Positions 1 through 64,000 of a stretch of 64,000 bases of DNA are shown piece by piece. The stretch comes from a virus (lineage: Duplodnaviria; Caudoviricetes), in the IMG/VR virus record IMGVR_UViG_2934543808_000001, positions 70,013 to 134,012 of that record. One strand, 5' to 3'. The notes below the pieces were generated by a model. That model ran no database searches. It had not been told where the DNA came from and worked only from the letters and a program-made list of their open reading frames with translations. Positions within the stretch are counted from its first letter, which is position 1; each line of letters begins with the position of its first letter. Position numbers and translations under genes: made by a program.

Positions 1-738
1 GTACTTGTTCTTCTTGCCGGGGCCGAACTTGTCGCGGCCGGGGAACGCCGGGGGCGTCGGCTTCGGCTTCGGCTTGGTGGTCGAGCCGCCGCCGGTGGAC
101 GGCTTGGTGCCGGCGACGATCGCCTTGGCCTTGGCCAGGATCTTGGCGAACGGGATGTTCCCGGGGTCGCCGTGGACGTTCTCCGGGGCGTGGAGGTGGC
201 CGCAGATGCCCTTGAAGGCGTTCCACTCGGAGAAGGTCATGCGCGCGCTGGTGGCGCCGTACGAGGACGGGTAGGCGGGCCACTCCGACGGGCCGCTCAG
301 CGGGATGCCCATGTTCTTGTGCATCCAGGCGATGAGGTCGGCGAGCGCGTCGTAGGCCCACTCCGGGGCGTCGGGCCAGTAGATGTAGTCGACGCCCGCC
401 TTGAGCTTGCCCCAGGTCTTCTTGTGCGAGGGGTCGCAGGTGCCGATCAGTTCGAGCTGGATGACGTTGAGGGTGTTCGTCTCGACGCCCCCGGCCTTGT
501 TGACCAGGGCGCGCGCCGACCGGTTCAGCGCGAAGTGCTGGTAGACGTCGAAGCCCTTCTTCGTGAAGTTGGGCTTCGCGGTGAGGTTCGGGGCCTCGGC
601 GCCGTTGCTGTAGGAGACGATGCCGGTCCCCTCGGTGGTGTGCAGGGCGAGGACGTTGGGGTCCATCAGGTCGCCCTCGTACGTGTCGCCGTACCAGTGC
701 GTGCCGCGGATCGCGCCCGGGTAGAGGGTGGTGGCCAT
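1..738 (-). CDS. Endolysin, N-acetylmuramoyl-L-alanine amidase-like (truncated at window edge)
   Basis: Not in the ORF track. Manual translation from ATG 738 (GGAGG RBS upstream): MATTLYPGA...LALHTTEG...IQLELIG...GICGHLHAPENVHGDPG, then a Pro/Lys linker and FPG start of a cell-wall-binding region. The HTTE and H..PEN.HGDPG motifs are typical of actinophage amidases. Confidence 0.8.
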   Translation of the reverse strand, partial: MATTLYPGAIRGTHWYGDTYEGDLMDPNVLALHTTEGTGIVSYSNGAEAPNLTAKPNFTKKGFDVYQHFALNRSARALVNKAGGVETNTLNVIQLELIGTCDPSHKKTWGKLKAGVDYIYWPDAPEWAYDALADLIAWMHKNMGIPLSGPSEWPAYPSSYGATSARMTFSEWNAFKGICGHLHAPENVHGDPGNIPFAKILAKAKAIVAGTKPSTGGGSTTKPKPKPTPPAFPGRDKFGPGKKNKY

Positions 739-775
739 GTGTGCTTCCTCCGGAGCTGGTGAGCAGGGGGGAAGC

Positions 776-808
776 ACCGTGCGGGGCGGGGGGCGCTAGC
801 GTCCCGGG
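776..808 (-). promoter_or_regulatory. Late-promoter motif copy (endolysin)
   Basis: CCCGGGACGCTAG; CACGGT lies 19 nt after GAC. Confidence 0.6.
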
Positions 809-809
809 C

Positions 810-1418
810 TCACTCGGCGCCCGGCACGTCTTGGTCCTGGTCGTCGTCCGGGTACTGGAGCGCGTGCAGCGTCTCGGCGAGCCGTGTGGCGAGGTCGGCC
901 GAGGGGCCGGTGTTCTCGACGGCGACCGGGCCCCCGGCCGCGCCGGTCAGCTCGACCTCCAGGTGGTCTTCCTTGCCGTACTGCTTGCGGTGCTGCCGCT
1001 CCAGGTACCAGGCCGCCGCCCTCCAGTCCGGCGGCGTCGTGATCGTCTCCTCCAGCACCTTGCCCGAGTGCGGGTCGAACTTCCTGTGGGTGGTGACGAT
1101 GCCGCCGCGGCTGGCGCGGCGGATGTCGAGGGCGGCCGAGAGGGCGGCGGAGGCGCGGGCACGCTCGACCTTCTCGAAGAACTCCACGAAGTGGTCGAGG
1201 TCGGGGTCGGGGTCGTTGCCGGCCGCGCGGTCGACGGCCTCGGTGCGGCCGTAGGCCATCCAGCGCAGGAAGGTGGCGCGGCTGATGCCCGCGTTGACGG
1301 CCGCCAGGTCCACGGCGAGGCCGGCGCGGGACGCCTCGACCAGGCGCGTCTCGACCTCCGGCGTCAGGAGCCGGGTACGCGCCGCGGCTTGGGAGCGGCG
1401 GACTTTGCGGCTGGGCAT
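810..1418 (-). CDS. Putative terminase small subunit
   Basis: N-terminal HTH (AAVNAGISRATFLRW), DWRAAAWYLER motif and ELTGAAGGPV tail, as in actinophage small terminases. Confidence 0.65.
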   Translation of the reverse strand: MPSRKVRRSQAAARTRLLTPEVETRLVEASRAGLAVDLAAVNAGISRATFLRWMAYGRTEAVDRAAGNDPDPDLDHFVEFFEKVERARASAALSAALDIRRASRGGIVTTHRKFDPHSGKVLEETITTPPDWRAAAWYLERQHRKQYGKEDHLEVELTGAAGGPVAVENTGPSADLATRLAETLHALQYPDDDQDQDVPGAE

Positions 1419-1425
1419 GGCGGGG

Positions 1426-1458
1426 ACCGTAGATCGACTGCCGGGTTACTGTCCCGGG
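1426..1458 (-). promoter_or_regulatory. Late-promoter motif copy (leaderless small terminase)
   Basis: CCCGGGACAGTAA; TACGGT 19 nt after GAC and 7 nt before the ATG. Confidence 0.65.
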
Positions 1459-2078
1459 CTGAACAGGTGGCCGCAGGCCGGGCAGCAGACGGAGCCGGAG
1501 CGTTCGTTGTCGCCGCTGTCGCCGTATCCGTCGTCGGTGAAGTCCTCGCCGAGCATGTCCCGCTCCGGCGTCTCGGTGCCGTCCGGTCCCTGCGGCAGGC
1601 CCTCGGGGTCGACCTCCCGCAGCAGTTGCTCCATCTCGTCGTCGGAGATGCACAGGGAGTCGAACAGGTCGGCGTCGGAGGTCGCCAGCTCTTCCAGGAT
1701 CGCGGCGAGGGCTCGGGAGTCCCATCCGCCTGCCATCGGCAGCCGGTTGAGGAGGATGAGCACGGCGTGGGCCTGGCGGTCGCTGGCGGAGGCCCAGCCG
1801 CGGGTGACGGGGACCAGCCATCCGCCGTCGTCGTCCAGGAGCAGGCCGTCAGGGATGGGCTCGCCGCGGACCTGCATCTCTATCAGCGCTTCGCGGCGGC
1901 CGTGGCCTGCGATCACCAGGCTGGTGCGCTCGTCCACGACGGGGGTGTCGATGAACCCGTGGTCCTTGATCGAGGCGATGATCCGCTCGATCTCATGCTT
2001 CTTGGGGTTCGCCGGGTCCGGGGGGAGATCGGTGAGCGGGATGTAGCTGATGTAGCGGGGGGCGGCGAGTCCGGTCAC
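1446..2078 (-). CDS. ParB/Srx N-terminal domain protein with C-terminal CPACG Zn ribbon
   Basis: DLPPDPANPKKH...IASIKDHGFIDTPVVD...IAGHGRREA; this gene type commonly sits beside terminase genes. Confidence 0.75.
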   Translation of the reverse strand: MTGLAAPRYISYIPLTDLPPDPANPKKHEIERIIASIKDHGFIDTPVVDERTSLVIAGHGRREALIEMQVRGEPIPDGLLLDDDGGWLVPVTRGWASASDRQAHAVLILLNRLPMAGGWDSRALAAILEELATSDADLFDSLCISDDEMEQLLREVDPEGLPQGPDGTETPERDMLGEDFTDDGYGDSGDNERSGSVCCPACGHLFSPGQ

Positions 2079-2519
2079 GGCTGCTCCTGTCGCGCAGCTC
2101 GGGCCGGGGGTGAGGAGCGGCCGTTGGTCAGCGAGCCCGCGGACTTCAACCGCGGCGCCCCGGCTCGCTACCGGGACATGCCGTCATGGCCGGACCGTCG
2201 GGCCGCTCCTCGGCCGGCGCCGCCCCACGTGTCCGGACGGGGCTGCGCCGGGGCCCGCGTGGCGAGTTCGGCGGGTGCGCGTTCCACCGGTCGTCTCTCG
2301 GGCCGGGCGGAAGGAACTCATCCCGTCGCGGTTTCTGTCCTGGCCCGTGATCCGGACATGGTGTACAGTCCCCGTTTGTGGCCGCACGAGCGAGCAGCCA
2401 CACCCGGTCTGGTGTAACGAATTCCGGCCTCACTCCGTCCATAGGGCGGAAGGCCACCAGCGCCAGACCTTCAACGCTCCAAAGCCGGGTCACCGGCAAA
2501 CCAGAGAGGTACGTACGCG

Positions 2520-3080
2520 ATGCCCGAGACGGACAACGCACCGACGGTCGGTCAGAGCGACCTGGCGCTGAGGGCTGCGGTGGCCTACCGCGTGAAGAAG
2601 CGTGTCGCCGAGATCTGCGACCCGGTCATCGAGGAGAACGCCGAGCACATCCGGAACACGAAGGGCACCCGCAGCCTGTCGGCCGAGATGCCCCTTGCCG
2701 AGGGCGGCACCCAGCCGCTCGGCACCTTCACCCGGACGATGGCGAAGGCGAAGTTCCGCATCGAGGACCGGAAGAAGGTGCTCGACTACGCCGACGCGCT
2801 GGAAGAGACCGAGTACGTCATCCGCCCCTCCTTCGAGAAGGCGCTCCTGAGCCGCCTGGTCTGGAAGGACTCCCAGGTGATCGACACGGCCACCGGCGAG
2901 ATCGTGGAGGGCATCAGCTACGACCCGGGCGGCCTGACCGACACCGTCAGCCCGAAGTGGAACGACGCCGGCATGGAGGCCCTGGACGCCCTGCTCGGCT
3001 TCGTTGACGCGGCGCTGGAGAACCTGCCCCACCTGACGGCGGACGACTTCGCCCTTCCGGTGCTGGAGGCGGGCGAATGA
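2520..3080 (+). CDS. Hypothetical phage early protein
   Basis: GAGG RBS, strong GC3 bias, ATGA overlap with the whiB-like gene. Confidence 0.7.
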   Translation: MPETDNAPTVGQSDLALRAAVAYRVKKRVAEICDPVIEENAEHIRNTKGTRSLSAEMPLAEGGTQPLGTFTRTMAKAKFRIEDRKKVLDYADALEETEYVIRPSFEKALLSRLVWKDSQVIDTATGEIVEGISYDPGGLTDTVSPKWNDAGMEALDALLGFVDAALENLPHLTADDFALPVLEAGE

Positions 3081-3382
3081 TCCCCGCGTTCATGACCGAG
3101 TCGCCGTGCTCGCGCATCGACCCCGAGGCGATGTTCCCGGCCCCGTCGGACACGGCGGCCATCGCCTTCGCCAAGGAGCAGGTCTGCGGCACCTGCCACT
3201 TCCGGGCCCAGTGCCTGGAGTGGGCCATCAGCCCGTTCAGCCGCTCCGAGTACGGCATCTTCGGCGGCCACACCGAGGACGAGCGCCGCGACCTGGTCAA
3301 GGCCCGGAAGCTCGCCAAGCCGGTGCGCCTGAACTACGGGCCGCTGCCGCCCAAGCACCAGCGCCTCTCGGCCGCCGCCTGA
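3077..3382 (+). CDS. WhiB family transcriptional regulator
   Basis: Four Cys (C...CGTC...C), DPEAMFP and YGIFGGHTEDERR (GIWGG-like turn). Confidence 0.9.
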   Translation: MIPAFMTESPCSRIDPEAMFPAPSDTAAIAFAKEQVCGTCHFRAQCLEWAISPFSRSEYGIFGGHTEDERRDLVKARKLAKPVRLNYGPLPPKHQRLSAAA

Positions 3383-3448
3383 TCGCCCGCACGCTTCTGC
3401 CCGCCCCGCACCCCGCGCGGGGGCGGGCACCTCTCGCAAGGAACCACC

Positions 3449-3775
3449 GTGATCCCCAGCGACACCCGCTTGGCGCTGATCGACCAGGCCACCGACAAGG
3501 CCGACGAGTCACCTGACGAACTCAGCCCGGAGACCCTGACCGCGTTCGTGCGGCACCTGCGGCGCAACGACCTCGACGTACGCGAGTGGCACCGCTGCGA
3601 CGACTTCGCCGCGTCGGCCGGCATGACCCACCACCAGGCCCGCCGGGCGGTCGGACAGCTCGTCCGTGCCGGCCTGCTGGACCGGGACGTCGTGCCGCGC
3701 CGCGTCCGCCGTCAGGACGGCCGGTACACCGTCTACCGCCTGTCGCCCAGCGCCATGGAAGGGGCAGGCCAGTGA
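3449..3775 (+). CDS. Small winged-HTH DNA-binding protein
   Basis: FAASAGMTHHQARRAVGQLVRAGLLDR...YRL; GTGA overlap with the next gene. Confidence 0.55.
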   Translation: MIPSDTRLALIDQATDKADESPDELSPETLTAFVRHLRRNDLDVREWHRCDDFAASAGMTHHQARRAVGQLVRAGLLDRDVVPRRVRRQDGRYTVYRLSPSAMEGAGQ

Positions 3776-5007
3776 GCAGCCACGAGATGGACGAGCTGGA
3801 CGAGCAGTTCGAGGTCGTCATCGGCCGCAAGGCGCCCTTCTCCATGATCCCGGACTGGGTGACCCTGTACCCGGGGAGCAAGTCCTCCCCGATGTACGCG
3901 GGGAAGATCCTGTCCCCGACCGCGAAGGCCGTCTACAACGTGCTGGCGATGCACGTGAACGTCTCGCGAGGGGACAGCGCATGCTGGCCCTCCCGCAAGA
4001 CCATCGCGCAGATCCTCGGCTTCTCCCGTGAGCAGTCCGTCGACCAGTACCTCGACCAGCTCGATGAGGTCGACGCCATCGACCGCGAGCCGATCACCCG
4101 CGCCAACGGCGCGAAGGGCGTGCGCTACATCGTGCACCAGACGCCGCCCAGCGACTTCGAGGGCGAGCAGAGCGTGGGCGAGCACTACAAGCACCGCCGC
4201 GCCATCGAGGCGGCGAAGCTGACCCGCTCCCCGGGCCGCCCCCGAAAGACGGAGGCCGCCGACGTCGAGCAGCCCCCGCTCGCCGTGACCGAGGTCGAGG
4301 CGGAGCCGCAGGAGAGCCCCGCGGACGCGCTCGTGCGCACGACCGTTGACGAGTGGTGGGCACAGGCGGAGGAGCGGGTCGTCCTCGGCGAGATGGACCC
4401 GCTCGGCACCGACCGGCAGAAGGAGCGTGCGCGCGGCAACCTGGTGGCACGCGTCCGGGACGCGGTCGCCACCGGCCACGACCCGGAGCTGATCAAGCTG
4501 GCGCTGCGCGAACTCGGCGAGTGGGGCCCCGCGAAGGCCAAGTTCGAACGAGCGCTCAAGACGTACAAGGACAAGACGCCCGAAGACATCGAACTCGACA
4601 AGCAGGCGCAGAGCGGCGCCAAGAAGTGGTGGGCCGAGGCCGAGACGCGGGTCGCCGACAAGAAGATGGGCCCGCTCCTCGCCGACACCAAGAGGCAGGA
4701 GACCGGCTACTACCTCAACCTCCGCACCCGCATCCGGGAGGCCCTGAAGGCGGGATACGACCGCTGGATCATCTGGGACGCCCTGGTGGAGCTGGGCGAG
4801 TGGTCGCCCGCGAAGCGCGAGTTCGACCGCACCCTGCGCCGGCTGTCCGGCGTGCGGCAGCCCCGAGGGGCCCGCGGAGGCCGGGCGCCGCTGTTCACCA
4901 ACGACCAGTGGAAGCAGAAAGATCCGCCACCGCAGAGCGGAGCCCCCGACGTTCCGACCGCACCCGACCTGAGCGTGTTCGGTGTCCAGTCCGATGACGC
5001 CGCCTGA
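3772..5007 (+). CDS. Replication initiator (HTH_36-like N-terminus, duplicated C-terminal domain)
   Basis: FSMIPDWV...LSPTAKAVYNVL...CWPSRKTIAQILG; GTG start overlaps the upstream TGA; followed by a DnaC-like gene. Confidence 0.7.
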   Translation: MSSHEMDELDEQFEVVIGRKAPFSMIPDWVTLYPGSKSSPMYAGKILSPTAKAVYNVLAMHVNVSRGDSACWPSRKTIAQILGFSREQSVDQYLDQLDEVDAIDREPITRANGAKGVRYIVHQTPPSDFEGEQSVGEHYKHRRAIEAAKLTRSPGRPRKTEAADVEQPPLAVTEVEAEPQESPADALVRTTVDEWWAQAEERVVLGEMDPLGTDRQKERARGNLVARVRDAVATGHDPELIKLALRELGEWGPAKAKFERALKTYKDKTPEDIELDKQAQSGAKKWWAEAETRVADKKMGPLLADTKRQETGYYLNLRTRIREALKAGYDRWIIWDALVELGEWSPAKREFDRTLRRLSGVRQPRGARGGRAPLFTNDQWKQKDPPPQSGAPDVPTAPDLSVFGVQSDDAA

Positions 5008-5026
5008 CGAGAGGAGGACCGACGAC

Positions 5027-5833
5027 ATGTCCCTCACCATGACCGCCCCAGCGATCCCGGAGACCCGGCAGGTGGTGCGCGCGGACGGCCCCATAGCCGC
5101 GGTCGCGAGCATCCTGCGGCGCCGCGGGATGGACCCCGGCAAGGCGGCGCTGACCGAGGACCGCCCGGACAGCACGGACGAGTACCAGCGGGAGGTGTAC
5201 CGGCAGGCGTGGGTGAACTCGCTGCGCCTGTCCGGGCACGACGACTACGCCCGCTTCACCCTCGCCAAGCTGCACGCGGATCAGTTCCCCGACCACGTGC
5301 GCACCTACGTGGACAAGTGCGTGGAGGCGCGGGCCCTCAACCGCGAGCAGGAAAAGCTCCCGGAGGACGAGCGGGAGATCGTCCGGCCGACGATCCAGCA
5401 CCTGATCCTGCACGGCTCGACCGGCACCAGGAAGACGGCCACCGCCGCCGCGGCCGGCGCGTACGCCGTGGAGCGCGGCCTGATGACCCGCTTCGTCTCG
5501 CACTCGAAGTATCTGGGCTGGCTCCGGCCGGACAGCGCGCCTGCCGGGCTCACGCGGACGCAGATCCTGGAGCGCTACGAGCGGTGCGACGTGCTGATCC
5601 TGGACGACCTGTGCGAGGAGATGGACGAGTACGCCACCAACCACGTCCGGACGCTCACCAACAACCTGATCACGGCACGCGCCAACAAGGGTCGCGGGAC
5701 GATCTTCACGACGAACCTGAACTTCGACCAGGTCGAGGTCGTTCTCGGCGAGCGCCTGGCGTCCCGGATCGGCGGCCGGGCGCTGCCGCTCAAGCTCGTC
5801 GGCGACGACGCCCGAAAGCCGCAAAGGTGGTGA
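5027..5833 (+). CDS. DnaC/IstB-like AAA+ helicase loader
   Basis: LILHGSTGTRKT (variant Walker A), DVLILDDL (Walker B), TIFTTNL, GERLASRI; GGAGG RBS before ATG 5027. Confidence 0.8.
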   Translation: MSLTMTAPAIPETRQVVRADGPIAAVASILRRRGMDPGKAALTEDRPDSTDEYQREVYRQAWVNSLRLSGHDDYARFTLAKLHADQFPDHVRTYVDKCVEARALNREQEKLPEDEREIVRPTIQHLILHGSTGTRKTATAAAAGAYAVERGLMTRFVSHSKYLGWLRPDSAPAGLTRTQILERYERCDVLILDDLCEEMDEYATNHVRTLTNNLITARANKGRGTIFTTNLNFDQVEVVLGERLASRIGGRALPLKLVGDDARKPQRW

Positions 5834-5958
5834 ATGGCGCGGATTCCACTGGTGCGTCGAAAGGGTCACGCCCACCAAGCGGAAGGTGATCTAGTCTGTC
5901 CGGGACCGGTGCGCTCACGAGCGAGAGCGCAGCGCCAACGCTCCTGGAGGACAGCTTC

Positions 5959-7209
5959 GTGGCCCGACCCCTATCGACGGCGCGCTTCGCGACCATGTCC
6001 GAGGCGGAGATCCGAGCAGCCGAACGCACACTGATTGCAGGGACCTGGGCGATCACGGCCGGGGCCCTGCTCTTCAGCGTGCTCACCGTCACCCCGCTCG
6101 TCCGGTCGGTCAGTCCTCCGGGCTGGGAGTGGACGGCCCCCATCCTCCCGCTCGTCGTGGACGCCGCGGTGATCATCGTGGTGAAGCTCGACTCCGTCAT
6201 CTCCCGGCTCGGCGGCGAGGGCGGCGCGTGGCCGGTGTTCCTGCGGTGGATGACCGGCCTGATGACGCTCGCCCTCAACATCGGCGACAGCGCCCTGCAC
6301 CACGACTGGGTGGGCATGGCCGTCCACTCGGTGGCCCCGCTCCTGCTGATCGTCACCGCGGAAGCCGGCCTGTCGTACCGGCGCGCCATCAGCGGGGCCC
6401 TGGCGCGCATCGCTCGCGAGGAGGCGGAGGCGGCCGAGCGGGAGCGCGCGGAGCGCGAGGCGCAGGCGCAGGCCGACCGGGAGGAGCGGGAGCGGGCGCG
6501 TGCCGCCGAGGAGCAGGCCGAGCGGGACGCTCGCGAGCACGCCGCCAAGCTGGAGCGGGAGCGAGCGGAGCGTGAGGAGGCCCGGCTTGCCGCCGAGCGC
6601 GAGCACGCCCTGGCCGTGGAGAAGGAGCGCTCCGCCCGTGAGCGGGCCGAGCGGGACGCCGCCTTGGAGCAGGAGAAGGCGGCCCGCGAGTTCACCGCGC
6701 GCATGGAGCGGGAGCGGGCCGAGCGGGACGCCGCCGAGCGCCGCCGCCAGGAGGAGCGCGCCGACCGGGAGCGGCGCGAGAAGGCGGCCCGCGAGGACGA
6801 GGAGCGCCGGCGGGCGGACCGGGAGCGGCAGTTGGCGAAGGTGGCCACCACCGCGGCGGTTCCTGCCCCCGGGCGGCGCGTCGCCCCGGCGAAGGCTACT
6901 GGGGGGACGGGCCGCGTCGTGACGGCCGTCGTCATGGACAACGAGTTCGCCGGCATGACGAAGGACAAGGCGGAGGAGGCCCTGTTCGAGCTGTACCGCG
7001 CGGCGCGGGACGCGAGCACGTACGACGACTGGGAGCAGGACCCGCTCGCGCGGCCGGGCGGGGAGTTCTGCGGCAGCAACCTGGGCCGGCGGCTGGGCCG
7101 CTCGGACACTTCGGGCCGCACCAAGGTGAAGCCGAAGTTCGAGCGCTGGTACCAGGAGCACAAGGAGAAGGCTGCGGCCGAGGGCGGCGTGCTGGTCGGC
7201 GTGGGCTGA
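5959..7209 (+). CDS. DUF2637/SpdB-like membrane protein with long coiled coil
   Basis: About four hydrophobic helices (APILPLVVDAAVII; AVHSVAPLLLIVTAEA), then an E/R/A-rich coiled coil and a C-terminal HTH-like segment; start uncertain. Confidence 0.6.
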   Translation: MARPLSTARFATMSEAEIRAAERTLIAGTWAITAGALLFSVLTVTPLVRSVSPPGWEWTAPILPLVVDAAVIIVVKLDSVISRLGGEGGAWPVFLRWMTGLMTLALNIGDSALHHDWVGMAVHSVAPLLLIVTAEAGLSYRRAISGALARIAREEAEAAERERAEREAQAQADREERERARAAEEQAERDAREHAAKLERERAEREEARLAAEREHALAVEKERSARERAERDAALEQEKAAREFTARMERERAERDAAERRRQEERADRERREKAAREDEERRRADRERQLAKVATTAAVPAPGRRVAPAKATGGTGRVVTAVVMDNEFAGMTKDKAEEALFELYRAARDASTYDDWEQDPLARPGGEFCGSNLGRRLGRSDTSGRTKVKPKFERWYQEHKEKAAAEGGVLVGVG

Positions 7210-7223
7210 GCGCGCAAGCAGCA

Positions 7224-7264
7224 ACTGCGGCGGGTGTCCCGGAGAACGGGGCGCCCGCCGCAGT
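7224..7264 (+). terminator. Stem-loop after the Spd-like gene
   Basis: ACTGCGGCGGGTGTCCC ... GGGGCGCCCGCCGCAGT inverted repeat. Confidence 0.55.
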
Positions 7265-7416
7265 CGTGTCTGGGCTCGACGCAAGCGATAGACCACATGG
7301 TAAACTGTACACAGTGTCCGGAAGGGATCTAAGCCCTTCCGACGGCACACCATGCCCCGGTACGAGCAAGCCGCGGGCGCCAACGCTCCGAAGTCAGCCC
7401 AGGAGGACGGTCACCC

Positions 7417-8988
7417 ATGGCCGACACGACCACAGTGGCCGAGCAAGCCACGCAAGAACCCCTCACCGTCGATGAAGCCATGATCGCCGTCATGCAGGAG
7501 ATCGGCCCCGTCGGCAAGAACGGCCGAAACGAGAAGCAGAACTACCAGTTCCAGGCGTACGACGACATCGTGGCCGCCGCCCAGGGCCCCATGGCGAAGT
7601 ACGGCCTGCGCATGCTGCCCGAGGTCATCGACCAGAAGCACTTCGTGCGCGGCGAGCGTACGAACGTGGCCATCCTGACCGTGCGGTACCGCATCCGCGG
7701 GCCGCGCGGGGACGAGATCGACACCCCCATCGTGGTCGTCGGCGAGGGCGCGGACGTGGCGGACAAGGCCAGCAACAAGGCCATGACCGCTGCGAAGAAG
7801 TACGCCTTCAAGCAGGCATTCGAGATCAGCGACGACACCGACGACGGCGACTTCAAGCACCCGGTGGCCGCCGGGGGCCCTGTGGACTGGTATGTCGCGC
7901 AGCTCGACCGCCCCAACGTCTGGCAGAACCCGAACGCCCTGGCCAGTCTGCTGGAGCGGGCAACTGGGGCGGGGCACGACGGTCTGCACATGCCGAACCG
8001 CCCCGGCATCACCCTCCGCGCGGTGATCGAGGCGCAGGGCCGCAAGCTGCTGGCCGAGCAGCAGGAGCGGCAGCGCCGACAGGCCGAGGAGGCAGAGGCG
8101 ATGCGGGCCCAGATGTCCGCCGAGTACCCGGAGCCCTCCGAGCCGTACGACGCGTGGTCCCAGGCCGTACCGGCGCCGCAGGCCCCCCAGCGCTTGGATG
8201 CTCCGGCACCCCCGCCGGCCGCCCCCGCGCCGCAGTGGAACACCCCGCAGGTCCCCGCGCCCGCTCCGCCCGCGCCCGCTCCGCCCGCGCCGGCTCCGCC
8301 CGCCCCCGCTCCGCCTGCCCCCGCCCCGGACGCGACCGTGGTCCAGCGCGAGTTCGCCGCAGCCCTGGCCGACCCGGTCAACGGCTGGCAGGCGCTCCAC
8401 GACATGCGCGCCCGCTGGGGGGCGCTGCTCGCCCAAGCCCTGATCCACACCGACCTGTGGGGGACGGTAGACGCCAACAGCGCGGTCAACATCGCCATCG
8501 CAAGCTGGGCGAGCCTCGTGCAGCAGCACCCCGCGGCCACCGCAGCGCCTATGCCGCCCGCCCCGCCCGCGCCCGCGCCTGCCGTCCCGACGGCGGCACC
8601 GACCGCGCCCGCGCCTCCAGCTGCCCCCGGGCCGGCGGAGGAAGCCACCGCGCCCGCGCTGCGGCTGGCTCCGCGCACGGCCGACATGAGCGCCGCCGAC
8701 CGCGCGCGAGCGAACACCGTGGCCGAGCTGGAGTTGCAGGCGCAGATGCTCGGCGTGCCCACGCTGGAGTTCGTCGCGGACCTCCTCCCCGAAGGAGGGA
8801 CGAGCGTTGAGGACATCAAGGGCGGGAGCCGCCTCCAGGACCACGTGAAGCAGCACCGCCCCGAGGTCCTGGCGGCGTTCGTCAGCAGGGGGATGACGGA
8901 GGCGGCCTCCGAGTACGCGAAGTTCGGAGATCGCGTGCCTGCCCGAGACATCAACAAGTTCCTCCAGAACATGCTCCAGGTGACCTGA
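7417..8988 (+). CDS. ERF-family ssDNA annealing protein with long Pro/Ala-rich C-terminal extension
   Basis: VGKNGRNEKQNYQF..YDDI..A..P.MAKYGL and GEGADVADKASNKAMTAAKKYA; AGGAGG RBS. Confidence 0.85.
   Translation: MADTTTVAEQATQEPLTVDEAMIAVMQEIGPVGKNGRNEKQNYQFQAYDDIVAAAQGPMAKYGLRMLPEVIDQKHFVRGERTNVAILTVRYRIRGPRGDEIDTPIVVVGEGADVADKASNKAMTAAKKYAFKQAFEISDDTDDGDFKHPVAAGGPVDWYVAQLDRPNVWQNPNALASLLERATGAGHDGLHMPNRPGITLRAVIEAQGRKLLAEQQERQRRQAEEAEAMRAQMSAEYPEPSEPYDAWSQAVPAPQAPQRLDAPAPPPAAPAPQWNTPQVPAPAPPAPAPPAPAPPAPAPPAPAPDATVVQREFAAALADPVNGWQALHDMRARWGALLAQALIHTDLWGTVDANSAVNIAIASWASLVQQHPAATAAPMPPAPPAPAPAVPTAAPTAPAPPAAPGPAEEATAPALRLAPRTADMSAADRARANTVAELELQAQMLGVPTLEFVADLLPEGGTSVEDIKGGSRLQDHVKQHRPEVLAAFVSRGMTEAASEYAKFGDRVPARDINKFLQNMLQVT
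8254..8328 (+). repeat. 15-bp tandem repeat, five copies (PAPAP linker)
   Basis: CCCGCGCCCGCTCCG and variants in tandem. Confidence 0.8.
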
Positions 8989-9123
8989 CGCGACGTGCCG
9001 ACCCCCGCGGGAACCGCAGAGCCCGCGGGGACGGGAGTGGCACGCGCCCCGTCGCGTCACGTCACGTCACGACGGCCGCCCTGTCGAGCAGCGCGGCACT
9101 GCTCGGGGGACGGCCGAGCAAGA

Positions 9124-9697
9124 GGGGTACGGGTCGGTGAGGTCCGCTCGGCGAGGGGTACGCCCGGACCGGGGTACGGGGGGTACGCCCGCGCGAGGGT
9201 GCGGGTACGCCAGCGCATGGGTACGGGGTACGGCCTCAGAGGGGTACGGGGTACGGCCCCGGAGGGGTACGGGGTACGGCGCCGATGCCCGGGGTACGGG
9301 GCACGCCGCTGCAAGGTGCGGTTGCTGCGCGCCGGCCGACTGGGCGCTGTTCCCCGTGGGAACAGCGGAGCCGCAGGCGGCCCTGCGAACTCCCTGGAGC
9401 AGGACCCCCAGCCCCGTACGGCCCTGTGAGCTGCGATGACGCGCGTACCCCCGCCACGGCGTACCGCGTCCGGTGCACGTACCCGTACGCCGTACCCCGT
9501 ACCTCGGGACGGCCCCGTACCCCGTACCTGCCGCGCGGCCGTACCCCGTACCCGCCGACCCGTACCCCCGCGCACCCTCTGTGCCGAGGCGTACCCCCGG
9601 GAACGGCCGTACCCCGTACTCCCTGCGCGGGGGTACGGGGTACGGATCGTTCAGCGAAGGCGTACCCCTCGGGGAAGGTACGCCTTCGTAAGGTACG
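9124..9697. repeat. Non-coding polar GGGGTAC(G) repeat array, about 30 GTAC-core copies, orientation flips near 9350
   Basis: About 12 GGGTACG on + at 9124-9298, then mostly CGTACCC(C) at 9444-9668; lies between convergent operons. Confidence 0.85.
9348..9364. promoter_or_regulatory. 17-bp parS-like palindrome, copy 1
   Basis: TGTTCCCCGTGGGAACA. Confidence 0.65.
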
Positions 9698-9705
9698 GCG
9701 TTGCC

Positions 9706-10266
9706 CTACCGACCGGCGGCAGCCGCCTGGGCCGCGTCGCGCTCTTTCCGGCGTTCCTCGGCGGCGAGCCGATCGGCCTCTTCCTCCTCACGCACCAGCG
9801 CAAGGAAGCGCTCCGGGTGCTCGTCGGCCAGTCGCCGGCGCGCGCGGCTGCGGGGACTGCGCTCCGGCAGCAGGTGGCCCCTGCGGGCCACGATCCCGGC
9901 CCAGATGTAGAAGAAGAGCTGGGCCTCCGTCTCGGCCCTGGCGCGGAACTGGTCCAGACGGCGGCGGCGGGCGTTCTCGGACTCACTGGCTGGAGGCGGC
10001 AGGTACTTGTCCGGTTGGGCCAGAAGGTCGGGGATCAGCCGGCGGGCCTTCTTCGTGAGCTGAGGAGATCGGATCGCGTACGCAACCACGGGGTCCCGGT
10101 CGGCTTCGTCCGCTGAGATGAACGTCGCCAGCACTGCGCCGAACTGCCGGTTGGTGAGGGCGGCGAAGGCGTCGATCTGCGCCTCGACGGCCGCGGGGTC
10201 CGGCTCCGTCCAATTGCTCTGACGCGAGCCCTTGCCCTCGGGCACGTCTTGCTGCGGTGCCGCCAT
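9706..10266 (-). CDS. Hypothetical protein
   Basis: 186-aa ORF with GC3 bias and a charged helical C-terminus; start uncertain. Confidence 0.6.
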   Translation of the reverse strand: MAAPQQDVPEGKGSRQSNWTEPDPAAVEAQIDAFAALTNRQFGAVLATFISADEADRDPVVAYAIRSPQLTKKARRLIPDLLAQPDKYLPPPASESENARRRRLDQFRARAETEAQLFFYIWAGIVARRGHLLPERSPRSRARRRLADEHPERFLALVREEEEADRLAAEERRKERDAAQAAAAGR

Positions 10267-10576
10267 TCCGGCTGGCCCTCCTGGACTCGATCGTGGCCGG
10301 CTGGAGCCGACAGCGGTACGGGCAAGGTGGCCGCCCTGCGACCGATCTCCCCGCGGCCGGATCGTCCCGGATAGCGGCCGGTCCCCGGCGTTCTGGGCCC
10401 GTGGGGCGCAGTGTCTTGGGTGGTTCTCGCGCTAACGCTCCGGGGTCAACCCTGAAGGAGGACAAACACCCCAAAGAATCGCGAGTCCATCGCCTGCGAC
10501 GGTGAGATCGGCGGCACGGCGGCCACCTAGTGCGGATGATACCCGCGCGGCCCCGCGGGACCGCTATCGAGCAGCC

Positions 10577-10900
10577 CTATTCGGCCGCTGAGGCGCTTCT
10601 CGGACTGGTGACGGACTCGATGGCCGGGGTGACCCCGCTGGGCTTCCAGATCAGATCGTGCGCGCTCTGCGAGACGGCGAGGACGGCTCCGATCGTGCCG
10701 AGCGTGGGAAGGCCGTGCTGGAACTGGTCCAGCCCGCTGGTGGAGACGACGGTGACGACGCCGGCGACCAGGGCCATGACGGCGGCGACGATCTTCTTGT
10801 TCCGTACGGACCACTCGGGGCGCTGCACGACGGCGGTGATCAGCGGCATGAGGCCGCCGACGGCGGAGCCGGTGCCGATGAGTTGGAGGGTGGAGGACAT
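10577..10900 (-). CDS. Putative holin
   Basis: 107 aa with 2-3 TM segments; PLITAVVQRPEWS..K pattern of actinophage holins; at the end of the tail module. Confidence 0.7.
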   Translation of the reverse strand: MSSTLQLIGTGSAVGGLMPLITAVVQRPEWSVRNKKIVAAVMALVAGVVTVVSTSGLDQFQHGLPTLGTIGAVLAVSQSAHDLIWKPSGVTPAIESVTSPRSASAAE

Positions 10901-10934
10901 GGGGTTCCCGTCTGTCGGTGGCTGAGACGGCGGG

Positions 10935-10967
10935 AGAGTGCCGCCCGGCTGGGGCTTGCGTCCCGGG
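10935..10967 (-). promoter_or_regulatory. Late-promoter motif copy (holin)
   Basis: CCCGGGACGCAAG; CACTCT 19 nt after GAC. Confidence 0.6.
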
Positions 10968-10984
10968 GCGCGGGCGGCGTCCGG

Positions 10985-11416
10985 TCAGTCCCGGTCCTGG
11001 GCGTCCACGTCGGCTTCGATCTCCTCGGGCGGGGCGGGGGCGGGCCGGCCGAGGGTCTTCGCCACCAGGTCCCGCAGGTCCCGGATGTACTCCAGCGCCG
11101 CGGCCTTCCAGCGGCGCCACTGCCGCTGCTCCTCCTCCAGGCGCTCGACCTTGCGCTCCAGGTCGACCTGTCGCTCTTCCAGCGTCGTGACCCGGGCCAT
11201 CGTGGACTCGTTCACCGAGCGCTGCTGTTCGAGCAGCGAGGTGAACCCCTCCGTCACGGTCTTCATGGACGAGACGAACGTCTGGCCCTCGGCGATCTCG
11301 GCGTCGGCCTTGTTCTTCTTGGTGTTCTGCCGGTACACCAGCCAGCCCCCGCCGAGGACTCCGGTCATGCCGAACAGCGGGGAAAGGACGGGCGCCAGAG
11401 AGGTAAGCCACTCCAC
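10985..11416 (-). CDS. Lysis-cassette membrane protein (N-terminal TM + coiled coil)
   Basis: Single TM followed by a coiled coil; GAGGAGG RBS; adjacent to the holin. Confidence 0.6.
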   Translation of the reverse strand: MEWLTSLAPVLSPLFGMTGVLGGGWLVYRQNTKKNKADAEIAEGQTFVSSMKTVTEGFTSLLEQQRSVNESTMARVTTLEERQVDLERKVERLEEEQRQWRRWKAAALEYIRDLRDLVAKTLGRPAPAPPEEIEADVDAQDRD

Positions 11417-11499
11417 GGGCGCCTCCTCGGTCGGTGATGGTCAGGTCGGGGTGCGCGGGAGCCGGGGCCCGTGAAGGCCCGCGGCTCCCCGCATCCGGC

Positions 11500-11532
11500 A
11501 AGCTGCACCATCGAGCCGGCTTACGTCCCCGG
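11500..11532 (-). promoter_or_regulatory. Late-promoter motif copy (overlaps the upstream stop codon)
   Basis: CCGGGGACGTAAG; CAGCTT 19 nt after GAC. Confidence 0.5.
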
Positions 11533-11904
11533 CGGCGGCGTTCCGGTGGCCGCGCTCGGGCTGACGCCGGCAACCGGGTTCCACCCGACCCGGATTGCGG
11601 CCAGGAGCTGCTCGTCGCTGATGGCCTCGGCCATCGCCACCGGGTCGGTCGTCCCGGCCGCCGCCGCCGCGATCATGAGCGGCGGGGAGACGACCAGCCC
11701 GACCATCATCGCCAGGGCCTGCGCCTCGGTGGGGCTGAGCACCGTCTTGGCCAGGTTCCAGCGCAAGGGGTAGCCGGGCGTCTCCACCGGCTCGACGAAG
11801 ACCTCTTGTGCCACCACGGCGATGGCCATGCGCACGCGGGGCAGTAACGAGGGCTCGCAGGCCAGGGCGCACAGCGTGGACAGCGGCAGGGGCAGGGCGG
11901 ACAT
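11521..11904 (-). CDS. Hypothetical protein downstream of the tail fibre
   Basis: 127-aa ORF with a GAGG RBS, 12 nt after the fibre stop. Confidence 0.6.
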   Translation of the reverse strand: MSALPLPLSTLCALACEPSLLPRVRMAIAVVAQEVFVEPVETPGYPLRWNLAKTVLSPTEAQALAMMVGLVVSPPLMIAAAAAGTTDPVAMAEAISDEQLLAAIRVGWNPVAGVSPSAATGTPPPGT

Positions 11905-11916
11905 GGGGCGGTTTCC

Positions 11917-14900
11917 TCACTTGGTGTAGGTGACGCGGAGCTTCGGCGGGTTGGTCTGGCCGTAGCCGCGGGCGCGGCCGTAGTAGGTCGAGGACGTCGA
12001 GTTCGGGTCCAGGGCGATGCCGCGCCACGACGTCGAGTCGAAGACCGAGGTGATGTCGACCCACTTGCCCTCGTTGCGGGCCCAGGAGATCGTCGTGGCC
12101 TCGCTGTCGGAGGAGAACGTGGACGGGCGGGAGGTGTGCTTGTGGGCCTTGATGACGGCCTTGCCGCCCGAGTTCGAGTACCAGTGATCGAAGTAGAGGT
12201 AGATCTCCGCCTTCGAGATCGTGGCGCCGGACAGGTCGGTGGCCAGGCTGGACGGGAAGCCGATCAAGGACGCCTGGGTGCCGTTCGTGGACGAGTAGTA
12301 GCCCTGCATGCAGGAGTTGCCGTAGTACGAGTTGTACGAGCTGCGGCTGGCGTACGAGCCGGACCAGGAAGCGGAGTACGTCTTGGTGTACTTCTGCACG
12401 GGTGGGGCGGTCGTGCCGCCGCCGTCGTTGTACTGACCCGTCTCCGGGACGTGCGGGCCGACGTCCTCGATGTAGAAGTAGCCCATCGACGTGGAGGACC
12501 CCGTCATCTCGCAGGTCTGGCCGGACGGCCCCAAGGCGTTCTGGAACGTGATCAGGTACCGGTGCAGGCCGGCCCCGAGTCCGGCACCGTTGACGACGTA
12601 CTCCATCCGGCAGGTGAAGGAGTTCCCGAGGGCCATGTGGGTCACGTCGACGTACTTCTGCGGTGACGTGATCTTGGGGGCGCCGGTGCCGCCGTCGCGG
12701 AGCCGCACCTGAAGTTCTCCGCCGGCGACGGACGGGTTGGCTCGGGCGGAGAAGACGAACCTGTACATCCGCGTCGGGTCGATCTCGCAGGCCAGCTCCA
12801 CGAGCCCCATCTCGGTCCCGGACGCGGTGCGGGTGCTCGCGATGTAGTCGATGGCCTGGAGCCCGCGCGGGTAGACGTTCAGGTACTCCATGAAGTCCGA
12901 GCCGCCGATGGTCAGGCCCTCGGCGACGGCGAGACGCTGGAACCCCGCGGCCCCCTCCTGGTCGATCGTCGCGACGGGCAGGCCGCCGGTCGACAGCGTC
13001 AGGTAGTTCGGGCGGCCGGTGACGAGAGCGACCGCTTCCTCTCCGGCGTCATCGAACAACTGGAGGCCGCGTGGGCTGATCTCCGCTCGGGCCCCGGCGA
13101 CGCCGGACGCCAGGACGACGCGGCACGCCGCGTTGTCGTACTGCACGGTGCCCGCGCTGGAGTCGACGGTGGACATCGCGACGCGGAGCTGCACGGTGCC
13201 GGCGGGGGCGGCCACATCCGGAACGCCGCTGATGGACGTCCAGGCGCCCTTGACGGTGGAGCCGTCGCCTGTGGTCACGGTGCTGTACCCGAGGATGTTC
13301 CCCGAGGCGTCCAGCCACTGCCCGTAGAGACTGAGGCGGAGTCCGTTCCAGTCGCTGGAGGCGAAGTAGTCCATGCTCAGCCACAGCTTCGTCCCGGGGA
13401 CCGCGGGCAGCGTGGCCAGGGTCATCGACCGGGTGACGACCGTGGCGTTGGCGGCGTTGACCTGCAAGGCCCGTGGGGTGCCGTTGCCGGGCGTGGCGAT
13501 CGACCACCACTGATTCGAGGCGGCGCGCTGGTCGGACACGGCGCCCTCGAAGGAGGGGTCCGCGATCACGTTGCCGTCGGTGCCCAGGGACAGGCGGTCT
13601 GCGGTCAGGGAGCCGGCCTTGACGTGGGTGGCGTCGATGACTCCGGCCGCGATCTTCGTGGCGGTGACGCTGTTCACGGCGAGCTTGTCCGCGGTCACGG
13701 ACAGGGCGGCGATCTTGTCCGCGGTGATCGCCAGCGCCGCGATCTTCTCGGCGGTGACGGCCAGGGCCGTGAGCTTGTCCGTCGTGACGGCCCCGGCGAA
13801 GATCTTCGGCGCGGTGATCGCGCCGTCCGCGATCTGCACGCCCGGGACGACGGGTCTGACGGCTGCGTTGTCGAACCAGACGGCGCCGGCCGTGGCGTTG
13901 CCGGACTCGGCCCGTACGCGGCCCTGCACGGCGTCTGCGGGGGCCGTGACGGTTCCCGCGAAGCGGGCCCACGCGCCCTTGGCGGGGGCGGTGGTGCTCA
14001 GCTTGCTGTAGCTGAGGATTGTGCCGTCCGACTTCTCCCACCGCACCTGGAGGTTGATCTCGGCACCGGCCCAGTCCGTGGAGGGGTAGTAGTCGGTGGC
14101 GATGTAGAGCTGGTCCCCGGGCGTGACGGGCAGCACGGTCAGTTCGGCAGCCCGGTACGCGGCGGTCGCCGAGACGGTGTCGATCTTCAGCGAGGACGGG
14201 GAGCCGTTGCCGAACGTCTTGTCCTGCGCGAGGAAGGTCTGCTTCGCGGCGATGGCCGCGCCGCCCGCGCCCTCGAAGGAGGGGTCCGGCAGGACGTTGG
14301 GGCTGCCGACGATCGTCAGCTTGTCCGCGGTGATCGTGCCGGCGGCGATGGCTGGGGTCGTGACGGACCCGGCGGACAGCTCCGAGGCGGTGACGGACCC
14401 GGCCTTCAGCTCCCGCGCCGTGATGGCGTCGGCGGCGACCTTCCCGGCCGTGACGGAGTCCGTGGCGAGCGCCGCGGTGGTCACTGATCCGGCGACCAAG
14501 TTGACGGAGTCGACAATGCCGGTCTTCAGGGCCTCCAGGGTGACGACGTCCACCTGCATGGTCGCGGCCGAGTTCGCCGCGTTCTGTTCCCCGTAGTTCA
14601 GCCACAGGTACGGCGTGATGAACCGGACGTCGGCGTGGACCAGGCCGGCCGCGCGGGGGTCGTTGTTCGGGCCTGCCGAGCCGTTCGCGCCGGCTGCGGC
14701 CCGGCCGTTGAGGAAGCCGATGACCTGTACCCAGCCGTCGCCGGTCGTGATCGCCTTGCCCGAGGCGGCCACGTAGTAGTGCGAGTTCGGGCTGTCGGGG
14801 GTGCCGTTGCGGTTGACCAGCGTCTTGCCGTCCGCGCCGAGTCCGGCGACGCCGACGTAGAACGAGTCCGTGCCCGCTGCGCCCGCCGCGGTGAGCCGCA

Positions 14901-15855
14901 CCCGGGCGCTCAGCCGGTACAGCACGCCTGGCTCGTACGGGATGACGGTCTGGCCGAGGATGCGGTTGTAGCCCTTGGCCTCGCCCACGGTCTGTCCGGT
15001 GGGGGCGTCCGCGATCCCGGAACGGTGCTCCCAGGTGGCGCCGGTGCCCTTGTCGTTGATGGTCCAGGCGGCCGGGTCGCCCATCGCATCGACGTAGCGC
15101 TGCGCCGCGCTGTCCGAGAGGGCGCCGCCGAGCGCGTTGATCGTCACCGCGCCTTCGGCGATCTTCCCGAGGGTGACGGCCGCCTTGGCGAGTTTGTCTT
15201 CGAGGACCGCGCCGTCGGCCAGCGCGGTCGTGCCCACGGCGCCGAGGGCGATCTTCGCGGCCGTCACCGCGGACTCGGCGAGCTTGACCTCGGTCACGAT
15301 CCCGTCGACCAGGTCCTTCGGGACGGCCTGACGGGGCTGGCCTTGTACGGCTGCTGACGGGGGCCCGGTGACGGCGGCGGTGTTCTGGCCGACCAGGCGC
15401 ACCCATACGGCGTCGTAGCCCTCGATGGCGATGGTGACCGTGCCGCCGAGCGGGGCGGTGATGTCGGCGACGTGCGTGGTCACGTCCGGGGTGAAGTCGG
15501 CGGTCTGGCCGACGTGGACCTGGACGAGGAAGAAGTCCGAGGGGGTGGTGTAGCTGTCGTCCCACTGGCCGTCCCAGCCGACCACGAGCCCGGACAGGCG
15601 GGCCTCGATGGTGGGAGGCATCGGCGTGGGCGGTGGGACGGTGTTGACGGGGACCAGGGCCACCGCGCCGTCCGGCTGGACGCCGACGCTGCCCTTCAGG
15701 GTCCCCTCGGCGTCGTAGATGTCGAGGGAACCGCCCTCGATCGAGGTGTAGGCCGCCTGCGAGGTCCGCTCCAGCGCCTGGAGCCGCCGGTCGTAGTCGT
15801 TGAGCAGCGCCGCGAAGGCCCGCGCATCCGACTGGTTGTCCAGGAAGTTCGCCAT
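11917..15855 (-). CDS. Tail fibre / receptor-binding minor tail protein
   Basis: RRLQALER N-terminus, 10-aa VTAxKIAAG repeats, two NVxxDPSFEG carbohydrate-binding-like modules, C-terminal PKLRVTY beta domain. Confidence 0.8.
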   Translation of the reverse strand: MANFLDNQSDARAFAALLNDYDRRLQALERTSQAAYTSIEGGSLDIYDAEGTLKGSVGVQPDGAVALVPVNTVPPPTPMPPTIEARLSGLVVGWDGQWDDSYTTPSDFFLVQVHVGQTADFTPDVTTHVADITAPLGGTVTIAIEGYDAVWVRLVGQNTAAVTGPPSAAVQGQPRQAVPKDLVDGIVTEVKLAESAVTAAKIALGAVGTTALADGAVLEDKLAKAAVTLGKIAEGAVTINALGGALSDSAAQRYVDAMGDPAAWTINDKGTGATWEHRSGIADAPTGQTVGEAKGYNRILGQTVIPYEPGVLYRLSARVRLTAAGAAGTDSFYVGVAGLGADGKTLVNRNGTPDSPNSHYYVAASGKAITTGDGWVQVIGFLNGRAAAGANGSAGPNNDPRAAGLVHADVRFITPYLWLNYGEQNAANSAATMQVDVVTLEALKTGIVDSVNLVAGSVTTAALATDSVTAGKVAADAITARELKAGSVTASELSAGSVTTPAIAAGTITADKLTIVGSPNVLPDPSFEGAGGAAIAAKQTFLAQDKTFGNGSPSSLKIDTVSATAAYRAAELTVLPVTPGDQLYIATDYYPSTDWAGAEINLQVRWEKSDGTILSYSKLSTTAPAKGAWARFAGTVTAPADAVQGRVRAESGNATAGAVWFDNAAVRPVVPGVQIADGAITAPKIFAGAVTTDKLTALAVTAEKIAALAITADKIAALSVTADKLAVNSVTATKIAAGVIDATHVKAGSLTADRLSLGTDGNVIADPSFEGAVSDQRAASNQWWSIATPGNGTPRALQVNAANATVVTRSMTLATLPAVPGTKLWLSMDYFASSDWNGLRLSLYGQWLDASGNILGYSTVTTGDGSTVKGAWTSISGVPDVAAPAGTVQLRVAMSTVDSSAGTVQYDNAACRVVLASGVAGARAEISPRGLQLFDDAGEEAVALVTGRPNYLTLSTGGLPVATIDQEGAAGFQRLAVAEGLTIGGSDFMEYLNVYPRGLQAIDYIASTRTASGTEMGLVELACEIDPTRMYRFVFSARANPSVAGGELQVRLRDGGTGAPKITSPQKYVDVTHMALGNSFTCRMEYVVNGAGLGAGLHRYLITFQNALGPSGQTCEMTGSSTSMGYFYIEDVGPHVPETGQYNDGGGTTAPPVQKYTKTYSASWSGSYASRSSYNSYYGNSCMQGYYSSTNGTQASLIGFPSSLATDLSGATISKAEIYLYFDHWYSNSGGKAVIKAHKHTSRPSTFSSDSEATTISWARNEGKWVDITSVFDSTSWRGIALDPNSTSSTYYGRARGYGQTNPPKLRVTYTK

Positions 15856-15863
15856 GGCCGCGG

Positions 15864-15896
15864 ATGCTGCGGCGGGCAGGGTGCTTGCGTCCCGGG
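15864..15896 (-). promoter_or_regulatory. Late-promoter motif copy (tail fibre)
   Basis: CCCGGGACGCAAG; CAGCAT 19 nt after GAC and 8 nt before the ATG. Confidence 0.6.
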
Positions 15897-15899
15897 CGC

Positions 15900-15916
15900 T
15901 GTTCCCCGTGGGAACA
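15900..15916. promoter_or_regulatory. 17-bp parS-like palindrome, copy 2 (extended arms GGGCGC/GCGCCC)
   Basis: TGTTCCCCGTGGGAACA. Confidence 0.65.
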
Positions 15917-15930
15917 GCGCCCCGGCGGCG

Positions 15931-17148
15931 TCAGTAGTGGAAGGAGTCGCTGCGCTTGAGGGTGAGGACGACCAGGCCGTCCGCGCTGATCTCGTCGGCG
16001 ACGATCCGGTGCCACACCTGGACGTCGCCCACCCACGGCACGTGGACCTGGACGAGGATGTCGTCACCGAGGGACCACGACCCCAGCCGGGCGTTGGGGT
16101 GGTCAACGATCTGGATGGCGGGGATCTGGAGCGCGGCCGTGCGGCCGGCCAGCTCCTGCTCGCCGCGCTTGCGCAGCGCACTGTCGGAGCTGAGCGTCTT
16201 GTCCGTGACGGTGGCGACTCGGCGCAGGCGGTTGTCGCTGCGGTAGACCTGGGCGCGCTTCATCTTCTTGCCCTCGCCCGTGCCGAGGACGACGACTTCG
16301 TTGGCGAAGTCGTCGCCCATGCCCTCGGGCTTGGCGATGGCCAGGATGTTCTCGCCGTCGGCGAACCTCAGATCGGTGCGCTTCCGTCCGAGCCGCGGCT
16401 TCCCCAGGGTGATGCGGTGGGAGATGGTGTTCCCGCCGCCGGACCAGGAGTGCGACTCGACCCAGTCGAACGGCATGTCGCGGGCGAGGCTGTCGAGGGC
16501 CTGCCCGCAGTCGGGGTTGTTCCACCACGCCAGTTCCCAGGGGTCGGAGCCGTCCTTGGCGCCGAGGAGTTCGCCGGAGTCGTGGCTGTCGATGGTCAGG
16601 CCGAGGTTGCCGTTCGGGCGGCTCTGGATGTGGCTCCAGATGGAGCGGAACGCGTCGTAGGTGTCGATGCGGGGGCCGCCGTAGGGCTTCGGCGGGTCGG
16701 GGACGCGCTGCTTGCCCTTCTTGCCGTCGACCCACCCGTCGTGGTTCTTGTCCTTGCCGGCGTAGGGGTCTTTCGGGGTGATCAGGGCGCCGGAGATCAG
16801 GTATCCCTCGAAGGGGATGCCCTGGGGGTAGGCGGTGAAGCCCTCGCAGTTCACCGTGCACTTCGCCCCGTCGAACGCCGTCTTCGTGACGAGGCCGCCC
16901 CACCGGATGACGCCCTCGATCTCCAGGTAGAGCTTGGTTCCCCAGTCCTGGAGGATCGGCTGGCCGTCGGAGCCGATCATGCGGGCGTACTCGGGCTCGA
17001 TGGTGCCGGCCAGTGCACCGGGGCCGGACAGCTCCCGCTGCGGGTTCGAGGAGAGGGAGAGAGGGACCTCCCAGTCGAGGATGGGTTCGGCTGTTCCGGC
17101 CCACCTGCCGGCCGCCCGTTGTGCGATGTACCTCCAGCCCTCCGGCAT
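15931..17148 (-). CDS. Minor tail protein (ReqiPepy6 Gp37-like hub)
   Basis: RELSGPGAL, IRWGGLV, ANEVVVLGTGEG and GSWSLGDDI motifs; position after Dit. Confidence 0.7.
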   Translation of the reverse strand: MPEGWRYIAQRAAGRWAGTAEPILDWEVPLSLSSNPQRELSGPGALAGTIEPEYARMIGSDGQPILQDWGTKLYLEIEGVIRWGGLVTKTAFDGAKCTVNCEGFTAYPQGIPFEGYLISGALITPKDPYAGKDKNHDGWVDGKKGKQRVPDPPKPYGGPRIDTYDAFRSIWSHIQSRPNGNLGLTIDSHDSGELLGAKDGSDPWELAWWNNPDCGQALDSLARDMPFDWVESHSWSGGGNTISHRITLGKPRLGRKRTDLRFADGENILAIAKPEGMGDDFANEVVVLGTGEGKKMKRAQVYRSDNRLRRVATVTDKTLSSDSALRKRGEQELAGRTAALQIPAIQIVDHPNARLGSWSLGDDILVQVHVPWVGDVQVWHRIVADEISADGLVVLTLKRSDSFHY

Positions 17149-18122
17149 CAGTACTCGTCCTCGTCGGGGGCCTCCACGAACTCCACGTCCGCGATGATCG
17201 AGGTGGACCCGTCCACGCTGAGGTCACCGGTCTCGATCTTGGACATGTACGTCTGGAGGTAGAGGTTCTGCGTGGTCCCTCGCAGGGCCGTCGAGACGCT
17301 GAGGTTGTCGGCGACGACGATGGTCTGCCGCCGGGTCTGGGTGCCGGTGTCGTCGTCGATCACCGTGTTCTGGCCCTGGATGCCGGCGAAGACGTTCTGC
17401 ATGGTCGCGAAGACGTCGGACTTGGTCATGCGCAGGCCCGCGATCGTCGTCACGATCTTCACGCGCGTCGCCCACCGTGGGATGTCGATGCTCCACTTCG
17501 CTGCTCCCGGCCACGTGTGCCACTTGTTGTCGGAGTAGCTGAGCGTGCTGAGCGAGCCCGGGAACGAGGTGAACAGGCGGCGATCCCGGCGCGGGGCCAC
17601 CATCGTCCGCAGATCCTTGATCATGGACTGCGTGATGGCGTTCGTGTTCGGCGGGATGTCGATCCGGGCCAGGACGATCGCCGAGTTGTTGCTGCTGAGC
17701 GAGCGCACGTCCGTCGCCGTCTTCGGCACGTTGCTGACCACGCGGGTGTAGATGTACGGCCCGACCTTCGGGTTGGACGGCTGCGGCCACGTCTCGCCGT
17801 ACGCGTATGGGTTCTCGACGCGGGCCACGATCAGGTCCGAGCGGGCCGACACCCCGGTCGCGGCGATCGAGACGCGGTCGGCCGTCGGCAGCCGGCCCGC
17901 GTACGCCTGGTAGGTGGCGCCCGCGGTCCGGTTCTCGATGGCGCACGCCCCGGCGGTGATCTGCACCTCGGCGGACGGGGTGGACAGGGCCTTCACCCGT
18001 AGGTCGCCGGAGCCGACGACGCCTTCAGCCCCTCCGAAGGCCGCGTACGCCAGCAGGCGGGCGACCTCCGCGCTGTGCTCGGCACCGCCTTCGGTGAACC
18101 ACGGCACGTTGTCCCAGGGCAT
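17148..18122 (-). CDS. Minor tail protein
   Basis: Start re-called at ATG 18122 (MPWDNVPW; GGAGGAG RBS); GVVGSGDLRV, RSDLIVARV and LARIDIP..T.AIT..MI.DLR motifs. Confidence 0.75.
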   Translation of the reverse strand: MPWDNVPWFTEGGAEHSAEVARLLAYAAFGGAEGVVGSGDLRVKALSTPSAEVQITAGACAIENRTAGATYQAYAGRLPTADRVSIAATGVSARSDLIVARVENPYAYGETWPQPSNPKVGPYIYTRVVSNVPKTATDVRSLSSNNSAIVLARIDIPPNTNAITQSMIKDLRTMVAPRRDRRLFTSFPGSLSTLSYSDNKWHTWPGAAKWSIDIPRWATRVKIVTTIAGLRMTKSDVFATMQNVFAGIQGQNTVIDDDTGTQTRRQTIVVADNLSVSTALRGTTQNLYLQTYMSKIETGDLSVDGSTSIIADVEFVEAPDEDEY

Positions 18123-18157
18123 GACACTCCTCCGCTGCTTGGGGGTTGGGCAGCGGG

Positions 18158-18190
18158 ACTGTTCACCGTGGGAGCGCCTTGCGTCTCGGG
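18158..18190 (-). promoter_or_regulatory. Late-promoter motif copy overlapping a degenerate parS-like site
   Basis: CCCGAGACGCAAG; AACAGT 19 nt after GAC; TGTTCACCGTGGGAGCG at 18160-18176. Confidence 0.55.
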
Positions 18191-18209
18191 CCGACGGTCG
18201 CGGGATCGG

Positions 18210-18226
18210 TGTTCCCACGGGGAACA
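18210..18226. promoter_or_regulatory. 17-bp parS-like palindrome, copy 3
   Basis: TGTTCCCACGGGGAACA. Confidence 0.65.
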
Positions 18227-18229
18227 GCG

Positions 18230-19171
18230 TCAGAGGTAGGCGTAGGCGTCTCTCCAGGCGACCGTCATGTACGCCGTGCCGGTCTCGTCTGTGCCGCGCA
18301 GCACGAAGTCCTGGCGGCCGATCGGGACGCGCATGTCCGCCAGGCGGGGCGAACCCCGGTACAGCGATCCGGCGACGGAGGCGCTGCCGTTGCGCAGGAC
18401 GGTCCGTACCCAGGGGCGCGGGTCGATGACGACCCGTTCGCCGGCCCCCAGCGTGAGGTTGAGGCTCGCCTTCCAGCGGCCCACGACCTCGCACGCGGGT
18501 TGGGAGATGGGGCCGTAGATCGTGATGACGGGCCAGGCGGGCTTCGTGCCGCCGATCGTCACGTCGCTCGTCGGCCGGGACCCGCTCTCGCCCGTCATCG
18601 TCAACGGTGTCGTCAGGGGGCCGACCAGGCCGTAGTGCGGCGGGGGCACCAGGTCCACGCGCAGCCGCTGCTCCACGTCGTCGTAGGCGGTGTCATCCAG
18701 GCATGTGAAGGTGGCGACCACGGGGGTGTAGCCCTGGCGCGTCAGCCGAGAGCCGGCGGGGGCGCACTTCCTGGGTCGCCCGTAGAAGAGGCGGGCCCGG
18801 CCGCCCTGGGTGGTGCGCAGCACTGCGGGGGTGGCGAAGCGTCGGCGGACCGCTTCGGCGTCCCATGCCTGGAGCATCTTGGAGACGGCGCCGAGGTTGG
18901 CGCCGTGCCGTCCGTGCGCGTCGGCCGCGTCGTCCACGGTGTCGACGCCGACCTCGAAGGTGATGGTCGCCTGCGAGCGGAAGTCCTGGCCGAGGCGGAC
19001 TCCGTCCTCGCGGGGCATCGGGGTGTCTCCGGCGTCGGTGTCGCCGTAGGTGATTTCGTACGGCTCCAGCAGGTAGTAGCCGGTGCGGAACGTGCCGAAC
19101 GTGAAGTTGGCGGCCGGGTGCACGCCGTTCGAGCTGTACGACAGGTTCCACTCGCCCTCAGCCAGCGGCAT
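18230..19171 (-). CDS. Distal tail protein (Dit-like)
   Basis: Directly after the tape measure gene; GGAGG RBS before ATG 19171; WPVITIYGP and WRDAY terminus. Confidence 0.7.
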   Translation of the reverse strand: MPLAEGEWNLSYSSNGVHPAANFTFGTFRTGYYLLEPYEITYGDTDAGDTPMPREDGVRLGQDFRSQATITFEVGVDTVDDAADAHGRHGANLGAVSKMLQAWDAEAVRRRFATPAVLRTTQGGRARLFYGRPRKCAPAGSRLTRQGYTPVVATFTCLDDTAYDDVEQRLRVDLVPPPHYGLVGPLTTPLTMTGESGSRPTSDVTIGGTKPAWPVITIYGPISQPACEVVGRWKASLNLTLGAGERVVIDPRPWVRTVLRNGSASVAGSLYRGSPRLADMRVPIGRQDFVLRGTDETGTAYMTVAWRDAYAYL

Positions 19172-22100
19172 ACGCACCTCCGCGGCGGATGCGGCGCAGC
19201 TCGAACAGCGCGTCGCCAAGGGCTTCGCTTGGGGACATCGGGGCTCCGGTCATCGTGAGGTTGAGGTCGCCGCCGACGAGCGAGGTGTTCCCCGTGGGAA
19301 CAGCGCTCCGCGGGGCGGTGGTGGAGGTGCTGGCGCGGTGCATGGAGACGGCGCCGTTCGCGAAGGCGCTGAGGGCCCCTTGGCCGGGGTAGACGACCAT
19401 GCCGCCGAACATCCGGGCGACCTCATCGAGGATCATCTTGCTGCGCTTGCGCTTGGCTTTGGCCAAAGGCAGGTAAGCCTCGCCCCCGGTCTCGTCCTCC
19501 GCCCATATGCGCCATTCGCCCGCCTTTGCGATCTGGGCGACGTGGCGTTCGGTGCCGTTGGCGAAGGCGCGGATGCGGCTGCCCGCTGCGCGGATGCCGC
19601 CCTCGGCGTAGCGGAGGATGCCGCCGTTCGCCTGCGGGCGGCCGACCACGGACGGCTTGCCGGACTCCGAGTACTGGACGGTGACGTGCACCGTCTTGCC
19701 CGTGAGCCCGTTGATCTTCTCCTGGATGCGCTGGACCTGGGCCAGAGGTGTGGCGTTGGGGGCGGTGATCTCGATCTTCTTGCCCTTGAGCACCTTGACC
19801 TCGTAGCCGAGATCCTTCAGCTCCTCCTGGGCCAGCTTCGTCGGCGCCTCCATCTTGAGCTTCTTGCCGGCGGGGAGACCGGCCACCTTGTCGCGCACGC
19901 CGGTCAGGTCCGTGACGGCCTGCTTGACGAGGGTCTGGACGGTGACCTTCTTGTTCCCGGGCGTGGCCGCCAGGTCGCTGACGAGCGCGCCCAGGCTGGC
20001 CCTGGCCGTGCCGGTCGGCGCGGAGATGCTGACCTGCTTGCCGCCGGGCAGCTTGGTCACCTCGAACCCGAGGTTCTGCAACGCCGTGATGGCGGCGGCC
20101 GTCGGGGTCTTGACGGTGATCGTCTTGTTCGGGGGCAGGGCGAGGAGCTTGGTGGACAGGCTGAGGATGTCGGCCGTCACCTTCTCCATGCCGTTCGCCT
20201 GGAGCAGCACGGACACGGAGGACGGGATCAGGCCCATCTGGTTGGCGAGGCCGGCGGCCTGGTCCTTGGTCAGGCCGAGGTCGGTGCCGTACTTGATCGC
20301 CGCATCGCGTGCCTTCTGCACTTCGCCCTCCGCCATCTTCATGGCCTCGGGCAGGCTGATCTGGTGCTGCTTGGCCATCTCGAAGGCGGCGTTGGCCGCG
20401 TCGAGGCTGGAGTCCCGCAGCTCGGTGATGTGCTGGTTGTAGTCCTGGCCGGCGCGGGTGACGGTCCGCAGGCTGCCGTCCTGGTTGATCAGCTCCTTGT
20501 TGGCGTCCTTCAGTTCCTTCGTGTTGTTGGCGATGGCGTCGTTGACCGACAGGACGGCCGCGTTGACCCGGGTCTGCGCGTCGTGGAAGGACTGCGTGCC
20601 GCCGGTCAGCTCGTCCAGGGCCCGCTTCAGGCCGTCGACCCGCGAGTCGGCGGTGGCGGTCGCGCTCGACATGCCTTCCACCGCGGTCTTCAGCCGGGTG
20701 AAGGAGTCGGTGCCCTTGTTGCCGCTGGTGTTGGTGGCGTCCGCGAACTCCTTGTACTTCTGCTTGCCCTTCTCCAGCTCGCCGCTCATGCCCGACAGGG
20801 CGTCGGCGGCGGCCTTGTACTCCTTGCCCTTGTCGGTCATGACCTGCTTGCTCGCCTTGCCGCCGGCGACGTCCTCCCAGTGGAGGGTGGCGTCGGCGGC
20901 GTCGCGGAGCTGCTTCTCCAGCTTCTCCAGGCCGTCGCCGTCGTCCAGGTAGGCGTCGGTCAACTGCCGGAGGTTGATGCCCGCGTCGCGCATCGCGTCC
21001 ACGAGCTTGCCCTTGCCGTCGGCGAGGTCGGCGTCCTGGAGGAGCTGCGCGGCCTGCGCCCTGACATTGGCGTCGATCGCGCCGTTGGAGTCCCGCAGGG
21101 CGGTCGCGAGGGAGCTGATGCGCTCCTTGTGGGCCTCGGTCGCGCGCGCGGCCTTCTCCTGGCTGTTCGCCCACAGGCCGATGAGGATGGTGCCCGCGGT
21201 GATCGCTGCTGCCCACGGGCCGCCGAGGGCGGTGACCATGCCGCCGAGGGCCGTCTTGAGGCCGCCGCCCGCGACGCGGATGGCGCCCATGGACCCGGAC
21301 AGCCGCCGGCCGTCGGCCGCCGCGGTGCGGTAGGTCGAGCCCATCCGCTGCCACATCGTGGTCTGCGTGGCGACGCCCGCCGCGCTGGTGGTCGAGACGG
21401 TGCCCACTTGGCGGATCGACCCGACGAGGCCCTGCACGCCGCGCGAGATGCTGGTGGCGACCCTCAGCATGAGCAGGCCGCCGAGGAAGGCGCCCAGGGC
21501 GAAGCTGGCTCCGGGGATCACGTTCATGATCCCGTTGAAGATGTTCAGCAGCCCGTTCAGCGCCTGGAGGAGCGCGCCGAGACCGAGCCCGGCCGAGGAC
21601 AGGGACGCGATGGCGCTGGCGATGTTGGAGATCAGGCCGATGACGGCCGGTCCGACCGAGCCGCCGATGGAGTCGAGGAAGGCGCCGACCGCCGGCATCA
21701 GCTCCGTACGGATCTGGCGGACCAGGTCCGTGACGCCGCTGTCGGTGGCCATGCGGCCGAGGCCGCGCACCAAGTCCCCGACGAGCGCGTTGAGCTCGTG
21801 GAAGGTGGGGGCTGCGTCGCTGAAGAACTTCTTCATCGACTTCTGGCCCTCGCCCGAGTTCGCCCAGCGGTTGAACCGCTGCATGGCGCCTTCGAGGCCG
21901 TCGAGGAGGGCGTTGCCGGAGTCCATCCCGGCGCGGGCCACGCCCGCGATGCCCTTGCCGAGTTCGAGGGTTGTGCGGCCGAGCTGCTTGGCCTTGTCGG
22001 CGGCGTGGTCGAGGAATTTGCCGAGAGAGCCGGTCTCGCGCCCGGCCTGCGCGGACGCGCGAACCCAGAGAGTGAACCTTTCTCCGGCCTCGGCGACGCG

Positions 22101-23186
22101 CTCCACGAACGGCCCGCTCGCCACGAGGAAGTGCCCGGCCGCCGCCGCGAGGTTGGCGACGCCGTCCGTGACGTTGCCGATGACCTTGCTGTTGGACGCG
22201 GCGACCGTCTTGAAGTCCTTGGCGAACGGGCCGCTCTGCATGGCGTCCGCGCCGCGCTTCGCGAGGTTGCCCATCTGCCCGGCGGCGTCGCCGAGGGCGC
22301 CCTTCAGCAGCGGCAGGACCGCCGACGACAGGGGCTTGATCTCGTCGGAGATCTTCGAGAAGAAGCGTTCCTGCACGGACTGCTTCATCGAGCGCCACTC
22401 GCCGCTCAGGCTCGCGACGGTCTTCACCGTGGCGCGTGCGGACGTGGAGAGCCCCTTCAGGGACTCGTCCAGCGCCTTCTGCTGGGCCTCGGTGAGCTTG
22501 GTGCCGGCGGCGAGCTGCTGCTGCGCCTTGAGGGTCTGCTTCAGGGCCTCGCCGAAGCCACCGAAGGCGACCTTGGTGGCGATGGCCGCGGTACCGCCCG
22601 CGAGGATCAGGCCGGGGATGGCGCCCAGGACACCGACGGCGGGCGCCGCGGCGGACACCAGGGCGGTGAGCGCGGCGCCGTACTGGGTGATGGCGGCGAT
22701 GGCGGGCTGCGCGACCGAGACGAGCGCGCCCATCGCGAGCATGCGCAACTTGCCGCGCCCGCCCCGGCCGCCGCCCATGCTGAACTGGAACGGGACGTTG
22801 ACGGGCTGGGCGTCGGCTTCGTCCTGCGCCCCGCGCAGCAGCCGGCGGATGCGGCCGAGCAGCCCGCCGCCGGTGTCGCCTTCGTCGTCCGGCCGTACGG
22901 GTACGCGGACGTCGCTGTCGGCGACGCGGCGGGCGACTTCGTCCAACTCCCCGCGCAGGCCGTCGCGGTCGACGCGGACGTTGACCGTGGCGGTGACGCC
23001 CTTGGATGCCTTCTCGACGGCCTTCTTCAGGCGCTTCCGCAGGCCCTTGTCGTCGATCTCGACCTTGACCTTGGCGGCCAGGCCCTCGGCGGCGGCTTCG
23101 ACCTTGGTCCGCAGCTCGGCCGCGAAGCCGTCGAGCACCGAGACGACCGTGACCTCAAGGCGGCCGGCCTGCAACCCCTCAGCCAT
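19158..23186 (-). CDS. Tape measure protein
   Basis: 1342 aa, Ala/Gly/Leu-rich and helical, central hydrophobic segments, C-terminal ANGG...WAEDETGGEAYLPL motif; follows the tail chaperones. Confidence 0.9.
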   Translation of the reverse strand: MAEGLQAGRLEVTVVSVLDGFAAELRTKVEAAAEGLAAKVKVEIDDKGLRKRLKKAVEKASKGVTATVNVRVDRDGLRGELDEVARRVADSDVRVPVRPDDEGDTGGGLLGRIRRLLRGAQDEADAQPVNVPFQFSMGGGRGGRGKLRMLAMGALVSVAQPAIAAITQYGAALTALVSAAAPAVGVLGAIPGLILAGGTAAIATKVAFGGFGEALKQTLKAQQQLAAGTKLTEAQQKALDESLKGLSTSARATVKTVASLSGEWRSMKQSVQERFFSKISDEIKPLSSAVLPLLKGALGDAAGQMGNLAKRGADAMQSGPFAKDFKTVAASNSKVIGNVTDGVANLAAAAGHFLVASGPFVERVAEAGERFTLWVRASAQAGRETGSLGKFLDHAADKAKQLGRTTLELGKGIAGVARAGMDSGNALLDGLEGAMQRFNRWANSGEGQKSMKKFFSDAAPTFHELNALVGDLVRGLGRMATDSGVTDLVRQIRTELMPAVGAFLDSIGGSVGPAVIGLISNIASAIASLSSAGLGLGALLQALNGLLNIFNGIMNVIPGASFALGAFLGGLLMLRVATSISRGVQGLVGSIRQVGTVSTTSAAGVATQTTMWQRMGSTYRTAAADGRRLSGSMGAIRVAGGGLKTALGGMVTALGGPWAAAITAGTILIGLWANSQEKAARATEAHKERISSLATALRDSNGAIDANVRAQAAQLLQDADLADGKGKLVDAMRDAGINLRQLTDAYLDDGDGLEKLEKQLRDAADATLHWEDVAGGKASKQVMTDKGKEYKAAADALSGMSGELEKGKQKYKEFADATNTSGNKGTDSFTRLKTAVEGMSSATATADSRVDGLKRALDELTGGTQSFHDAQTRVNAAVLSVNDAIANNTKELKDANKELINQDGSLRTVTRAGQDYNQHITELRDSSLDAANAAFEMAKQHQISLPEAMKMAEGEVQKARDAAIKYGTDLGLTKDQAAGLANQMGLIPSSVSVLLQANGMEKVTADILSLSTKLLALPPNKTITVKTPTAAAITALQNLGFEVTKLPGGKQVSISAPTGTARASLGALVSDLAATPGNKKVTVQTLVKQAVTDLTGVRDKVAGLPAGKKLKMEAPTKLAQEELKDLGYEVKVLKGKKIEITAPNATPLAQVQRIQEKINGLTGKTVHVTVQYSESGKPSVVGRPQANGGILRYAEGGIRAAGSRIRAFANGTERHVAQIAKAGEWRIWAEDETGGEAYLPLAKAKRKRSKMILDEVARMFGGMVVYPGQGALSAFANGAVSMHRASTSTTAPRSAVPTGNTSLVGGDLNLTMTGAPMSPSEALGDALFELRRIRRGGAYAAG
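19286..19302. promoter_or_regulatory. 17-bp parS-like palindrome, copy 4 (inside the tape measure CDS)
   Basis: TGTTCCCCGTGGGAACA, read as VPTGN in the gene. Confidence 0.6.
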
Positions 23187-23616
23187 TGGGGCGCACCATT
23201 CCTCTCCGGGCGGCAGCCGCGAGCATCTTGCGGTGCCCGTTCATGGGGGCGGGCTGCTGCTGCGCCGGAGCGCTGTTCCCCGTGGGAACAGTCGAGTCGG
23301 ACGGCGTCGGGTAGGGCCGGGCGATCGTCCGGTGCTCCTTGCGGCGCCGGTCGGCGGCGAGCAGCGAGACTTCCTCGATGAGCTGCGCCAGGAGTTCGGT
23401 GTGGACCGTCCAGCCGCCTATGGGGCCGGAGGCGACGCGGGACTCCTCGGGCAGGCCGTCGAGGTACGAGATCAGCCGTCGGAGTCCGATGAAGCCGGGC
23501 TGTCCTGGGCGGAGCCAGACGCCTCGGGCGTCGAGTCCGTTGTGGAATCGGGAGAGGTCGGACTCGACGTCGCGGAAGCGTTCGCGGAGGAGGTGCCCGA
23601 CCTGAAGAGCTTTCCC
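23179..23616 (-). CDS. Tail assembly chaperone -1 frameshift extension (gpGT-like)
   Basis: GGGAAAG slippery site at 23610-23616. The -1 frame is open (ALQVGHLLRERFRDVESDLSRFH...LISYLDGLPEESR...RGMVRPNG*) and overlaps the tape measure ATG. Confidence 0.85.
   Translation of the reverse strand, partial: GKALQVGHLLRERFRDVESDLSRFHNGLDARGVWLRPGQPGFIGLRRLISYLDGLPEESRVASGPIGGWTVHTELLAQLIEEVSLLAADRRRKEHRTIARPYPTPSDSTVPTGNSAPAQQQPAPMNGHRKMLAAAARRGMVRPNG
23274..23290. promoter_or_regulatory. 17-bp parS-like palindrome, copy 5
   Basis: TGTTCCCCGTGGGAACA. Confidence 0.6.
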
Positions 23617-24002
23617 AGGTCCACCCCGTAGACCTGGCCGAGGGCCTTCGTGAGGCGGACGTAGTCGGGGATGGACGGCCGTACGGCCTTGAAGTCCTTG
23701 TAGGTGTCCTCGCCGAGGAGTTCCTTGTAGATCTCCTTGACCGCCTCGTAGAACCGGGCGGGGAGCTGCGGGCGCCGGAAGATCAGCTCCACGATCTCGC
23801 CGGTCGTGGTGGTGCCGCTCTCCGCGTTGACGATGTCGCGGAGGATGCCCATGAGGTCCAGCTCGTCGGAGAACAGCGGATCGAGGCAGTCGGCCGGGAT
23901 CTCGGCCGGGAAGATGAACTGCTCGCCGCGCAGCTTCACGGGGATGCCGTTCGGGTACTGCACCTCGCGACGCTCGGCGTCGAGGTCAATCACGAAACTC
24001 AT
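23472..24002 (-). CDS. Tail assembly chaperone (gpG-like)
   Basis: MSFVIDLDAERRE; GGAGG RBS; carries the slippery site at LGK. Confidence 0.8.
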   Translation of the reverse strand: MSFVIDLDAERREVQYPNGIPVKLRGEQFIFPAEIPADCLDPLFSDELDLMGILRDIVNAESGTTTTGEIVELIFRRPQLPARFYEAVKEIYKELLGEDTYKDFKAVRPSIPDYVRLTKALGQVYGVDLGKLFRSGTSSANASATSSPTSPDSTTDSTPEASGSAQDSPASSDSDG

Positions 24003-24039
24003 GGGGTGGTCCTCCCGGGTGGGGTGTCGAAGCCCGGGG

Positions 24040-24072
24040 AAGGTAGGAGGACCACGCGGCTAGCGTCTCGGG
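24040..24072 (-). promoter_or_regulatory. Late-promoter motif copy (tail chaperone)
   Basis: CCCGAGACGCTAG; TACCTT 19 nt after GAC. Confidence 0.65.
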
Positions 24073-24117
24073 CCGACGGCACGAACACGGCCGGACGCCG
24101 CGCCGCCGGCCTTTTCC

Positions 24118-24131
24118 TATCAACCTTGATA
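24118..24131. promoter_or_regulatory. AT-rich palindrome TATCAA-CC-TTGATA (operator candidate)
   Basis: The same site recurs reversed at 28586-28599. Confidence 0.5.
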
Positions 24132-24150
24132 CCTAGAACCGGCTGGGCGG

Positions 24151-24167
24151 TGTTCCCACGGGGAACG
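24151..24167. promoter_or_regulatory. 17-bp parS-like palindrome, copy 6 (upstream of parB)
   Basis: TGTTCCCACGGGGAACG. Confidence 0.65.
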
Positions 24168-24263
24168 CCCGGCCGCGTGTTCCTGGCATCTGGGCGCAGA
24201 CCCGGGGGGTCTGGCGGATAGCCTCTATCGCGTTCACATCGTCACGGCATCGCAAGGAGCAGC

Positions 24264-25712
24264 GTGGCCCTGCAAGTAGTCAAACCGAAGAAGACTGCGG
24301 CAAAGCCGCCCAAGTCGGGTGACGACAAGCCCAAGTCCGAGCTGTACAAGCGCGTCCACCAGAACGGGGACGTGATCGAGGTCCCCGTCGAGGACATCGA
24401 CGCGAACCCGTTCAACGACCGCGAGATGGTCGACCTGGACCAACTCGCGGAGTCCATCCGCGAGGACGGTCTCCTCAGCCCGGTCACCCTGATCCGCCGC
24501 ACGACGTTCGCGGAAGCCCACCCGGATGCGGCTGAAGGGCTGACGAAGGAATGGGTCCTCGGCCCGGGTGAGCACCGGTGGCGAGCGTCGATGCTCGCGG
24601 AGCAGCGGACGATTCGCGGCATCCTCCGCGACGACCTGGCGCCGAAGATCCGCGGCATCCTCCTGCTGGAGAACGTCTACCGGACCGACCCCAGCCCCAT
24701 GGAGAAGGCGCGGCAGATCAACGACGCCATGGAGAAGGACGGTCTGTCGATCCGCGAGGCCGCCCGCATCCTCAAGATGGGCTCCACCAGCGTCCACAAG
24801 CTGACCGAGCTGCTGAAGCTGCCTGCCGACGCGGCCGAAGCCGTGCACCGGGGCACGCTGGTTCCCACGCACGCCCGGAAGCTGCTGACGCTGGACGACC
24901 CGCAGTCGGTGAGCCGGGCCTACCAGCTCATGGAGCAGCGCGGGTTGAAGGTGGACGAAGCGGTCCGCCTGGTCCTCGCCGGGGCGGATGCCGGGAACGA
25001 CGAGGCCGAGGACGAGACCGCGCCTTCCGAGGAGCCCTCCGCCTCCGGAGGTTCGGAGTTGGAGCCGGCAGGCGGCGGAGTCCCAGCGCAGACCCGGGTC
25101 GAGACCACCGAAGAGGAACCGGCACCGGACGCGCCGGAGAACGAGGACCAGCCCGAGGGCGAGGACGAAGCCGAGGAGAAGACCGAGCCGGCCGCCGCGC
25201 CGAGGCCACCAGCCGTCCGCAAGTCCCCGAAGGCAACGGCGACCACCGACCCGTACGCGGCCGAGCGGGACACCGCGTCGGCCGACCGGGATGCCGCCTG
25301 CTGGTCCCTCCTCCAGCGTGACGTCTACGCGACAGCCGATCAGGTCGCCGGCACGATGGCCCGTGCTCTGCTCGTGCCCTTCAAGCAGGAGGCCGCGCGG
25401 GCGAAGGCGCACGTCTGGCTGCGGAAGGCCAACAAGCTCAGTTTCGACGTGAGCAACGCCGACGCGTACCACCAGGCGGTACTCTCCTCGCGCGATCCGG
25501 AGCTGATCGCCCGCGTCACGTTCGCCACCGCACTCGCCGCGAGCGAGATCCGCGCAGCCGACCGCCGCCGTCGCACCTGGGACCAGCACGACGCCGCCCA
25601 CGTCCAACTCCTCATCGAGAGCACCGGCTACGTCCCGGAGACGGACTGGGAAATGCGAGAGCTGACCCGGCACAACGTGTCCGTCCCCGAGAAGCAGCCC
25701 ACCGAAGGCTGA
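24264..25712 (+). CDS. parB: ParB/RepB/Spo0J partition protein
   Basis: IDANPFNDR, LAESIREDGLLSPV, GEHRWRA (CTP-binding GxxRxxA), LLENVYRTDPSPMEKA and an HTH; AAGGAG RBS. Confidence 0.9.
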   Translation: MALQVVKPKKTAAKPPKSGDDKPKSELYKRVHQNGDVIEVPVEDIDANPFNDREMVDLDQLAESIREDGLLSPVTLIRRTTFAEAHPDAAEGLTKEWVLGPGEHRWRASMLAEQRTIRGILRDDLAPKIRGILLLENVYRTDPSPMEKARQINDAMEKDGLSIREAARILKMGSTSVHKLTELLKLPADAAEAVHRGTLVPTHARKLLTLDDPQSVSRAYQLMEQRGLKVDEAVRLVLAGADAGNDEAEDETAPSEEPSASGGSELEPAGGGVPAQTRVETTEEEPAPDAPENEDQPEGEDEAEEKTEPAAAPRPPAVRKSPKATATTDPYAAERDTASADRDAACWSLLQRDVYATADQVAGTMARALLVPFKQEAARAKAHVWLRKANKLSFDVSNADAYHQAVLSSRDPELIARVTFATALAASEIRAADRRRRTWDQHDAAHVQLLIESTGYVPETDWEMRELTRHNVSVPEKQPTEG

Positions 25713-25748
25713 GCCCCCTCGCCCTCCCGATCTACCCGGAGCACACCA

Positions 25749-26681
25749 ATGAGCACAGCCAAAACCACGCTCGTCACCCATAGGGACCTGCGGCCCCGCG
25801 GGCGCCTCCACCCCCTGATCCTGGCGATGGTCCTCGCCGCAGGCGGGACGGCCAAGACCAGTACGACGACCATCCTCGGGACGATCCTCGCGCTCCGCGG
25901 GTACATCGTCCGCATCTTCGACCTGGACCCCCAGTGCAACACCTCGGAGATCCTGGGTCGCCGCGAGGAGCACAAGGAGCCGGACCAGAAGACGGTGTGG
26001 GACCTCATCCAGGGCCTGTGCACGCTGGAAGAGGCCACGGTCCCGGCCCGCTACCGGACGGGGTACGACGAGGACGGCGACCCGATCTTCGCGGAAGTCC
26101 CCAACATGTTCGTGGTGCACGGCGACAGTCAACTCACCGACACCGACACCCTCCTGGCCAACAAGCCGAACAAGTTCAGTTGGTTCTACAACTTGACCGG
26201 GCAGTACACCAAGGGCGCCCTGGTCGCTGACGAGCGTGAGGTCTGGCTGCTGGACCTGCCCGCGAACTACGGCAAGCTCACGCTCAGCACCCTGTTCGGC
26301 CTGACCGAGGACGACGAGGTGATCCCGCCCCTGCTGGTCACTGGCAAGGAGTCCGGGGCGCTGGAGAAGCTGCTGCGGGAGCTGCTGCGCATGCAGAAGG
26401 AGTTCGCCGGCGACATGGCGCCCGCGGCACCGACCGTGAAGAACATCCTGCTGTGCGCGACTCCCACGTCGAGCCACAACGCGCAGGAGTACCACGACAC
26501 CGTCGAGGAGGTAGAGCGCGACTACCCGGGCATGGTCCTGCCGCACGTCCGGCACAGCGGCGTGACTGCGAAGCAGTACCGCCGCCAGGTCACGCCGCCG
26601 ATCTCGGACCCGAAGTCGGCGCCGTCAGTGGACTACGAGAAGGTCGCTGACGCGCTCGGCTTCCCGGACCTGGAGCCGTAA
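25749..26681 (+). CDS. parA: ParA family ATPase
   Basis: AGGTAKTSTT (deviant Walker A), IFDLDPQCNTS, LLDLP and SVDYEKVA. Confidence 0.85.
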   Translation: MSTAKTTLVTHRDLRPRGRLHPLILAMVLAAGGTAKTSTTTILGTILALRGYIVRIFDLDPQCNTSEILGRREEHKEPDQKTVWDLIQGLCTLEEATVPARYRTGYDEDGDPIFAEVPNMFVVHGDSQLTDTDTLLANKPNKFSWFYNLTGQYTKGALVADEREVWLLDLPANYGKLTLSTLFGLTEDDEVIPPLLVTGKESGALEKLLRELLRMQKEFAGDMAPAAPTVKNILLCATPTSSHNAQEYHDTVEEVERDYPGMVLPHVRHSGVTAKQYRRQVTPPISDPKSAPSVDYEKVADALGFPDLEP

Positions 26682-26693
26682 CCCGCACACGCC

Positions 26694-26748
26694 CAAGGCC
26701 CGTACCGATCGTGGAAGTCGGCATCTCCCACGCCCGGTACGGGCCTTG
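26694..26748. terminator. Bidirectional terminator between parA and the major tail gene
   Basis: CAAGGCCCGTACCG ... CGGTACGGGCCTTG, 14-bp inverted repeat between convergent genes. Confidence 0.7.
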
Positions 26749-26766
26749 TCGTTGTACCCGCCCAGG

Positions 26767-27360
26767 TTACGCGGCCTCTGCGAACGCGGGGTCGTTGGTG
26801 ATCAAGTACCAGGCGTCCGAGTCGTCACCGCCCTGGACGGCGAGGCGCAGCGGCAGGATCGACTCCTTCGCCTTCTGGAGGTCGGTCTGCACGCCCTCCA
26901 TCTGCATGGCTCGCGGGATGATGTACCGGTAGACCTTGGCGCCGTCGATGACCTCGATCACCGCGGCGATCTCGGTACGGCCGCCGATCCGCGGCGGCGC
27001 GAACTTGTAGTGCTTAGCCCCGGTACCGCCTGCCGCCGGGGTGATCTCCGAGATGGTGCCGCCGCCGAATACGGCCTTGAAGTTCTTGGCGTTCCACTGC
27101 TGGAGGTCGACTTCGATCGTGGCCGAGTCGGAGGTCTGGAAGGTGCGGGAAGGGAAGTCGGTCTGGGCCGACTTCACCTGTTCGAACTGGGGCTCCTCGT
27201 TGAACTTGAGGCTGTCCTCGGTGGTCAGGCCGACCGAGTACCAGCCTTCCGGCATCGTGACGGTCGCGTCGGCGGGAGCCTCCGTGCCGACGACGGCGAG
27301 CCAGAGTCGGGTGCGTGCGGGGACGACAATCTGTGTCGCGTTGGTGATCTCGCCAGCCAT
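26767..27360 (-). CDS. Major tail (tube) protein
   Basis: ATG 27360 with GAGGAG RBS; LWLAVVGTEAP..W.SVGLTTEDSL motif; ends WYLITNDPAF. Confidence 0.85.
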   Translation of the reverse strand: MAGEITNATQIVVPARTRLWLAVVGTEAPADATVTMPEGWYSVGLTTEDSLKFNEEPQFEQVKSAQTDFPSRTFQTSDSATIEVDLQQWNAKNFKAVFGGGTISEITPAAGGTGAKHYKFAPPRIGGRTEIAAVIEVIDGAKVYRYIIPRAMQMEGVQTDLQKAKESILPLRLAVQGGDDSDAWYLITNDPAFAEAA

Positions 27361-27400
27361 GGCGGTGGGTCTCCTCGTGGCCAGGGGAAAGGGCCGGGCC

Positions 27401-27433
27401 ACGATGCGAAGGGCGGCTGGCTACCGTCCCGGG
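27401..27433 (-). promoter_or_regulatory. Late-promoter motif copy (major tail; overlaps the upstream TAG)
   Basis: CCCGGGACGGTAG; CATCGT 19 nt after GAC. Confidence 0.65.
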
Positions 27434-27831
27434 CTCAGAAGTGCGGCGGGCACGCCCACGACCTGGTCGTGGAGATGCGCGGCGCGGTCGGGGAACGGCG
27501 CAGGGCACGGCAGGAGTGCGGACGCCAGGGCCTCGGTGAGCGCCGCGGTGATCCGCTCCCGCTGGGCGTGCTCCTCGATGGCGCGGATGGTCCACTCGCA
27601 CTGGAGCGACGCGGGCGGCACGAGATGCCGGATGACGCGCAGGGGCACGGTGAACGTGGTGGTGAGCTGCACCGGCCAGCCCTCGGGGAGGAGCACGTCC
27701 AGGTCCTCGTCGGTCTCGAACGTCACGTCGTTGGCGTAGCCGACGTGCGTCCACGCGCCGGCGCCGTCCGGGTCCGTGCCCGCGGGGGCGATCCACACGC
27801 TGCCGCTGTTGGCCGGGTTGGTGAGGGTCAC
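27421..27831 (-). CDS. Hypothetical protein with a tail-tube-like N-terminus
   Basis: GTG 27831 overlaps the upstream TGA; GGAG RBS; SVWIAPAGT...WTHVGY resembles the start of tail tube proteins. Confidence 0.55.
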   Translation of the reverse strand: MTLTNPANSGSVWIAPAGTDPDGAGAWTHVGYANDVTFETDEDLDVLLPEGWPVQLTTTFTVPLRVIRHLVPPASLQCEWTIRAIEEHAQRERITAALTEALASALLPCPAPFPDRAAHLHDQVVGVPAALLSPGR

Positions 27832-28271
27832 GAGGTCTCCGGGTTGGGGTGCTGGGTGATGAGCAGGCCCATGACCCATCGGGGCTGGCCTGTCTCCAGG
27901 GGAGATTCGAGGAGCACGCCGGATGGGCGGACTCCGCTGATGATGGGCAGGCCGGGGGTCGACGGCGCCTCGGGCAGCTCGGCCGCGGCGACCGCGCACA
28001 GCTTGAGGATTCGGCTGAGGGCGGCCGGGCCGGGCCAGCCGCCCGGGTCGCCGAACAGCTCCAGCGTCACCTCCGGCTCGGTGCGCCACGTCAGGGTTCC
28101 GAGGTCGCCGCCGGGGCCAGCCGCGACGCGTAGGTGCGGCCACGGAGCTTCGCGGGTTCCAGAGACATGGCCGGGCCCGCCGAGCGCTTCCGTGACCTTC
28201 GGGTGCTCGGCGAGCCAGGCGAGGACGGCCGCGACCTCATCCGCGTCGGCGAGGGCGTACGCGTCGTTCAT
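27828..28271 (-). CDS. Putative tail terminator
   Basis: 147 aa; LADADEVAAVLAWL...WPHLRV...TGQPRW; position before the tail tube gene. Confidence 0.65.
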   Translation of the reverse strand: MNDAYALADADEVAAVLAWLAEHPKVTEALGGPGHVSGTREAPWPHLRVAAGPGGDLGTLTWRTEPEVTLELFGDPGGWPGPAALSRILKLCAVAAAELPEAPSTPGLPIISGVRPSGVLLESPLETGQPRWVMGLLITQHPNPETS

Positions 28272-28273
28272 GG

Positions 28274-28525
28274 TCAGGCGCGTCCGCGGGCGATGTAGCC
28301 GTTGCCGCGGAGCTGCCGGGCGTAGTCGGGAGACACGAACGCCTTCTGGCCGGGCTGGTAGTCGCGGCCGGCGATGCGCAGGTGGTGGGCGAAGGTGACC
28401 TCTTCGGGGGTCTGGCCGTGGCGCAGCGCCGGACCGACCACGGTCTTGGTCTCCTCTGCGGCGGCGGTCTCTGCCGTGGTGTCGGGCTCGGTGGTGGCGG
28501 TGGTGGACTTCCGGGTGTTCGTCAT
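28274..28525 (-). CDS. Small hypothetical virion-module protein
   Basis: ATG 28525 (MTNTRK...DYQPGQ..V..DYARQLRGNGY); probably leaderless. Confidence 0.6.
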   Translation of the reverse strand: MTNTRKSTTATTEPDTTAETAAAEETKTVVGPALRHGQTPEEVTFAHHLRIAGRDYQPGQKAFVSPDYARQLRGNGYIARGRA

Positions 28526-28533
28526 GAGGCGGA

Positions 28534-28565
28534 AGAGTGCAGGAGCGGACGGCTTGTGTCGCCCG
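28534..28565 (-). promoter_or_regulatory. Late-promoter motif copy (degenerate)
   Basis: CGGGCGACACAAG; CACTCT 18 nt after GAC and 8 nt before the ATG. Confidence 0.45.
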
Positions 28566-28585
28566 CTCGCGAGCCGGCCCGCCGC

Positions 28586-28599
28586 TATCAAGGTTGATA
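28586..28599. promoter_or_regulatory. AT-rich palindrome TATCAA-GG-TTGATA
   Basis: Reverse complement of 24118-24131. Confidence 0.5.
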
Positions 28600-28615
28600 C
28601 CAGCGGCTCACGGAC

Positions 28616-28632
28616 TGTTCCCCGTGGGAACG
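28616..28632. promoter_or_regulatory. 17-bp parS-like palindrome, copy 7
   Basis: TGTTCCCCGTGGGAACG. Confidence 0.6.
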
Positions 28633-28633
28633 G

Positions 28634-29167
28634 CTACCGGTGGCGGGCGGCGACCACCGCGGCGGCGCGCTGCATGTAGAAGGCGCCCTGCGCTTCGAGG
28701 TTGCCGGGGTAGAGGGTGCCGATTTCGGCCTCGACAACCCAGTCGCCTTCCGCGACGACCTTCACGGTGACGGTGGAGCCCGCGACGACGGGCGGCAGGG
28801 TCCGGATGTTCCGGGATATGCCGTCGGGGATGCTCTGGGCGTGGCACCGGCAGTTCTTGATGTTGGCGACGGCCCGTGACGAGGAGTCGCGCGGCTCCTT
28901 CATGTAGGTGATGGGCCCCAGGCCGCGGTGCTGCATGTCCCACTGCATGGAGTTGACCTTGAAGCGGAGGTTCGCGGGTACCTCCTGGCCATGGGCGGCG
29001 ACGTGCGTGGGGCGGACCTTGTCGTCGGCGACGGTGATCCACTTCTTAGTCGGCGGGGCGAAGACCTTGGCCTGCCGCTCTACTTCGCGGGCGATCTCGT
29101 GGATCTTCGGAGCGACGAGCTGGGCGAGCTTGTGCTCCAGGCCGGGTTCCGCGTGGAAGGTGGCCAT
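28634..29167 (-). CDS. HK97 gp10-like tail-completion protein with an inserted MuF-like motif
   Basis: ATG 29167 with GGAGG RBS; AKVFAP...EIGT...YMQRA frame with internal WITVADDKVRPTH...NCRC. Confidence 0.6.
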   Translation of the reverse strand: MATFHAEPGLEHKLAQLVAPKIHEIAREVERQAKVFAPPTKKWITVADDKVRPTHVAAHGQEVPANLRFKVNSMQWDMQHRGLGPITYMKEPRDSSSRAVANIKNCRCHAQSIPDGISRNIRTLPPVVAGSTVTVKVVAEGDWVVEAEIGTLYPGNLEAQGAFYMQRAAAVVAARHR

Positions 29168-29496
29168 CACGGCACCTCCGGCGGGTTGAGGGTGGCAACG
29201 ATCGCGACGTAGTCCGCAGCGCCGAAACCGGGCACCCGCTTGAGCAGCGCGGTGACGACGGTCCACAGCCGGGTCCCGTCGCCGATCACGTCGCCGGGCT
29301 CGATCGGCCAGGCGGCCGGGTCGGCGCGCAGCGTCCACGAGCCGTCTGCCTGCTCGTTCGCGGCCCCGGGCCACGTCCCGCGCGCGGCGGGCCGGGCGTC
29401 GGGCGGCGGCGGTACGGGCACGCCGCGCGCGTCCCGGCCCCAGGGGTGGGCCAGGACGTACACGGTGAGGTTACGGTCGGCCAGCACGACGGCCAT
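29167..29496 (-). CDS. Putative head closure / head-tail joining protein
   Basis: 109 aa, beta-rich, IEPGDVI..G...W.V; position in the module. Confidence 0.55.
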   Translation of the reverse strand: MAVVLADRNLTVYVLAHPWGRDARGVPVPPPPDARPAARGTWPGAANEQADGSWTLRADPAAWPIEPGDVIGDGTRLWTVVTALLKRVPGFGAADYVAIVATLNPPEVP

Positions 29497-29497
29497 G

Positions 29498-30133
29498 TCA
29501 GCCCTGCCCCGCGGTGACCAGGCACTTAGTGATGCCCGCGTTCACGGCGGCGACGTACGCGGTGAACGCCGGCGTCGTGCTCTTGCGGCCCGTCCGGGTC
29601 ATGTCCCCGTTCACGAAGAACGCGGTGCGTTGCGCGGTGGTGAGTTCGAGCTGGACGCCCATGCCCCTCGTGCCGCGGTTGCAGATGTTCTGGGGGTCGT
29701 TGCCGTTCAGCTCTTCGCTTGCCAACTGCACGGCGAACCCTGCCTCCTTCAGGCTCTGCCCGATCTGGTCGCGGAGGTTGTAGTCGAGGCCGCCGAGGTA
29801 GGTCGTCGCGGTGGCTCCGGCTGCGCCGTGCCAGGAGACGACGTGGGAGGCGGCCCGCACCATGGCGAGGGCCTGCGGCTCGTCGTACCGGGTGCTGGTG
29901 ACGTGCAGCTCGTCGTTGCTGCCGGCCGCCTTGAATCCGTCGAGGGTGTACCAGTCGTGCATGTCGCCGGACGCCGCCGCAGCGAGTTCCGACGTGCCGG
30001 TCTCGATCCCGCCCCCGTGAATCGCCAGGTGCAGCAGGGTGGAGAACGCCGAGATCCGCCAGGAGCGTTGGTAGTCGATGCCCTCGATCTGCCCGCTCGC
30101 CAGTTCGGCGTAGGAGTTGTAGAGGTCGCCCAT
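29498..30133 (-). CDS. Poly-gamma-glutamate hydrolase family (PghP/DUF867)
   Basis: YNSYAEL, AIHGGGIETGTSELA, LHVTSTRYDEP, SWHG, NICNR and GVQLEL motifs. Confidence 0.85.
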   Translation of the reverse strand: MGDLYNSYAELASGQIEGIDYQRSWRISAFSTLLHLAIHGGGIETGTSELAAAASGDMHDWYTLDGFKAAGSNDELHVTSTRYDEPQALAMVRAASHVVSWHGAAGATATTYLGGLDYNLRDQIGQSLKEAGFAVQLASEELNGNDPQNICNRGTRGMGVQLELTTAQRTAFFVNGDMTRTGRKSTTPAFTAYVAAVNAGITKCLVTAGQG

Positions 30134-30160
30134 GAGGGTCCTGTCTGGTTCGGTGCCGGG

Positions 30161-31027
30161 TTACCAGCGGCTGTAGCGGCGCCCGCGGCCGTAGGGCCAG
30201 GGCGCGGCCGGAGCGGTCGGGATCGGCCGGTAGAGGCGCTTGCGGTAGCCGGCCAGGGAGTCCAGCGCTGGCAGGGCCCCCGCCTGGCCAGCGAGCGGCG
30301 CTGCCTCGTAGCTGATGGACTGTCCCTCGGCGGAGACGGAGGTGACGCGCCGGCCGCCGCCGTCGGCGCCCGCGGCGGTGCGGATGCTTTCGGAGGCGTG
30401 GGCGATCACGTACCGGACGATCGGCTCCTCCAGGACACCGTCCAGCCCGACGAGGAGCTGCACGTCGTACGCGCCGTCCAGGTTGTCGATGTGCTGGACC
30501 ACCGTGACCGCGTCGTCCAGGTGCTGGATGGGCCACGCCTGCGGGTCTTCGAGGTCGTAGCCGAACAGCGGGTGCACTCCCAGCAGGGTTCGCGGCTGCG
30601 GGACGACGGGGCGGCCGAGGTAGGCGACCACGTCGGCCTGCGCCTCGGCGATCACGGTTCGGTACTGCTCGCGCTGGGCTGCGGTGAGCGGCAGGGGCAC
30701 GCCGAGCTTGTCGGCGATCTGCTCGGCGGAGGCGAGCAGCCCGGTACCTATCGGGAAATCCACGCGCACGGTGCGGTCCGTGGTGGCCGGCTGGTCCTTG
30801 CCGGGTGTGAAGGTGACGGTGCACCAGTACCGCCCGTCCGGCAGGTTCTCCGGCAACGTGAACCGGTAGACCGTCGAGCGCAGCCGTACGGCTGGCCCGG
30901 CGGTCGCCACGACGGTGCCGTTGCGCTCGGGGGTCGCGTACAGGTCGATGCGGCTGACCTGGCCGCCGTCGGTGTCCGGGTCGCGCAGGGCGCCTGCCCA
31001 GACAGGTCGGTAGTCGTACACCGCCAC
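30161..31027 (-). CDS. Head-tail adaptor with an N-terminal beta-sandwich domain
   Basis: LASAEQIADKLG...IAEAQADVVAYLGRP...VTSVSAEGQSISY...LAGYRK. Confidence 0.7.
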   Translation of the reverse strand: MAVYDYRPVWAGALRDPDTDGGQVSRIDLYATPERNGTVVATAGPAVRLRSTVYRFTLPENLPDGRYWCTVTFTPGKDQPATTDRTVRVDFPIGTGLLASAEQIADKLGVPLPLTAAQREQYRTVIAEAQADVVAYLGRPVVPQPRTLLGVHPLFGYDLEDPQAWPIQHLDDAVTVVQHIDNLDGAYDVQLLVGLDGVLEEPIVRYVIAHASESIRTAAGADGGGRRVTSVSAEGQSISYEAAPLAGQAGALPALDSLAGYRKRLYRPIPTAPAAPWPYGRGRRYSRW

Positions 31028-31039
31028 TTTGGGTTCCCC

Positions 31040-31552
31040 CTACTCCGCGGCCGGGGCGAGCTGCGCGCGGAGCCGGGCGACGACCCGCTCCATCTGCCCG
31101 CGCTTCAGCTCCGCACCGATCGGCACGAGCAGCCGGGTGGCTGGCGTGTTGTACGCGCCCATGCCGACGTGCTCGATGAGGCGAGCAGTGCAGCGGAAGG
31201 TGTTGCCGTGTGGCGGCTGCACGTGCACGAACACCGCGTCGGGGTCCGCCGGGGCCGTCCCGGTGGCCTCGTCCACGATGTGGTCGCTGATCTGCGCGGG
31301 CAGGAGCTGCTGGGCCGTGGTCATCGGGTCGGGCTCCGGACGGGGCTCCGGCTCGGCCGGGGGCTCCAGCGGCGCCACGTCGGGCACCTTGGTCTCGGCC
31401 GGCTCGGGCGTCTTGGCCTCGGTCTCGACGGCCGCCGTCTTGTTCTCGGCGGCCTCAGCCGGCTCCGGGGCCTCCACCGTGTCCGGGGTCTTCTCCTCGG
31501 TACCGGTGTCGGCGTCGGTCGTGGTGGTCTTGCGTGCGCGGGGCGGGGTCAC
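31040..31552 (-). CDS. Hypothetical protein with an acidic Pro-rich N-terminus
   Basis: 170 aa; AGGAGG RBS. Confidence 0.6.
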   Translation of the reverse strand: MTPPRARKTTTTDADTGTEEKTPDTVEAPEPAEAAENKTAAVETEAKTPEPAETKVPDVAPLEPPAEPEPRPEPDPMTTAQQLLPAQISDHIVDEATGTAPADPDAVFVHVQPPHGNTFRCTARLIEHVGMGAYNTPATRLLVPIGAELKRGQMERVVARLRAQLAPAAE

Positions 31553-31589
31553 AGGGTCCTCCTGCCGTGTTCGTGAACGTGGAGGAGGA

Positions 31590-31622
31590 ACCCTGGACCG
31601 TGCGCGCCGCTACCGTCTCGGT
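31590..31622 (-). promoter_or_regulatory. Late-promoter motif copy
   Basis: CCGAGACGGTAG; CAGGGT 19 nt after GAC. Confidence 0.55.
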
Positions 31623-32104
31623 CAGGCGTAGGTGTAGGCGTTGGACTTGGTGACGTTTCCCGCCTCGTCGGCGACGACGACGCTCACGGCGCCCGCCGTG
31701 CCCGCCGGGGTGGTGACCTGGAGGCGCCCGGCGGACAGCACCTTGAGGTCCGTCCCCGTGGCGCTGCCGAACTTCACGCTGGCCACGCCGTCGAGGTTGG
31801 TGCCAGTGATGGTGACGACCGTGCCGCCCGCGGCCGGGCCGGTGGCGGGGCTGACGGCCGCGACCGTGGCCGGGGGGAACAGCGCGTCGATCTGCGACTG
31901 GCGCAGGATCGTTCCGGCCTTGTACAGCAGGGTCTTGATGGACCCTTCCGGCACGCTGTCGCGGGTGTCGCTGGGGCGCGTGCCCTGGTCGTGGTGGCGG
32001 GTCGAGTACACGTCCGCGGTGACCCGCTTCAGCGGGTCGGGGGCGTCGGTGGCGGGGAAGGCCGCCTTGGTGATGCGGGCGCCTGCCGTGTTGTAGAGGC
32101 CCAT
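31622..32104 (-). CDS. IPT/TIG (Ig-like) domain protein, probable capsid decoration
   Basis: VSPATGPAAGGTVVTITGTNL...VKFG...VTTPAG.AG.V.V.V. Confidence 0.8.
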   Translation of the reverse strand: MGLYNTAGARITKAAFPATDAPDPLKRVTADVYSTRHHDQGTRPSDTRDSVPEGSIKTLLYKAGTILRQSQIDALFPPATVAAVSPATGPAAGGTVVTITGTNLDGVASVKFGSATGTDLKVLSAGRLQVTTPAGTAGAVSVVVADEAGNVTKSNAYTYA

Positions 32105-32167
32105 GGGGTTCCCTTCAGTGGAGTACGGAGAGCGCAGCGTGCCGCAGCCGGGTGGCTTGGGTCCCGG

Positions 32168-33415
32168 TCACAGGATGCGGAGGTCGTCCCACCCGTCGGC
32201 GGTGACGGAGAAGACGAGCAGGCCGGGCTGGGACACCTCTCCGGAGCGCATCGCGTACCAGTCCGAGCCGTTGTCGAGCGTGGGGGCCTGCACCCACAGG
32301 CGGCCGGCGCCGAGCTGCTGGGCGCGGAAGTGGTGGAAGTGCCCCGAGACGAGGATCTTGGCGTCGGCGATGGGCTGGCGGCCGAAGGTCTGACCTCGCC
32401 ACCAGTCCGGGGCTTTCTCCGGGCGGGGGTACTGGTGGCCGTGGTTGAGGCCGACGATCGTCCCGGCCATGTCGAGGCTGACGGTGTCGCGCCAGGGTTC
32501 GGGCGTCACGAAGGAGACGTGGCCGTAGGCGTCCGTGTTCTTGGCGTAGGCGTCGGCGATCTGGCTCATGACCTCGATGCCCCAGTCGTCCTCGGGCGGG
32601 CCCACGGGGTCCTTGCCGCGCCGGACTCTGGCGTGGTTGGAGCCGCAGGTGGCGGCGACGACGCGAGGGAAGGCGGTGGCGAGCCGGTCCAGGCCCTCGA
32701 ACGTCAGCCTGCGGTGGACGCGCACCATCTGCGTGAGCGTCAGGTCGTTCGTGAATGCCTGGCTTGCGACGTTTTCGAATCCTTCGATGCAGTCGCCGGC
32801 GTCGAGCCAGTACGCAGAGTCCGGGCTGCGCCCGACCTTGCCGAGGTCGCGCAGGTGGTCTTCCAGCCGGTCGAACCGTTCGGCGACCCGGGACACCAGT
32901 TCCTTCGTGCCGCCGTCCCGGCCGACCTTTCCGGCCTGCGGGTCCGCGTACACCACGGCGAGGGCCCGAGCGCTGCTCGCCGCTGGGGTGCGCGGCTTGC
33001 GGCGGCGTCGCATCACGTCCCGGATCAGGGTGTTGAGGTCTTCGGCGGAGGCCCAGCCGGGCACGGTCGGCTCGATCAGGTACCGGCAGCGCCACACGGG
33101 CCGGGTCACGGCGTCGTCGCCCTGGGCGTCGCGGTGCCACGCGGCCGGGTCGTGGCGGGCTTCGACCAGGCGCACGCGGTAGCCGTCGGGGACGCTCAGC
33201 CCCAGCTCTTCAACGCGGGCGCGCCAGCCGGACTCGTCCTTGGGCGGGGGGTCGGCGGCCGGCGCCGTGACGAGCATGGCGCCGCCGGGCTCGTACCGTA
33301 CGCCGGGCTCCCATCCCTTGGGGGCGGAGACTGTGGGCCGGGTGGTCTCGGGCGGAGCGCTCTGTTCGGCAGTGGCCGGCGCGAGGAGCGCGTCGAGGTC
33401 GCTTTCGAGGCTCAT
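32168..33415 (-). CDS. Calcineurin-like metallophosphoesterase
   Basis: ADPQAG, GDCIEG, GSNH, HGH and GHFHH motifs; ATG 33415 overlaps the upstream TGA. Confidence 0.85.
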   Translation of the reverse strand: MSLESDLDALLAPATAEQSAPPETTRPTVSAPKGWEPGVRYEPGGAMLVTAPAADPPPKDESGWRARVEELGLSVPDGYRVRLVEARHDPAAWHRDAQGDDAVTRPVWRCRYLIEPTVPGWASAEDLNTLIRDVMRRRRKPRTPAASSARALAVVYADPQAGKVGRDGGTKELVSRVAERFDRLEDHLRDLGKVGRSPDSAYWLDAGDCIEGFENVASQAFTNDLTLTQMVRVHRRLTFEGLDRLATAFPRVVAATCGSNHARVRRGKDPVGPPEDDWGIEVMSQIADAYAKNTDAYGHVSFVTPEPWRDTVSLDMAGTIVGLNHGHQYPRPEKAPDWWRGQTFGRQPIADAKILVSGHFHHFRAQQLGAGRLWVQAPTLDNGSDWYAMRSGEVSQPGLLVFSVTADGWDDLRIL

Positions 33416-33681
33416 CGCGGGCACCTGCATCCGTTGGAGGCGCCACGGCGGCGGTGCCGGGCGACGGCCGGGGCCTGCACGCGGTGCCCGCCGCCGGTGA
33501 GGGTGTTGGCGATCCGCGTGGCGGTGACGGTCGGGTTGTCGAGCACGGACTGGAACTTGGCGGCCGTCGCGGCATCCAGCGTGTCGAGGATCGCGCCCAC
33601 GGTGCATCGCGGGCCCTTCGGGGGATCAGGCTCTTCCAAGAGCCGGGTGAGGGCCGTGCCCAGCCCATTCGTGTCTGCCAC
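33412..33681 (-). CDS. Small Cys/His-containing protein (HTH/Zn-binding) coupled to the phosphoesterase
   Basis: CTV...IANTL...VARHRR...CRCP; AGG RBS. Confidence 0.6.
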   Translation of the reverse strand: MADTNGLGTALTRLLEEPDPPKGPRCTVGAILDTLDAATAAKFQSVLDNPTVTATRIANTLTGGGHRVQAPAVARHRRRGASNGCRCPR

Positions 33682-33705
33682 GGCAGTCCTCGCTTCCTAC
33701 AAGGG

Positions 33706-33737
33706 AGCGGGGCCGGGCCGTACGGCCCGGCCCCGCT
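33706..33737 (-). terminator. Perfect 32-bp palindrome after the major capsid gene
   Basis: AGCGGGGCCGGGCCGT|ACGGCCCGGCCCCGCT. Confidence 0.65.
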
Positions 33738-33756
33738 GGAACGTTCCTGCGCTCGA

Positions 33757-35067
33757 TCAGGGGGCGGCCGGGGTGGTCCAGGAGCCGATCACGAAGGACT
33801 CGGGCCGGCTGACCTCAAGTGCCAGGCGCTCGTCGGCACGGAAGGTGAGAACGCCCCTCTCGAAGTTGTCGCTGTTCTCGCTGGAGACGGTGACCGAGAC
33901 GTTCTCCCGGTCGTAGAGCTGGGCGCCCATCCCGAAGGAGCCCAGAAGGTAGTTCCCATCCGGCATCGCCGTGGTCTCGACCACGTTCAGACGCCAGACA
34001 CGCTTCTGGGCGCCGACGGCGACCTGGAGGGCGACACGGAACGCGCCGTTGTCGTCGGTCTCGACCTCGACCTCTTCCCACATGGTGGGGCTGATGACGA
34101 TGCCGGTCGGCTCGTACTCGGCGAGCAGGGCCTTGGTCATGGCCCGGCGCATCTGGATCGAGAACTTGTCCTTCGCCAGGCCCTGGTAGGTCTGGACCCC
34201 GGGGGTGTTGAACAGGCCCGTGATGGACGTGCCGTCGCCGCCCGCGGAGTGGAGCAGGTCGTAGTCCTCGGCGAACTTGATGCCCTCCACGAGGCGCGAG
34301 TTGATGAACTGCTTCAGCCGCGGCTCGTCGGCGAGGATGTTCTTGTGGCCGTCGAGCATGTGCGCGATCTCGGCGACGGGGAAGGCCACGGGCTCCAGCT
34401 TCAGCTTCGACCGCGGGGCCTTGCCGAACACGTCGCTGTCCAGGCCGGTCGGCGCGGACACACCGTCGGCGGCCCGGCGCTCCGGTACCTGCGCGGCGTT
34501 GTTGACCCACCCGGTCTCGCGGATGCCGATCAGGACGGGGCTCTTGGTCTTGGCCTTCGGGAACAGATCCCTGATGTGCCACTTGCGGCGCTGCGCCTCG
34601 GTGATGCCGAGATCCTGCGCGGAGCCCAGGGCCTGCACGGTGTGGGTGCCGGCGGACAGGGAGAAGATCGACTTGCCCTCGATCTCGGCGCGGATGAACG
34701 GGCGCTCCTTGAACTCGCTCTCGGCGGCGCGCTGGTAGGCGGCGGACTCCACGAAGTAGTCGCCGAGGCTCTTGACCTCCGGGCCGGCCGCGGACGCGCT
34801 GCCGTAGAACTGCCCGGCGGCCGACGAACCCTCGGGGGCGTCGAGGTAGCCGGTCAGGTTCTCGGCTCCCTGCGCGGCGTCGAGGAGGCCCTTGATCTCC
34901 TGGGCGCTCTTGACGGCCTTGACGTAGGCGTTGCGCTGCTCGGTGGAGACGACGAACGCGCCGTTCTCCTCCTTGAAGGTGCCCGCGATGCGCTCGGCCT
35001 CCGCCGACTTCTCGGCGAGCTGTCCCTTCAGGGACCGGATGAGGCTCTTGTCGGTGGCGGTAGCCAT
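33757..35067 (-). CDS. Major capsid protein, HK97 fold with N-terminal delta domain
   Basis: ATG 35067 with AGGAG RBS; coiled-coil N-terminus, IAH....K.IL.D.P.L..FI..RL, GDGT.ITGL, NFER...TFRADERLALEV.RPESF. Confidence 0.92.
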   Translation of the reverse strand: MATATDKSLIRSLKGQLAEKSAEAERIAGTFKEENGAFVVSTEQRNAYVKAVKSAQEIKGLLDAAQGAENLTGYLDAPEGSSAAGQFYGSASAAGPEVKSLGDYFVESAAYQRAAESEFKERPFIRAEIEGKSIFSLSAGTHTVQALGSAQDLGITEAQRRKWHIRDLFPKAKTKSPVLIGIRETGWVNNAAQVPERRAADGVSAPTGLDSDVFGKAPRSKLKLEPVAFPVAEIAHMLDGHKNILADEPRLKQFINSRLVEGIKFAEDYDLLHSAGGDGTSITGLFNTPGVQTYQGLAKDKFSIQMRRAMTKALLAEYEPTGIVISPTMWEEVEVETDDNGAFRVALQVAVGAQKRVWRLNVVETTAMPDGNYLLGSFGMGAQLYDRENVSVTVSSENSDNFERGVLTFRADERLALEVSRPESFVIGSWTTPAAP

Positions 35068-35153
35068 GGTGTGGTTGCACTCTCCTGTGCTGGATGGGCG
35101 ATAGGCGTGCGTCGCTCGCCCGGCCAGCACCGGGACGCCTCAACGCGAGGCGC

Positions 35154-35186
35154 ATAGAAGGCGAGTGCGGGGGTTACCGTCTCGGG
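35154..35186 (-). promoter_or_regulatory. Late-promoter motif copy (major capsid)
   Basis: CCCGAGACGGTAA; TTCTAT 19 nt after GAC. Confidence 0.6.
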
Positions 35187-35235
35187 CTCCCGGGCACGAA
35201 AGTCCGCGCACCCGGGAGCCCGGCGTTTGTGCAGT

Positions 35236-37197
35236 TCAGAGCGTCAGTGAAGCGAGGAGCGCCTTCACCTCGTCCGCGTCCAGGCGGACTTCGTCGGCAT
35301 CGTCCTCGGGCTCGTCGTCCGTGTCCGGCTGCTCCGCCGGGACTGCGGCCGGGGTGTTCCCCGTGGGAACGGCGTCGTCGGTGGCGCCCGACTCCGGCTC
35401 GTCGTCGTCCCAGCCGTCGGTGATCTCGTAGTCGTCGTCCCACAGGTCCAGGGAGGAGCCGGCCGGGGGGTTGCTGTGCTGCTTGTCCATGGGGAGGCCC
35501 TTCTTCGCGAGGGAGTTGAGGAGTTGGGTGATCTTCGGCTTGAGGTGTTCGAGGTGGGAGGGGGCGGCGTCGGAGACCTCGATCAGGGCTGTGGCGTCGT
35601 CCAGCGCGACGGCCGTCGGCTGGACGAAGCGGGCGTCGATCTCTTCGGAGCCGCCGACGGCGTGGGTGTCGCCGGTGACGGGGAGCGCCACGGTGGTCAG
35701 CTCGACCTCGGTGGGCTTGCCGAGGTCGATGTCCCGGCCGGCGACGACGTACGGGACGGAGTAGGTGGTGGGGCCGGTGGCGTCGCTGTGCCGGGTGACG
35801 ATGACGTGGTCCGGGTACGTCGCTTCGACGCACACCCAGCAGTCGCCCTGATCCTTCTCGTACTCGTTCTTGAAGAGGTGCCGTACGGAGTCGGCGAGAC
35901 GGGCGTGTAGTTGCTCGTAGGACAGGGGCATGGGGCTCATGGGCGCGGTCTCCGGGTGTGGGGTGGACTTCGCTTCGAGGACGATCTGCGCCGCCGACTT
36001 CGTCTCGACGCGGGCGGCCGGGCGGGCGGACTTCGCTTCGAGGACGATCTGCGCGGCCGACTTCGTCTCGACAGGGGTCTGCTCGGGGGCGGGGGCCGGT
36101 GGCGGGGACGACGCAGGGGCCGACGCGGCGGTCTGGCCGAGGGGAATGAAGGAGGTGTCTCCGCCCCGGACGACGGCGATCTGCTCGAAGGTCACGGGGG
36201 TGGCGGGCACGGGCTCGATGTCCGGGAGGTTGTAGCCGAGGGTGACGTGCGGGGTGTAGCCGTGCCGGGCGTCGAGCTTGTCCGAGTACACCGACGTCCG
36301 CAGGGCGTCCACGACCCGTTGCCGAAGCTCGGCAAGCCCCGGCACGTCGACGGGCACCCAGGCCGGCTCACCGTCCCCGGTGTCGGGGAAGCGGCCGAGG
36401 CCGCCGATGGTGCCTGCCAGTGAGCTGCTGCCGGTGACGGCCGGGGTGACGATGTCGCGGAGGTCGTCCGGGTGGCCGCCGAGTTCCGCGGCGTCGCCGA
36501 GGTACGCGAGCGTGACGTGCAGGTGCTCGGCCGGGGTGCCCTCGGGATGCGCGATCTTCGCCGCCACGTCGGGCGGGAGCCGGAGCGCGACCATCACCCC
36601 GACGCCCGTCTGCGTCTCGGCGGCCTTCAGCTCGACCGCCGACCAGGTCGCCTTGTGCTCCAGCTCCCCCCGCTCCGCGCCGACGGACGCCTTCACCTCC
36701 AGACTCCGCGTGAGCGGATGAGCGCCGTGGAGCACCGGGCTGACCTCGTACAAGTCCAGGTCGTGGATGATCCGTACGCCGTCGTGACGCTTGGAGGCGC
36801 CGCCGGGGGTGACCTTGTACCCGATGGAGAACGCGGCTTCGCCGTTCTCGTGCCACTGCTTGACCTGCGCGTAGGCGTCCCGGCCCCACGACGTCCCCAT
36901 GTTGAACTGCACCGTGGCGACGAGCGCGCCCGCCTCGCGCGGCCAGACGCTGCCCCCGGGGATGGTGGCGAACCGCGGATCACCCGGCATCCACTCCTCG
37001 ACCTCCAGCACGCTCCCCACTGGGTCCTTCCAGGAGTGGTGCCAGACGCTCTTTACCCGGCGGGTGGCGAGGGTGCGGGTGAAAGCCCCCGGGAGGATGA
37101 GGTCTTGGACCTCATCCACCACGCCGGTGACAGCGAAGATGGCGCGGACGATGCCCCTGCTCGGGCGCGGGCGGCTGGACGGCGGGGTACGGGGCAC
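35236..37197 (-). CDS. HK97-type prohead protease fused to a 2H phosphoesterase (LigT/Acb1-like) domain
   Basis: VDEVQDLILPGAF, WHH..DPVG, FSIGY and LYEVSPVLHGA (S78 protease), then HVTLAYLG and PHVTLGY (two HxT motifs); GTG 37197 with AGGAGG RBS. Confidence 0.88.
   Translation of the reverse strand: MPRTPPSSRPRPSRGIVRAIFAVTGVVDEVQDLILPGAFTRTLATRRVKSVWHHSWKDPVGSVLEVEEWMPGDPRFATIPGGSVWPREAGALVATVQFNMGTSWGRDAYAQVKQWHENGEAAFSIGYKVTPGGASKRHDGVRIIHDLDLYEVSPVLHGAHPLTRSLEVKASVGAERGELEHKATWSAVELKAAETQTGVGVMVALRLPPDVAAKIAHPEGTPAEHLHVTLAYLGDAAELGGHPDDLRDIVTPAVTGSSSLAGTIGGLGRFPDTGDGEPAWVPVDVPGLAELRQRVVDALRTSVYSDKLDARHGYTPHVTLGYNLPDIEPVPATPVTFEQIAVVRGGDTSFIPLGQTAASAPASSPPPAPAPEQTPVETKSAAQIVLEAKSARPAARVETKSAAQIVLEAKSTPHPETAPMSPMPLSYEQLHARLADSVRHLFKNEYEKDQGDCWVCVEATYPDHVIVTRHSDATGPTTYSVPYVVAGRDIDLGKPTEVELTTVALPVTGDTHAVGGSEEIDARFVQPTAVALDDATALIEVSDAAPSHLEHLKPKITQLLNSLAKKGLPMDKQHSNPPAGSSLDLWDDDYEITDGWDDDEPESGATDDAVPTGNTPAAVPAEQPDTDDEPEDDADEVRLDADEVKALLASLTL
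35355..35371. promoter_or_regulatory. 17-bp parS-like palindrome, copy 8 (inside the protease CDS)
   Basis: TGTTCCCCGTGGGAACG, read as VPTGN in the gene. Confidence 0.6.
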
Positions 37198-37234
37198 GGC
37201 GGGTTCCTCCTGGCGGACGTCTCGGGCGGTGCGC

Positions 37235-37267
37235 ACCGTGCCCCCGCGGAGGGGTTACCGTCCTGCG
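37235..37267 (-). promoter_or_regulatory. Late-promoter motif copy (protease)
   Basis: CGCAGGACGGTAA; CACGGT 19 nt after GAC. Confidence 0.5.
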
Positions 37268-37304
37268 CTGGCCGTACGGCGGGCCGCACCCGCGTGCCGG
37301 AGGC

Positions 37305-37922
37305 TCACTTCCACGGCAGCTTGCCGCCCTTCTTCTTCGCCGGGTCGTCCTCGTCGGCGTCGGCGTCCTCCTCGCCGTCCGGGTCGTCGTCGGTCTCGGC
37401 GGCCGGGTCTTCCTCGGCGGGGTCGTCGCGGTCCTCTGCGTCCGCAGCGGGGTCGACTGCTTCGTCCGCGGTTCCGAGATCGAGCGGTTCCACGTCGCCC
37501 GGGGGGAGGGCGCCCGGGTCGGTGGCCGCCGGGTCCGTGGCGGCGGGGTCCTGTGCGCCGTCGGCGGGCGGCTCACCGTGGTTGCCGCCGGTCTCCTGCA
37601 TGCCGGCGTCGTCCACGTCGATGGCCCACGTGTCCGGGTCGGAGTACCGCCAGACCTGCCCGGTCTCGTCTCGTACCCAGCCCGTGAGGGTGCCGTCCTC
37701 GGCCTTGTCGAGCCACGCCTGCTCACCGTTCGGGCCGGACAGAGCGGCGTACGCCTGCGCGGGGTCGGTCTCGTCGCCCTCGTCGTACACGTCTCCGGCC
37801 CAGGGGCGCGCGTCGTCCGCTTGGGGCGGCTGCATCTCCGGTGGCGGTGGTGCGGCCGGGGGGCCGGCGGCCGGGTCGGCGGCGGGCTGGGGCAGGTTCT
37901 TCACGGCGTATGCGTAGTCCAC
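37305..37922 (-). CDS. Acidic hypothetical head-module protein
   Basis: 205 aa; Trp-rich core (AWLDKAEDGTLTGWVRDETGQVWRY) with an acidic tail ending KKKGGKLPWK. Confidence 0.65.
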   Translation of the reverse strand: MDYAYAVKNLPQPAADPAAGPPAAPPPPEMQPPQADDARPWAGDVYDEGDETDPAQAYAALSGPNGEQAWLDKAEDGTLTGWVRDETGQVWRYSDPDTWAIDVDDAGMQETGGNHGEPPADGAQDPAATDPAATDPGALPPGDVEPLDLGTADEAVDPAADAEDRDDPAEEDPAAETDDDPDGEEDADADEDDPAKKKGGKLPWK

Positions 37923-37929
37923 GGGCGGC

Positions 37930-37961
37930 AGGGTCCGGGCCGGGGCTGCTTACGTCTCGGG
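37930..37961 (-). promoter_or_regulatory. Late-promoter motif copy (leaderless)
   Basis: CCCGAGACGTAAG; GACCCT 18 nt after GAC and 7 nt before the GTG. Confidence 0.6.
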
Positions 37962-38005
37962 CTGATCCCCTGCCGTGGCTCCCGGCCGCTCGCTACTCTC
38001 GATGC

Positions 38006-38248
38006 ATGACTGAGTTGACGGTGTCCGTGGATGACCGCCTGGCGGACCAGGTGGCGGAGTCTGCCCGCCGGTACGGGCTGCCGGTGGACGTGTACGTGGA
38101 GCGGGTGCTGCGCGCGGCCGAGACCCCGGGCGCTCCTGACCGTGAGGAGCGCGCCCGGGAGCTGGCGCGCGGGGCCTTCCGGCAGTGGGATGAGGCCGGG
38201 CGGCCCGAGGCCGGCGCGATGAGCATGGCGGAGGTCTTCGGCAGGTGA
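38006..38248 (+). CDS. Putative antitoxin (ribbon-helix-helix-like)
   Basis: MTELTVSVDDRLADQVAESARRYG...MSMAEVFG; TACTCT -10 element 6 nt before the ATG; GTGA overlap with the partner gene. Confidence 0.6.
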   Translation: MTELTVSVDDRLADQVAESARRYGLPVDVYVERVLRAAETPGAPDREERARELARGAFRQWDEAGRPEAGAMSMAEVFGR

Positions 38249-38493
38249 GCGCGATCCCCGCGCGGTTCGCGTCGAACGTCGGCCGGACCATCCGTGACCT
38301 GCCCACCCCCGACCGGGACGAGCTTGAAGCGGCGATCGTCCGCGCCTGCGAGGACCCGTGGTCGTGGCCGCAGGCCGACAAGTACGAGATGGACGAGTCG
38401 GTGCGCGTCATCACGACGCGCACCGCGATCGTCCACTACGTGATCCTGCCGGGCCCCGACCCCCACCTTTGGGTGTTCGCGATCACTGTCTGA
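38245..38493 (+). CDS. Putative RelE/ParE-like toxin
   Basis: 82 aa; F...V.RTIRDLP..DRDELEAAI..ACEDP, C-terminal beta strands (IVHYVI...LWVFAI); coupled to the antitoxin. Confidence 0.55.
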   Translation: MSAIPARFASNVGRTIRDLPTPDRDELEAAIVRACEDPWSWPQADKYEMDESVRVITTRTAIVHYVILPGPDPHLWVFAITV

Positions 38494-38716
38494 CCTCTAC
38501 CACCCGGGTGCGGTCGCGAAGCAGCGCGAGCACCGCGGTAACGTCCGTGGGCTCCAGATCGCGCCGAGGCCCGAGCGGGCCGAGCAGAACCGGTTGCCCG
38601 GTGTGCTGCTCGACCAGGGCCCGCACGCGGCGGGAGCCGGCCACCGGCCGGTCTTCTCGACCGGTGACCTCCACGTCGTAGGCGCCACCGTCGTCCAGCG
38701 TGCCTATGACCCTCAT
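38483..38716 (-). CDS. Small hypothetical protein immediately downstream of the giant gene
   Basis: 77 aa; GGAGG RBS just after the giant gene stop. Confidence 0.6.
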   Translation of the reverse strand: MRVIGTLDDGGAYDVEVTGREDRPVAGSRRVRALVEQHTGQPVLLGPLGPRRDLEPTDVTAVLALLRDRTRVVEVRQ

Positions 38717-38728
38717 ATCGTCCTCCTT

Positions 38729-41700
38729 CTACCGGGTGGCGAGCAGTCCAAGAAGGAAAGCCCGCAGGTCGTCGTCCTCGTACCACTGGCCGTCGAACAG
38801 CGTCGCGATGCCGAGCGGAACCAGGTTCCCGGTGTCGCCCTGACCGTTGCTGTTGCGGAACAGACGCGCGAGGAGCCTGTCCAGCGACGTGCGGCGCCGC
38901 GCGCCCACCCGCCCGCTGTGGGTCCGGGTGAAGTGGAACGCCTCCTGCGCGGCCAGCAGATCCGGGTAGTGCTGCTGAAGGTGCGCGAGCAGGGCGTGCG
39001 CAGCCGTACGGCGGCCGTCGTCCCCAAGGTCGGCGACGGTCGCGATCCGGCTGGCCGGGTCGTAGCCGCCGGCGTCGCCGCCGCGGGCCGTGAGGAACCG
39101 GGCCTCGGTCGGAGACAGCCAGTCCCGGGGCACGAACTGGGCGATGCCCGTCAGGGCGCGCACGGCGTCCGGGTCGCTGTCCGGGGTGGTCACCAGCGTG
39201 GCCGTGGTGCCCGGCCCCATCTCGCGGACCTCGGCGAGGGTGCCCCGTACGGCGTCGGGGAGCGCCGCGGCGTACGCCTGCTGAAGCCGGGCGGCTTCCT
39301 GCCGTGCGGACTGCGCCTCGACGCGGGCCGCCGCGACCTCCAGGTCCGCGCCGGGTGCGCCGCCGGCCGCCGCCGCTTCGAGGTCGCGCAGGCGGCGCTC
39401 GGCGGTGTCGGCGTAGTTCGCGGCGTGCCGGACGGTGCCGTGCGGGTCGTCGCCGAGTTCCGGCGCGGCGGCGCTCAGCCGGGCTACGACGTCGGTGTCC
39501 ACGTCCTGTCCGGCCGCGCGTACGGCCGCGAGGTGACGCAGGGCCTGCGGGCCGGGCCCGCCGTCCACGGAGCGGTCCATCGTCCAGCGCACGCCGTCCT
39601 GTACCTCCGGGAGCTGGCCAGCAGCCAGGGAGGACCGGCTGGTCGGCCGGTACCAGCGGGCGCGGCGGGAGACCTGACCGAACCGGCCCGGGGCGGGCAG
39701 GAGCCGCGCCCAGTGGGCGACGCGGTCGCCGAGCGGCAGCCCATCTGTGTGCTGCGGGAGGCGCCCCGCGGCGGCCAGGCGACGCAGGCGACGGGCCTCG
39801 GGCCACGACCGGATGCGCCGCATCAGGCCCTGACGGAACCGGGAGATACGTTCCCGCATCCGGCGCAGGTTCTCGCGACCGGCCCGCCACGCCTTCGCGA
39901 GGGCCTTCAGGAAGGCCGCGACCAGGGCGATGATCCTCCGCGCGATGGCGACGAGTCCGGCCACGATGTGCGGCAGGATGCCGGCGCGCTGCCCCTCGGG
40001 CAGCCGGGAGGCGATCCGCTGGGCGGTGGCGTTGCGGCTGCTGTCCATACGAGCGGCGAGCTGCTGCACGATCGCGGCGCGACGCTCCGGGGTGAGGAGT
40101 TCACCGCTGTCCGCGGCTGCCTGGAGGGCTTCGCCCACGGCGTCGTCGGCGTGCTGGGTGACGTCGTCGTTCACGCCTGCCTCCCCGTCGGTGTTGTCGC
40201 CCCCAGCCGCCCGGGTGCGCAGGGCCTCCGGGATGAGGCGCAGCAGGTCGGCCGCGCGGCTGGCGGTGTCCTCCTCCGACTCGCCGTCCAGCGGCTCCAG
40301 GTCGTCCAGCGTGCGCACCGCGGCGCGAACAGCGTCGGTGCGTGCGCGGGCCGCCTCCTTCCGAAGCGACTGCACCAGGTCGTCGCGCTCCTGGCCCTCG
40401 AACCCGGCGTCGGTGATCGCGGCCATCGCCCCGTTGCGAGCCCTGCGCATGCCCGCGCGCAGCGCCTCGGGGGTGAGCCGTTCAGCGATCTGCTGGCGGA
40501 GCTGGTGGATGCTGCCCGGCGTGGTCGTGCCGTCGAGGGCGCTGTCGATCACCGCCCGCACGACTGCGTCCGCGTAGTCGGCGCGGACCTTGCCCGCGTC
40601 CGGAGCCGGGTTCGGGTCGCGCTGCTCAGCGTCGTCGTCCGCGGCCGGTGCCTCCGGGTCGGGGAGCTGGTACAGCGGCTCGGAGGACGCCAGGGACCGC
40701 TTGAAGCGCATGCCGTCCCCGTCCTCGATCGTGAGGACCCGCACCCCGCCCGGCGCCTCCTGGATCTGCACGACGCGGTACGCGGTCATGGTGTCCGGGT
40801 CGAACTCGTCCGGCAGGGTGATCGTGTCCCCCTCGCCGACGGAGCCCACGGTGCCCGGCTCCGGCTGGTCGACGTCGTCGGGCTCGTTGCCCGCCGCGGC
40901 GTCCAGGTGGTCGGCAGCTCGCTGCGCCGTTCGACCCTCGGGGGTCGCCGAGTCGGCACCCTCGCGCAGCTCCTCGGCGAGCGCGGTCGCCTGCCCAGGG
41001 GTGAGCGGCAGGTCGTTGGCGACGCGAGCCGCGCCCTGCTGGGCGTCGGGGTCGCTGGCCGGCGCCTGCCCACGGTCGGTGATCGCGTCGCGCTCCTCGG
41101 GGGAGAGCTGCGGGTCCACGGTGGGCCCGGCGACCGGGTCGACGGCCGGGGCCGGCTCGTGGCTGGTGATCTCGCCGCCGCTGGCCGGAGCATCTTCCGG
41201 CCCCAGCTCGGGCGGGTTGCCATCGGCCCCCAGCGCCCGCTGCACCTCGCTGTCGCTCGCAGTCGAGACCTTCTCGGTCTCGCCGGTGGTGGTGTCCTCC
41301 AGGTCGAGGTGAGTCTGCTCGCCCTCCTCCTCCCGGCCGGTGACCCGGGCGGTGCGCGGGCCGTCAGGGGACTCGCGTACGAGGACGTCGCCCTCCTGCA
41401 CGTCTCCCGCAGGGGCGGGTTCGACGGAGGAGACCTTGTGGTCGTTGTCGCCGTCGGCGGTGTCGCCGATGACGCGCAGGTCAGCGATGGGCAGATCCCT
41501 CATACCGTCCGGGGTGGCGACGGTGGCGGTGTCCCCGTCCACCGACTCGACGGTGCCGAGCATGTTGCCGTCCCGGTCGCCGACGACGTTGCCGTCGCGC
41601 ACCAGGCGGCCGTCTGCGGTCCAGCCGGAGGGCCGACCCGCGCCGCCGTCGGTGACGTTGAGGGAGGTGGGCGAGTGGTTGTCGTCGGTGCGGTCGTCGC

Positions 41701-44700
41701 CGAACTGGACGCGGACGCTGTTGGCGCTTGCGCCGGTGACCACGCCTTCCTTGCCGTCGTCGTCGGTGACGAGCGAGCCGGGGAAGAGACCGTTCCCTCG
41801 GGCGTCCGTGGGCACGCTGTCCGCGATCCGGCCGGTCAGGACGTCGGAGTCCGCGCCGGTCTGCGGGGAGCCCTGGAACTGGTCGGCGTCGTCGCGGGTA
41901 GCGCGAGCCGCCGCGGCGTCCGGCATGACGTACACCGGACTGCCGGTGCGGGCGTCCGGGCTGTCGGCGACCAGGACGCGGTACATGTCCGTGGCGCGGC
42001 CCTTCTTGGTCACCGGGATCAGCTTCGGTCCGCCCACGACGTGACCGGCGAGCGTGCGGGCCTTGCCCTGCTTGGTGACGCCGTCGATCCGGACCAGGTC
42101 GCGGAGCTGGAGTTCGCTGACCTGGACCCACTCGGCGGGCCGGCCGCCGACCGGCTCCGGCGCGGCCGGAGGCTCCGGCGTCGCGTCAGGCGCGCCCGCT
42201 GGCGCGTCCTGGCGGCGTTCGTCGCCACCACCTTCCGCGCGCGCGGGACGGTCGGCCGCCGGGTCCGCAGGCGGCTGGACCGGGGTGGTGCGCGCGGCGG
42301 CGGGTTCCGTACGGCCCTCCGACCGCGGGGCGTCCGTACCGCTCTCGGGGGCGGAGGTGTCCGTCGCGGCCGGGGTGACGGCCGTGTCGTCCTGACGCTC
42401 GGCCTCGGGGGCGTTGCTGCTGGACGAGGAGTCGTCGGCCGCCGCAGTGCGGGGGCCTTCGCCGATCTGCCGCCCGTAGCGGTGCTGATCGAACGGCAGG
42501 GTCACGTCCTCCGCCTCGGCGAGACGCAGGGCGGTGCCGCCGTCCGCCGGGATGATGAACGTGTCGCCGTTCGCACCGTGGCGCGTGCCCTCGAACTGGT
42601 CCTTGGAGACGGTGACGCGGTACCCCTTGTACCGGACTCCGGACGCCTTGAAGGTGGCCTTCGTCGGCTCGCCGATGACGTAGCCGAGTCGGCGGCCGGT
42701 GTACCCGGCGTAGAAGCCGGTGATACGCCCGTCGAGTTCTACGACGTCGCCTTCGCGGATGTCGGAGATGGGCACGCGTACGGCGTTGTTCCTGCCGCCG
42801 TTCTCCAGCAGCTCCTCGATGAACTGGTGGGCGGCGCGGTTCTTGCTGGCGTCGTGGTGCTGGGCCCTCGGGTCCTCCGGGCGGAGCACGTCGAAGTCCT
42901 CGCGGATCTGGTCCGCCAGCCAGCCCGGTCCGAGGATGTACTTGTCCTTCAGGTTGGGCTTCTGGTGCTTGTAGTGCGTGGCGTCGAGCCAGCGCAGTTC
43001 GTCGTGCAGGTGCGCCAGGTCGTCGGCCACGTTCCCGCTGGGCGTCACGCCGCGGCCGAGTTCGTCCAGCAGGGCGCGCAGCGCGTAGTAGCGCTCCAGG
43101 TCGACCGGGTTGTCGGCCAGGGTCTCCAGCCCGCGGAAGGGCTTCTCCTTGCCGGGGAAGCCCAGTGACTGGGCCGTGTGCCTCATGGTCCATGCGAGGT
43201 CCGGGTGCACGACGCTCAGGTCCGGCTCGCCGCGCTCCTTGTCGCGCAGCACGAGGTGCGCGATGGCGGCCTCGCGGGTGGCGAACTTCGTCAGGTCGGA
43301 GGCGAACGGCGGCTCGCTCCACCACTCACCGTCCGAAGAGGACCCGCCCGAGGAGTGCAGGTGAGGGGCGAACAGGGTGCCGATCAGCCGGCCGTCTCGC
43401 CAGATCTGACCATCGTGGTCCAGGCGCAGGACGGGCGTCGGGTTGAAGCCCTCGGCGGCGAGCGCGCGCATCCGCTCGGGCGAGCCGAACAGGACCCGCT
43501 CGCCTTCCTCGCTGACGACTCCCTTGGGCCCGGTCTCGTACTGCTCCATCTCCTTGGCCGTCGGTACGCGGCGGCCGTCTACGGTGCCGCCGCGGCGTCC
43601 CGTGCCGTGGGTGGCGTTGAGGAGGTACTGCGAGTCCGCAGCTCCCTCCGGCGCATCCGCCGCTTCTCCCTGCGCAGAGTCAGCCGGGCTTCCCGCGTTC
43701 GAGGCTGCCGCGCCATCGGCCGGCTGCTGCCCGTCGGTCTGCGCGCCGGACGACTCGGAACGGCCCGCGTCCGATTCCGGGGTGCTGGTGTCGTCCTTAC
43801 CGTCCTGGCGGCGGAAGCCGGGGGCGGCGTCCATGACGCTCTGGCGCGCCTGGTCGATCGCGGCACCGATGTGGTTGCCGTTGGCGTCGCGCCACGCCCG
43901 GAGGGCCTGTGCGTCCAGTTCGGGTGCCGACCAGTCGATCGGGTTGCCGTTCTCGTCCCGAAGCTGCTCGTAGGCGTCGGCAAGTCGCACGGCGCCGTCG
44001 CGGCCACCGATCTGTTCGCCGAGGGCTTCCCAGCCGGCGAGGTGCATGCCGCTGGCCGCGTGGCCGAACTGCCAGGTGCGGCCGTCGTCGTCGGACCAGG
44101 TGATGAGCCCGCCGCCCGGAGAAAGCGTCAGGGTGTCGTTGTTCGCGAGGCGCCGCAGGTAGGCGGCGTGCTCCTGCTTGTCGGCCCCGGCCGGGGTCGG
44201 GTTGTTGCCCGAGCGGTAACGGTTCTTCAGGCCGTCGAGTCCGCCAGGCCCGCCGGTGTTCGGCGAGCGGTCGCGGTCGTCATCCTCCCGGCCGCGGTCG
44301 CGGTCACGGTCTCGGCCGGGCAGGTGCGGCAGGCCGCCGTTCGGGGCGCCGCCGTTGCGCTCGCCGCGCTCCTTGTCTCGGTCGCGGTCGCGGCGCCGGC
44401 GGCGGTCGCGGCGCTGCTCGGAGTCCGAGTCATCCGCCTCGTCTCCGTCCTCCGGGCCGTCACCGTCGGGGTCGTGGTCGTCGTCGTTGCCGGCGTCGGG
44501 GCTGGGCGTGCCGCCGTCGCCGCCGTTACCGCTCGCTTCGTCGGGTGCAGCACCATCACGGTCACCGCGCCGACGGCTGCGGCTCTCGCCTTCCCGCTGG
44601 TCGTCGTCCTGGTTCTGCTCCTCCTCCGAGTCCTGCTCGCGGTCCTCGGGCTCGCCGTCCTGGCGGGCGTCGTCGTCCTGCTCGTCGCGGCCAGTCGCCT

Positions 44701-47700
44701 TGTCATGGGCGACCACGAGACCGGCCGTGGCGAGATCCTTGCCGTGCCATACGCGGCGCTCCCCGTCGGGGGAAATGCTCACGTACTCCAGCACCTTGTC
44801 CTTGTTGGTGTTGTCGATCCGGCCGATCACCACGCCGTCGACCCTGACGGTCCACTCCCGGTCCAGGCCGGGCTTGTCGCCGTCGTCAGCGGTGACCTCA
44901 GCTCGGGCCACCAGCGCCTTCACGCGTTCGGGGCCGCCGAGTTCGTAGGTCTCGTCGTCTACCGGAACATCCCAGCCGATGTTGATGTCGGTGCGCGCCC
45001 GGTTCGTCGCCCTCTTGCGGACGTTCGGCTCCGGCTTCTCCACCAGCACGACCCACTCATCAGGTCCCACCCTGTCCTGGCCGTGGTCGGCGTCGATGGA
45101 CACCGAGCGGACGGCGCCTTCGACTCCGCCGCGGTGGGTGTGGACGACGTAGTTCGGAGTCTCCATGCCGTCGAAGCCGTCGGTCGTGCCGCGTCGCGGG
45201 TGCTTCACGGTGTGGAAGATGTCGCCCTTGCGGAGTTCGGAGCCGCGCGCCCAGCGCATGCCCTTGGGCAGCTCGGCTTCGCCGATCTTCAGCTCTCCGG
45301 TTCCGGTCCGGGCGTCGGCGAAGGGAGCCATCGGCGCGCCGATGCTCTCCCGCCGGCCGTTCGCCCAGTGCATCCCGGCCCAGTTCGAGCTGTCTTCCTG
45401 CGTGGCCCATCCTGCGAAGGCGGCCCAGTAGGCGCCACTGTCGGACACAGCGGCGTTGAGGGGGCGCATGGCTTCGGGGAACTGGGCACGGATGCCGTAC
45501 GACTTCTGATCGGGGTTGTCGCCGCCGACCACGCTGACGACGAAGTCCTCCGCCTGCTGCTCGGAGAGACCGTGCCCTGCGGCTCCGGCGCGAGCGCGGG
45601 CGATCTGCTCGCGTACCGCCGCCTGGACCTTCTGCGCTCGCTCCTCGACCAACTGGTTCCGGAGTTCCGCAGCCTTCTTCCGCCCCGCCCGGGTGGCGAT
45701 GTGGTCCATCAGGATGGGGCGGAGGTCCGCGCGCAGCTCGTCGCCCATCTTGCTCACGGAGGCGCGGAGATCTTCCGCGAGGCCGGCGAGGAACTGGCGT
45801 CCCTCCAGCGGTGCTTCTTCCAGGCTGCGGCGGGTGTTCTCGTCGTACTGGGCCAGCGGCTCGACATCGGCCATCGTGGAGATCCACTGCATCACGGACC
45901 AGGGGTCGGCGCTGGCCGTCCAGCCCTCCCTGTTGTGAGCGATCGCACGGTCGAGGTAGACGTTGCGCACCCCGGCCGGCTGCGGCTGCGCCCATATACC
46001 GGCCCACCGGCGGATCGGTTCGGCACGGGCGGTTTCGCCCACGTCGCGGGGGAAGCTCAGGACGGGCTCGGAGTCCGATTCCGCGACGATGAGGGCGGCG
46101 GCGTGCGCCGCGTTGTCGAAGTCGCTGCTGCGGTACCACGGCTCACCGACGGCGCCGTGCAGCGTGTGGTCTGCGCGCCACGACTCCCCGCCCGTGAAGT
46201 GGGCCTTGTTGTCGTTGTACAGGAGTGAGCCGATCCGCTTGCCGTCGAGGTAGACGGCGCGGCGAACCTCGTCGGCCTGGAAGCGCCGCTCGGCGGGGAT
46301 GACGTGGATCTCGCCGATCTCCACGGTCTTGCCACCGCGCTCACCGACCGTCTCGCGGGTCTCGTCCGGGCCCTTCCAGCCGACCGTGGGCTGGTCGGTC
46401 TCGGGCGCGGTCAGGCGCTCGACCTTCTCGTCCGCCAGGAGGGAGACGCCGTTGCCGTCCGAGGGCTCTTCCCCCTGCTCCCCGACGTGCAGGCGCCATG
46501 CCTTGATGCTCTGCCCGTCGCGGGTGGCCGTGATCTTCTTCGGCGGGGCAAGCAGGTAGCCCTCGCGGACAACGGCGTTGCCCGCGCTGTCCTGGGTCTC
46601 CACGCGGACGTAGTCGCCCTCGTTCACCTGGTCGATGCCCTCGACTTCGGAGCGGTCGACGCCGTCGTCGGTTGGCTCCTCGGGGGCCGTGCTGCGCTTG
46701 ATCGCTTCCCTGATCTGCGCCCCGGCAGCTTCCTCGATCTCCTCGCGCTGCTGGTCTTCGGCGCGCCGCCTGCGGACGGTGGCCCGGTGCCGCGCGAGGT
46801 GGGTGTCGGTCACGTCGAGGAACCGGCGCAGCGGCTCCTCCATCTCCTGGCGTTCGTTGTCCTCCAGAGTGGCGAGCAGTCCGGCCGCGTGGTCGCGGGC
46901 GGCGACCAGGTACCGCTCCGCCTCGTCGTGGTCGTTGTCCTCCTGGGCGGCGAGCGCGTCCAGGACGGCCCGGCCCAGCAGGTTGACGCCGGCGGGGGTG
47001 TCGTCGTTTGCCCAGGTACGACCTGCCGCCCGACGGACCTGGAGTTCGGCGGCATCGACCGGGACCATCGCGGCCCGCCAGTCGCCATCAGTCGCGAACG
47101 GCTCGGCCGCCGGAACGTCCGGGGCTGCGGGAGCCTCCGGGGTGCCAGTCTCCGGTTCCTCGGCGCGCGGCTTGTACGGCTGGGCGTAGTGGTCGGTCTC
47201 GCCCGGGGCGGGGATCGTCGCCGCCTTGCGCGCGGAGTCGTACTGCTGGAACTCCATCTTGCTGGCGGCGCCGAGCAGCACCTTCCGGTTGCGGCGGCCC
47301 TCGGGGGTGCTCTGGTCCTGCTGGGCAGCGGCCTCGCGCGCCGCGGCGGCCAGCGCGCCGGCCTGCGCCGAGTAGGGGCTGTAGCGGCGGTGGCCCGGGT
47401 CCCACGGCAGTGTGTCGATCGGCGTGCCGTCGTCGTAGTTCCCGGACAGGGTGAGCTTGCTCAGCTCCCGAACCTGAGCCGGGGTGAGCGTCATCTCGGT
47501 GATCGCCCGGTCCGGCGTGACCGGCGTGCGCGTGGCCTGCTCCGGCTTGCCGTTCTCGTCCGTCCCGCCGGTGTACTTCTGGCGGAGGAAGTCGAGGCCG
47601 TCACGGACGATGGAGGCGGCGCGCACAGGGGCGGCACCGGCCTGGTTAGGCAGTTCCTCGTGCCACTGCATGTCCGCGGGGGCTCCGCCGTCGGCGTTCT

Positions 47701-50700
47701 GGCCCCACCAGTACCGGCGGCCGTTGTCGCCGATGCGGGCGCGGACCCATCCGACGGTGTTGCCGTCCGCGTCCACGATGGTGCCGTGGCCGGCTTCCAC
47801 GTCGAGGTCGCGCAGGCGGTACCCCGTGGACAGCTCCAGGCCCTCGGGGGTCGACGCCTGGGCGATGTCGTCCGCGTTCTTGCGGGCCTTCGTGTCCTCG
47901 CCGCTGCGGTCCCCTCCGAACGGGGTGCCGTCGGGGCGAGTCACGTCCTTCAGCGGCCACACGCGCGTGCTGCTGTCCCCGCGCACAAGCACCGACCCGT
48001 CGTGCACGGCCATGACGTCACCGAGGCCGTCAGGCGTCATCACCTGGTCGTCCTTGGCGGGCAGATCCTGCTCCGGGGCAGCCGCGGGGGTGGTCGTCTC
48101 GGCGGGCGGGACCGGGGCGTCCGTGTTCCGTTCGGGCGCCGGCGTGTTGGTGTCGTCGTTGTTGTTGAGGTTGGCGAGATCGTCGCGGACCCGCTGGGCG
48201 TCCAGCTTGGTGGTGCCTCCGGAGCCGTAGCGGCCTCCGGCGATGGCCTGGTCCAGCTCCTCGTCGGTGGCCGCGGGCAGCAGCGGCCGGGCCTGGCCGT
48301 TGCGGCGGCGCACCTGTGCGGGGCTGATCTCCTGTCGCTTGCCGCCCACGCCCGGCTCGTCGCTGGTGCTGACCACGGTGAGCATCGGCGGGTCGATCTC
48401 AGAGACCGTGCCGATGTTCGGCGTGCCGTCCTCGTCATCGAAGTCGACCTGGTCGCCGGCCTGGAAGTCGTCCAGCTTGAAGTCGCGGCGGTACTCGCCC
48501 TTCGGCGGCTGGGTGGGGTCGTCGTCGTTGACGGCCCGGAAGACCCAGCCGAGCGAGCCCGGGTCGAGGACTTCGGTGGCCCGGGTCACCGCGACGTACG
48601 CGACGCGCAGCGCCTCGTCGTCGGGGATGGTGTCCCAGTCGATGTTGCCGTCGTCGTTGTCCTCGGGCCCCTTGAAGTCGTCGGCGATGCGGACGCGTTC
48701 GGACTCCAGGCCCTTCGCCTTGTGGGCGGTGGTCACGAGCACGTCGTGCGGCTCGTGCTCGGGCACCAGGCGGCCGTTGCCGTCATCGCTGTCGTCCTGC
48801 GGGTACAGCTTCGCGAGGTGGGCGTCGATCCGCTGCTGCGCCTCTTCCAAGGACAGCTTGTTGTCGATCTTGTGGACGCCGGAGCGGGTCTTCGACTTCC
48901 ACGGCACGCTGCGCTTGCCGGGCTCGTAGTAGTACCGGCGGGTCGCCGGGTCGTACACGAGCTTGCCGACGCCGTTGTTCTTGCCGTCGCCGAGCCACCG
49001 CCGCAGGCCGTCGGCGTTGGGGTCGTTCCAGTCGAGGCGGACCCACACGCGGTCACCGACGAGTTCGGTGGCCGCCGGCCGGGAGCCGGAGGAAAGCAGG
49101 GCGTCGATGTCGTCGCCGTGCTTCTCCAGCAGGTTGAACAAGCTGGCGAGCTGCTGGAGGTCGGGGTCGGTCTTGACCTCCTCCACGATGTCGTCGAAGG
49201 CCATGCCGTTGAAGCGGGCCAGTTCGGCGTGATCGGTGTCCTCGCCCTCGGCCAGGGCGTGGGCGGCCTGCACGAACTCCTGGAGGGCCTTCACGCCGCC
49301 GGACACGGCGACGGTGCGGCCCGCGGTGAGCGCCTGCACCGCGGCGAGCGCGACGCCGGCGTTGGTGCGGGCGATGACCATGGACTCTTCGCCCGGGTGC
49401 AGTTGCTCGATGCGGGAGTTCTTGCGGTCGAAGCCCTTCAGCCGCATGCGGGTGCCGAGCAGCCGCAGGAACCGGTTGCCGACGTCGGCGACGGCCGGGC
49501 CGAAGCGGAAGGACTGGGTGAGGGTGGCGCGCGCGTCCACGGGGAGCTTGGCCAGGGCGTCACTCGCGCCCCGGAAGCCGTAAATGGCCTGGTTGGAGTC
49601 GCCAACGGCCACGACCTGCACGCCCTGGTCGAGGGCGGCGCGGACGACACCCTCCATCACCGGGTTCACGTCCTGGGCCTCGTCCCAGAACAGGGTGTCG
49701 GCGTCGATCTTGTAGCCGCCGAGCGCCCACTGCTTGACGATGTAGTCGAAGTCCATCGTCAGGTCGCGGTCGGGGTCGCCGGCCTCGGGGTCGCTGAGGT
49801 TCGCCCACATGCGGTCAGCGAGCGGCTTGACCGCGTTGAACAGGTCCCGACGCTCTTCGTCGGTCTTGGCCCTGACGTGCTGCGGGCCCATCTCGGCGTC
49901 GGCGGACTTCGCCCACTCGCGGATCATGCGCTCGGCGACGGTGGCCGCGCCGCCCGGGGTGAGGTCCCGGTTCCCGGCCTTGACCGTGTCGTACCAGCGC
50001 ATGCGGTCGGCGATCTGCTGGGCGCTGAGCTTCTTGAAGCCTCCGGCCTTGCTGCTGGGCAGCCGGTCGTTCAGACGCCGGTCGGCGACCCGGGCGGCGT
50101 ACGCGTTCGCCGTGGAGGCGAGCATGTTCTTCGCGTACTCGCCGCGGGCCTGGGCCTCGCGGGCCTCGGCGGCGACCGAGCGGTTGAACGCCAGGTAGAC
50201 GATCTTCTTGCCCGGCATGCGGTGCGAGAGCATCTTGAGCGTGGACGACTTGCCGGTACCGGCGAGAGCCATCACCGCCATGTTCAGGCCGCGGCGGGCC
50301 GCGCCCTCGATGATGATGTTCTGCTCGTCGGTGGGCGGGTAGTCCTCGCGGGCGGAGGCTTCGGAGCTGATGCGCTCCCACTCCTCATCGGAGTAGCCGC
50401 CCTCCTTCGCGTCGGGCAGATCCTCCACGCGCGTGACGAGGCCCTGGACTTCGGCGTCGTTCAGGCCGTAGCCCCCGAGCCGGTCCTGCACCGTGTCCCC
50501 GCGGGACGGCTCGACCAGCTTGCCGTTGTCGTCGTACTTGGGTTCCGGCTTCCACCGGCGGCGCTCTTCGTCCTCCAGCTCCCACTGACGCCGTTCCAGG
50601 CGCCGCCGCATGGCGAGGTCGAGGGGGTCGGTGGACTCGGCGAGGGGGCTGAGCTGGTCTTCGATCTCATCGATGGCGTCGCCGAGCTGTTCGGCGGTCA

Positions 50701-53700
50701 TGTCCGTCGGCGCGGTCTCCGGCTCCGGCTGCCGCTGCGGGCGGGCCGCGGGGGCGGGGCGCTCTCGACCATCGGCGGGCCTCGGCGCGCGCGGGGCGCC
50801 CGGCTCGCGGGTGCCCCCCGTGCCAGAGGTACGAGAGCGGGGTGAGGCGTTGGACGGCGTGCCGGAGTCCGCCGGGGCGTCCGTCTCGGCGGACTCCGCC
50901 GGGGCGCCCTCGGTCTCCTCCGGCTCCTCGGTGGTCTCGGGCTCCTCCTCCTGCGGCTGGTCCGCCTCGGGAGCAGCGGACTCGTCTTCCGGGGCACCGG
51001 ACTCGGGCGCGGCGGCGTCCTGCTCGGACTCGGCCGCTGCCTCATCGTCGGGCTGCGGGGCTTCCTCCTCGCCCGGCTCCGTCTCGTCCGTCTCCCCGGA
51101 GTCGTCAGGCTGCGGGGCCTCTTCCTCGGCCGGCTGCGTCTCGTCCGTCTCGTCGGAGTTCTCGCCACCTTCGGGCCGCAAGTCGTCCAGCTCGGCACGC
51201 ACCTGCGCGGGGTTGAGCGCGACGTCGCCGTCGACGGAGTCGGTGGTCTCCTCGCTGGGCGCCGGGGCGTCCGGCTGCGCCTCGCTCTGCTGCTGGTCGT
51301 TGTCGGCGGGCGGGGCGTCCTCGCTCAGCCCGTCCAGGTCGCTGCGCACCTGCGCGGGGTCGAGGGTGGTCTCGCCGCGCTCCTCGCGGGCACGCTGCTG
51401 CTTCTCCCGCTTCTTGCGTTCCTTCGCGGCCTTCCTCGCCTCGGCGTCCGGCCAGGTGATGCGCGGCCGGCCCTTCTCGTCGGTGCCGATCGACGGGGCG
51501 GCGGGCGTACGGGGGAGCAGGTCGGTGTCCTGCTCGGCCGCCGGGTCGTCCACGTCCGCGGCGTCCTCGCCGGCGGCAAGGCGGGCCTCGCGGAGCTGGT
51601 GCTCCAGCGCCTCCATGCGGTTGCGCTTGTCCTTGGCCGCGTCCTCGCTGCTGACCTCCCGGCCCTGCTCCTTGATGATCGCGGCGATCAGCTTGGAACG
51701 GCGCTCGGCGGCCTCCAGCTCGGCGGCCTGCTCGAAGGGGCGGTCGACGCGCTCTCGCGCGGTCGCGGCGGCGCGCTCCTCCTGGCGGAGTCGGCTCTCC
51801 AGCCGCACGATCATCTTCTCGACGTCGGCGAGCTTGTCCTCGATCCGGGTGATCGGAAGGGTCGACTCCTTCTTCAGGTCCTTCTCGTCGTACGAGAAGA
51901 GGCTCTGCGGGACGTCGGGCATGCGGATGTCCACCAGGTGCACGCGGCCGGCGTTGCTCCACGTGGTCCGGTACTTCGCGGTGACCTCGATGTTGCCGAC
52001 CTTGCCGATGACGACCTCGGGGTGGCCGCCAGGCTTGTACGGGTTCTCGGTGCCCTGCCGCAGCACGGCGCGCGCCGCGGTGGCGAGCGCCTGGGCGGCC
52101 TCGTCGCGCTTGGTGAAGTCCTTGGTGCCGATGGTGGCGTTGAAGTCGTCGCCGCGGGTGTTCTTCTTCCGCGCGACGACGTCGCGGAGCTGGGCGGTGA
52201 GTTCGTTGGTCTTCTCGCGCAGCCGCTCGGCGGCGTGGATCGTGGACTTGTAGCCCTCGATCGTGCGCATGTGGCCCTTGAGCTTGCGCGTCAGGGCGCC
52301 GAGGGCGACCTTCACGTTGGCCTGCTCCAGCAGGTACGGGTTGCCGGTGGAGATGGCCGTGACCTGCTCGGCGTTGAACACACCGTCGGGGATGTCCTCG
52401 ATGGTCCGCTCGGTCAGGTTGCCCTTCATGATCTGGCGGATGAACTTCGCCTTGCGGGCCACCGTCTGCCACGAGAAGCCGTCGAACGACCCCTCGGTGA
52501 CGTACTGGAAGATCGCGACCTCGGGGTTGAAGTTGCCCTGGCGGATGATGCGGCCGTTGCGCTGTTCGAGGTCGGCCGGTCGCCACGGGCAATCGAGGTG
52601 GTGCAGGGCGGTCGCGCGGAGCTGGACGTTGGTGCCGACGCCCATCTTCGTGGTGGAGCCGAGGAGGACGGAGATCTTGCCGTTCCGGGCGTCGGCGAAG
52701 AGCCGCGCCTTCTCCACGTCGTTCTTGGCCTCGTGGATGAAACGTATCTTCTCGGCGGGCACGCCCCGCTCGATGAGGAGATCCTTCAGCTCCTGGTAGG
52801 CGGGGAACTTGGACTGGCCCAGCTCCTCCATGTCGGCGGGGCCCTCGGTCTTGCCCTTCTTCTTCTTGGACTTGCCCGGGTCGACCGGGGTGCCCATGTC
52901 CAGGAAGACGATCTGAAGGCCGCCCGGCGTCTCGTGCGGGGTCGGGTTGTTCTTCGAGGTCGGGTAGACCGCGTCCTTGGTGTCGGCGTAGATCCGGGCG
53001 ATGTTGTCGGCCGCCGCGGGCAGCTTGGCGCCCTGCTCGTCAATGCCGACCATGCGGGGGTCGAGGGAGACCTTCCGACCGTCGGAGTTGATCTTGAGCA
53101 TGTTGTCGACGGTCGGTTCGACGTCGCCGCGCTTCACGGCCCGCGCGCGGGCCGCGATCTGATCCATGTAGGCCAGGAGCCCTTCGGTGGGCTCGACGGA
53201 AACGGTGACGGCCTTGCCGCCGGCCACGTCCGGGGTGTCCAGGTACTCGGCGAGGTCGTCGGAGTTCTTGACGTCGGCGACGGTGCGCCAGATCCTCAGC
53301 AGCTCCGGCATGTTCCGGAACGCGGCGAAGCGGCTGACTTCCCGGAAGCCGGACCCGTCGGCGGCCAGCTCGGTGCCGTTGACGACCTTGCCGTAGGTGG
53401 AGGCGAAGTCATCGAAGTTGCGGACCTTGGCCTTGTCCAGCAGGTCGGGCCGCAGGTAGCGCAGCATCGTGTGCGCTTCGGTGATCGAGTTGGAGATCGG
53501 CGTGGCCGTGGCGAAGGTGACGACGCGGCCGGACTTCGTGGTCTTGCGCAGGTACTCCAGCTTCATGTCGAGGTCGGAGGCCCTGTTCGAGCCCTCGATC
53601 GCTGCGCCGGGGAGCGTGGAGTTGGTGGTCAGGTTCTTGTAGTGGTGGGCTTCGTCTACGACGACGTAGTCGATGCCCGTGTCCTCGAAGTAGAGGCCCG

Positions 53701-56700
53701 CGGTGTCCTTCTGCGCCTCGACCTTGGCCGTGATCTTCGCTTCGAGCTTCTTGAGCCGGTTGCGGATCTCCTTGACCATGCGGGAGTCGGTCCGCTTGCC
53801 GGGGTTGGCCTCCTGGTCCTCCCGCTTCTGCCGCTTCAGGGCCTCTTCGAGCTGCTCCTTCTCCCGCTTGATGTATTCGAGCTGCACCTCCGGGCGCATG
53901 GGGATGGACTCGAAGGCGTTCTGGGTGAGGATCACCGCGTCGTAGTCGCCGGTGGCGACGCGGGCGATGAACTCCCGGCGCTTGCGTCCCTGGAGGTCGT
54001 CGCTGGACGCGGCGAGGATGCGGCCGTTGGACGCGGACTCGGGGTACAGCTCTGCGAACTCGTCGCGGAACTGGTTGAGCATGTGGTTCGGGACGACGAT
54101 GGCGGCCTTGTTGACCAGGCCGAGGCGCCGGAGCTCCATCACGCCCATGGTCATTTCGGCGGTCTTGCCGGCGCCGACCTCGTGGGCGAGGAGCACCGCG
54201 GGTTCGCTGACCATGCGCGCGACGGCGGCGTGCTGGTGGGCGTGCGGCTTGAACCACTCGGCCAGGCCCGGCATGGTGCGGCGCTGGCCGTCGTACGACC
54301 TCAGCGCCAAGTTGTTGTGCAGGTCGTTGTAGCGCTTCTTGACCTGCTCGGTGCGTTCCTGGGTGGCCCACAGCCAGTCCTGGAACTCCTCGCGCATCTC
54401 CTCGGCCTTGGTCTGGGCCGCGGCGGTGGCGTCCTCGTCGACCCAGGTCTTGCCGTCCTCATCGCGGTAGGTGACGCGAATCCGGCCGTTGGTCAGGATC
54501 GCCTCGGCGAGCTTGACCGCGTTGAAGTCCTCGGTGCCCCAGACCTTGCGGGCGGCCTGGCTGTTCTTCACGGCGTCGGGGGCGTCAACCCGCCACATCG
54601 AGCCGCCCTGGTAGCTGACGGTGACCGCGTCGGTGTTGAGCTTGTCCCGCAGGAACGCCTGGATCGGGCCACGGCCGAGCCAGGAGGCGCCCATGGGGGC
54701 GTCGATCTCGCCGGGGGAGATCTCCTCGGGGAGCACGTCTTCGAGGTGCTTGACGTTGATCTCGTACCGGGAGTCGTTCGCGGCGAGGGCCTGCGCCTGC
54801 TCCAGCTTCTCCCGCACGTTGCCGGACAGGTACTCGGCCGCCGGCACGAGGTTGCCCCGGTCGTGGGGCTCGAAGACCAGCGGGTACTCCTCGCCGGTCT
54901 CCGGGTCCTTGGAGCGGGCGGCGAGCAGCCGTTCCCGAGCCGTCTCCGGGCTGGCGCCCATCACGTCGGCGAGGGCGTCGATGTCGAGGGTGCCGCGCTG
55001 CTCCAGCACGATCGCCATCGCGTCCTCGGGACGGCTGGCCCGCTCAGCGATGGTGCGGTGCCGGGCCTGCCGCTTGGTGAAGATCGCGGCCGGCGTGCTG
55101 GTCTTCGTGTTCTCGTCGTACGAGTCCAGGGACAGGATCACGGCCATGGTCGGGTCCTTGGTCAGGAGTCCGCCCATGGGGGGTCGCTTGCGGAACGCCT
55201 TCTCGACCTGCTCGCCGGTCTCCGAGTCGGTGGTCTTGCGCTTCGACCACTCGAACCGGTTCACGGAGCCGAACTTGGCGTTGTACGTGTCGTAGCGGGA
55301 CTTCAGATCGGCGCGCAGCGTCTCGATCAGGGCCTCGTCGGCGTCCGGCCGGGACTCCTCCCGGACAAGGGCCTTCAGCGAGTCGCGGAGCCCGAGGAGC
55401 TGCTGGGCCTCCTCGATCTGCGTCTTCGGCACCTCGAAGGGGTGGACCATGCCGTCACGGACCTGAGTGAACGTCCCGTCCGATTCGAGCTGCACGTGCC
55501 CGTCGGGCCGGTCCGACTCCGCGGACAGCAGCTCGACCTTGCGGCGCTCGCCGGTGTCCGGCTTGTACGTGAGCCGGGCGTCCTTCGCGCGGCCGACGAC
55601 CCGCTTCAGGGTGTAGCCCAGCTCCTCGTTCAGGTCGCCGGCGACGTGCACGCGCAGCTCGCCCGGCCCGTACATGCCGTTGCCGACGTGCATGTCGCCG
55701 ATGACGTTGCGGGGGTGGTCCAGGAAGTACGGGTTGACGTGGACCTTGGGCGCTTCGTTGTCCTCCGCGTCCTGGCCGGGAAGGTCGTGGACCTGCACGG
55801 TGTGCACCCACGTCGGCGGGTCGTCCTGCTTGCGCTGCTCGGGCGGCTTCACCTCGCCCTTGCGGGTGCGGCCGGAGGTGAACTCCTTGTCCTTCTCCCG
55901 GCGCCGGAAGATGAGCAGGTCGGTGACGACGTCCGTGCCGGCCGTACGGCGGTGCGCTCCGGACGGCAGACGGATCGCGCCGACCAGGTCGGCCTTCCGC
56001 GCCATCTCCATGCGGGCGTCTTCGGAGCGCGGCGTGTCGCCGTCCATGGTGTAGCGGGAGGTGACGACGGCGACCAGGCCGCCGGGGCGGGTCAGGTCCA
56101 GCGACTTCAGGATGAAGTGGTTGTGGATGTTGTGGCCGCCCTTGTTGTGGCGCATGTCCACGACCTGGTAGTCGCCGAAGGGGACGTTGCCGACGGTCAT
56201 GTCGAACGTGCCGTTGGCGGCGCGGGTCTTCTCGAAGCCCTCGTTGCGGATGTTCGCGTGCGGGTAGAGGGCCTTGGCGATACCGGCGGTGATCGGGTCC
56301 AGCTCGACGCCGGTCATGTCCGCGTTCTCGGGCGCGTACCCGATGAAGTTGCCGGAGCCGCTGCCCGGCTCCAGGACGTTGCCGCCGTCGAAGCCCAGCT
56401 CCCGGACCGCCTTCCACACCTGCTGAGCGATGGCCGGGTCGGTGTAGTGGGCGTTGAGGGTGTTGTCCTGAGCGGCCTCGTACTCGGCGTCGCTGAGGAG
56501 TTCCCGGAGTCGTCGCTGAAGCGGCTCGAACTCGGGCTTCGGGGTGTCTACGAAGACCTGCGGCGTGGCGCCCCAGCCGGACCAGCGGGCCAGGGTCTCC
56601 TGCTCGGCGGCCGTGGCCGGCCGGTTCTCGTCCTGGAGGCGGCGCAGCACCTCGATGGCGGCGATGTTCGCCTTGACGCGGGCCAGGACGCCGCTGGGGA

Positions 56701-58843
56701 CGACGGGGCGGCCGTCCTCCGGCGGCTGGTACTGCGGGGCGGTCTGCTCCTGCTCGGGGGAGCCGAAGGTTACCCGGCTGCGATCTTCGGCAGACTCACC
56801 TTCGGCATCTCCTTCTCCTCCGTCCCGGGCTCCTTCTCCAGGCTGTACAGCTTCTCGTCCAGGGCCTTCTCCCTCGCCCGCAGCGTCGCCATGTGAATCA
56901 GCCCCATCGCGTCCCGGAAGTCCGCCCCCGGCTCCGGCTCCTCCCGGAAGTCGTCCCGGTACTCCGCGATCAGCTCCTCGATCTCCGCGCTCTCCTGCGC
57001 GAAGAACCTCTCCGGCGGCGTCGTCTCCGCCAGCGTCGCCAGCGCCTCCGGCCGGTACGTCTCCCAGAACGCCTTCACCAGCGCCTTGTACCCGCTCACT
57101 CTGCTCCTTCTGGTCGTCGCGCTGGCCGTCGGCCGGCTGCGGGGTCACATCTTCACCCGGCACGCCCGCAGTGGGGGTGTCGGGGGCGGTCTCGGGGTTT
57201 TGACGCTGCTCTTCGTTCGGTTCGTCGCGGCGGCGGCCGAGGCGGGCCGCGGCGCTGTCGGTGGCGCCGCGCTCGCGGTCGAACTGGCCGGCGAGCTGCC
57301 AGATGGCGCGGCCGGACCGCTGGTCGTCCTTGTCGCGGAACTCAATCAGCTCGGCGTTCAGGCGGGGGCCGCCCCAGTCGACGGTGCGGCCGTCCGCGTG
57401 GCGGAGGTTGCTCGCCAGGAACAGGGTGAACCGGTCGGCGGTGTCGCGGTCGCCGAAGTGGCCGTAGGTGTGGAGGCCGCGGTTGCCGAGGCTCGACAGG
57501 CCGCGGCCGGTGCCGGCGGCGCGCACCTCGTAGCGGTAGTCGTCGTCGCGGGTGGTGTCCTCCACGATGGCGAAGCCGCGGTGGTCGGCGAGGTGGAGCT
57601 TGTACTTCGGGTCGTTGGCGTACCGGCGCATCACGTCGCGCTGGCCTTCGGGGGTGTCGTCGCTGCCGCCGCGCTTCCAGAACTCGTGCAGCTCGGCATC
57701 GTTGCGCGGGCGGCCCCGCTCGTCGCCGAATTTCTGCGGGCCGACGTGCCCGACGGCGATGTTCGAGGCGGGGGCGCCGGAGCGGTCCGCGACCTGCTGG
57801 GCGGCCTGCGCGAGGGGACTCTTCGGCGGCGTCTGGGTCGGGGCGGCGGGCTTCGTGCGGGAGGTGGCGCCCTCACGCTTCTTGGCGGCCCGCTGGGCGA
57901 AGCGCTGCCGGGACTCGGCAGCCAGCCGGCCGGCCTTCTCCAGGCCGTCCGGGGTGTTGAGCCGGTCGAAGGACGCGGGGTCGTTCCAGTCGATGCGTTC
58001 GCCGTCGACCTCGAAGGACTCCATGTTGTTGGCGAAGTCGATCGCTTCGCCCTTGCGGTCGGAGATGATGAGGCGCACGCCGGTCTCGGTGTGCATGACG
58101 CCCCAGCCGGCCTGCTCACCGTTCTTCGTGCGCCACGTGGTGTGGCCGACGACGAAGTGGCCGTTGCGGGAGAGCTGGGGCTTGTCCAGCTTGTCGAGCA
58201 GTTCGGTCGTGAACTTGTTGTGGCTGTCCTGCGCCTTCTCGTCCTTGGTGAAGGCGCGGACCTTGCCGCTGGCCCAGTGGGCGCGGACGTCGTCCAGGGT
58301 CTTGAAGCGGCGGTTCGGGTCGCGGCGGGCACGCTTCGCGGCGGGCTTCGGCTCGGGCTCGTCGTCCGGCTCGTCGTCGTCCGGCTCCGGGCCCTGGCCG
58401 AGGTCTTCGCCGTCGATGTCCTCCCCGATGTCCTCGCCCTGGTCGTCCTGGTCGTGGGGGTCGTCGGAGGTGTCGCCCTGGTCGCCGGCGTCGTCGTCGT
58501 TCAGGCCGGTGCCGCGGCGGCCGTCGGAGAGGCGGCGCTCGTCCTCGTCGCGGACCTTCTTCTTGCTCTTGGTGGGGGCGGTGCCGTCCGGCCGGGCGAC
58601 CATCGTCAGGCGGGAGCCGTGAACGGTGGACTGCTGGTGCGTGGTCAGGTTCTCGACCAGCACGTTCCGGCCGCCGAGGGAGCGCACGACCCGGGCCAGG
58701 CCGCCGCCCCAGAGCCGCGCGATGCCGCCCGTCTCGATGAATCGGCCCTTGGAGTCACGCGGATGCAGATCGGGGTTCCAGGGGCGGCGAGCCTTGGCTT
58801 CAAGGCGAGCGGCGAGACGGTCAGCGGCGTTCGTGATCTGCAT
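38729..58843 (-). CDS. Giant 6,704-aa polyvalent protein: DarB-like N6-adenine MTase + SNF2 helicase, UvrD-like SF1 helicase, repeat domains
   Basis: MTase: VLEPGSGSGNF, GNVPF. SNF2: HEVGAGKT, VDEAH, ATATPISN, QRNGRIIRQGN. SF1: ALAGTGKS, DEAQD, VGDSNQAIYGFRGA, TAHKAKGLE, YVAVTRA. N-terminal WNPDLHPRDSKGRF. Start set from the promoter geometry. Confidence 0.88.
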   Translation of the reverse strand: MQITNAADRLAARLEAKARRPWNPDLHPRDSKGRFIETGGIARLWGGGLARVVRSLGGRNVLVENLTTHQQSTVHGSRLTMVARPDGTAPTKSKKKVRDEDERRLSDGRRGTGLNDDDAGDQGDTSDDPHDQDDQGEDIGEDIDGEDLGQGPEPDDDEPDDEPEPKPAAKRARRDPNRRFKTLDDVRAHWASGKVRAFTKDEKAQDSHNKFTTELLDKLDKPQLSRNGHFVVGHTTWRTKNGEQAGWGVMHTETGVRLIISDRKGEAIDFANNMESFEVDGERIDWNDPASFDRLNTPDGLEKAGRLAAESRQRFAQRAAKKREGATSRTKPAAPTQTPPKSPLAQAAQQVADRSGAPASNIAVGHVGPQKFGDERGRPRNDAELHEFWKRGGSDDTPEGQRDVMRRYANDPKYKLHLADHRGFAIVEDTTRDDDYRYEVRAAGTGRGLSSLGNRGLHTYGHFGDRDTADRFTLFLASNLRHADGRTVDWGGPRLNAELIEFRDKDDQRSGRAIWQLAGQFDRERGATDSAAARLGRRRDEPNEEQRQNPETAPDTPTAGVPGEDVTPQPADGQRDDQKEQSERVQGAGEGVLGDVPAGGAGDAGGDDAAGEVLRAGERGDRGADRGVPGRLPGGAGAGGGLPGRDGADSHGDAAGEGEGPGREAVQPGEGARDGGEGDAEGESAEDRSRVTFGSPEQEQTAPQYQPPEDGRPVVPSGVLARVKANIAAIEVLRRLQDENRPATAAEQETLARWSGWGATPQVFVDTPKPEFEPLQRRLRELLSDAEYEAAQDNTLNAHYTDPAIAQQVWKAVRELGFDGGNVLEPGSGSGNFIGYAPENADMTGVELDPITAGIAKALYPHANIRNEGFEKTRAANGTFDMTVGNVPFGDYQVVDMRHNKGGHNIHNHFILKSLDLTRPGGLVAVVTSRYTMDGDTPRSEDARMEMARKADLVGAIRLPSGAHRRTAGTDVVTDLLIFRRREKDKEFTSGRTRKGEVKPPEQRKQDDPPTWVHTVQVHDLPGQDAEDNEAPKVHVNPYFLDHPRNVIGDMHVGNGMYGPGELRVHVAGDLNEELGYTLKRVVGRAKDARLTYKPDTGERRKVELLSAESDRPDGHVQLESDGTFTQVRDGMVHPFEVPKTQIEEAQQLLGLRDSLKALVREESRPDADEALIETLRADLKSRYDTYNAKFGSVNRFEWSKRKTTDSETGEQVEKAFRKRPPMGGLLTKDPTMAVILSLDSYDENTKTSTPAAIFTKRQARHRTIAERASRPEDAMAIVLEQRGTLDIDALADVMGASPETARERLLAARSKDPETGEEYPLVFEPHDRGNLVPAAEYLSGNVREKLEQAQALAANDSRYEINVKHLEDVLPEEISPGEIDAPMGASWLGRGPIQAFLRDKLNTDAVTVSYQGGSMWRVDAPDAVKNSQAARKVWGTEDFNAVKLAEAILTNGRIRVTYRDEDGKTWVDEDATAAAQTKAEEMREEFQDWLWATQERTEQVKKRYNDLHNNLALRSYDGQRRTMPGLAEWFKPHAHQHAAVARMVSEPAVLLAHEVGAGKTAEMTMGVMELRRLGLVNKAAIVVPNHMLNQFRDEFAELYPESASNGRILAASSDDLQGRKRREFIARVATGDYDAVILTQNAFESIPMRPEVQLEYIKREKEQLEEALKRQKREDQEANPGKRTDSRMVKEIRNRLKKLEAKITAKVEAQKDTAGLYFEDTGIDYVVVDEAHHYKNLTTNSTLPGAAIEGSNRASDLDMKLEYLRKTTKSGRVVTFATATPISNSITEAHTMLRYLRPDLLDKAKVRNFDDFASTYGKVVNGTELAADGSGFREVSRFAAFRNMPELLRIWRTVADVKNSDDLAEYLDTPDVAGGKAVTVSVEPTEGLLAYMDQIAARARAVKRGDVEPTVDNMLKINSDGRKVSLDPRMVGIDEQGAKLPAAADNIARIYADTKDAVYPTSKNNPTPHETPGGLQIVFLDMGTPVDPGKSKKKKGKTEGPADMEELGQSKFPAYQELKDLLIERGVPAEKIRFIHEAKNDVEKARLFADARNGKISVLLGSTTKMGVGTNVQLRATALHHLDCPWRPADLEQRNGRIIRQGNFNPEVAIFQYVTEGSFDGFSWQTVARKAKFIRQIMKGNLTERTIEDIPDGVFNAEQVTAISTGNPYLLEQANVKVALGALTRKLKGHMRTIEGYKSTIHAAERLREKTNELTAQLRDVVARKKNTRGDDFNATIGTKDFTKRDEAAQALATAARAVLRQGTENPYKPGGHPEVVIGKVGNIEVTAKYRTTWSNAGRVHLVDIRMPDVPQSLFSYDEKDLKKESTLPITRIEDKLADVEKMIVRLESRLRQEERAAATARERVDRPFEQAAELEAAERRSKLIAAIIKEQGREVSSEDAAKDKRNRMEALEHQLREARLAAGEDAADVDDPAAEQDTDLLPRTPAAPSIGTDEKGRPRITWPDAEARKAAKERKKREKQQRAREERGETTLDPAQVRSDLDGLSEDAPPADNDQQQSEAQPDAPAPSEETTDSVDGDVALNPAQVRAELDDLRPEGGENSDETDETQPAEEEAPQPDDSGETDETEPGEEEAPQPDDEAAAESEQDAAAPESGAPEDESAAPEADQPQEEEPETTEEPEETEGAPAESAETDAPADSGTPSNASPRSRTSGTGGTREPGAPRAPRPADGRERPAPAARPQRQPEPETAPTDMTAEQLGDAIDEIEDQLSPLAESTDPLDLAMRRRLERRQWELEDEERRRWKPEPKYDDNGKLVEPSRGDTVQDRLGGYGLNDAEVQGLVTRVEDLPDAKEGGYSDEEWERISSEASAREDYPPTDEQNIIIEGAARRGLNMAVMALAGTGKSSTLKMLSHRMPGKKIVYLAFNRSVAAEAREAQARGEYAKNMLASTANAYAARVADRRLNDRLPSSKAGGFKKLSAQQIADRMRWYDTVKAGNRDLTPGGAATVAERMIREWAKSADAEMGPQHVRAKTDEERRDLFNAVKPLADRMWANLSDPEAGDPDRDLTMDFDYIVKQWALGGYKIDADTLFWDEAQDVNPVMEGVVRAALDQGVQVVAVGDSNQAIYGFRGASDALAKLPVDARATLTQSFRFGPAVADVGNRFLRLLGTRMRLKGFDRKNSRIEQLHPGEESMVIARTNAGVALAAVQALTAGRTVAVSGGVKALQEFVQAAHALAEGEDTDHAELARFNGMAFDDIVEEVKTDPDLQQLASLFNLLEKHGDDIDALLSSGSRPAATELVGDRVWVRLDWNDPNADGLRRWLGDGKNNGVGKLVYDPATRRYYYEPGKRSVPWKSKTRSGVHKIDNKLSLEEAQQRIDAHLAKLYPQDDSDDGNGRLVPEHEPHDVLVTTAHKAKGLESERVRIADDFKGPEDNDDGNIDWDTIPDDEALRVAYVAVTRATEVLDPGSLGWVFRAVNDDDPTQPPKGEYRRDFKLDDFQAGDQVDFDDEDGTPNIGTVSEIDPPMLTVVSTSDEPGVGGKRQEISPAQVRRRNGQARPLLPAATDEELDQAIAGGRYGSGGTTKLDAQRVRDDLANLNNNDDTNTPAPERNTDAPVPPAETTTPAAAPEQDLPAKDDQVMTPDGLGDVMAVHDGSVLVRGDSSTRVWPLKDVTRPDGTPFGGDRSGEDTKARKNADDIAQASTPEGLELSTGYRLRDLDVEAGHGTIVDADGNTVGWVRARIGDNGRRYWWGQNADGGAPADMQWHEELPNQAGAAPVRAASIVRDGLDFLRQKYTGGTDENGKPEQATRTPVTPDRAITEMTLTPAQVRELSKLTLSGNYDDGTPIDTLPWDPGHRRYSPYSAQAGALAAAAREAAAQQDQSTPEGRRNRKVLLGAASKMEFQQYDSARKAATIPAPGETDHYAQPYKPRAEEPETGTPEAPAAPDVPAAEPFATDGDWRAAMVPVDAAELQVRRAAGRTWANDDTPAGVNLLGRAVLDALAAQEDNDHDEAERYLVAARDHAAGLLATLEDNERQEMEEPLRRFLDVTDTHLARHRATVRRRRAEDQQREEIEEAAGAQIREAIKRSTAPEEPTDDGVDRSEVEGIDQVNEGDYVRVETQDSAGNAVVREGYLLAPPKKITATRDGQSIKAWRLHVGEQGEEPSDGNGVSLLADEKVERLTAPETDQPTVGWKGPDETRETVGERGGKTVEIGEIHVIPAERRFQADEVRRAVYLDGKRIGSLLYNDNKAHFTGGESWRADHTLHGAVGEPWYRSSDFDNAAHAAALIVAESDSEPVLSFPRDVGETARAEPIRRWAGIWAQPQPAGVRNVYLDRAIAHNREGWTASADPWSVMQWISTMADVEPLAQYDENTRRSLEEAPLEGRQFLAGLAEDLRASVSKMGDELRADLRPILMDHIATRAGRKKAAELRNQLVEERAQKVQAAVREQIARARAGAAGHGLSEQQAEDFVVSVVGGDNPDQKSYGIRAQFPEAMRPLNAAVSDSGAYWAAFAGWATQEDSSNWAGMHWANGRRESIGAPMAPFADARTGTGELKIGEAELPKGMRWARGSELRKGDIFHTVKHPRRGTTDGFDGMETPNYVVHTHRGGVEGAVRSVSIDADHGQDRVGPDEWVVLVEKPEPNVRKRATNRARTDINIGWDVPVDDETYELGGPERVKALVARAEVTADDGDKPGLDREWTVRVDGVVIGRIDNTNKDKVLEYVSISPDGERRVWHGKDLATAGLVVAHDKATGRDEQDDDARQDGEPEDREQDSEEEQNQDDDQREGESRSRRRGDRDGAAPDEASGNGGDGGTPSPDAGNDDDHDPDGDGPEDGDEADDSDSEQRRDRRRRRDRDRDKERGERNGGAPNGGLPHLPGRDRDRDRGREDDDRDRSPNTGGPGGLDGLKNRYRSGNNPTPAGADKQEHAAYLRRLANNDTLTLSPGGGLITWSDDDGRTWQFGHAASGMHLAGWEALGEQIGGRDGAVRLADAYEQLRDENGNPIDWSAPELDAQALRAWRDANGNHIGAAIDQARQSVMDAAPGFRRQDGKDDTSTPESDAGRSESSGAQTDGQQPADGAAASNAGSPADSAQGEAADAPEGAADSQYLLNATHGTGRRGGTVDGRRVPTAKEMEQYETGPKGVVSEEGERVLFGSPERMRALAAEGFNPTPVLRLDHDGQIWRDGRLIGTLFAPHLHSSGGSSSDGEWWSEPPFASDLTKFATREAAIAHLVLRDKERGEPDLSVVHPDLAWTMRHTAQSLGFPGKEKPFRGLETLADNPVDLERYYALRALLDELGRGVTPSGNVADDLAHLHDELRWLDATHYKHQKPNLKDKYILGPGWLADQIREDFDVLRPEDPRAQHHDASKNRAAHQFIEELLENGGRNNAVRVPISDIREGDVVELDGRITGFYAGYTGRRLGYVIGEPTKATFKASGVRYKGYRVTVSKDQFEGTRHGANGDTFIIPADGGTALRLAEAEDVTLPFDQHRYGRQIGEGPRTAAADDSSSSSNAPEAERQDDTAVTPAATDTSAPESGTDAPRSEGRTEPAAARTTPVQPPADPAADRPARAEGGGDERRQDAPAGAPDATPEPPAAPEPVGGRPAEWVQVSELQLRDLVRIDGVTKQGKARTLAGHVVGGPKLIPVTKKGRATDMYRVLVADSPDARTGSPVYVMPDAAAARATRDDADQFQGSPQTGADSDVLTGRIADSVPTDARGNGLFPGSLVTDDDGKEGVVTGASANSVRVQFGDDRTDDNHSPTSLNVTDGGAGRPSGWTADGRLVRDGNVVGDRDGNMLGTVESVDGDTATVATPDGMRDLPIADLRVIGDTADGDNDHKVSSVEPAPAGDVQEGDVLVRESPDGPRTARVTGREEEGEQTHLDLEDTTTGETEKVSTASDSEVQRALGADGNPPELGPEDAPASGGEITSHEPAPAVDPVAGPTVDPQLSPEERDAITDRGQAPASDPDAQQGAARVANDLPLTPGQATALAEELREGADSATPEGRTAQRAADHLDAAAGNEPDDVDQPEPGTVGSVGEGDTITLPDEFDPDTMTAYRVVQIQEAPGGVRVLTIEDGDGMRFKRSLASSEPLYQLPDPEAPAADDDAEQRDPNPAPDAGKVRADYADAVVRAVIDSALDGTTTPGSIHQLRQQIAERLTPEALRAGMRRARNGAMAAITDAGFEGQERDDLVQSLRKEAARARTDAVRAAVRTLDDLEPLDGESEEDTASRAADLLRLIPEALRTRAAGGDNTDGEAGVNDDVTQHADDAVGEALQAAADSGELLTPERRAAIVQQLAARMDSSRNATAQRIASRLPEGQRAGILPHIVAGLVAIARRIIALVAAFLKALAKAWRAGRENLRRMRERISRFRQGLMRRIRSWPEARRLRRLAAAGRLPQHTDGLPLGDRVAHWARLLPAPGRFGQVSRRARWYRPTSRSSLAAGQLPEVQDGVRWTMDRSVDGGPGPQALRHLAAVRAAGQDVDTDVVARLSAAAPELGDDPHGTVRHAANYADTAERRLRDLEAAAAGGAPGADLEVAAARVEAQSARQEAARLQQAYAAALPDAVRGTLAEVREMGPGTTATLVTTPDSDPDAVRALTGIAQFVPRDWLSPTEARFLTARGGDAGGYDPASRIATVADLGDDGRRTAAHALLAHLQQHYPDLLAAQEAFHFTRTHSGRVGARRRTSLDRLLARLFRNSNGQGDTGNLVPLGIATLFDGQWYEDDDLRAFLLGLLATR
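56770..57099 (-). CDS. TnpV-like small protein nested out of frame inside the giant gene
   Basis: AAGGAG RBS 4 nt before the GTG; near-total GC3 in this frame; W..YRP..LA.L..PERFF...G.D......L..A.LRAREKAL pattern. Confidence 0.7.
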   Translation of the reverse strand: MSGYKALVKAFWETYRPEALATLAETTPPERFFAQESAEIEELIAEYRDDFREEPEPGADFRDAMGLIHMATLRAREKALDEKLYSLEKEPGTEEKEMPKVSLPKIAAG

Positions 58844-58850
58844 GCGGCGG

Positions 58851-58883
58851 ACCATGCACAACCGAAGTGGTTAGCGTCGCGTC
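58851..58883 (-). promoter_or_regulatory. Late-promoter motif copy (leaderless giant gene)
   Basis: GACGCGACGCTAA; CATGGT 19 nt after GAC and 7 nt before ATG 58843. Confidence 0.55.
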
Positions 58884-58917
58884 CTCACCGGCACGGCAAA
58901 TCGGGACGCCGCGGCGG

Positions 58918-59130
58918 CTACATCGTCTCGGTGAGGATGTGCAGCAGGAACCAGCCGCTGAAGCCGAGCCAGCCAACGGTGAACACGGCCCGGCCGGTCT
59001 TCGAACTGCGGGTGCGGAAGAGCGCCCGGGTGTTCTCGCTGAGGGTGTCGCCCTCCTTCTTGTTGATCAGCGCCCAGGTCTCGAACAGGGCGAAGAGGGC
59101 GGTCCACAGGGCCCAGATGATCCAGCTCAC
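58918..59130 (-). CDS. Small two-TM membrane protein (70 aa)
   Basis: GTG 59130 overlaps the portal TGA; AAGGAG RBS; MSWIIWALWTALFALFETWALINKKEGDTLSENTR...WFLLHI. Confidence 0.7.
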   Translation of the reverse strand: MSWIIWALWTALFALFETWALINKKEGDTLSENTRALFRTRSSKTGRAVFTVGWLGFSGWFLLHILTETM

Positions 59131-61565
59131 GGGGTTTCTCCTTCGGTGCGGTAGCGCAGGCGGCAGCGGCAGTTGGCGGTCAGGTACAGGGGGGCGAGCT
59201 GGTCGCCGGGGTAGCGCATGGGGTAGCCGTCCACGTCGTACGGCTCGGTGACGGGCAAGGTGATCCCGTCGACGTCGGCGTGGGCTTCCCGTACGCGGTC
59301 GTCGCCGCGGGTCACCCAGGTCCGGACGATGTCGGGGCCGATCGCCGCGGCGGTGGCGTCGGCTGCGCCGTTGACGGTGGCGACGGCGGTGCTCTCGGCG
59401 ATGCCGACGGCCGTGCGGGGCCCGATGTCGGCGAAGGCCGTGCGGACGAGCGCCAGCAGGTCCTCGATGTCGCCGGTCACGTCCTGCGCTTGGCCGAGGA
59501 GTCCGCTCAGGGTGTCCAGGAAGTGCCGGGCGGTCTCCTCGGCCGCGTAGACGGCATCGAGCACCGCGGTGGTGACGCGGGCGGCGGCGGAAGCGGGCGG
59601 CTCCGGGGCGCCGAGGGCGGCGGCCGTGCGCTGGGATACCCCGTGCGCGATGCCGGCCAGGACGTGCGCCAGGGTGCCGGAGACCTCGTCCAGCCACCGG
59701 TCGGTGCCGATGATGCGCTCGATGTCCAGTGCCGCGTCCCCGCCGCGGGTGTCGGTCGGGCCGTCGTCCCGCCAGAACCGGGTGCCCTTGCGGGCCTTGG
59801 GGGAGCGCAGGCGAGCGGTGATCACGCCCTTCTGCCGGTCGAACAGCGGGGCGAGGGCTGCGGAGACGGTCTGCATCGCCTGGTCGAAGTCGTCGTCGGT
59901 GACCTCGAAGCCGGTCGGTCCGGACAGGAGCGCCTTGGCTTGGAGGCCGCGGGCCTCGGCGACGGCCGCCGCCGCTTCCCCGGGCATCCGCTGCTCCGTC
60001 TGGCGTGCCGACTCGACGGCCGCGGCTGCTGCGCCCGGCTGCCCGCCGAGGCTGCCGTCTTCGCGGGCAGCGGCGACGGCCGCCGCTGCCGCCCCGGTGC
60101 CGGCCGTGGCCGGGTCTGCGGGCTGGCCTCCCTCGGCGCGGGCCTGAGCGACGGCCGCCGCGGCGTCCCCGCCACCCGGGTCGGCGGGCGGGAGCGGCGC
60201 GTTCGGGTCGCTGCCGGGCGGGAGCTGCCCGCCGGGGGCGTGGGGGTCGCCAGCACCCTGGATGCCCAGTGCTGCGGCGTCCTCCGGCCGGGCGGGGACG
60301 GGCGCTTTCTGCGGGGAGATCCACAGGGCCCGGCTGTGGGGGTTGTTGTAGGCGGGCAGGCCCGCGCGGCGCCGGTACTCGTCGATCGAGATCAGGCCCG
60401 CTTCCCACTCCTCGCGGGCCTCGGCGCGCCGCCGGCGGCGGGGCAGCTCCAGCACCTCGACGCTGCTGGTGTTGAACCGGATGTCGGCTTCCGGGTTGCT
60501 GATGTCGCTCGCGAAGGCGTTGGAGATCATCGCGAGGTGGTCCAGCTCGGTGTGGGACCAGAAGTTGAACTCTTCCTGCTCGGCGTTGTCGAAGGTGCGG
60601 CCGGAGGCGTTGCCGAGGACGCTCTCCGGGACGCCGAACGCTCCCAAGATCTCGATCTTGGCGTTCTGCGCGGCGTGCTCGTACGCCATCTCGCGGGGCT
60701 TGGCCGCCAGGTCGACGTAGTTCATGCCGCCGGGGCCGGCGCCGACGACGGAGACGTGGCCGGCGAATTCGCTGCCGGGCAGGAACCGGGACTCCAGGCG
60801 GTTCATCTCCTGCTCGCTGAGCGAGGTGGTGTCCACGGCGACGATGCCGCCGGGGCGGGCGTCGTTGCGGATGAAAGCCACGTTGTAGAGGCGCGAAAGG
60901 TAGTCCAGCTCGATGCTGACGCCCGCGGCCTCCAGGGGCGTCATGCCGGAAAAAGGATCAGTTGGATGAGGGTCCCGAATCCAGCGGACGCGCTCGGGGT
61001 CCAGCTCACGGACCTCGCCGAACAGGGTGGTGAACTCGAAGTGGGCGATGTACTCGCCGCGAGGGTCGGGGACGGGGATGACCCGGTCGGGCGGGAGGAG
61101 GTCGAGGCGGGTGATGGTGCCGCGGTTGCTCCTGGTCACCTCCACGAACGCGCCCCGCTTGGACAGCAGGATCTGAGCGGAGAGGCGCTTGCGGAACTGG
61201 GCGCCCGTCTCGACGGGGTTCGCCCGGCCGTTGAGGACCCGGAGGAGCGGGTCGTCCTCGATGACCTGCTCGAACTCGCCGTCTTCGGAGAGGCCCATCC
61301 CGATCTCGATGGGGAGGCGGCCGGCGTGCTTGCTGATCGTCTCGATGGCCTTGTAGACCCAGATGACGCGCTCGTAGCCCTCGGTCACGACACGGTCGAG
61401 GTCCCAGCCGTCCGCGCGGCCCTCGGTGGACCACACGTTGGAGGTGCCCGCGTAGGTGGTGGAGGCGTAGCCGCCGGTCCACGAGAGGTTCTTGGTCTCG
61501 GGCTCGGCCTCGGGGCGCTCGGGGATGAGCGACCGGAGAGCGGGGAGCCAACGGCGCTTGGCCAC
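59127..61565 (-). CDS. Portal protein fused to a MuF (minor head) domain
   Basis: WVYKAIETIS, GMTPLEAA, NDARPGGIV and ILGAFGVPESVLG (HK97 portal); C-terminal WVTRGDDRVREAH...YPGD...NCRC (MuF). Confidence 0.9.
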   Translation of the reverse strand: MAKRRWLPALRSLIPERPEAEPETKNLSWTGGYASTTYAGTSNVWSTEGRADGWDLDRVVTEGYERVIWVYKAIETISKHAGRLPIEIGMGLSEDGEFEQVIEDDPLLRVLNGRANPVETGAQFRKRLSAQILLSKRGAFVEVTRSNRGTITRLDLLPPDRVIPVPDPRGEYIAHFEFTTLFGEVRELDPERVRWIRDPHPTDPFSGMTPLEAAGVSIELDYLSRLYNVAFIRNDARPGGIVAVDTTSLSEQEMNRLESRFLPGSEFAGHVSVVGAGPGGMNYVDLAAKPREMAYEHAAQNAKIEILGAFGVPESVLGNASGRTFDNAEQEEFNFWSHTELDHLAMISNAFASDISNPEADIRFNTSSVEVLELPRRRRRAEAREEWEAGLISIDEYRRRAGLPAYNNPHSRALWISPQKAPVPARPEDAAALGIQGAGDPHAPGGQLPPGSDPNAPLPPADPGGGDAAAAVAQARAEGGQPADPATAGTGAAAAAVAAAREDGSLGGQPGAAAAAVESARQTEQRMPGEAAAAVAEARGLQAKALLSGPTGFEVTDDDFDQAMQTVSAALAPLFDRQKGVITARLRSPKARKGTRFWRDDGPTDTRGGDAALDIERIIGTDRWLDEVSGTLAHVLAGIAHGVSQRTAAALGAPEPPASAAARVTTAVLDAVYAAEETARHFLDTLSGLLGQAQDVTGDIEDLLALVRTAFADIGPRTAVGIAESTAVATVNGAADATAAAIGPDIVRTWVTRGDDRVREAHADVDGITLPVTEPYDVDGYPMRYPGDQLAPLYLTANCRCRLRYRTEGETP

Positions 61566-61566
61566 G

Positions 61567-61926
61567 TCAGTCTCCCTCGCTGCTCAGGAAGACGCCGACG
61601 GCGACCAGGAGGGCGAACAGCAGGGACCAGGGGGTGAGGGCGAACGCGAGCCCGGCCAACACGGTGAGGCCGAGGGACAGCGCGCAGTACCCGGCGACGA
61701 GCCGCACCGCAGGGTTCAGCGGCGGGGTGATGTACAGGACCGTGTAGCCGCCGACACAGAGGACCAGGCCGGCCAGGAGGAGCGCGACGAGCGGTTCGGC
61801 GATGTACAGGGCCCCGAGCAGCCCGACCGTCCCTGAGCCGATCAGGAAGAGGCCGAGCAGGTCGCGGAGGATGCGACGGCGCGGTGCCCGGTGGCTTGGG
61901 GGCGGAGACTGCGTTGGAGGATTCAC
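61567..61926 (-). CDS. Four-TM membrane protein upstream of the portal
   Basis: 119 aa, hydrophobic; stop 1 nt before the portal GTG. Confidence 0.7.
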   Translation of the reverse strand: MNPPTQSPPPSHRAPRRRILRDLLGLFLIGSGTVGLLGALYIAEPLVALLLAGLVLCVGGYTVLYITPPLNPAVRLVAGYCALSLGLTVLAGLAFALTPWSLLFALLVAVGVFLSSEGD

Positions 61927-61933
61927 GCGGCGG

Positions 61934-61965
61934 ACCGTAGGAACCCGCCGGGCTTACGTCTCGGG
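61934..61965 (-). promoter_or_regulatory. Late-promoter motif copy (head operon, leaderless)
   Basis: CCCGAGACGTAAG; TACGGT 18 nt after GAC and 7 nt before the GTG. Confidence 0.65.
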
Positions 61966-61966
61966 C

Positions 61967-62128
61967 CTACTCCGAATCGAACACGAAGATCAGCGTGGCC
62001 ACGCCGAGCCACGTGGCGACGGCGGCCAAGACGCCCACCGCGGCGGCGAGCTGCGGATCGCCGGTGGAGTGCTGGGCGATGCCGCCGGAGACGCCGCCGA
62101 GGAAGAGGCCGAGGAGGAAGATGCGCAC
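61967..62128 (-). CDS. Small membrane protein (53 aa), below the ORF-track cutoff
   Basis: Manual translation MRIFLLGLFLGGVSGGIAQHSTGDPQLAAAVGVLAAVATWLGVATLIFVFDSE; AGGGGG RBS; high GC3. Confidence 0.6.
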   Translation of the reverse strand: MRIFLLGLFLGGVSGGIAQHSTGDPQLAAAVGVLAAVATWLGVATLIFVFDSE

Positions 62129-62136
62129 GCTTCCCC

Positions 62137-62595
62137 CTACCGGGCCGGCCGGGAGACGCCGCTGATGTACGAGCCGATGCCCCGTCGCTGGATCACACCG
62201 CCGGGCAGGAGACGGGCGGCGGGCGGCGGCTCGGGCACCTTGCGCTTCGCCCGCTGTGACTGGTCGCCGCCGATCAGGTGCCGGTTGTCGATCAGGGCCT
62301 CGCAGTCGTTCTCCGCGACGTCCTCGTACGGCCGCCGGCAGTTGCGGCAGTACACCTCCAGGGCGTCCACGCGGGTGCCGACGTCCGTGGTGAAGCTGCC
62401 CCGGAAGTCGGCGACCTTGGCGATGCGCTCCTCGACCTTAATCTCGGCCGCGATGATCCAGACGTGCGCGAGGGTCTGCTGCTCCGGCTCCTCGGCGGCG
62501 TCCGGTGGCGTCGGCTCGTCCAAGGACGCAGCGAAGAGGTCTGCGAACGGCTCGAAGAAGAGCTGTTCGCTCACATCGAGAACGGGGGTCGGCAC
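62137..62595 (-). CDS. Hypothetical protein with CxxC
   Basis: GGAGG RBS; HVW...YCRNCRRPY...C. Confidence 0.65.
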   Translation of the reverse strand: MPTPVLDVSEQLFFEPFADLFAASLDEPTPPDAAEEPEQQTLAHVWIIAAEIKVEERIAKVADFRGSFTTDVGTRVDALEVYCRNCRRPYEDVAENDCEALIDNRHLIGGDQSQRAKRKVPEPPPAARLLPGGVIQRRGIGSYISGVSRPAR

Positions 62596-62691
62596 AGTCT
62601 GGGTCCTCCCGGCGGCGGTACATCAGATCGTGGCCGAGCGTCAACGCCTGGCCGCCTGTATGGACGGAGCGGGCGGCTCAGGCGTTACACC

Positions 62692-63825
62692 TCAAACCTG
62701 TGCACCAGTCCCTTCTTGCTGAGGGTGGGGGTGCCCGACGCTGGCCCGGATCACCTCGTCGCTGACCCGCAGCGCCTCCGTCATCTTCGCGAGCCGGGGC
62801 TCAGGGAGGTTGCCGCTGCCCAGCGCGCAGGCGCGGACGAGCTGCTGGGCCGCCTCGATCTGGCGTGGCTCGGCGAGGCTGAGGAACCGGTCGTCAGCCA
62901 GGCACTCACGGGCGGCGTAGCCGTCGGTCGCCGCGGCGGCCCGGCGGTGGAGCTCGGTGACCATCCGGTGCGCCGCGTCTTCCTGATGCGGCTCCAGCAG
63001 GTCCAGGATCGTCAGCCCGAGGCGCGTGTCGAAGACGGTCATGCCCGGCTCGGGTTGGTGCGCGAGGTAGTAGTCCTCAACGAGCGCGTCGAGGGTGGGC
63101 ACGGTCGGGCCGAGAAGGGCCTTGTTGCACATCACGTTGAGGCACCCGGTGACGGCGTTCTCCCACACCTCGCCGGGAGCAGTATCGGAGACGAGTGCGG
63201 CTGCGGCGGCGGGATCTCGGCTGAGCGCGGCCACAACGGCGACCTGCCGACCGTCCAACATGCGCTGGCCGATGCCGCGGTGGTCAAGGATGTGGGCCAG
63301 CGCTTCCGTCCAGCGGCCGGCCGTGGTCAAGGTACGTGTGCCGTCGGCCAGGACGACTTTCCACAGCCAGGTGCGCACCTCGTGGCGGTCGGTGTCAGTG
63401 AGGGTGAGGTCGGCCGGTACGTGGACCCCCTCGAACTGCGCGCTGGTGCCGTTGGTGACGGCCTCGAAGAGGTGCAGCAGACGGTGGCGTCCGTCGTCGG
63501 CGGCGCCCGCGCGGATCTGGAGGCGGGCGAGGTTCACCACGGGTTCGAGGGCACGGATCGCGGTCATGCCGGGCAGGGGGGCGGCGTGGAGGTAGGCGGC
63601 GGCGTGCTGGTGGCACATCTTCCGCGCGAGGTCCGGGAGGCCGAGGTCGGAGGCGATGAGGGCGGCCTGGTTGTAGACGGCCGAGGCGAGGCCCTGATCC
63701 GCCTTTGCGGCGGCGGCTTCGGCGAGTTCGACCAGGCCGTGGACGCGCCGGGGCAGGGGCAGGCACGCGGGGCGGAAGCGGTAGATGAGCGGGAAGCGCT
63801 GGGCTATGGGTCCGTTCGGGTCCAT
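62692..63825 (-). CDS. Conserved actinobacterial helical protein (RFPL..R.RPAC family)
   Basis: ATG 63825 with GGGG(A) RBS; ASAVYNQAALIASDLG, LEPVVNLARL and MLDGRQV. From recollection this type neighbours PCMT/FxLD-type methyltransferases; not verified. Confidence 0.6.
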   Translation of the reverse strand: MDPNGPIAQRFPLIYRFRPACLPLPRRVHGLVELAEAAAAKADQGLASAVYNQAALIASDLGLPDLARKMCHQHAAAYLHAAPLPGMTAIRALEPVVNLARLQIRAGAADDGRHRLLHLFEAVTNGTSAQFEGVHVPADLTLTDTDRHEVRTWLWKVVLADGTRTLTTAGRWTEALAHILDHRGIGQRMLDGRQVAVVAALSRDPAAAAALVSDTAPGEVWENAVTGCLNVMCNKALLGPTVPTLDALVEDYYLAHQPEPGMTVFDTRLGLTILDLLEPHQEDAAHRMVTELHRRAAAATDGYAARECLADDRFLSLAEPRQIEAAQQLVRACALGSGNLPEPRLAKMTEALRVSDEVIRASVGHPHPQQEGTGAQV

Positions 63826-63865
63826 GAGGTCCCCCCGGGGGTGACGGCGACGAGGAGCGGGCAAG

Positions 63866-63907
63866 GGCCGCGTGGTGCCCGCCGACGAGCGGGGGCACCA
63901 CGCGGCC
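63866..63907 (-). terminator. Intergenic stem-loop
   Basis: GGCCGCGTGGTGCCC ... GGGCACCACGCGGCC. Confidence 0.55.
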
Positions 63908-63914
63908 GGATCTG

Positions 63915-64000
63915 CTACTGCCAGGTGACGCGGACGCGGTTCAGCGGGGTGTCGAGGACGAAGACACCGGGCTGCTCGTCCGCGGGCGCACCGAGCGGCA
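63915..64000 (-). CDS. 3' end of a gene entering from the right, possibly an FxLD-type/PCMT methyltransferase
   Basis: ...PLGAPADEQPGVFVLDTPLNRVRVTWQ*; only 27 codons are visible. Confidence 0.35.
   Translation of the reverse strand, partial: PLGAPADEQPGVFVLDTPLNRVRVTWQ

What the first reader, a model, noticed from the sequence alone, without database searches (positions are those of the whole stretch)
35236..51371. Candidate capsid-targeting helix shared by the protease C-terminus and three sites in the giant protein
Seen: the protease ends in VRLDADEVKALLASL (35236-35292). The giant protein has TTLDPAQVRSDLDGL (~51326-51371), VALNPAQVRAELDDL (~51180-51224) and TKLDAQRVRDDLANL (~48167-48211), each in an acidic disordered linker next to a helicase module. 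Consensus is L(D/N)xxxV(R/K)xxLxxL. Known: the HK97 protease is loaded into proheads through a C-terminal peptide. Inference: a reusable packaging tag loads the giant protein's enzyme modules into the capsid, which would be an undescribed cargo-loading system.
Basis: partly seen in the sequence, partly recalled or inferred. Interest (0 to 1): 0.85.

Follow-up and report, generated by a model that had tools for sequence, protein, structure and literature searches.

The report
Protease-tail motif repeated in giant protein
A Streptomyces phage repeats the short helix that ends its capsid-maturation protease three times inside a 6,710-residue multi-enzyme protein, and the repeat is kept across more than a hundred related phages, so it is probably a shared tag for loading proteins into the phage head, though binding itself is untested.

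Summary
All genes lie on the minus strand. The window is the last 64 kb of a 134-kb Streptomyces phage related to phage Gilgamesh.

- **Sites:** the strict motif L[DN]xxxV[RK]xxLxxL occurs only four times in the proteome: giant residues 2500, 2549 and 3553, and protease residue 652, two residues from its end.
- **Conservation:** the tail is kept in 79-80 of 80 protease homologues behind divergent acidic linkers. A full-pattern motif occurs in 106 of 121 giant homologues, as an island in unconserved linkers.
- **Specificity:** 115 stand-alone methylase-helicase relatives outside this phage family lack it.
- **Cut sites:** E-x-K-[S/A] looks like this protease's cut site. It lies inside the protease tail in 74 of 80, and at the matching place in 0 of 234 giant sites, where Lys is replaced by Arg or another residue.

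Best reading, about 0.5: a docking helix for the procapsid interior, cuttable in the protease and uncuttable in the giant. The giant also has a conserved N-terminal candidate signal. The Gilgamesh clade keeps only half the motif.

Verdict: a new variant of known capsid-targeting tags.

The parts
35236..37236 (-). Prohead protease polyprotein, 666 aa. It consists of an S78 protease, a 2H phosphoesterase, a conserved C-domain (residues about 440-578), an acidic disordered linker (586-651) and the terminal helix.
   Evidence: Pfam Peptidase_S78 E=2e-10 and 2_5_RNA_ligase2 E=1.2e-11. AlphaFold2 models. 79 homologues.
35239..35289 (-). C-terminal tail VRLDADEVKALLASLTL. The motif L652..L664 is a predicted helix at 654-664 and contains the candidate cut site E-V-K|A (35260-35271).
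   Evidence: Helix (10-residue block mean pLDDT 86 and 79 with the deeper alignment). Tail kept in 79 of 80 by the relaxed pattern and 80 of 80 by matrix. E.K[SA] lies in the last 16 aa of 74 of 80.
38729..58861 (-). Giant multi-enzyme ('polyvalent', DarB-like) protein of 6,710 aa, numbered from the TTG at 58861. Homologues start 2-6 residues later.
   Evidence: GC3 0.92. Pfam: Eco57I-type methylase 874-954 (weak, below cut-off), SNF2/Helicase_C 1542-2109, UvrD 2858-3430. 157 homologues, 120 of them seen.
51323..51373 (-). Giant motif site 1, ETTLDPAQVRSDLDGLS (L2500), directly after the methylase-SNF2 module and before the acidic linker.
   Evidence: In 16 giants with the orthologous site, pairwise identity is 0.71 in the motif and 0.16 in the next 40 aa.
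51176..51226 (-). Giant motif site 2, DVALNPAQVRAELDDLR (L2549), inside the acidic linker.
48164..48214 (-). Giant motif site 3, TTKLDAQRVRDDLANLN (L3553), after the UvrD module and before a Pro/Thr/Asp-rich linker.
58790..58861 (-). Giant N-terminus with its only E-x-K-[SA] site (LEAK|A, residues 21-24), followed by the conserved RRPWNPDLHPRDSKGRFIETGG. It is a candidate cleaved N-terminal propeptide and rival loading signal.
   Evidence: (54 of 121 giants have E.K[SA] in the first 60 aa; in the N-termini printed, others read LE(A/T/S)KR).
33757..35067 (-). Major capsid protein, 436 aa, HK97 fold, with an N-terminal scaffolding (delta) domain of about residues 1-132 (34672-35067). It has two invariant E-x-K-S sites (residues 97-100 and 130-133). 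It is the proposed, untested, receptor of the helix.
   Evidence: Pfam Phage_capsid. Profile against PDB: HK97 1ohg E=3.1e-33. The site at 130-133 lies within 2 residues of HK97 K103|S104 by that alignment. Invariant columns in 19 capsid proteins.
59127..61565 (-). Portal-MuF fusion protein immediately upstream of the giant gene. It places the giant inside the head-assembly module.
   Evidence: Pfam Phage_portal E=4.8e-45 and Phage_Mu_F E=4.5e-4. Gilgamesh gp46 is annotated 'portal and MuF-like fusion protein'.

Best explanation
The motif (extended form x-V-x-L-[D/N/S/T]-x-x-x-V-x-x-x-L-x-x-[L/I/V]) is a short docking peptide. It consists of a hydrophobic V-x-L anchor, an Asp(-Pro) helix cap and a three-turn helix.

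**In the protease.** The motif is the free C-terminal tail behind a roughly 65-residue acidic tether. Like the C-terminal part of the HK97 protease and the C-terminal helices of scaffolding proteins, it fixes the polyprotein to the inside of the assembling procapsid. The most likely receptor is the scaffolding (delta) domain or N-arm of the capsid protein. The alternative receptor is a core made of the protease's own C-domain.

**In the giant.** The giant multi-enzyme protein carries 1-3 internal copies, each at the exit of an enzyme module. These use the same receptor, so its bulky methylase-helicase and UvrD modules are held against the shell and enclosed.

**After the protease fires.** It appears to cut after Lys in E-x-K|[S/A]. 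The delta domain is removed, the polyprotein is cut into its domains, and its tail is cut through the helix (EVK|A), which releases it. The giant's copies have Arg or a non-basic residue at that place and cannot be cut there. The giant loses only a short N-terminal propeptide and stays whole for delivery with the DNA.

**Shown:** the motif is shared, conserved and family-specific; a helix is predicted; cut-site-like motifs are distributed as described.

**Inferred:** binding to the capsid, the identity of the receptor, actual cleavage, and packaging and ejection of the giant.
For: **The motif is real and shared.**
- The strict pattern occurs 3 times in the giant against 0.0015 expected. There are only 4 sites in the phage proteome.
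- A matrix made from homologues' tails alone ranks the giant's sites 1-3 of 6,695 positions.
- A matrix made from giant sites alone has its best hit at the C-terminal tail in 80 of 80 proteases.

**It is conserved as an island.**
- The tail is kept in 79 of 80 proteases by the relaxed pattern, behind unalignable acidic linkers and despite a swap of the middle enzyme between 2H and NUDIX.
- Among 52 distant representatives of the C-domain (down to about 30% identity), the best position lies at the C-terminus in 35, and 30 of those are above threshold.
- In giants, the strict pattern is found in 31 of 121 (52 sites). The iterated matrix finds it in 115 of 121 (234 sites). 217 sites with the full hydrophobic pattern occur in 106 of 121.
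- Identity is 0.71 in the motif against 0.16 in the linker after it.

**It is tied to this head system, not to the enzymes.** Only 5 of 120 shorter relatives of the methylase-helicase module carry it, and all 5 are fragments of giants of this family. Across 187,512 aa of ORFs from this phage, the Gilgamesh locus and 21 related loci, the hits above threshold were every protease tail, the giant sites, and seven weaker matches: four near giant C-termini, two in ORFs at the tape-measure position, and one in a 290-aa Gilgamesh ORF.

**Anatomy.** AlphaFold2 gives a helix at 654-664 after a disordered stretch at 593-651. With the deeper alignment, pLDDT is 86 and 79 (10-residue block means). The capsid protein has an HK97-type delta domain.

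**Cut sites.**
- E.K[SA] occurs 8 times in the protease against 0.30 expected, all in inter-domain linkers plus the tail.
- 11 of the phage's 14 such sites are in the protease, the capsid protein and the giant's N-terminus.
- One capsid-protein site lines up within 2 residues of the HK97 maturation cut.
- 74 of 80 tails contain the site, against 0 of 234 giant sites.
- The residue after the conserved Val is K 77 / R 2 / other 1 in tails, and K 1 / R 83 / other 150 in giants. The Lys share of Lys+Arg in the background is 0.22 in giants and 0.36 in proteases.

**Tail and giant sites vary together** in 41 phage pairs. The last hydrophobic residue pairs as L/L 45, I/I 11, L/I 13 and I/L 4, and the -AIQ ending occurs in both.

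**Precedents.** The 16 C-terminal residues of the 80alpha scaffold and of CpmB share one capsid site. The C-terminal part of the SPN3US protease is needed for incorporation.
Against:
- Similarity of the tail to HK97 gp4's C-terminus (NEAQINALLQSI) is the top hit in gp4 but is not beyond chance (P = 0.26).
- The Gordonia phage Gray protease tail does not score.
- Amphipathicity is modest: mean hydrophobic moment 0.42 against 0.30 for random 11-mers, about the 80th percentile. Sites 2500 and 2549 are near the median.
- 15 of 121 giants lack a full site. These include the Gilgamesh clade, with a half motif, and truncated records. Their proteases keep the tail, so the giant can presumably be loaded without it.
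- The long acidic linkers at 4726-4885, 5018-5078 and 5471-5565 have no motif.
- A conserved N-terminal candidate signal exists.
- In distant C-domain homologues the tail has no Lys. The 'cuttable tail' part therefore holds only for the Streptomyces clade.
- Counts over homologues are not corrected for shared descent. The co-variation rests on three or four clades.
- The iterated matrix can drift. It picked up 13 partial sites and 4 sites near giant C-termini.
- The high pLDDT of the tail may mean it docks on its own C-domain rather than on the capsid protein. I could not inspect the coordinates.
Confidence: 0.5

Rival explanations
1. The helix is a protease-to-giant tether rather than a capsid tag. 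The receptor is the protease polyprotein's own conserved C-domain. The tail binds it in cis or head-to-tail, and the giant's copies bind it in trans. This brings the protease to the giant, or builds a mixed internal core. The capsid protein is not touched directly.
For: - C-domain and tail always travel together, including in stand-alone proteins of 217-248 aa.
- The tail's pLDDT rises to 86 and 79 (10-residue block means) when the C-domain alignment is deepened, which is high for a free helix.
- In T4, targeting sequences bind the scaffolding core rather than the shell (passage).
Against: - I could not inspect contacts in the model.
- The C-domain has no significant structural relative that would suggest a peptide-binding groove. 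The best PDB match has E = 0.035, and the best viral match has E = 6e-4 with TM 0.30.
- The giant has almost no candidate cut sites for a recruited protease to use, at 0.26 per 1000 aa.
Confidence: 0.17
2. The motif is a recognition or cleavage site of the prohead protease, which cuts the giant into separate enzymes at these sites and trims its own tail.
For: - The sites lie at module exits.
- The tail contains E-V-K-A, which fits the E-x-K|[S/A] pattern enriched in the protease linkers and the capsid protein.
Against: - 0 of 234 giant sites fit E.K[SA] at the matching place. Lys occurs there once in 234, and in the distant giants the residue is Asp, Ala, Ser or Asn.
- What is conserved is a 16-residue pattern with helical spacing and an Asp-Pro cap, not a short extended P4-P4' stretch.
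- The capsid protein's own E-x-K-S sites stay invariant in the very phages whose giants have no basic residue there.
Confidence: 0.07
3. The motif acts after injection, in the host cell. It would be a short linear motif binding a host or phage factor to place the delivered enzymes, and the protease tail shares it for the same reason.
For: - Both proteins carry enzymes plausibly delivered into the host: 2H or NUDIX, and methylase plus helicases.
- Polyvalent proteins are proposed to act early after entry (passages).
Against: - If the E-x-K sites are cut, the tail ends up on the C-domain fragment and not on the 2H or NUDIX enzyme.
- The tail also occurs on stand-alone C-domain proteins and on plain protease-C-domain proteins with no enzyme.
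- Stand-alone relatives of the methylase-helicase module lack it.
Confidence: 0.08
4. The giant's sites are relics of ancestral C-termini. On this view, separately encoded cargo proteins each ended in the tail and were later fused into one gene. The retained copies are now dispensable or only mildly useful.
For: - Each site sits at the end of a module and before a linker, where a former C-terminus would be.
- The Gilgamesh clade shows decay of the second half of the motif.
- The modular make-up of giants varies widely. Gilgamesh shares only the N-terminal roughly 285 aa and the C-terminal roughly 1,200 aa.
Against: - Conservation over giants whose C-terminal regions are 44-99% identical to the window's, while the neighbouring linker drops to 0.16 identity, argues for present selection.
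- Lys is avoided at the cut-site position.
- I found no natural split form ending in the motif. The five shorter proteins are fragments, three of them labelled partial by their source.
Confidence: 0.1

Closest known systems
C-terminal capsid-targeting part of the HK97 gp4 prohead protease (Duda, Oh & Hendrix 2013, J Mol Biol 425:2765)
   Same: - Both are S78 proteases encoded just upstream of a capsid protein with an N-terminal delta domain.
- The candidate signal is the extreme C-terminus, predicted helical.
- A review passage says GFP fused to a segment of gp4 is encapsidated.
   Different: - I saw only the title of the primary paper, in reference lists. It is not held, so its content is recalled.
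- Sequence likeness to gp4's tail is not significant (P = 0.26).
- Here the protease is a 666-aa polyprotein with an enzyme, a C-domain and a roughly 65-aa acidic tether.
- The tail is copied inside a second protein, which is not described for HK97.
Helix-and-hook at the C-terminus of the 80alpha scaffolding protein, shared with SaPI1 CpmB (Dearborn et al. 2017, eLife 6:e30822)
   Same: A short amphipathic helix of about 11 residues at a C-terminus binds the capsid protein's N-arm. Two different proteins carry the same peptide and use one site on the capsid protein (abstract and section 7).
   Different: - There both copies are C-terminal and the two proteins compete, as phage against satellite.
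- Here the extra copies are internal, number 1-3 per protein, and are encoded by the same phage.
- There is no RIIK hook here.
- Binding here is not shown.
T4 capsid targeting sequence of IPI-III and Alt, and the first 30 residues of P1 DarB
   Same: A short reusable peptide loads proteins that are later ejected into the host. DarB is a large methylase-helicase like the first module of this giant (passages).
   Different: - Those signals are N-terminal. In T4 they are cut off by the protease and bind the scaffolding core.
- The motif here is internal or C-terminal, and in the giant it lacks the cut-site pattern.
- The giant's own N-terminus (LEAK|A at residues 21-24) is the closer formal match to a T4-type signal.
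Polyvalent proteins of phages and conjugative elements (Iyer et al. 2017, J Bacteriol 199:e00245-17)
   Same: It is a giant protein with several enzyme domains, encoded beside portal/MuF and head genes, and predicted to be packaged and injected (passages; Pfam).
   Different: In that paper the word 'linker' has no occurrence, and none of the 12 of 24 passages shown for my other search terms mentions a loading motif. It proposes processing by peptidase domains built into the proteins. I did not read the whole text or its supplements.
Encapsulin cargo-loading peptides
   Same: A short peptide behind a flexible linker docks varied cargo to the inside of an HK97-fold shell. This comparison is recalled and comes from no call.
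   Different: They are C-terminal only, have a different consensus, involve no protease and no maturation, and are not phage components. I did not test this here.

Membership tests
HK97-type protease C-terminal capsid-targeting tail | Sits at the extreme C-terminus of an S78 prohead protease encoded next to a delta-domain capsid protein | tested here: met
   Peptidase_S78 E=2e-10. The motif ends 2 residues before the stop. The capsid protein has an N-terminal helical domain and matches HK97 gp5 at E=3.1e-33.
HK97-type protease C-terminal capsid-targeting tail | Sequence relationship to the gp4 tail | tested here: inconclusive
   The best position of the tail matrix in gp4 is its C-terminal helix (EGDGNEAQINALLQSI), but 26% of shuffles score as high.
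HK97-type protease C-terminal capsid-targeting tail | Needed and sufficient for incorporation into proheads; binds the capsid interior | not testable with these tools
A bench test is needed.
Scaffold-type C-terminal capsid-binding helix (80alpha SP/CpmB kind) | Short helix behind a flexible region, carried by more than one protein of the head system | tested here: met
   Helix 654-664 after the disordered stretch 593-651. The same motif is found in protease and giant by two independent matrices.
Scaffold-type C-terminal capsid-binding helix (80alpha SP/CpmB kind) | Contacts the capsid protein N-arm | not testable with these tools
   No complex model was available.
T4-type capsid targeting sequence | N-terminal propeptide of 10-20 residues removed by the prohead protease | tested here: not met
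   The motif sites are internal (0.43-0.64 of giant length, 10th percentile to maximum; lowest 0.16) or C-terminal. 0 of 234 giant sites carry the E.K[SA] pattern. The giant's separate N-terminal LEAK|A does fit this description as a pattern.
Prohead protease cleavage site (E-x-K|[S/A], inferred here) | Glu at P3, Lys at P1, Ser or Ala at P1' | tested here: not met
   Giant sites match in 0 of 234. The protease tail matches in 74 of 80. The consensus is inferred from enrichment and from position relative to the HK97 cut. It has not been shown biochemically.
Polyvalent (DarB-like) phage protein | Several enzyme domains in one polypeptide, encoded within the head or packaging module | tested here: met
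   SNF2-rel_dom, Helicase_C, UvrD-helicase and AAA_19 are above their cut-offs. Eco57I-type methylase is below its cut-off, at 20.2 against 25.3 bits. The gene lies between portal-MuF and the protease.

The most novel reading that the evidence does not exclude
Phage heads sort their protein contents with one docking helix in two versions. A cuttable version (E-V-K|A) sits on proteins meant to be released after assembly. An uncuttable version (Arg or a non-basic residue at that place) is repeated inside a roughly 720-kDa multi-enzyme effector. The effector is thereby pinned at several points to the scaffolding domains of the shell, enclosed whole, and freed only when the scaffold is digested. 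This would be a general, transferable way to load very large cargo into HK97-fold capsids.
Probability: 0.3. Interest if true: 0.75.

Novelty: new variant of a known kind. Interest (0 to 1): 0.6.

Why it matters
How phages load very large injected proteins into the head is known for only a few model phages, and there through N-terminal signals. This finding concerns a widespread family, with at least 157 giant-protein clusters. They lie mostly on Streptomyces contigs of 125-138 kb, some labelled plasmid.

The family offers a simple and testable rule: a 16-residue peptide is shared between the maturation protease and the cargo, and a Lys-to-Arg difference may decide which protein is released and which is kept.

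If true, it would explain how a 6,710-residue anti-defence protein is enclosed. It would also give a compact tag for loading foreign proteins into HK97-type shells. And it would let cargo proteins be recognised from sequence in related phages.

Tried and rejected
- **Cleavage site at the motif in the giant** is rejected: 0 of 234 sites fit.
- **Motif as part of the methylase-helicase module** is rejected: 115 of 120 shorter relatives lack it, and the 5 that carry it are fragments of this family.
- **Homology of the tail to HK97 gp4's tail** is not significant (P = 0.26). The tail of the Gordonia phage Gray protease is not found by the matrix (P = 0.22 for its best, non-terminal, hit).
- **Hydrophobic moment** as proof of an amphipathic helix gives only a modest signal.
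- **Fold of the protease C-domain:** no significant PDB match (best E = 0.035). There are only weak viral matches, among them two 'prohead protease' entries.
- **Natural split genes ending in the motif:** none found. P0204-P0206 end 10-19 residues after a motif but are labelled partial.
- **Arthrobacter phage Edmundo head module:** I looked for shared terminal tags and saw none by eye. I dropped this line.
- **Literature:** searches for 'polyvalent protein'+capsid+phage+packaged (7 papers), Gilgamesh+'Streptomyces phage' (0 papers), and HK97/gp4/'capsid targeting'/C-terminal gave no description of this motif. Supplementary files were not seen. Duda 2013 and Veesler 2014 are not held.
- **Co-variation of tail and giant sites** is kept only as a hint, because it follows three or four clades.

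Full report
**Context.** The window is the last 64,000 bases of a single 134,012-base contig with about 70% G+C. The relevant genes are on the minus strand. In order they are:
- a portal-MuF fusion (59127-61565);
- a 6,710-residue ORF (38729-58861);
- a 205-residue acidic protein;
- a 666-residue prohead protease (35236-37236);
- an HK97-fold major capsid protein (33757-35067).

The giant protein holds an Eco57I-type methylase match (weak, below cut-off), an SNF2 helicase (1542-2109) and a UvrD helicase (2858-3430), followed by about 3,300 residues with no Pfam match. The nearest named relative is Streptomyces phage Gilgamesh, which has the same gene order. Related elements lie on contigs of 125-138 kb in many Streptomyces assemblies. 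One record is titled a complete plasmid, and a few copies are chromosomal.

**Observation.**
- The strict pattern L[DN]xxxV[RK]xxLxxL occurs three times in the giant, against 0.0015 expected from 2,000 shuffles.
- It occurs nowhere else in 111 candidate ORFs of the phage except two residues from the protease's end.
- The pattern was drawn after the fact, so I made two independent scoring matrices.
  - One came from 62 distinct tails of protease homologues, leaving out the window's own. It ranks the giant's three sites first, second and third of 6,695 positions. Scores are 9.7, 7.1 and 5.1. The maximum in shuffled giants had a 95th percentile of 5.0, and the highest of 300 shuffles was 11.8.
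  - One came from giant sites only. Its best position is the C-terminal tail in 80 of 80 proteases.

**Conservation in the protease.**
- 79 homologues were found with the C-terminal part as query.
- The tail V[R/H]LDAxEVKAxLAxL is present in 54 of 80 by the strict pattern and 79 of 80 by a relaxed one. The miss reads VTLDPADLEKELAALNA.
- The acidic linker before the tail cannot be aligned between homologues.
- The enzyme in the middle of the polyprotein is swapped between a 2H phosphoesterase and a NUDIX hydrolase.
- A search of 1.84 billion representatives with the C-domain plus tail gave 52 proteins, down to about 30% identity.
  - In 35 the best position is within 6 residues of the C-terminus, and 30 of those are above the shuffle threshold.
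  - Typical tails read TVTLDPEQVQRDLASLRT or KVTLDPDAVRAQIAALRA, which look even more like the giant's sites.
- Some of these proteins are stand-alone proteins of 217-248 residues.
- I scanned 37 of the 52, after dropping fragments, tail-less hits and two proteins already in the first set. Of these, 21 have the S78 protease, 15 a 2H domain, 8 NUDIX and 3 a peptidoglycan-binding domain.

**Conservation in the giant.**
- With the conserved C-terminal 1,141 residues as query, 157 giants were found and the best 120 were listed. I did not see the other 37.
- The strict pattern occurs in 31 of 121, counting the window's own, at 52 sites. The consensus is TTLDPEQVRSDLDSL, and each site is followed by low-complexity acidic or Pro/Ser/Thr sequence.
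- A matrix iterated three times, with a threshold at the 99th percentile of shuffled maxima, finds 234 sites in 115 of 121.
- Counting only sites with all four hydrophobic positions, and leaving out four hits near giant C-termini, gives 217 sites in 106 of 121. 16 giants have one site, 69 have two and 21 have three. 13 hits are partial.
- Variants include TVTLDRDQVDEDLESIR, TVTLDRDEVAQQLDAIR, TVRLSEDEVREALARLR and VVRLSQDEVNNTLASIQ.
- At the orthologous first site of 16 giants, pairwise identity is 0.71 in the motif and 0.16 in the next 40 residues.
- The flanks are poor in hydrophobic residues, 0.12 against 0.22 overall.
- About nine Gilgamesh-type giants of 4,000-4,700 residues, which lack the helicase modules, have only TVTLTPDEV-NAPAAAA.

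**Specificity.**
- Among the 120 best shorter relatives of the methylase-helicase module (200,060 residues; 4,312 hits in all), only 5 carry the motif. All 5 are pieces of giants of this family. The 115 stand-alone enzymes from other actinobacteria and metagenomes do not carry it.
- I also scanned 187,512 residues of ORFs from this phage, the Gilgamesh locus and 21 related loci. Hits above threshold were every protease tail, the giant sites, and seven weaker matches: four near giant C-termini, two in ORFs at the tape-measure position, and one in a 290-aa Gilgamesh ORF.
- The motif therefore belongs to this head system and not to the enzymes.

**Anatomy.**
- The conserved positions are V(-2), L0, D/N/S/T(+1, often followed by Pro), V5, L9 and L/I/V12. 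That is a short hydrophobic anchor, a helix cap and three helical turns.
- AlphaFold2 on the protease with 80 sequences gives the S78 domain, the 2H domain, a C-domain (440-578), a disordered stretch (593-651, pLDDT below 50) and a helix at 654-664.
- With a deeper alignment of the C-terminal 236 residues, the helix has pLDDT 86 and 79 (10-residue block means). I could not see whether it touches the C-domain.
- The hydrophobic moment is only modestly raised.

**A second pattern, and a difference between the two proteins.**
- E-x-K-[S/A] occurs 8 times in the protease, against 0.30 expected. None of 1,000 shuffles reaches 8. Three sites lie between the protease and 2H domains, four between 2H and the C-domain, and one inside the tail (EVK|A).
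- The capsid protein has two such sites, both invariant in 19 homologues.
- The one at 130-133 lies within two residues of the HK97 cut. This follows from the alignment to the mature HK97 chain and from the gp5 sequence in the HK97 record, FNK|SLGSD. That the mature chain starts at Ser104 follows from its length of 282 out of 385 residues, and from recall.
- In the whole phage there are 14 such sites, and 11 are in the protease, the capsid protein and the giant's N-terminus.
- Across homologues the density is 9.1 per 1,000 residues in proteases and 0.26 in giants.
  - 74 of 80 tails contain a site.
  - 54 of 121 giants have one in the first 60 residues. In the N-termini printed, others read LE(A/T/S)KR.
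  - 0 of 234 giant motif sites have it at the matching place.
- The residue after the conserved Val is Lys in 77 of 80 tails. In giant sites it is Lys in 1, Arg in 83 and another residue in 150 of 234. Both figures depart from the background Lys share of 0.36 and 0.22.
- These counts are not corrected for shared descent.
I reached the pattern here before reading that note.

**Most likely mechanism.**
- *Shown:* one conserved, family-specific peptide is shared by the protease's end and by 1-3 internal places of the giant. It is predicted helical behind a disordered tether. Cut-site-like motifs are arranged so that the tail is cuttable and the giant's copies are not.
- *Inferred:* the peptide docks its bearer to the inside of the procapsid, either on the delta domain or N-arm of the capsid protein or on a core built from the protease C-domain. 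The giant uses its copies as extra tethers for its bulky modules. On maturation the delta domain and the tail are cut, while the giant loses only an N-terminal propeptide.
- *Precedents:*
  - The 16 C-terminal residues of the 80alpha scaffold bind the capsid N-arm, and CpmB carries the same helix-and-hook.
  - The C-terminal part of the SPN3US protease is needed for its incorporation.
  - The T4 targeting sequence and the first 30 residues of P1 DarB load injected proteins.
  - The C-terminal part of HK97 gp4 is the recalled precedent; a review passage is.
- I put this reading at about 0.5.

**Against it, and rivals.**
- No binding test could be run.
- The tail's likeness to HK97 gp4's own tail is not significant.
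- 15 of 121 giants lack a full site while their proteases keep the tail. Other long linkers of the giant have no site.
- The conserved N-terminus of the giant is an alternative loading signal.
- The cuttable-tail idea holds only where the tail has Lys, which is not so in distant C-domain proteins.
- Rivals:
  - a protease-C-domain receptor, making the helix a protease-giant tether (0.17);
  - relics of former C-termini after gene fusion (0.10);
  - a host-directed motif (0.08);
  - a cleavage site (0.07), which the 0 of 234 result and the variable residue after Val speak against.
The last hydrophobic residue pairs as L/L 45, I/I 11, L/I 13 and I/L 4, and -AIQ endings occur in both. This follows a few clades and is only a hint.

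**Comparison and novelty.**
- As a working kind, this is a capsid-targeting or docking peptide, which is known.
- As membership:
  - It meets the positional features of an HK97-type protease tail and of a scaffold-type C-terminal helix.
  - It fails the features of a T4-type N-terminal cleaved signal.
  - It cannot be tested for binding here.
- The apparently new points are the internal multi-copy use inside a giant multi-enzyme protein, and the systematic Lys/non-Lys difference.
- I found no description of either in the searches, or in the passages of the polyvalent-protein paper. Supplements and the primary HK97 papers were not available to me.

**Verdict.** This is a new variant of a known kind, with interest 0.6.

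Noticed in passing
window 35236-37236 (-), protease residues 180-425: The protease is a polyprotein. Seven E-x-K-[S/A] motifs lie only in the two inter-domain linkers, including a tandem duplicated unit VETKSAAQIVLEAKS x2 (residues 388-425, 35962-36075). The 2H enzyme is therefore probably cut free inside the head. In homologues the middle enzyme is 2H, NUDIX, or a segment containing a peptidoglycan-binding domain.
   Followed up: partly
window 58730-58861 (-), giant residues 1-44: The giant's N-terminus is conserved: a short helix-like leader, then LE(A/T)K|[A/S/R], then RRPWNPDLHPRDSKGRFIETGG. It looks like a T4-style cleaved targeting propeptide. It is also shared by Gilgamesh-type giants, which lack the full internal motif.
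   Followed up: partly
window 39887-39979 (-), giant residues 6295-6325: A strongly hydrophobic, membrane-helix-like segment (ILPHIVAGLVAIARRIIALVAAFLKALAKAW) lies in the conserved C-terminal region. This would fit a role in the ejection channel or in membrane insertion.
   Followed up: no
loci L002-L022; tables: Relatives lie mostly on contigs of 125-138 kb in many Streptomyces assemblies. One record is titled a complete 135,349-bp plasmid (L004), and others lie in chromosomes (L020). The family may live as phage-plasmids.
   Followed up: no
window 19158-23240 (-), residue about 90; L019 18022-21294; L020 18440-21286: The probable tape-measure protein has a weak motif-like stretch near its N-terminus. 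It reads VDRDGLRGELDEV here, and K/RVKVDEERFRxxLDxxR scores above threshold in two relatives. This may be chance in a helical protein.
   Followed up: no
giant C-terminal region, about 162 residues from the end (in L006, L010, L020 and P0100, P0104, P0127, P0130): A conserved Y(A/T)(A/T)ALPDxV(R/A)xxLAE(I/V)R stretch gives weak matrix hits. It could be a distant copy of the helix or unrelated.
   Followed up: no
window 29498-30133 (-), 31622-32104 (-), 32168-33607 (-): Three genes lie just downstream of the capsid gene. One is a poly-gamma-glutamate hydrolase (E=7e-59). One is a protein with an IPT/TIG domain. One is a 479-aa ORF at the position of Gilgamesh's metallophosphoesterase.
   Followed up: no
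window 37305-37922 (-): A 205-residue, very acidic, low-complexity protein lies between the giant and the protease. It has no Pfam match, no motif and no E-x-K-[S/A] site. Its role is unknown.
   Followed up: no

Follow-up and report, generated by a model that had tools for sequence, protein, structure and literature searches.

A prohead protease polyprotein of a Streptomyces phage with a 2H phosphoesterase domain between two arrays of predicted cleavage sites

Why should a phage encode a phosphoesterase in the same polypeptide chain as the protease of its head, to which enzyme family does that domain belong, and where would it act? These questions are raised by a gene on the minus strand of the window (the whole stretch of DNA that was analysed, 64,000 nucleotides), which comes from a 134-kb Streptomyces phage of the Gilgamesh/phage-plasmid group. 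The open frame comprises 666 codons (35236..37236, minus strand), and the gene most likely spans 35236..37197 (653 aa), because the GTG at 37197 is preceded, 7 nt upstream, by GGAGGA and because homologues mostly begin at the residue equivalent to this GTG (MPRTPP). Residues are numbered here from 37236; subtraction of 13 gives the numbering from 37197. The features of the gene and of the neighbouring capsid gene are as follows:

35236..37197, minus strand: most likely extent of the whole gene, encoding protease, 2H phosphoesterase and C-terminal capsid-associated region (653 aa)
36691..37155, minus strand: S78 (HK97 gp4-type) prohead serine protease domain, residues 28-182 (Pfam, PHROG, NCBIfam, model)
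36622..36705, minus strand: linker 1, disordered, with three E-x-K-[A] sites, LEVK/A, LEHK/A and VELK/A (K182, K195, K204)
36127..36621, minus strand: 2H phosphoesterase domain, residues 206-370 (Pfam PF13563, model, Foldseek)
36511-36519, minus strand: first HxT motif, H240-V-T (HVTLAYLG; sequence)
36241-36249, minus strand: second HxT motif, H330-V-T (PHVTLGY; sequence)
35932..36126, minus strand: linker 2, Pro/Ala-rich, with the duplicated module VETKSAAQIVLEAKS and four E-x-K-S sites (K392, K402, K413, K423)
35491..35931, minus strand: conserved C-terminal folded domain, residues 436-582, with a helix, a beta-sheet and two long helices (model, conservation)
35239..35490, minus strand: acidic disordered tail (583-649) and conserved C-terminal helix (650-666), with the last site, DEVK/ALLASLTL
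33757..35067, minus strand: HK97-fold major capsid protein with a 99-residue delta domain and the predicted cut PEVK/SLGDYF (Pfam Phage_capsid, 1.9e-26)

Domain organization and genomic setting

The gene lies within the late head operon, which is ordered as portal-MuF fusion, a 6710-aa helicase giant, protease-2H and capsid. An effector domain and a head-morphogenesis protein thus form one uninterrupted ORF in a structural operon, the combination that defines a head-packaged effector fusion. The phage encodes a single 2H domain, and no NUDIX domain was found when one was looked for elsewhere in the phage as a second cargo.

The N-terminal part of the protein was matched by Peptidase_S78 (PF04586; E 2e-10, 41.5 bits against a cut-off of 21, residues 107-177), by the head maturation protease family phrog_80 (residues 28-192, 2.8e-20) and by NCBIfam TIGR01543 (1.9e-12; 47.5 bits, under the equivalog cut-off of 59), and comparison of this domain with PDB sequences gave no relative at E ≤ 10. 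Residues 29-177 are folded in the full-length model. H67 aligned to H65 of HK97 gp4, whose catalytic residues we take to be H65 and S114; S137 lies within S-I-G-Y, which is similar to M-S-V-G-F of gp4, and the two serines were left unaligned by MAFFT. Both H67 and S137 were kept in all 77 relatives.

The following domain was matched by 2_5_RNA_ligase2 of the 2H superfamily (PF13563; E 1.2e-11, 45.3 bits against a cut-off of 27, residues 230-340), was modelled with a pLDDT of 91.8 and was linked by Foldseek, with a probability of 1.00, to many 2H structures. The order claimed by the sequence-only reading, an S78 protease domain ahead of a 2H domain, was therefore confirmed within one ORF by the two Pfam matches, and the extent of ~36150-36600 that it gave for the latter agrees with the one found here, at about 36127-36621. 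Its two HxT motifs are likewise present, at H240 and H330. None of the 77 relatives, which are 39-96% identical, has lost either histidine, and T/S is conserved in 76 of them at one position and in all 77 at the other. Within a set of 155 related proteins both motifs were found in 57 of the 63 2H-domain matches, the remainder being four truncated or split matches and two of the Thermobispora lineage. In a Thermobispora plasmid relative both catalytic histidines are replaced and the cassette is still present, so catalysis is not always needed.

Predicted cleavage sites, C-terminal region and capsid protein

The motif E-x-K-[SAT] occurs eight times in the protein, at residues 180, 193, 202, 390, 400, 411, 421 and 656, while shuffling of its residues gave an expectation of 0.44 occurrences and reached eight in none of 1000 shuffles. 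In the full-length model all eight fall within linkers, short helices of these linkers or the helix at the C terminus, on both sides of the 2H domain, which is indeed bracketed by E-x-K sites as had been noticed from the letters. In linker 1 (pLDDT < 50 over 178-205), the full motifs were kept in 69, 67 and 37 of the 77 relatives; those of linker 2, the DNA of which is a 63-bp tandem repeat (35960-36092; period 63, 2.1 copies, 86% matches in Tandem Repeats Finder), were kept in 74, 50, 52 and 71. Inside the 2H core the motif was found in 0 of the 77. Across the 155 related proteins its density was 0.79 per 100 residues outside domains versus 0.15 inside, and in this wider set only 20 of the 63 2H domains had a motif within 60 residues on both sides.

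The motif statistics, its conservation and the site in the capsid protein suggest that E-x-K-[S/A/T] is likely to be the cutting site of the protease itself, with cleavage after the Lys. We also considered that the adjoining 6710-aa protein might be cut at the same motif; this was not borne out, as only 2 sites occur where 4.6 would be expected.

Downstream, 105 bases separate the stop codon of the protease gene from the capsid gene, whose product is 29% identical to HK97 gp5 (E 1e-33). Residues 101-108 of gp5 are FNK-SLGSD, the E-V-K/SLGD of the phage stands at the position corresponding to the HK97 maturation cut, and E-x-K-SLGD was kept in three of three aligned capsid relatives. The capsid protein is predicted from these sequences to be the substrate of the protease, its delta domain being cut off at PEVK/SLGDYF.

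The C-terminal domain was modelled with a pLDDT mostly of 81-95 over 440-578, was found by a local HMM in most relatives, and is common to variants with a 2H and with a NUDIX domain, being conserved in gp52 of phage Gilgamesh and in a protein of S. zaomyceticus. Beyond residue 394 no Pfam or PHROG family was found. Against PDB sequences this domain gave a single match at chance level (E 0.17), against the ESM Atlas it gave none (best score 0.86, uninformative), and the Foldseek list for the full-length model, which is filled by 2H matches, is silent on it. The domain is presumed to be a scaffold-like or capsid-interior part. It is followed by the acidic tail (pLDDT < 50 over 599-649) and a helix modelled at 654-665, where the E656-x-K658 motif was kept in 65 of the 77 relatives.

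Family of the 2H domain and its exchangeable position

The first structures retrieved by Foldseek with the 2H domain were drCPDase (5h7e), E. coli LigT (5ldm) and Thermus TT0787 (1iuh), with E values of 4.7e-8 to 5e-7 and a TM score of about 0.6; the leading matches of ThpR/LigT type as a whole extend to E 1e-6. In a phmmer search of the PDB, the best match was again the Deinococcus 2',3'-cyclic phosphodiesterase 5h7e (E 0.0014), as compared to E 1.8 for Acb1 (7t26). The likeness to ThpR/LigT thus comprises the fold, the two HxT motifs and the best PDB sequence match, although identity is only 17-21% and LigT-type proteins are free-standing, whereas the phage domain is part of a virion polyprotein. 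The nearest NCBIfam model was that of ThpR, TIGR02258, with 27.1 bits against a cut-off of 65.7, which leaves the domain outside the ThpR/LigT equivalog. The solved structures nearest to the domain are RNA 2',3'-cyclic phosphodiesterases of housekeeping type and not known anti-defence enzymes. Usb1 was also among the fold matches.

The label Acb1-like, which the domain had received from its sequence, could not be retained as a family name. The Acb1 Pfam model PF23474 did not match the phage protein at E ≤ 1, and in the structural comparison Acb1 7t26 ranked only 30th (E 6.8e-4, TM 0.50), below at least 14 distinct entries of ThpR/LigT type and viral 2',5'-phosphodiesterases; on these results and the phmmer value, membership of the Acb1 family was rejected. 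The Acb1 proteins (T4 57B; Erwinia phage FBB1, 7t26/7t27) resemble the phage domain as phage-encoded 2H proteins with the same pair of catalytic histidines. In the passages of Hobbs et al. (2022; PMC9117128) that describe it, Acb1 is a free protein of roughly 150 aa with a C-terminal lid, as against about 165-188 residues for the phage domain.

Among viral proteins, the nearest folds were 2H domains in large actinophage head proteins named "capsid morphogenesis protein" or "putative structural protein". These head-fused domains (Edmundo gp18; MuF-type proteins of Gordonia and Microbacterium phages) belong to the same clade, occupied ranks 1-15 of the BFVD fold search (E 4e-14 to 8e-8, TM up to 0.78), in which Acb1 entries stood at ranks 42 and 48, and are 38-41% identical to residues 213-366. 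They differ in their surroundings: in gp18 of Arthrobacter phage Edmundo the 2H domain precedes an XkdF-type (Peptidase_S78_2) protease, and in the other actinophage fusions the partner is a MuF-like "capsid morphogenesis" protein of 880-1100 aa. By sequence and modelled fold, the nearest counterparts of the 2H domain are bacterial cyclic phosphodiesterases of ThpR/LigT type and the actinophage head-fused 2H domains.

The protease family is widespread in Streptomyces and Kitasatospora, on contigs of about 120-137 kb, and the domain between protease and C-terminal part varies. A NUDIX domain takes this place in gp52 of Gilgamesh, a phage cultured on S. lividans, and in a plasmid protein of S. 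zaomyceticus, and a 2H domain was found in 0 of the 3 records searched for one, these two included. According to local HMMs, the 155 related proteins comprised 42 with the order protease-2H-Cterm, 8 with protease-NUDIX-Cterm and 5 with both domains, while 60 combined protease and C-terminal domain either with an insert of another kind or with none that could be recognised; the longest of these inserts gave no Pfam family in 10 of 10 cases. Proteins with both 2H and NUDIX are more distant relatives. A Pfam search of 64 representatives revealed 2H in 48, NUDIX in 10 and a peptidoglycan-binding domain in 3, and the Acb1 model matched one of these 64 protease polyproteins (2.2e-7). The type of cargo changes at least 35 times on the protease tree (151 rows), a FastTree of the 156-column domain with weak support, in which 25 of 147 inner branches are starred. 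From these comparisons of sequence, the stretch enclosed by the linker arrays behaves as a cargo slot whose content can be exchanged.

Proposed loading, release and action, in comparison with known systems

The 2H enzyme probably enters the head as part of the protease chain and is freed when the protease cuts this chain. This is the best reading because the enzyme shares one covalent chain with a protease that has to act within the prohead, because conserved sites of the capsid type bracket it and because no internal site occurs in the 77 relatives. That much of the sequence-only reading stands, on the indirect evidence of bracketing sites and a site-free core, while its reference to Acb1 does not. 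In such a scheme, the C-terminal part would carry the polyprotein into the procapsid during assembly, in line with the need of prohead proteases to co-assemble, and the protease would cut after the Lys of its E-x-K-[S/A/T] sites. It would remove the delta domain of the capsid protein, and its own chain would yield the protease (to K182), a 2H piece of 188 residues (A205-K392), a C-terminal piece of 235 residues (424-658) and short peptides. The 2H piece, of ~20 kDa, should survive as a folded enzyme trapped in the head, because it has no internal site and its catalytic histidines are intact. It would most likely leave with the DNA at the next infection and act at time zero, the candidate substrates being RNA ends or nucleotide signals (2',3'-cyclic or 2'-5'/3'-5' linked). 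Taken as a whole, the account of a head-maturation protease polyprotein whose 2H enzyme is loaded, cut free and probably ejected with the DNA to act on a phosphodiester substrate is held here with confidence slightly above even.

What the enzyme would act on, and when, may be seen in other ways. A strict Acb1-type anti-CBASS or ring-nuclease-like enzyme, cutting 3'-5' cyclic di- or trinucleotide or cyclic oligoadenylate signals, would share superfamily, chemistry, fold and the two HxT motifs with the phage domain; Acb1 structures do occur among the fold matches of both searches, one related polyprotein matches the Acb1 model, and delivery at time zero would suit an enzyme that degrades signals. 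Such a role for head-fused 2H domains was proposed in the passages of Iyer et al. on these fusions (PMC5512222, PMC9503650). The missing Pfam match, the phmmer value, the many ThpR/LigT-type and 2',5'-phosphodiesterase folds that outrank Acb1, and the larger size of the domain relative to the lidded Acb1 make this quite improbable. An enzyme of RNA ends would agree with the solved structures and the NCBIfam model closest to the domain, all of them RNA 2',3'-cyclic phosphodiesterases, and with Usb1 among the fold matches. It would heal 2',3'-cyclic phosphate ends that host anticodon or ribotoxin nucleases leave behind, or degrade RNA as Usb1 does and so shut off the host, and NUDIX would be the corresponding alternative at 5' ends (decapping or pyrophosphohydrolase), 2H and NUDIX both being known as RNA-end enzymes. 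An RNase reading of head-fused 2H domains was also offered in the corresponding passages of Iyer et al. 2017 (PMC5512222). Yet the ThpR score is far under its cut-off, and of a heal-and-seal RNA repair set in cis, RtcB and PF09414 RNA ligase were looked for across the whole 134-kb record and neither was found; we consider the RNA-end role unlikely.

The enzyme may instead serve the cell that produces the virions. As the gene is late, lying between the portal and capsid genes of the head operon, and its product would be made one-for-one with head proteins, uncut or cytoplasmic polyprotein could destroy signals or repair RNA when capsid proteins trigger abortive infection, and the head-loaded part would be waste. 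The 2H domain is modelled as an independent, confidently folded unit and should be active before cleavage, and escape from type I CBASS has been tied to virion assembly proteins in the abstract of the preprint 10.1101/2023.05.21.541620. However, a free-standing late gene would serve equally, and action in the producing cell leaves the conserved bracketing arrays and the site-free 2H core unexplained, so that we give it a low probability. As for a structural spacer or filler of a scaffold-protease protein with no enzymatic role, to which the Thermobispora cassette without catalytic histidines and the 60 relatives with other or unrecognised inserts could be assigned, it is very improbable: the two histidines and the T/S positions are retained down to 39% identity, all complete 2H domains outside the Thermobispora lineage have both motifs, and the alternative cargo is another hydrolase, NUDIX, and not random filler.

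Loading into the head and release by the protease remain the preferred reading, and if the cargo is delivered, they would amount to a simple rule for pre-loading counter-defence enzymes, namely the insertion of a domain between protease-site linkers. A wider proposal can be put forward tentatively, although we find it doubtful: the protease polyprotein might be a general cargo-loading device, in which any folded domain placed between E-x-K arrays, be it 2H, NUDIX, both of them, a peptidoglycan-binding module or an insert of unrecognised type, would be loaded into every capsid at the copy number of the protease, freed, retained if it has no internal sites and injected before gene expression, 2H and NUDIX being alternative payloads that erase nucleotide immune signals of Streptomyces at time zero and their frequent swaps reflecting an arms race with signalling defences of the host. 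Gilgamesh, in which NUDIX occupies the corresponding slot, can be grown on S. lividans and would serve for tests in culture, and a comparison of 2H with NUDIX payloads could show which nucleotide signals are relevant in Streptomyces immunity, which is little studied.

The literature searched gave nothing specific on an S78-2H fusion or on Gilgamesh, and no virion proteomics of 2H fusions or of this family. Passages of PMC5512222 and PMC9503650 do describe enzymatic domains (2H, NUDIX and others) fused to head-morphogenesis proteins, predict that they are packaged and injected and degrade nucleotide signals or attack RNA, and apply the same logic to MuF, portal and peptidase fusions; a NudE-like NUDIX fused to a capsid-processing serine peptidase was named in 2022 (PMC9503650). 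The partners named for 2H in these passages are MuF and portal proteins, and an assemblin-like peptidase stands at the C terminus of a polyvalent protein. In the phage studied here the protease is N-terminal, the cargo lies between two predicted site arrays, and 2H and NUDIX alternate in one slot among close relatives; this difference is drawn against passages of the two papers, whose lists may include the present architecture. The general idea was already printed by Aravind's group in 2017 and 2022, and the protease-2H protein is a clean, well-conserved example of it and no new principle.

Among individual systems, HK97 gp4/gp5 is alike in having a homologous protease and capsid protein, a delta domain of ~100 residues and a Lys/Ser-Leu-Gly junction. 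HK97 gp4, in contrast, has 225 aa with a short C-terminal tail and no cargo, while the phage protease is extended by 470 residues with an enzyme and a large C-terminal domain. Fragments of the HK97 protease leave the head, which counts against retention of the 2H piece. With the internal proteins of T4, which carry a capsid-targeting sequence, and with the protease-scaffold precursor of herpesviruses, a cargo or scaffold enters the procapsid and the head protease cuts it in linkers, one of the cuts being near the C-terminal capsid-binding end; in T4 the cargo is then injected against host defence. Both resemble the phage polyprotein in outline and have no sequence relation to it; T4, for its part, relies on a protease of a different family and on a targeting peptide that is short and N-terminal.

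The protease-2H polyprotein and its head operon

The complete virus record comprises 134,012 bases with direct terminal repeats and a CheckV completeness of 100, and the window is its second half. The polyprotein gene is located among the head genes as follows:

59127-61583, minus strand: fusion of portal and MuF domains (Pfam Phage_portal, 4.9e-45)
38729-58861, minus strand: 6710-codon ORF with SNF2 and UvrD helicase domains, between the portal-MuF and protease genes
37305-37922, minus strand: acidic 205-codon ORF of the head operon
35236-37197, minus strand: protease-2H polyprotein gene, between the acidic ORF and the capsid gene
33757-35067/35130, minus strand: HK97-type major capsid gene (Pfam Phage_capsid, 1.9e-26)

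The major capsid protein showed 29% identity to HK97 gp5 (E 1e-33). The portal C-terminus contains a weak Pfam Phage_Mu_F match at residues 732-809, and PHROG head-morphogenesis families align with residues 675-815. In the 6710-codon ORF, the SNF2-type domain spans approximately residues 1538-2109 and the UvrD-type domain residues 2858-3100, and the C-terminal 3356 residues matched no Pfam family; the ORF is similar to the giant 'polyvalent' proteins of actinomycetes cited in passages of Iyer et al. (2017; PMC5512222). Two small overlapping plus-strand ORFs (37841-38248 and 38245-38493), with a layout resembling a toxin-antitoxin pair, are wedged between this giant gene and the head genes, and the 82-aa member had no NCBIfam match. 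Just after the capsid gene, 32168-33607 (minus) encodes a metallophosphoesterase-like protein (phrog_284 'exonuclease', 6.9e-57), whose counterpart in the cultured Streptomyces phage Gilgamesh is annotated as metallophosphoesterase, and a poly-gamma-glutamate hydrolase (8.1e-59) is encoded at 29498-30160 (minus), inside the structural module after the capsid gene.

The polyprotein open frame extends over 35236..37236 (666 codons), from which residues are numbered here. The GTG at 37197 is the most likely start codon, judging from a GGAGGA located 7 nt upstream and from most homologues beginning at the equivalent point; this is exactly the upper limit given by the sequence-only reading. That reading had also described an S78 protease followed by a 2H domain in one chain, and Pfam analysis confirmed it, with Peptidase_S78 (E 2e-10) and 2_5_RNA_ligase2 of the 2H superfamily (E 1.2e-11) both above cut-off and weak matches to LigT_PEase and 2H-SAK. 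PHROGs agreed with these domains, and since phrog_18402 'head maturation protease' matches the 2H part itself, the fusion is already present among catalogued phages. A full-length AlphaFold model built from 77 sequences (mean pLDDT 77.6) revealed folded units at 29-177, 213-365 and 440-578 plus a terminal helix (654-665), with disordered stretches at 178-205, 375-393, 404-412, 425-431 and approximately 587-649; modelled by itself, the 2H domain reached a pLDDT of 91.8.

Polyprotein H67 aligns with H65 of HK97 gp4, which forms the catalytic pair with S114, and S137 lies in S-I-G-Y, like the S-V-G-F of gp4, the two serines not being aligned by MAFFT. The two HxT motifs noticed earlier in the 2H domain are indeed conserved: their histidines, H240 and H330, were kept together with H67 and S137 in 77/77 relatives (39-96% identity), and the T/S positions in 76/77 and 77/77. 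In the Thermobispora bispora plasmid NZ_CP039125 (L004, 4899-7016) and in database representative P0181, both 2H histidines are replaced. The Thermobispora motif positions read LRVEL and PFVVLG, and the cassette is still recognisable (local HMM E 6.5e-11); it may persist as an inactive enzyme serving as binder or spacer, and its maintenance without both histidines counts against a strictly catalytic role.

Distribution of the putative cleavage motif

The motif E-x-K-[S/A/T] occurs eight times in the polyprotein against 0.44 expected (0/1000 shuffles reach eight), at residues 180, 193, 202, 390, 400, 411, 421 and 656:

three sites: linker ahead of the 2H domain
four sites: duplicated VETKSAAQIVLEAKS module behind the 2H domain, a 63-bp tandem repeat at 35960-36092
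one site: C-terminal helix

The earlier description of a 2H domain bracketed by such sites was therefore upheld. The complete motif was kept, site by site, in 69, 67, 37, 74, 50, 52, 71 and 65 of 77 relatives, and was found inside the 2H core in 0/77. In the capsid protein, G-P-E-V-K/S-L-G-D closes the 99-residue N-terminal region and is kept in 3/3 aligned relatives; residues 101-108 of HK97 gp5, which is cut between K103 and S104, are F-N-K-S-L-G-S-D. One type of site thus marks both a known kind of substrate and the polyprotein linkers.

Across 155 related proteins the density of the motif outside domains was 5.4 times that inside (0.79 vs 0.15 per 100 residues). In this wider set it lay within 60 residues to either side of only 20/63 2H domains when both flanks were required, and the linker rule is accordingly clearest in the window protein's own family. 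The 6710-codon neighbour was not enriched (2 E-x-K-[SAT] vs 4.6 expected). From the positions of the sites, cutting is predicted to yield the protease (to K182), a 2H fragment of 188 residues (205-392), a C-terminal fragment of 235 residues (424-658) and short peptides (8-13 residues). Three E-x-K-T (0.19 expected; 1/1000 shuffles reach three) occur in the acidic N-terminal portion of a 189-aa protein encoded downstream of the capsid gene (31040-31609, minus), which may be a further head-protease substrate.

Relatives and the exchangeable cargo slot

A word-index search (7998 candidates scored) returned 347 proteins at E <= 0.001. Among the 120 matches listed, 2H was present in 120/120 and S78 in 117/120 (absent from P0008, P0066 and P0094); nearly all were from Streptomyces or Kitasatospora, many on 120-137 kb contigs, and database names for relatives include '2'-5' RNA ligase/phage head maturation protease'. 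PLSDB contained 13 matching plasmid records, four with at least 80% query coverage; four matches annotated 'NUDIX domain-containing protein' aligned with the polyprotein flanks only. None of 69 matching phage records reached 80% coverage, the best being Gilgamesh gp52. This protein and one from an S. zaomyceticus plasmid have NUDIX (E about 5e-16) placed between S78 and the common C-terminal region, within the same gene order as in the window. Pfam detected 2H in 0/3 of the Gilgamesh, S. zaomyceticus and Thermobispora plasmid records; the window phage has one 2H and zero NUDIX.

A full HMMER scan over 1.84 billion representatives yielded 4625 proteins at E <= 0.001 and 359 at E <= 1e-30. The 64 best carried (Pfam, E <= 1e-5) S78 in 52, 2H in 48, NUDIX in 10, a peptidoglycan-binding domain in 3 and Acb1 in 1. 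According to local HMMs, the architectures of 155 proteins included protease-Cterm (60), protease-2H-Cterm (42), protease only (21) and protease-NUDIX-Cterm (8), with 2H and NUDIX together in five. In a FastTree built from the protease domain (151 rows; 25/147 inner branches starred), cargo type required at least 35 changes, with the 'neither' rows taking in fragments and unknown inserts; starred branches by themselves forced 11 or more changes for 2H and 6 or more for NUDIX. Within the smallest starred clade with the window protein, 4 members have 2H, 2 have NUDIX and 1 has neither.

Further inserts were observed. A Cys/His-rich optional insert of about 65 residues, with the conserved pattern RxWY..GEGA..I.WG..GDF.RC, lies between E-x-K sites in P0048, P0064, P0076 and P0097 (linker 2) and in L004 (linker 1), and in P0016 this place is taken by CPTC...CRNC, a zinc-ribbon-like insert; neither has a recorded Pfam family. 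In P0136 (1000 aa), NUDIX-like sequence separates the 2H halves (first HxT near 240, second near 538), which suggests one cargo domain nested within the other. Ten protease-Cterm relatives (P0242, P0190, P0189, P0240, P0205, P0248, P0257, P0204, P0235 and P0267) carry inserts of 395-538 residues at the cargo position; these matched a Pfam family in 0/10 and may be unknown cargo types.

Affinity of the 2H domain and its proposed role

The 2H domain had been called Acb1-like; its membership of the 2H superfamily stands, and that of the Acb1 family was rejected. Foldseek against PDB placed Deinococcus CPDase (5h7e, E 4.7e-8), E. coli LigT and Thermus TT0787 first, then viral 2',5'-phosphodiesterases (around E 1e-4), with Acb1 7t26 at rank 30 (E 6.8e-4, TM 0.50 on query). 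Pfam gave no Acb1 match at E <= 1, and phmmer against PDB sequences scored 5h7e at 0.0014 and Acb1 at 1.8; the NCBIfam ThpR model scored 27.1 bits, below its cut-off of 65.7. Among predicted viral structures, 2H domains within actinophage proteins of 320-1100 residues matched best (E 4e-14 to 8e-8, TM up to 0.78); names of these proteins include 'capsid morphogenesis protein' and 'putative structural protein', and Acb1 entries ranked 42 and 48. On these fold, sequence and viral-structure rankings, the domain is a member of an actinophage clade of ThpR/LigT-like 2H domains that have repeatedly been joined to head-interior proteins. In Arthrobacter phage Edmundo gp18, the same kind of 2H is fused to a protease of another family, with the order of the two reversed.

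The interpretation of a packaged and injected enzyme is partly supported. The fusion, the intact catalytic residues, the conserved motif confined to linkers, the exchangeable slot and the setting in a head operon are shown, and the steps that follow are inferred. The chain would enter the procapsid with the protease, probably via the conserved C-terminal domain and end helix, and the protease would cut after the E-x-K lysines. In the two weak steps of this proposal, the folded 2H piece (about 20 kDa, without internal sites) would remain in the head and would then be ejected with the DNA, acting before any phage gene expression. Candidate substrates are cyclic or 2'-5'/3'-5' nucleotide signals, or RNA 2',3'-cyclic phosphate ends. 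Neither RtcB nor PF09414 ligases were found in the window phage, which argues against a self-contained RNA repair set, and the alternation and co-occurrence of NUDIX with 2H fit small-nucleotide and RNA-end roles equally well. Peptidoglycan-binding cargo (3/64 relatives) would be most sensible for a protein leaving the capsid.

We found no paper on Gilgamesh, on virion proteomics of such fusions or on an S78-2H fusion, an architecture that the supplementary lists of Iyer et al. (2017, 2022) may include. Acb1 is defined in passages of Hobbs et al. (2022; PMC9117128). Passages of Iyer et al. (2017; PMC5512222) describe polyvalent proteins of phages in which a 2H domain is joined to MuF or portal, and propose an RNase role or defence-nucleotide degradation; those of Iyer et al. 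(2022; PMC9503650) describe NudE-like NUDIX fused to MuF, portal and capsid-processing serine peptidase, and consider 2H-MuF/portal fusions probably packaged and injected. The polyprotein design is thus of an already known and predicted kind, of which the S78-2H protein is a further case. The main addition is evidence for a cargo slot delimited by protease sites, in which close relatives of a culturable phage have 2H or NUDIX; the hypothesis of packaging and injection can thereby be put to a direct test.
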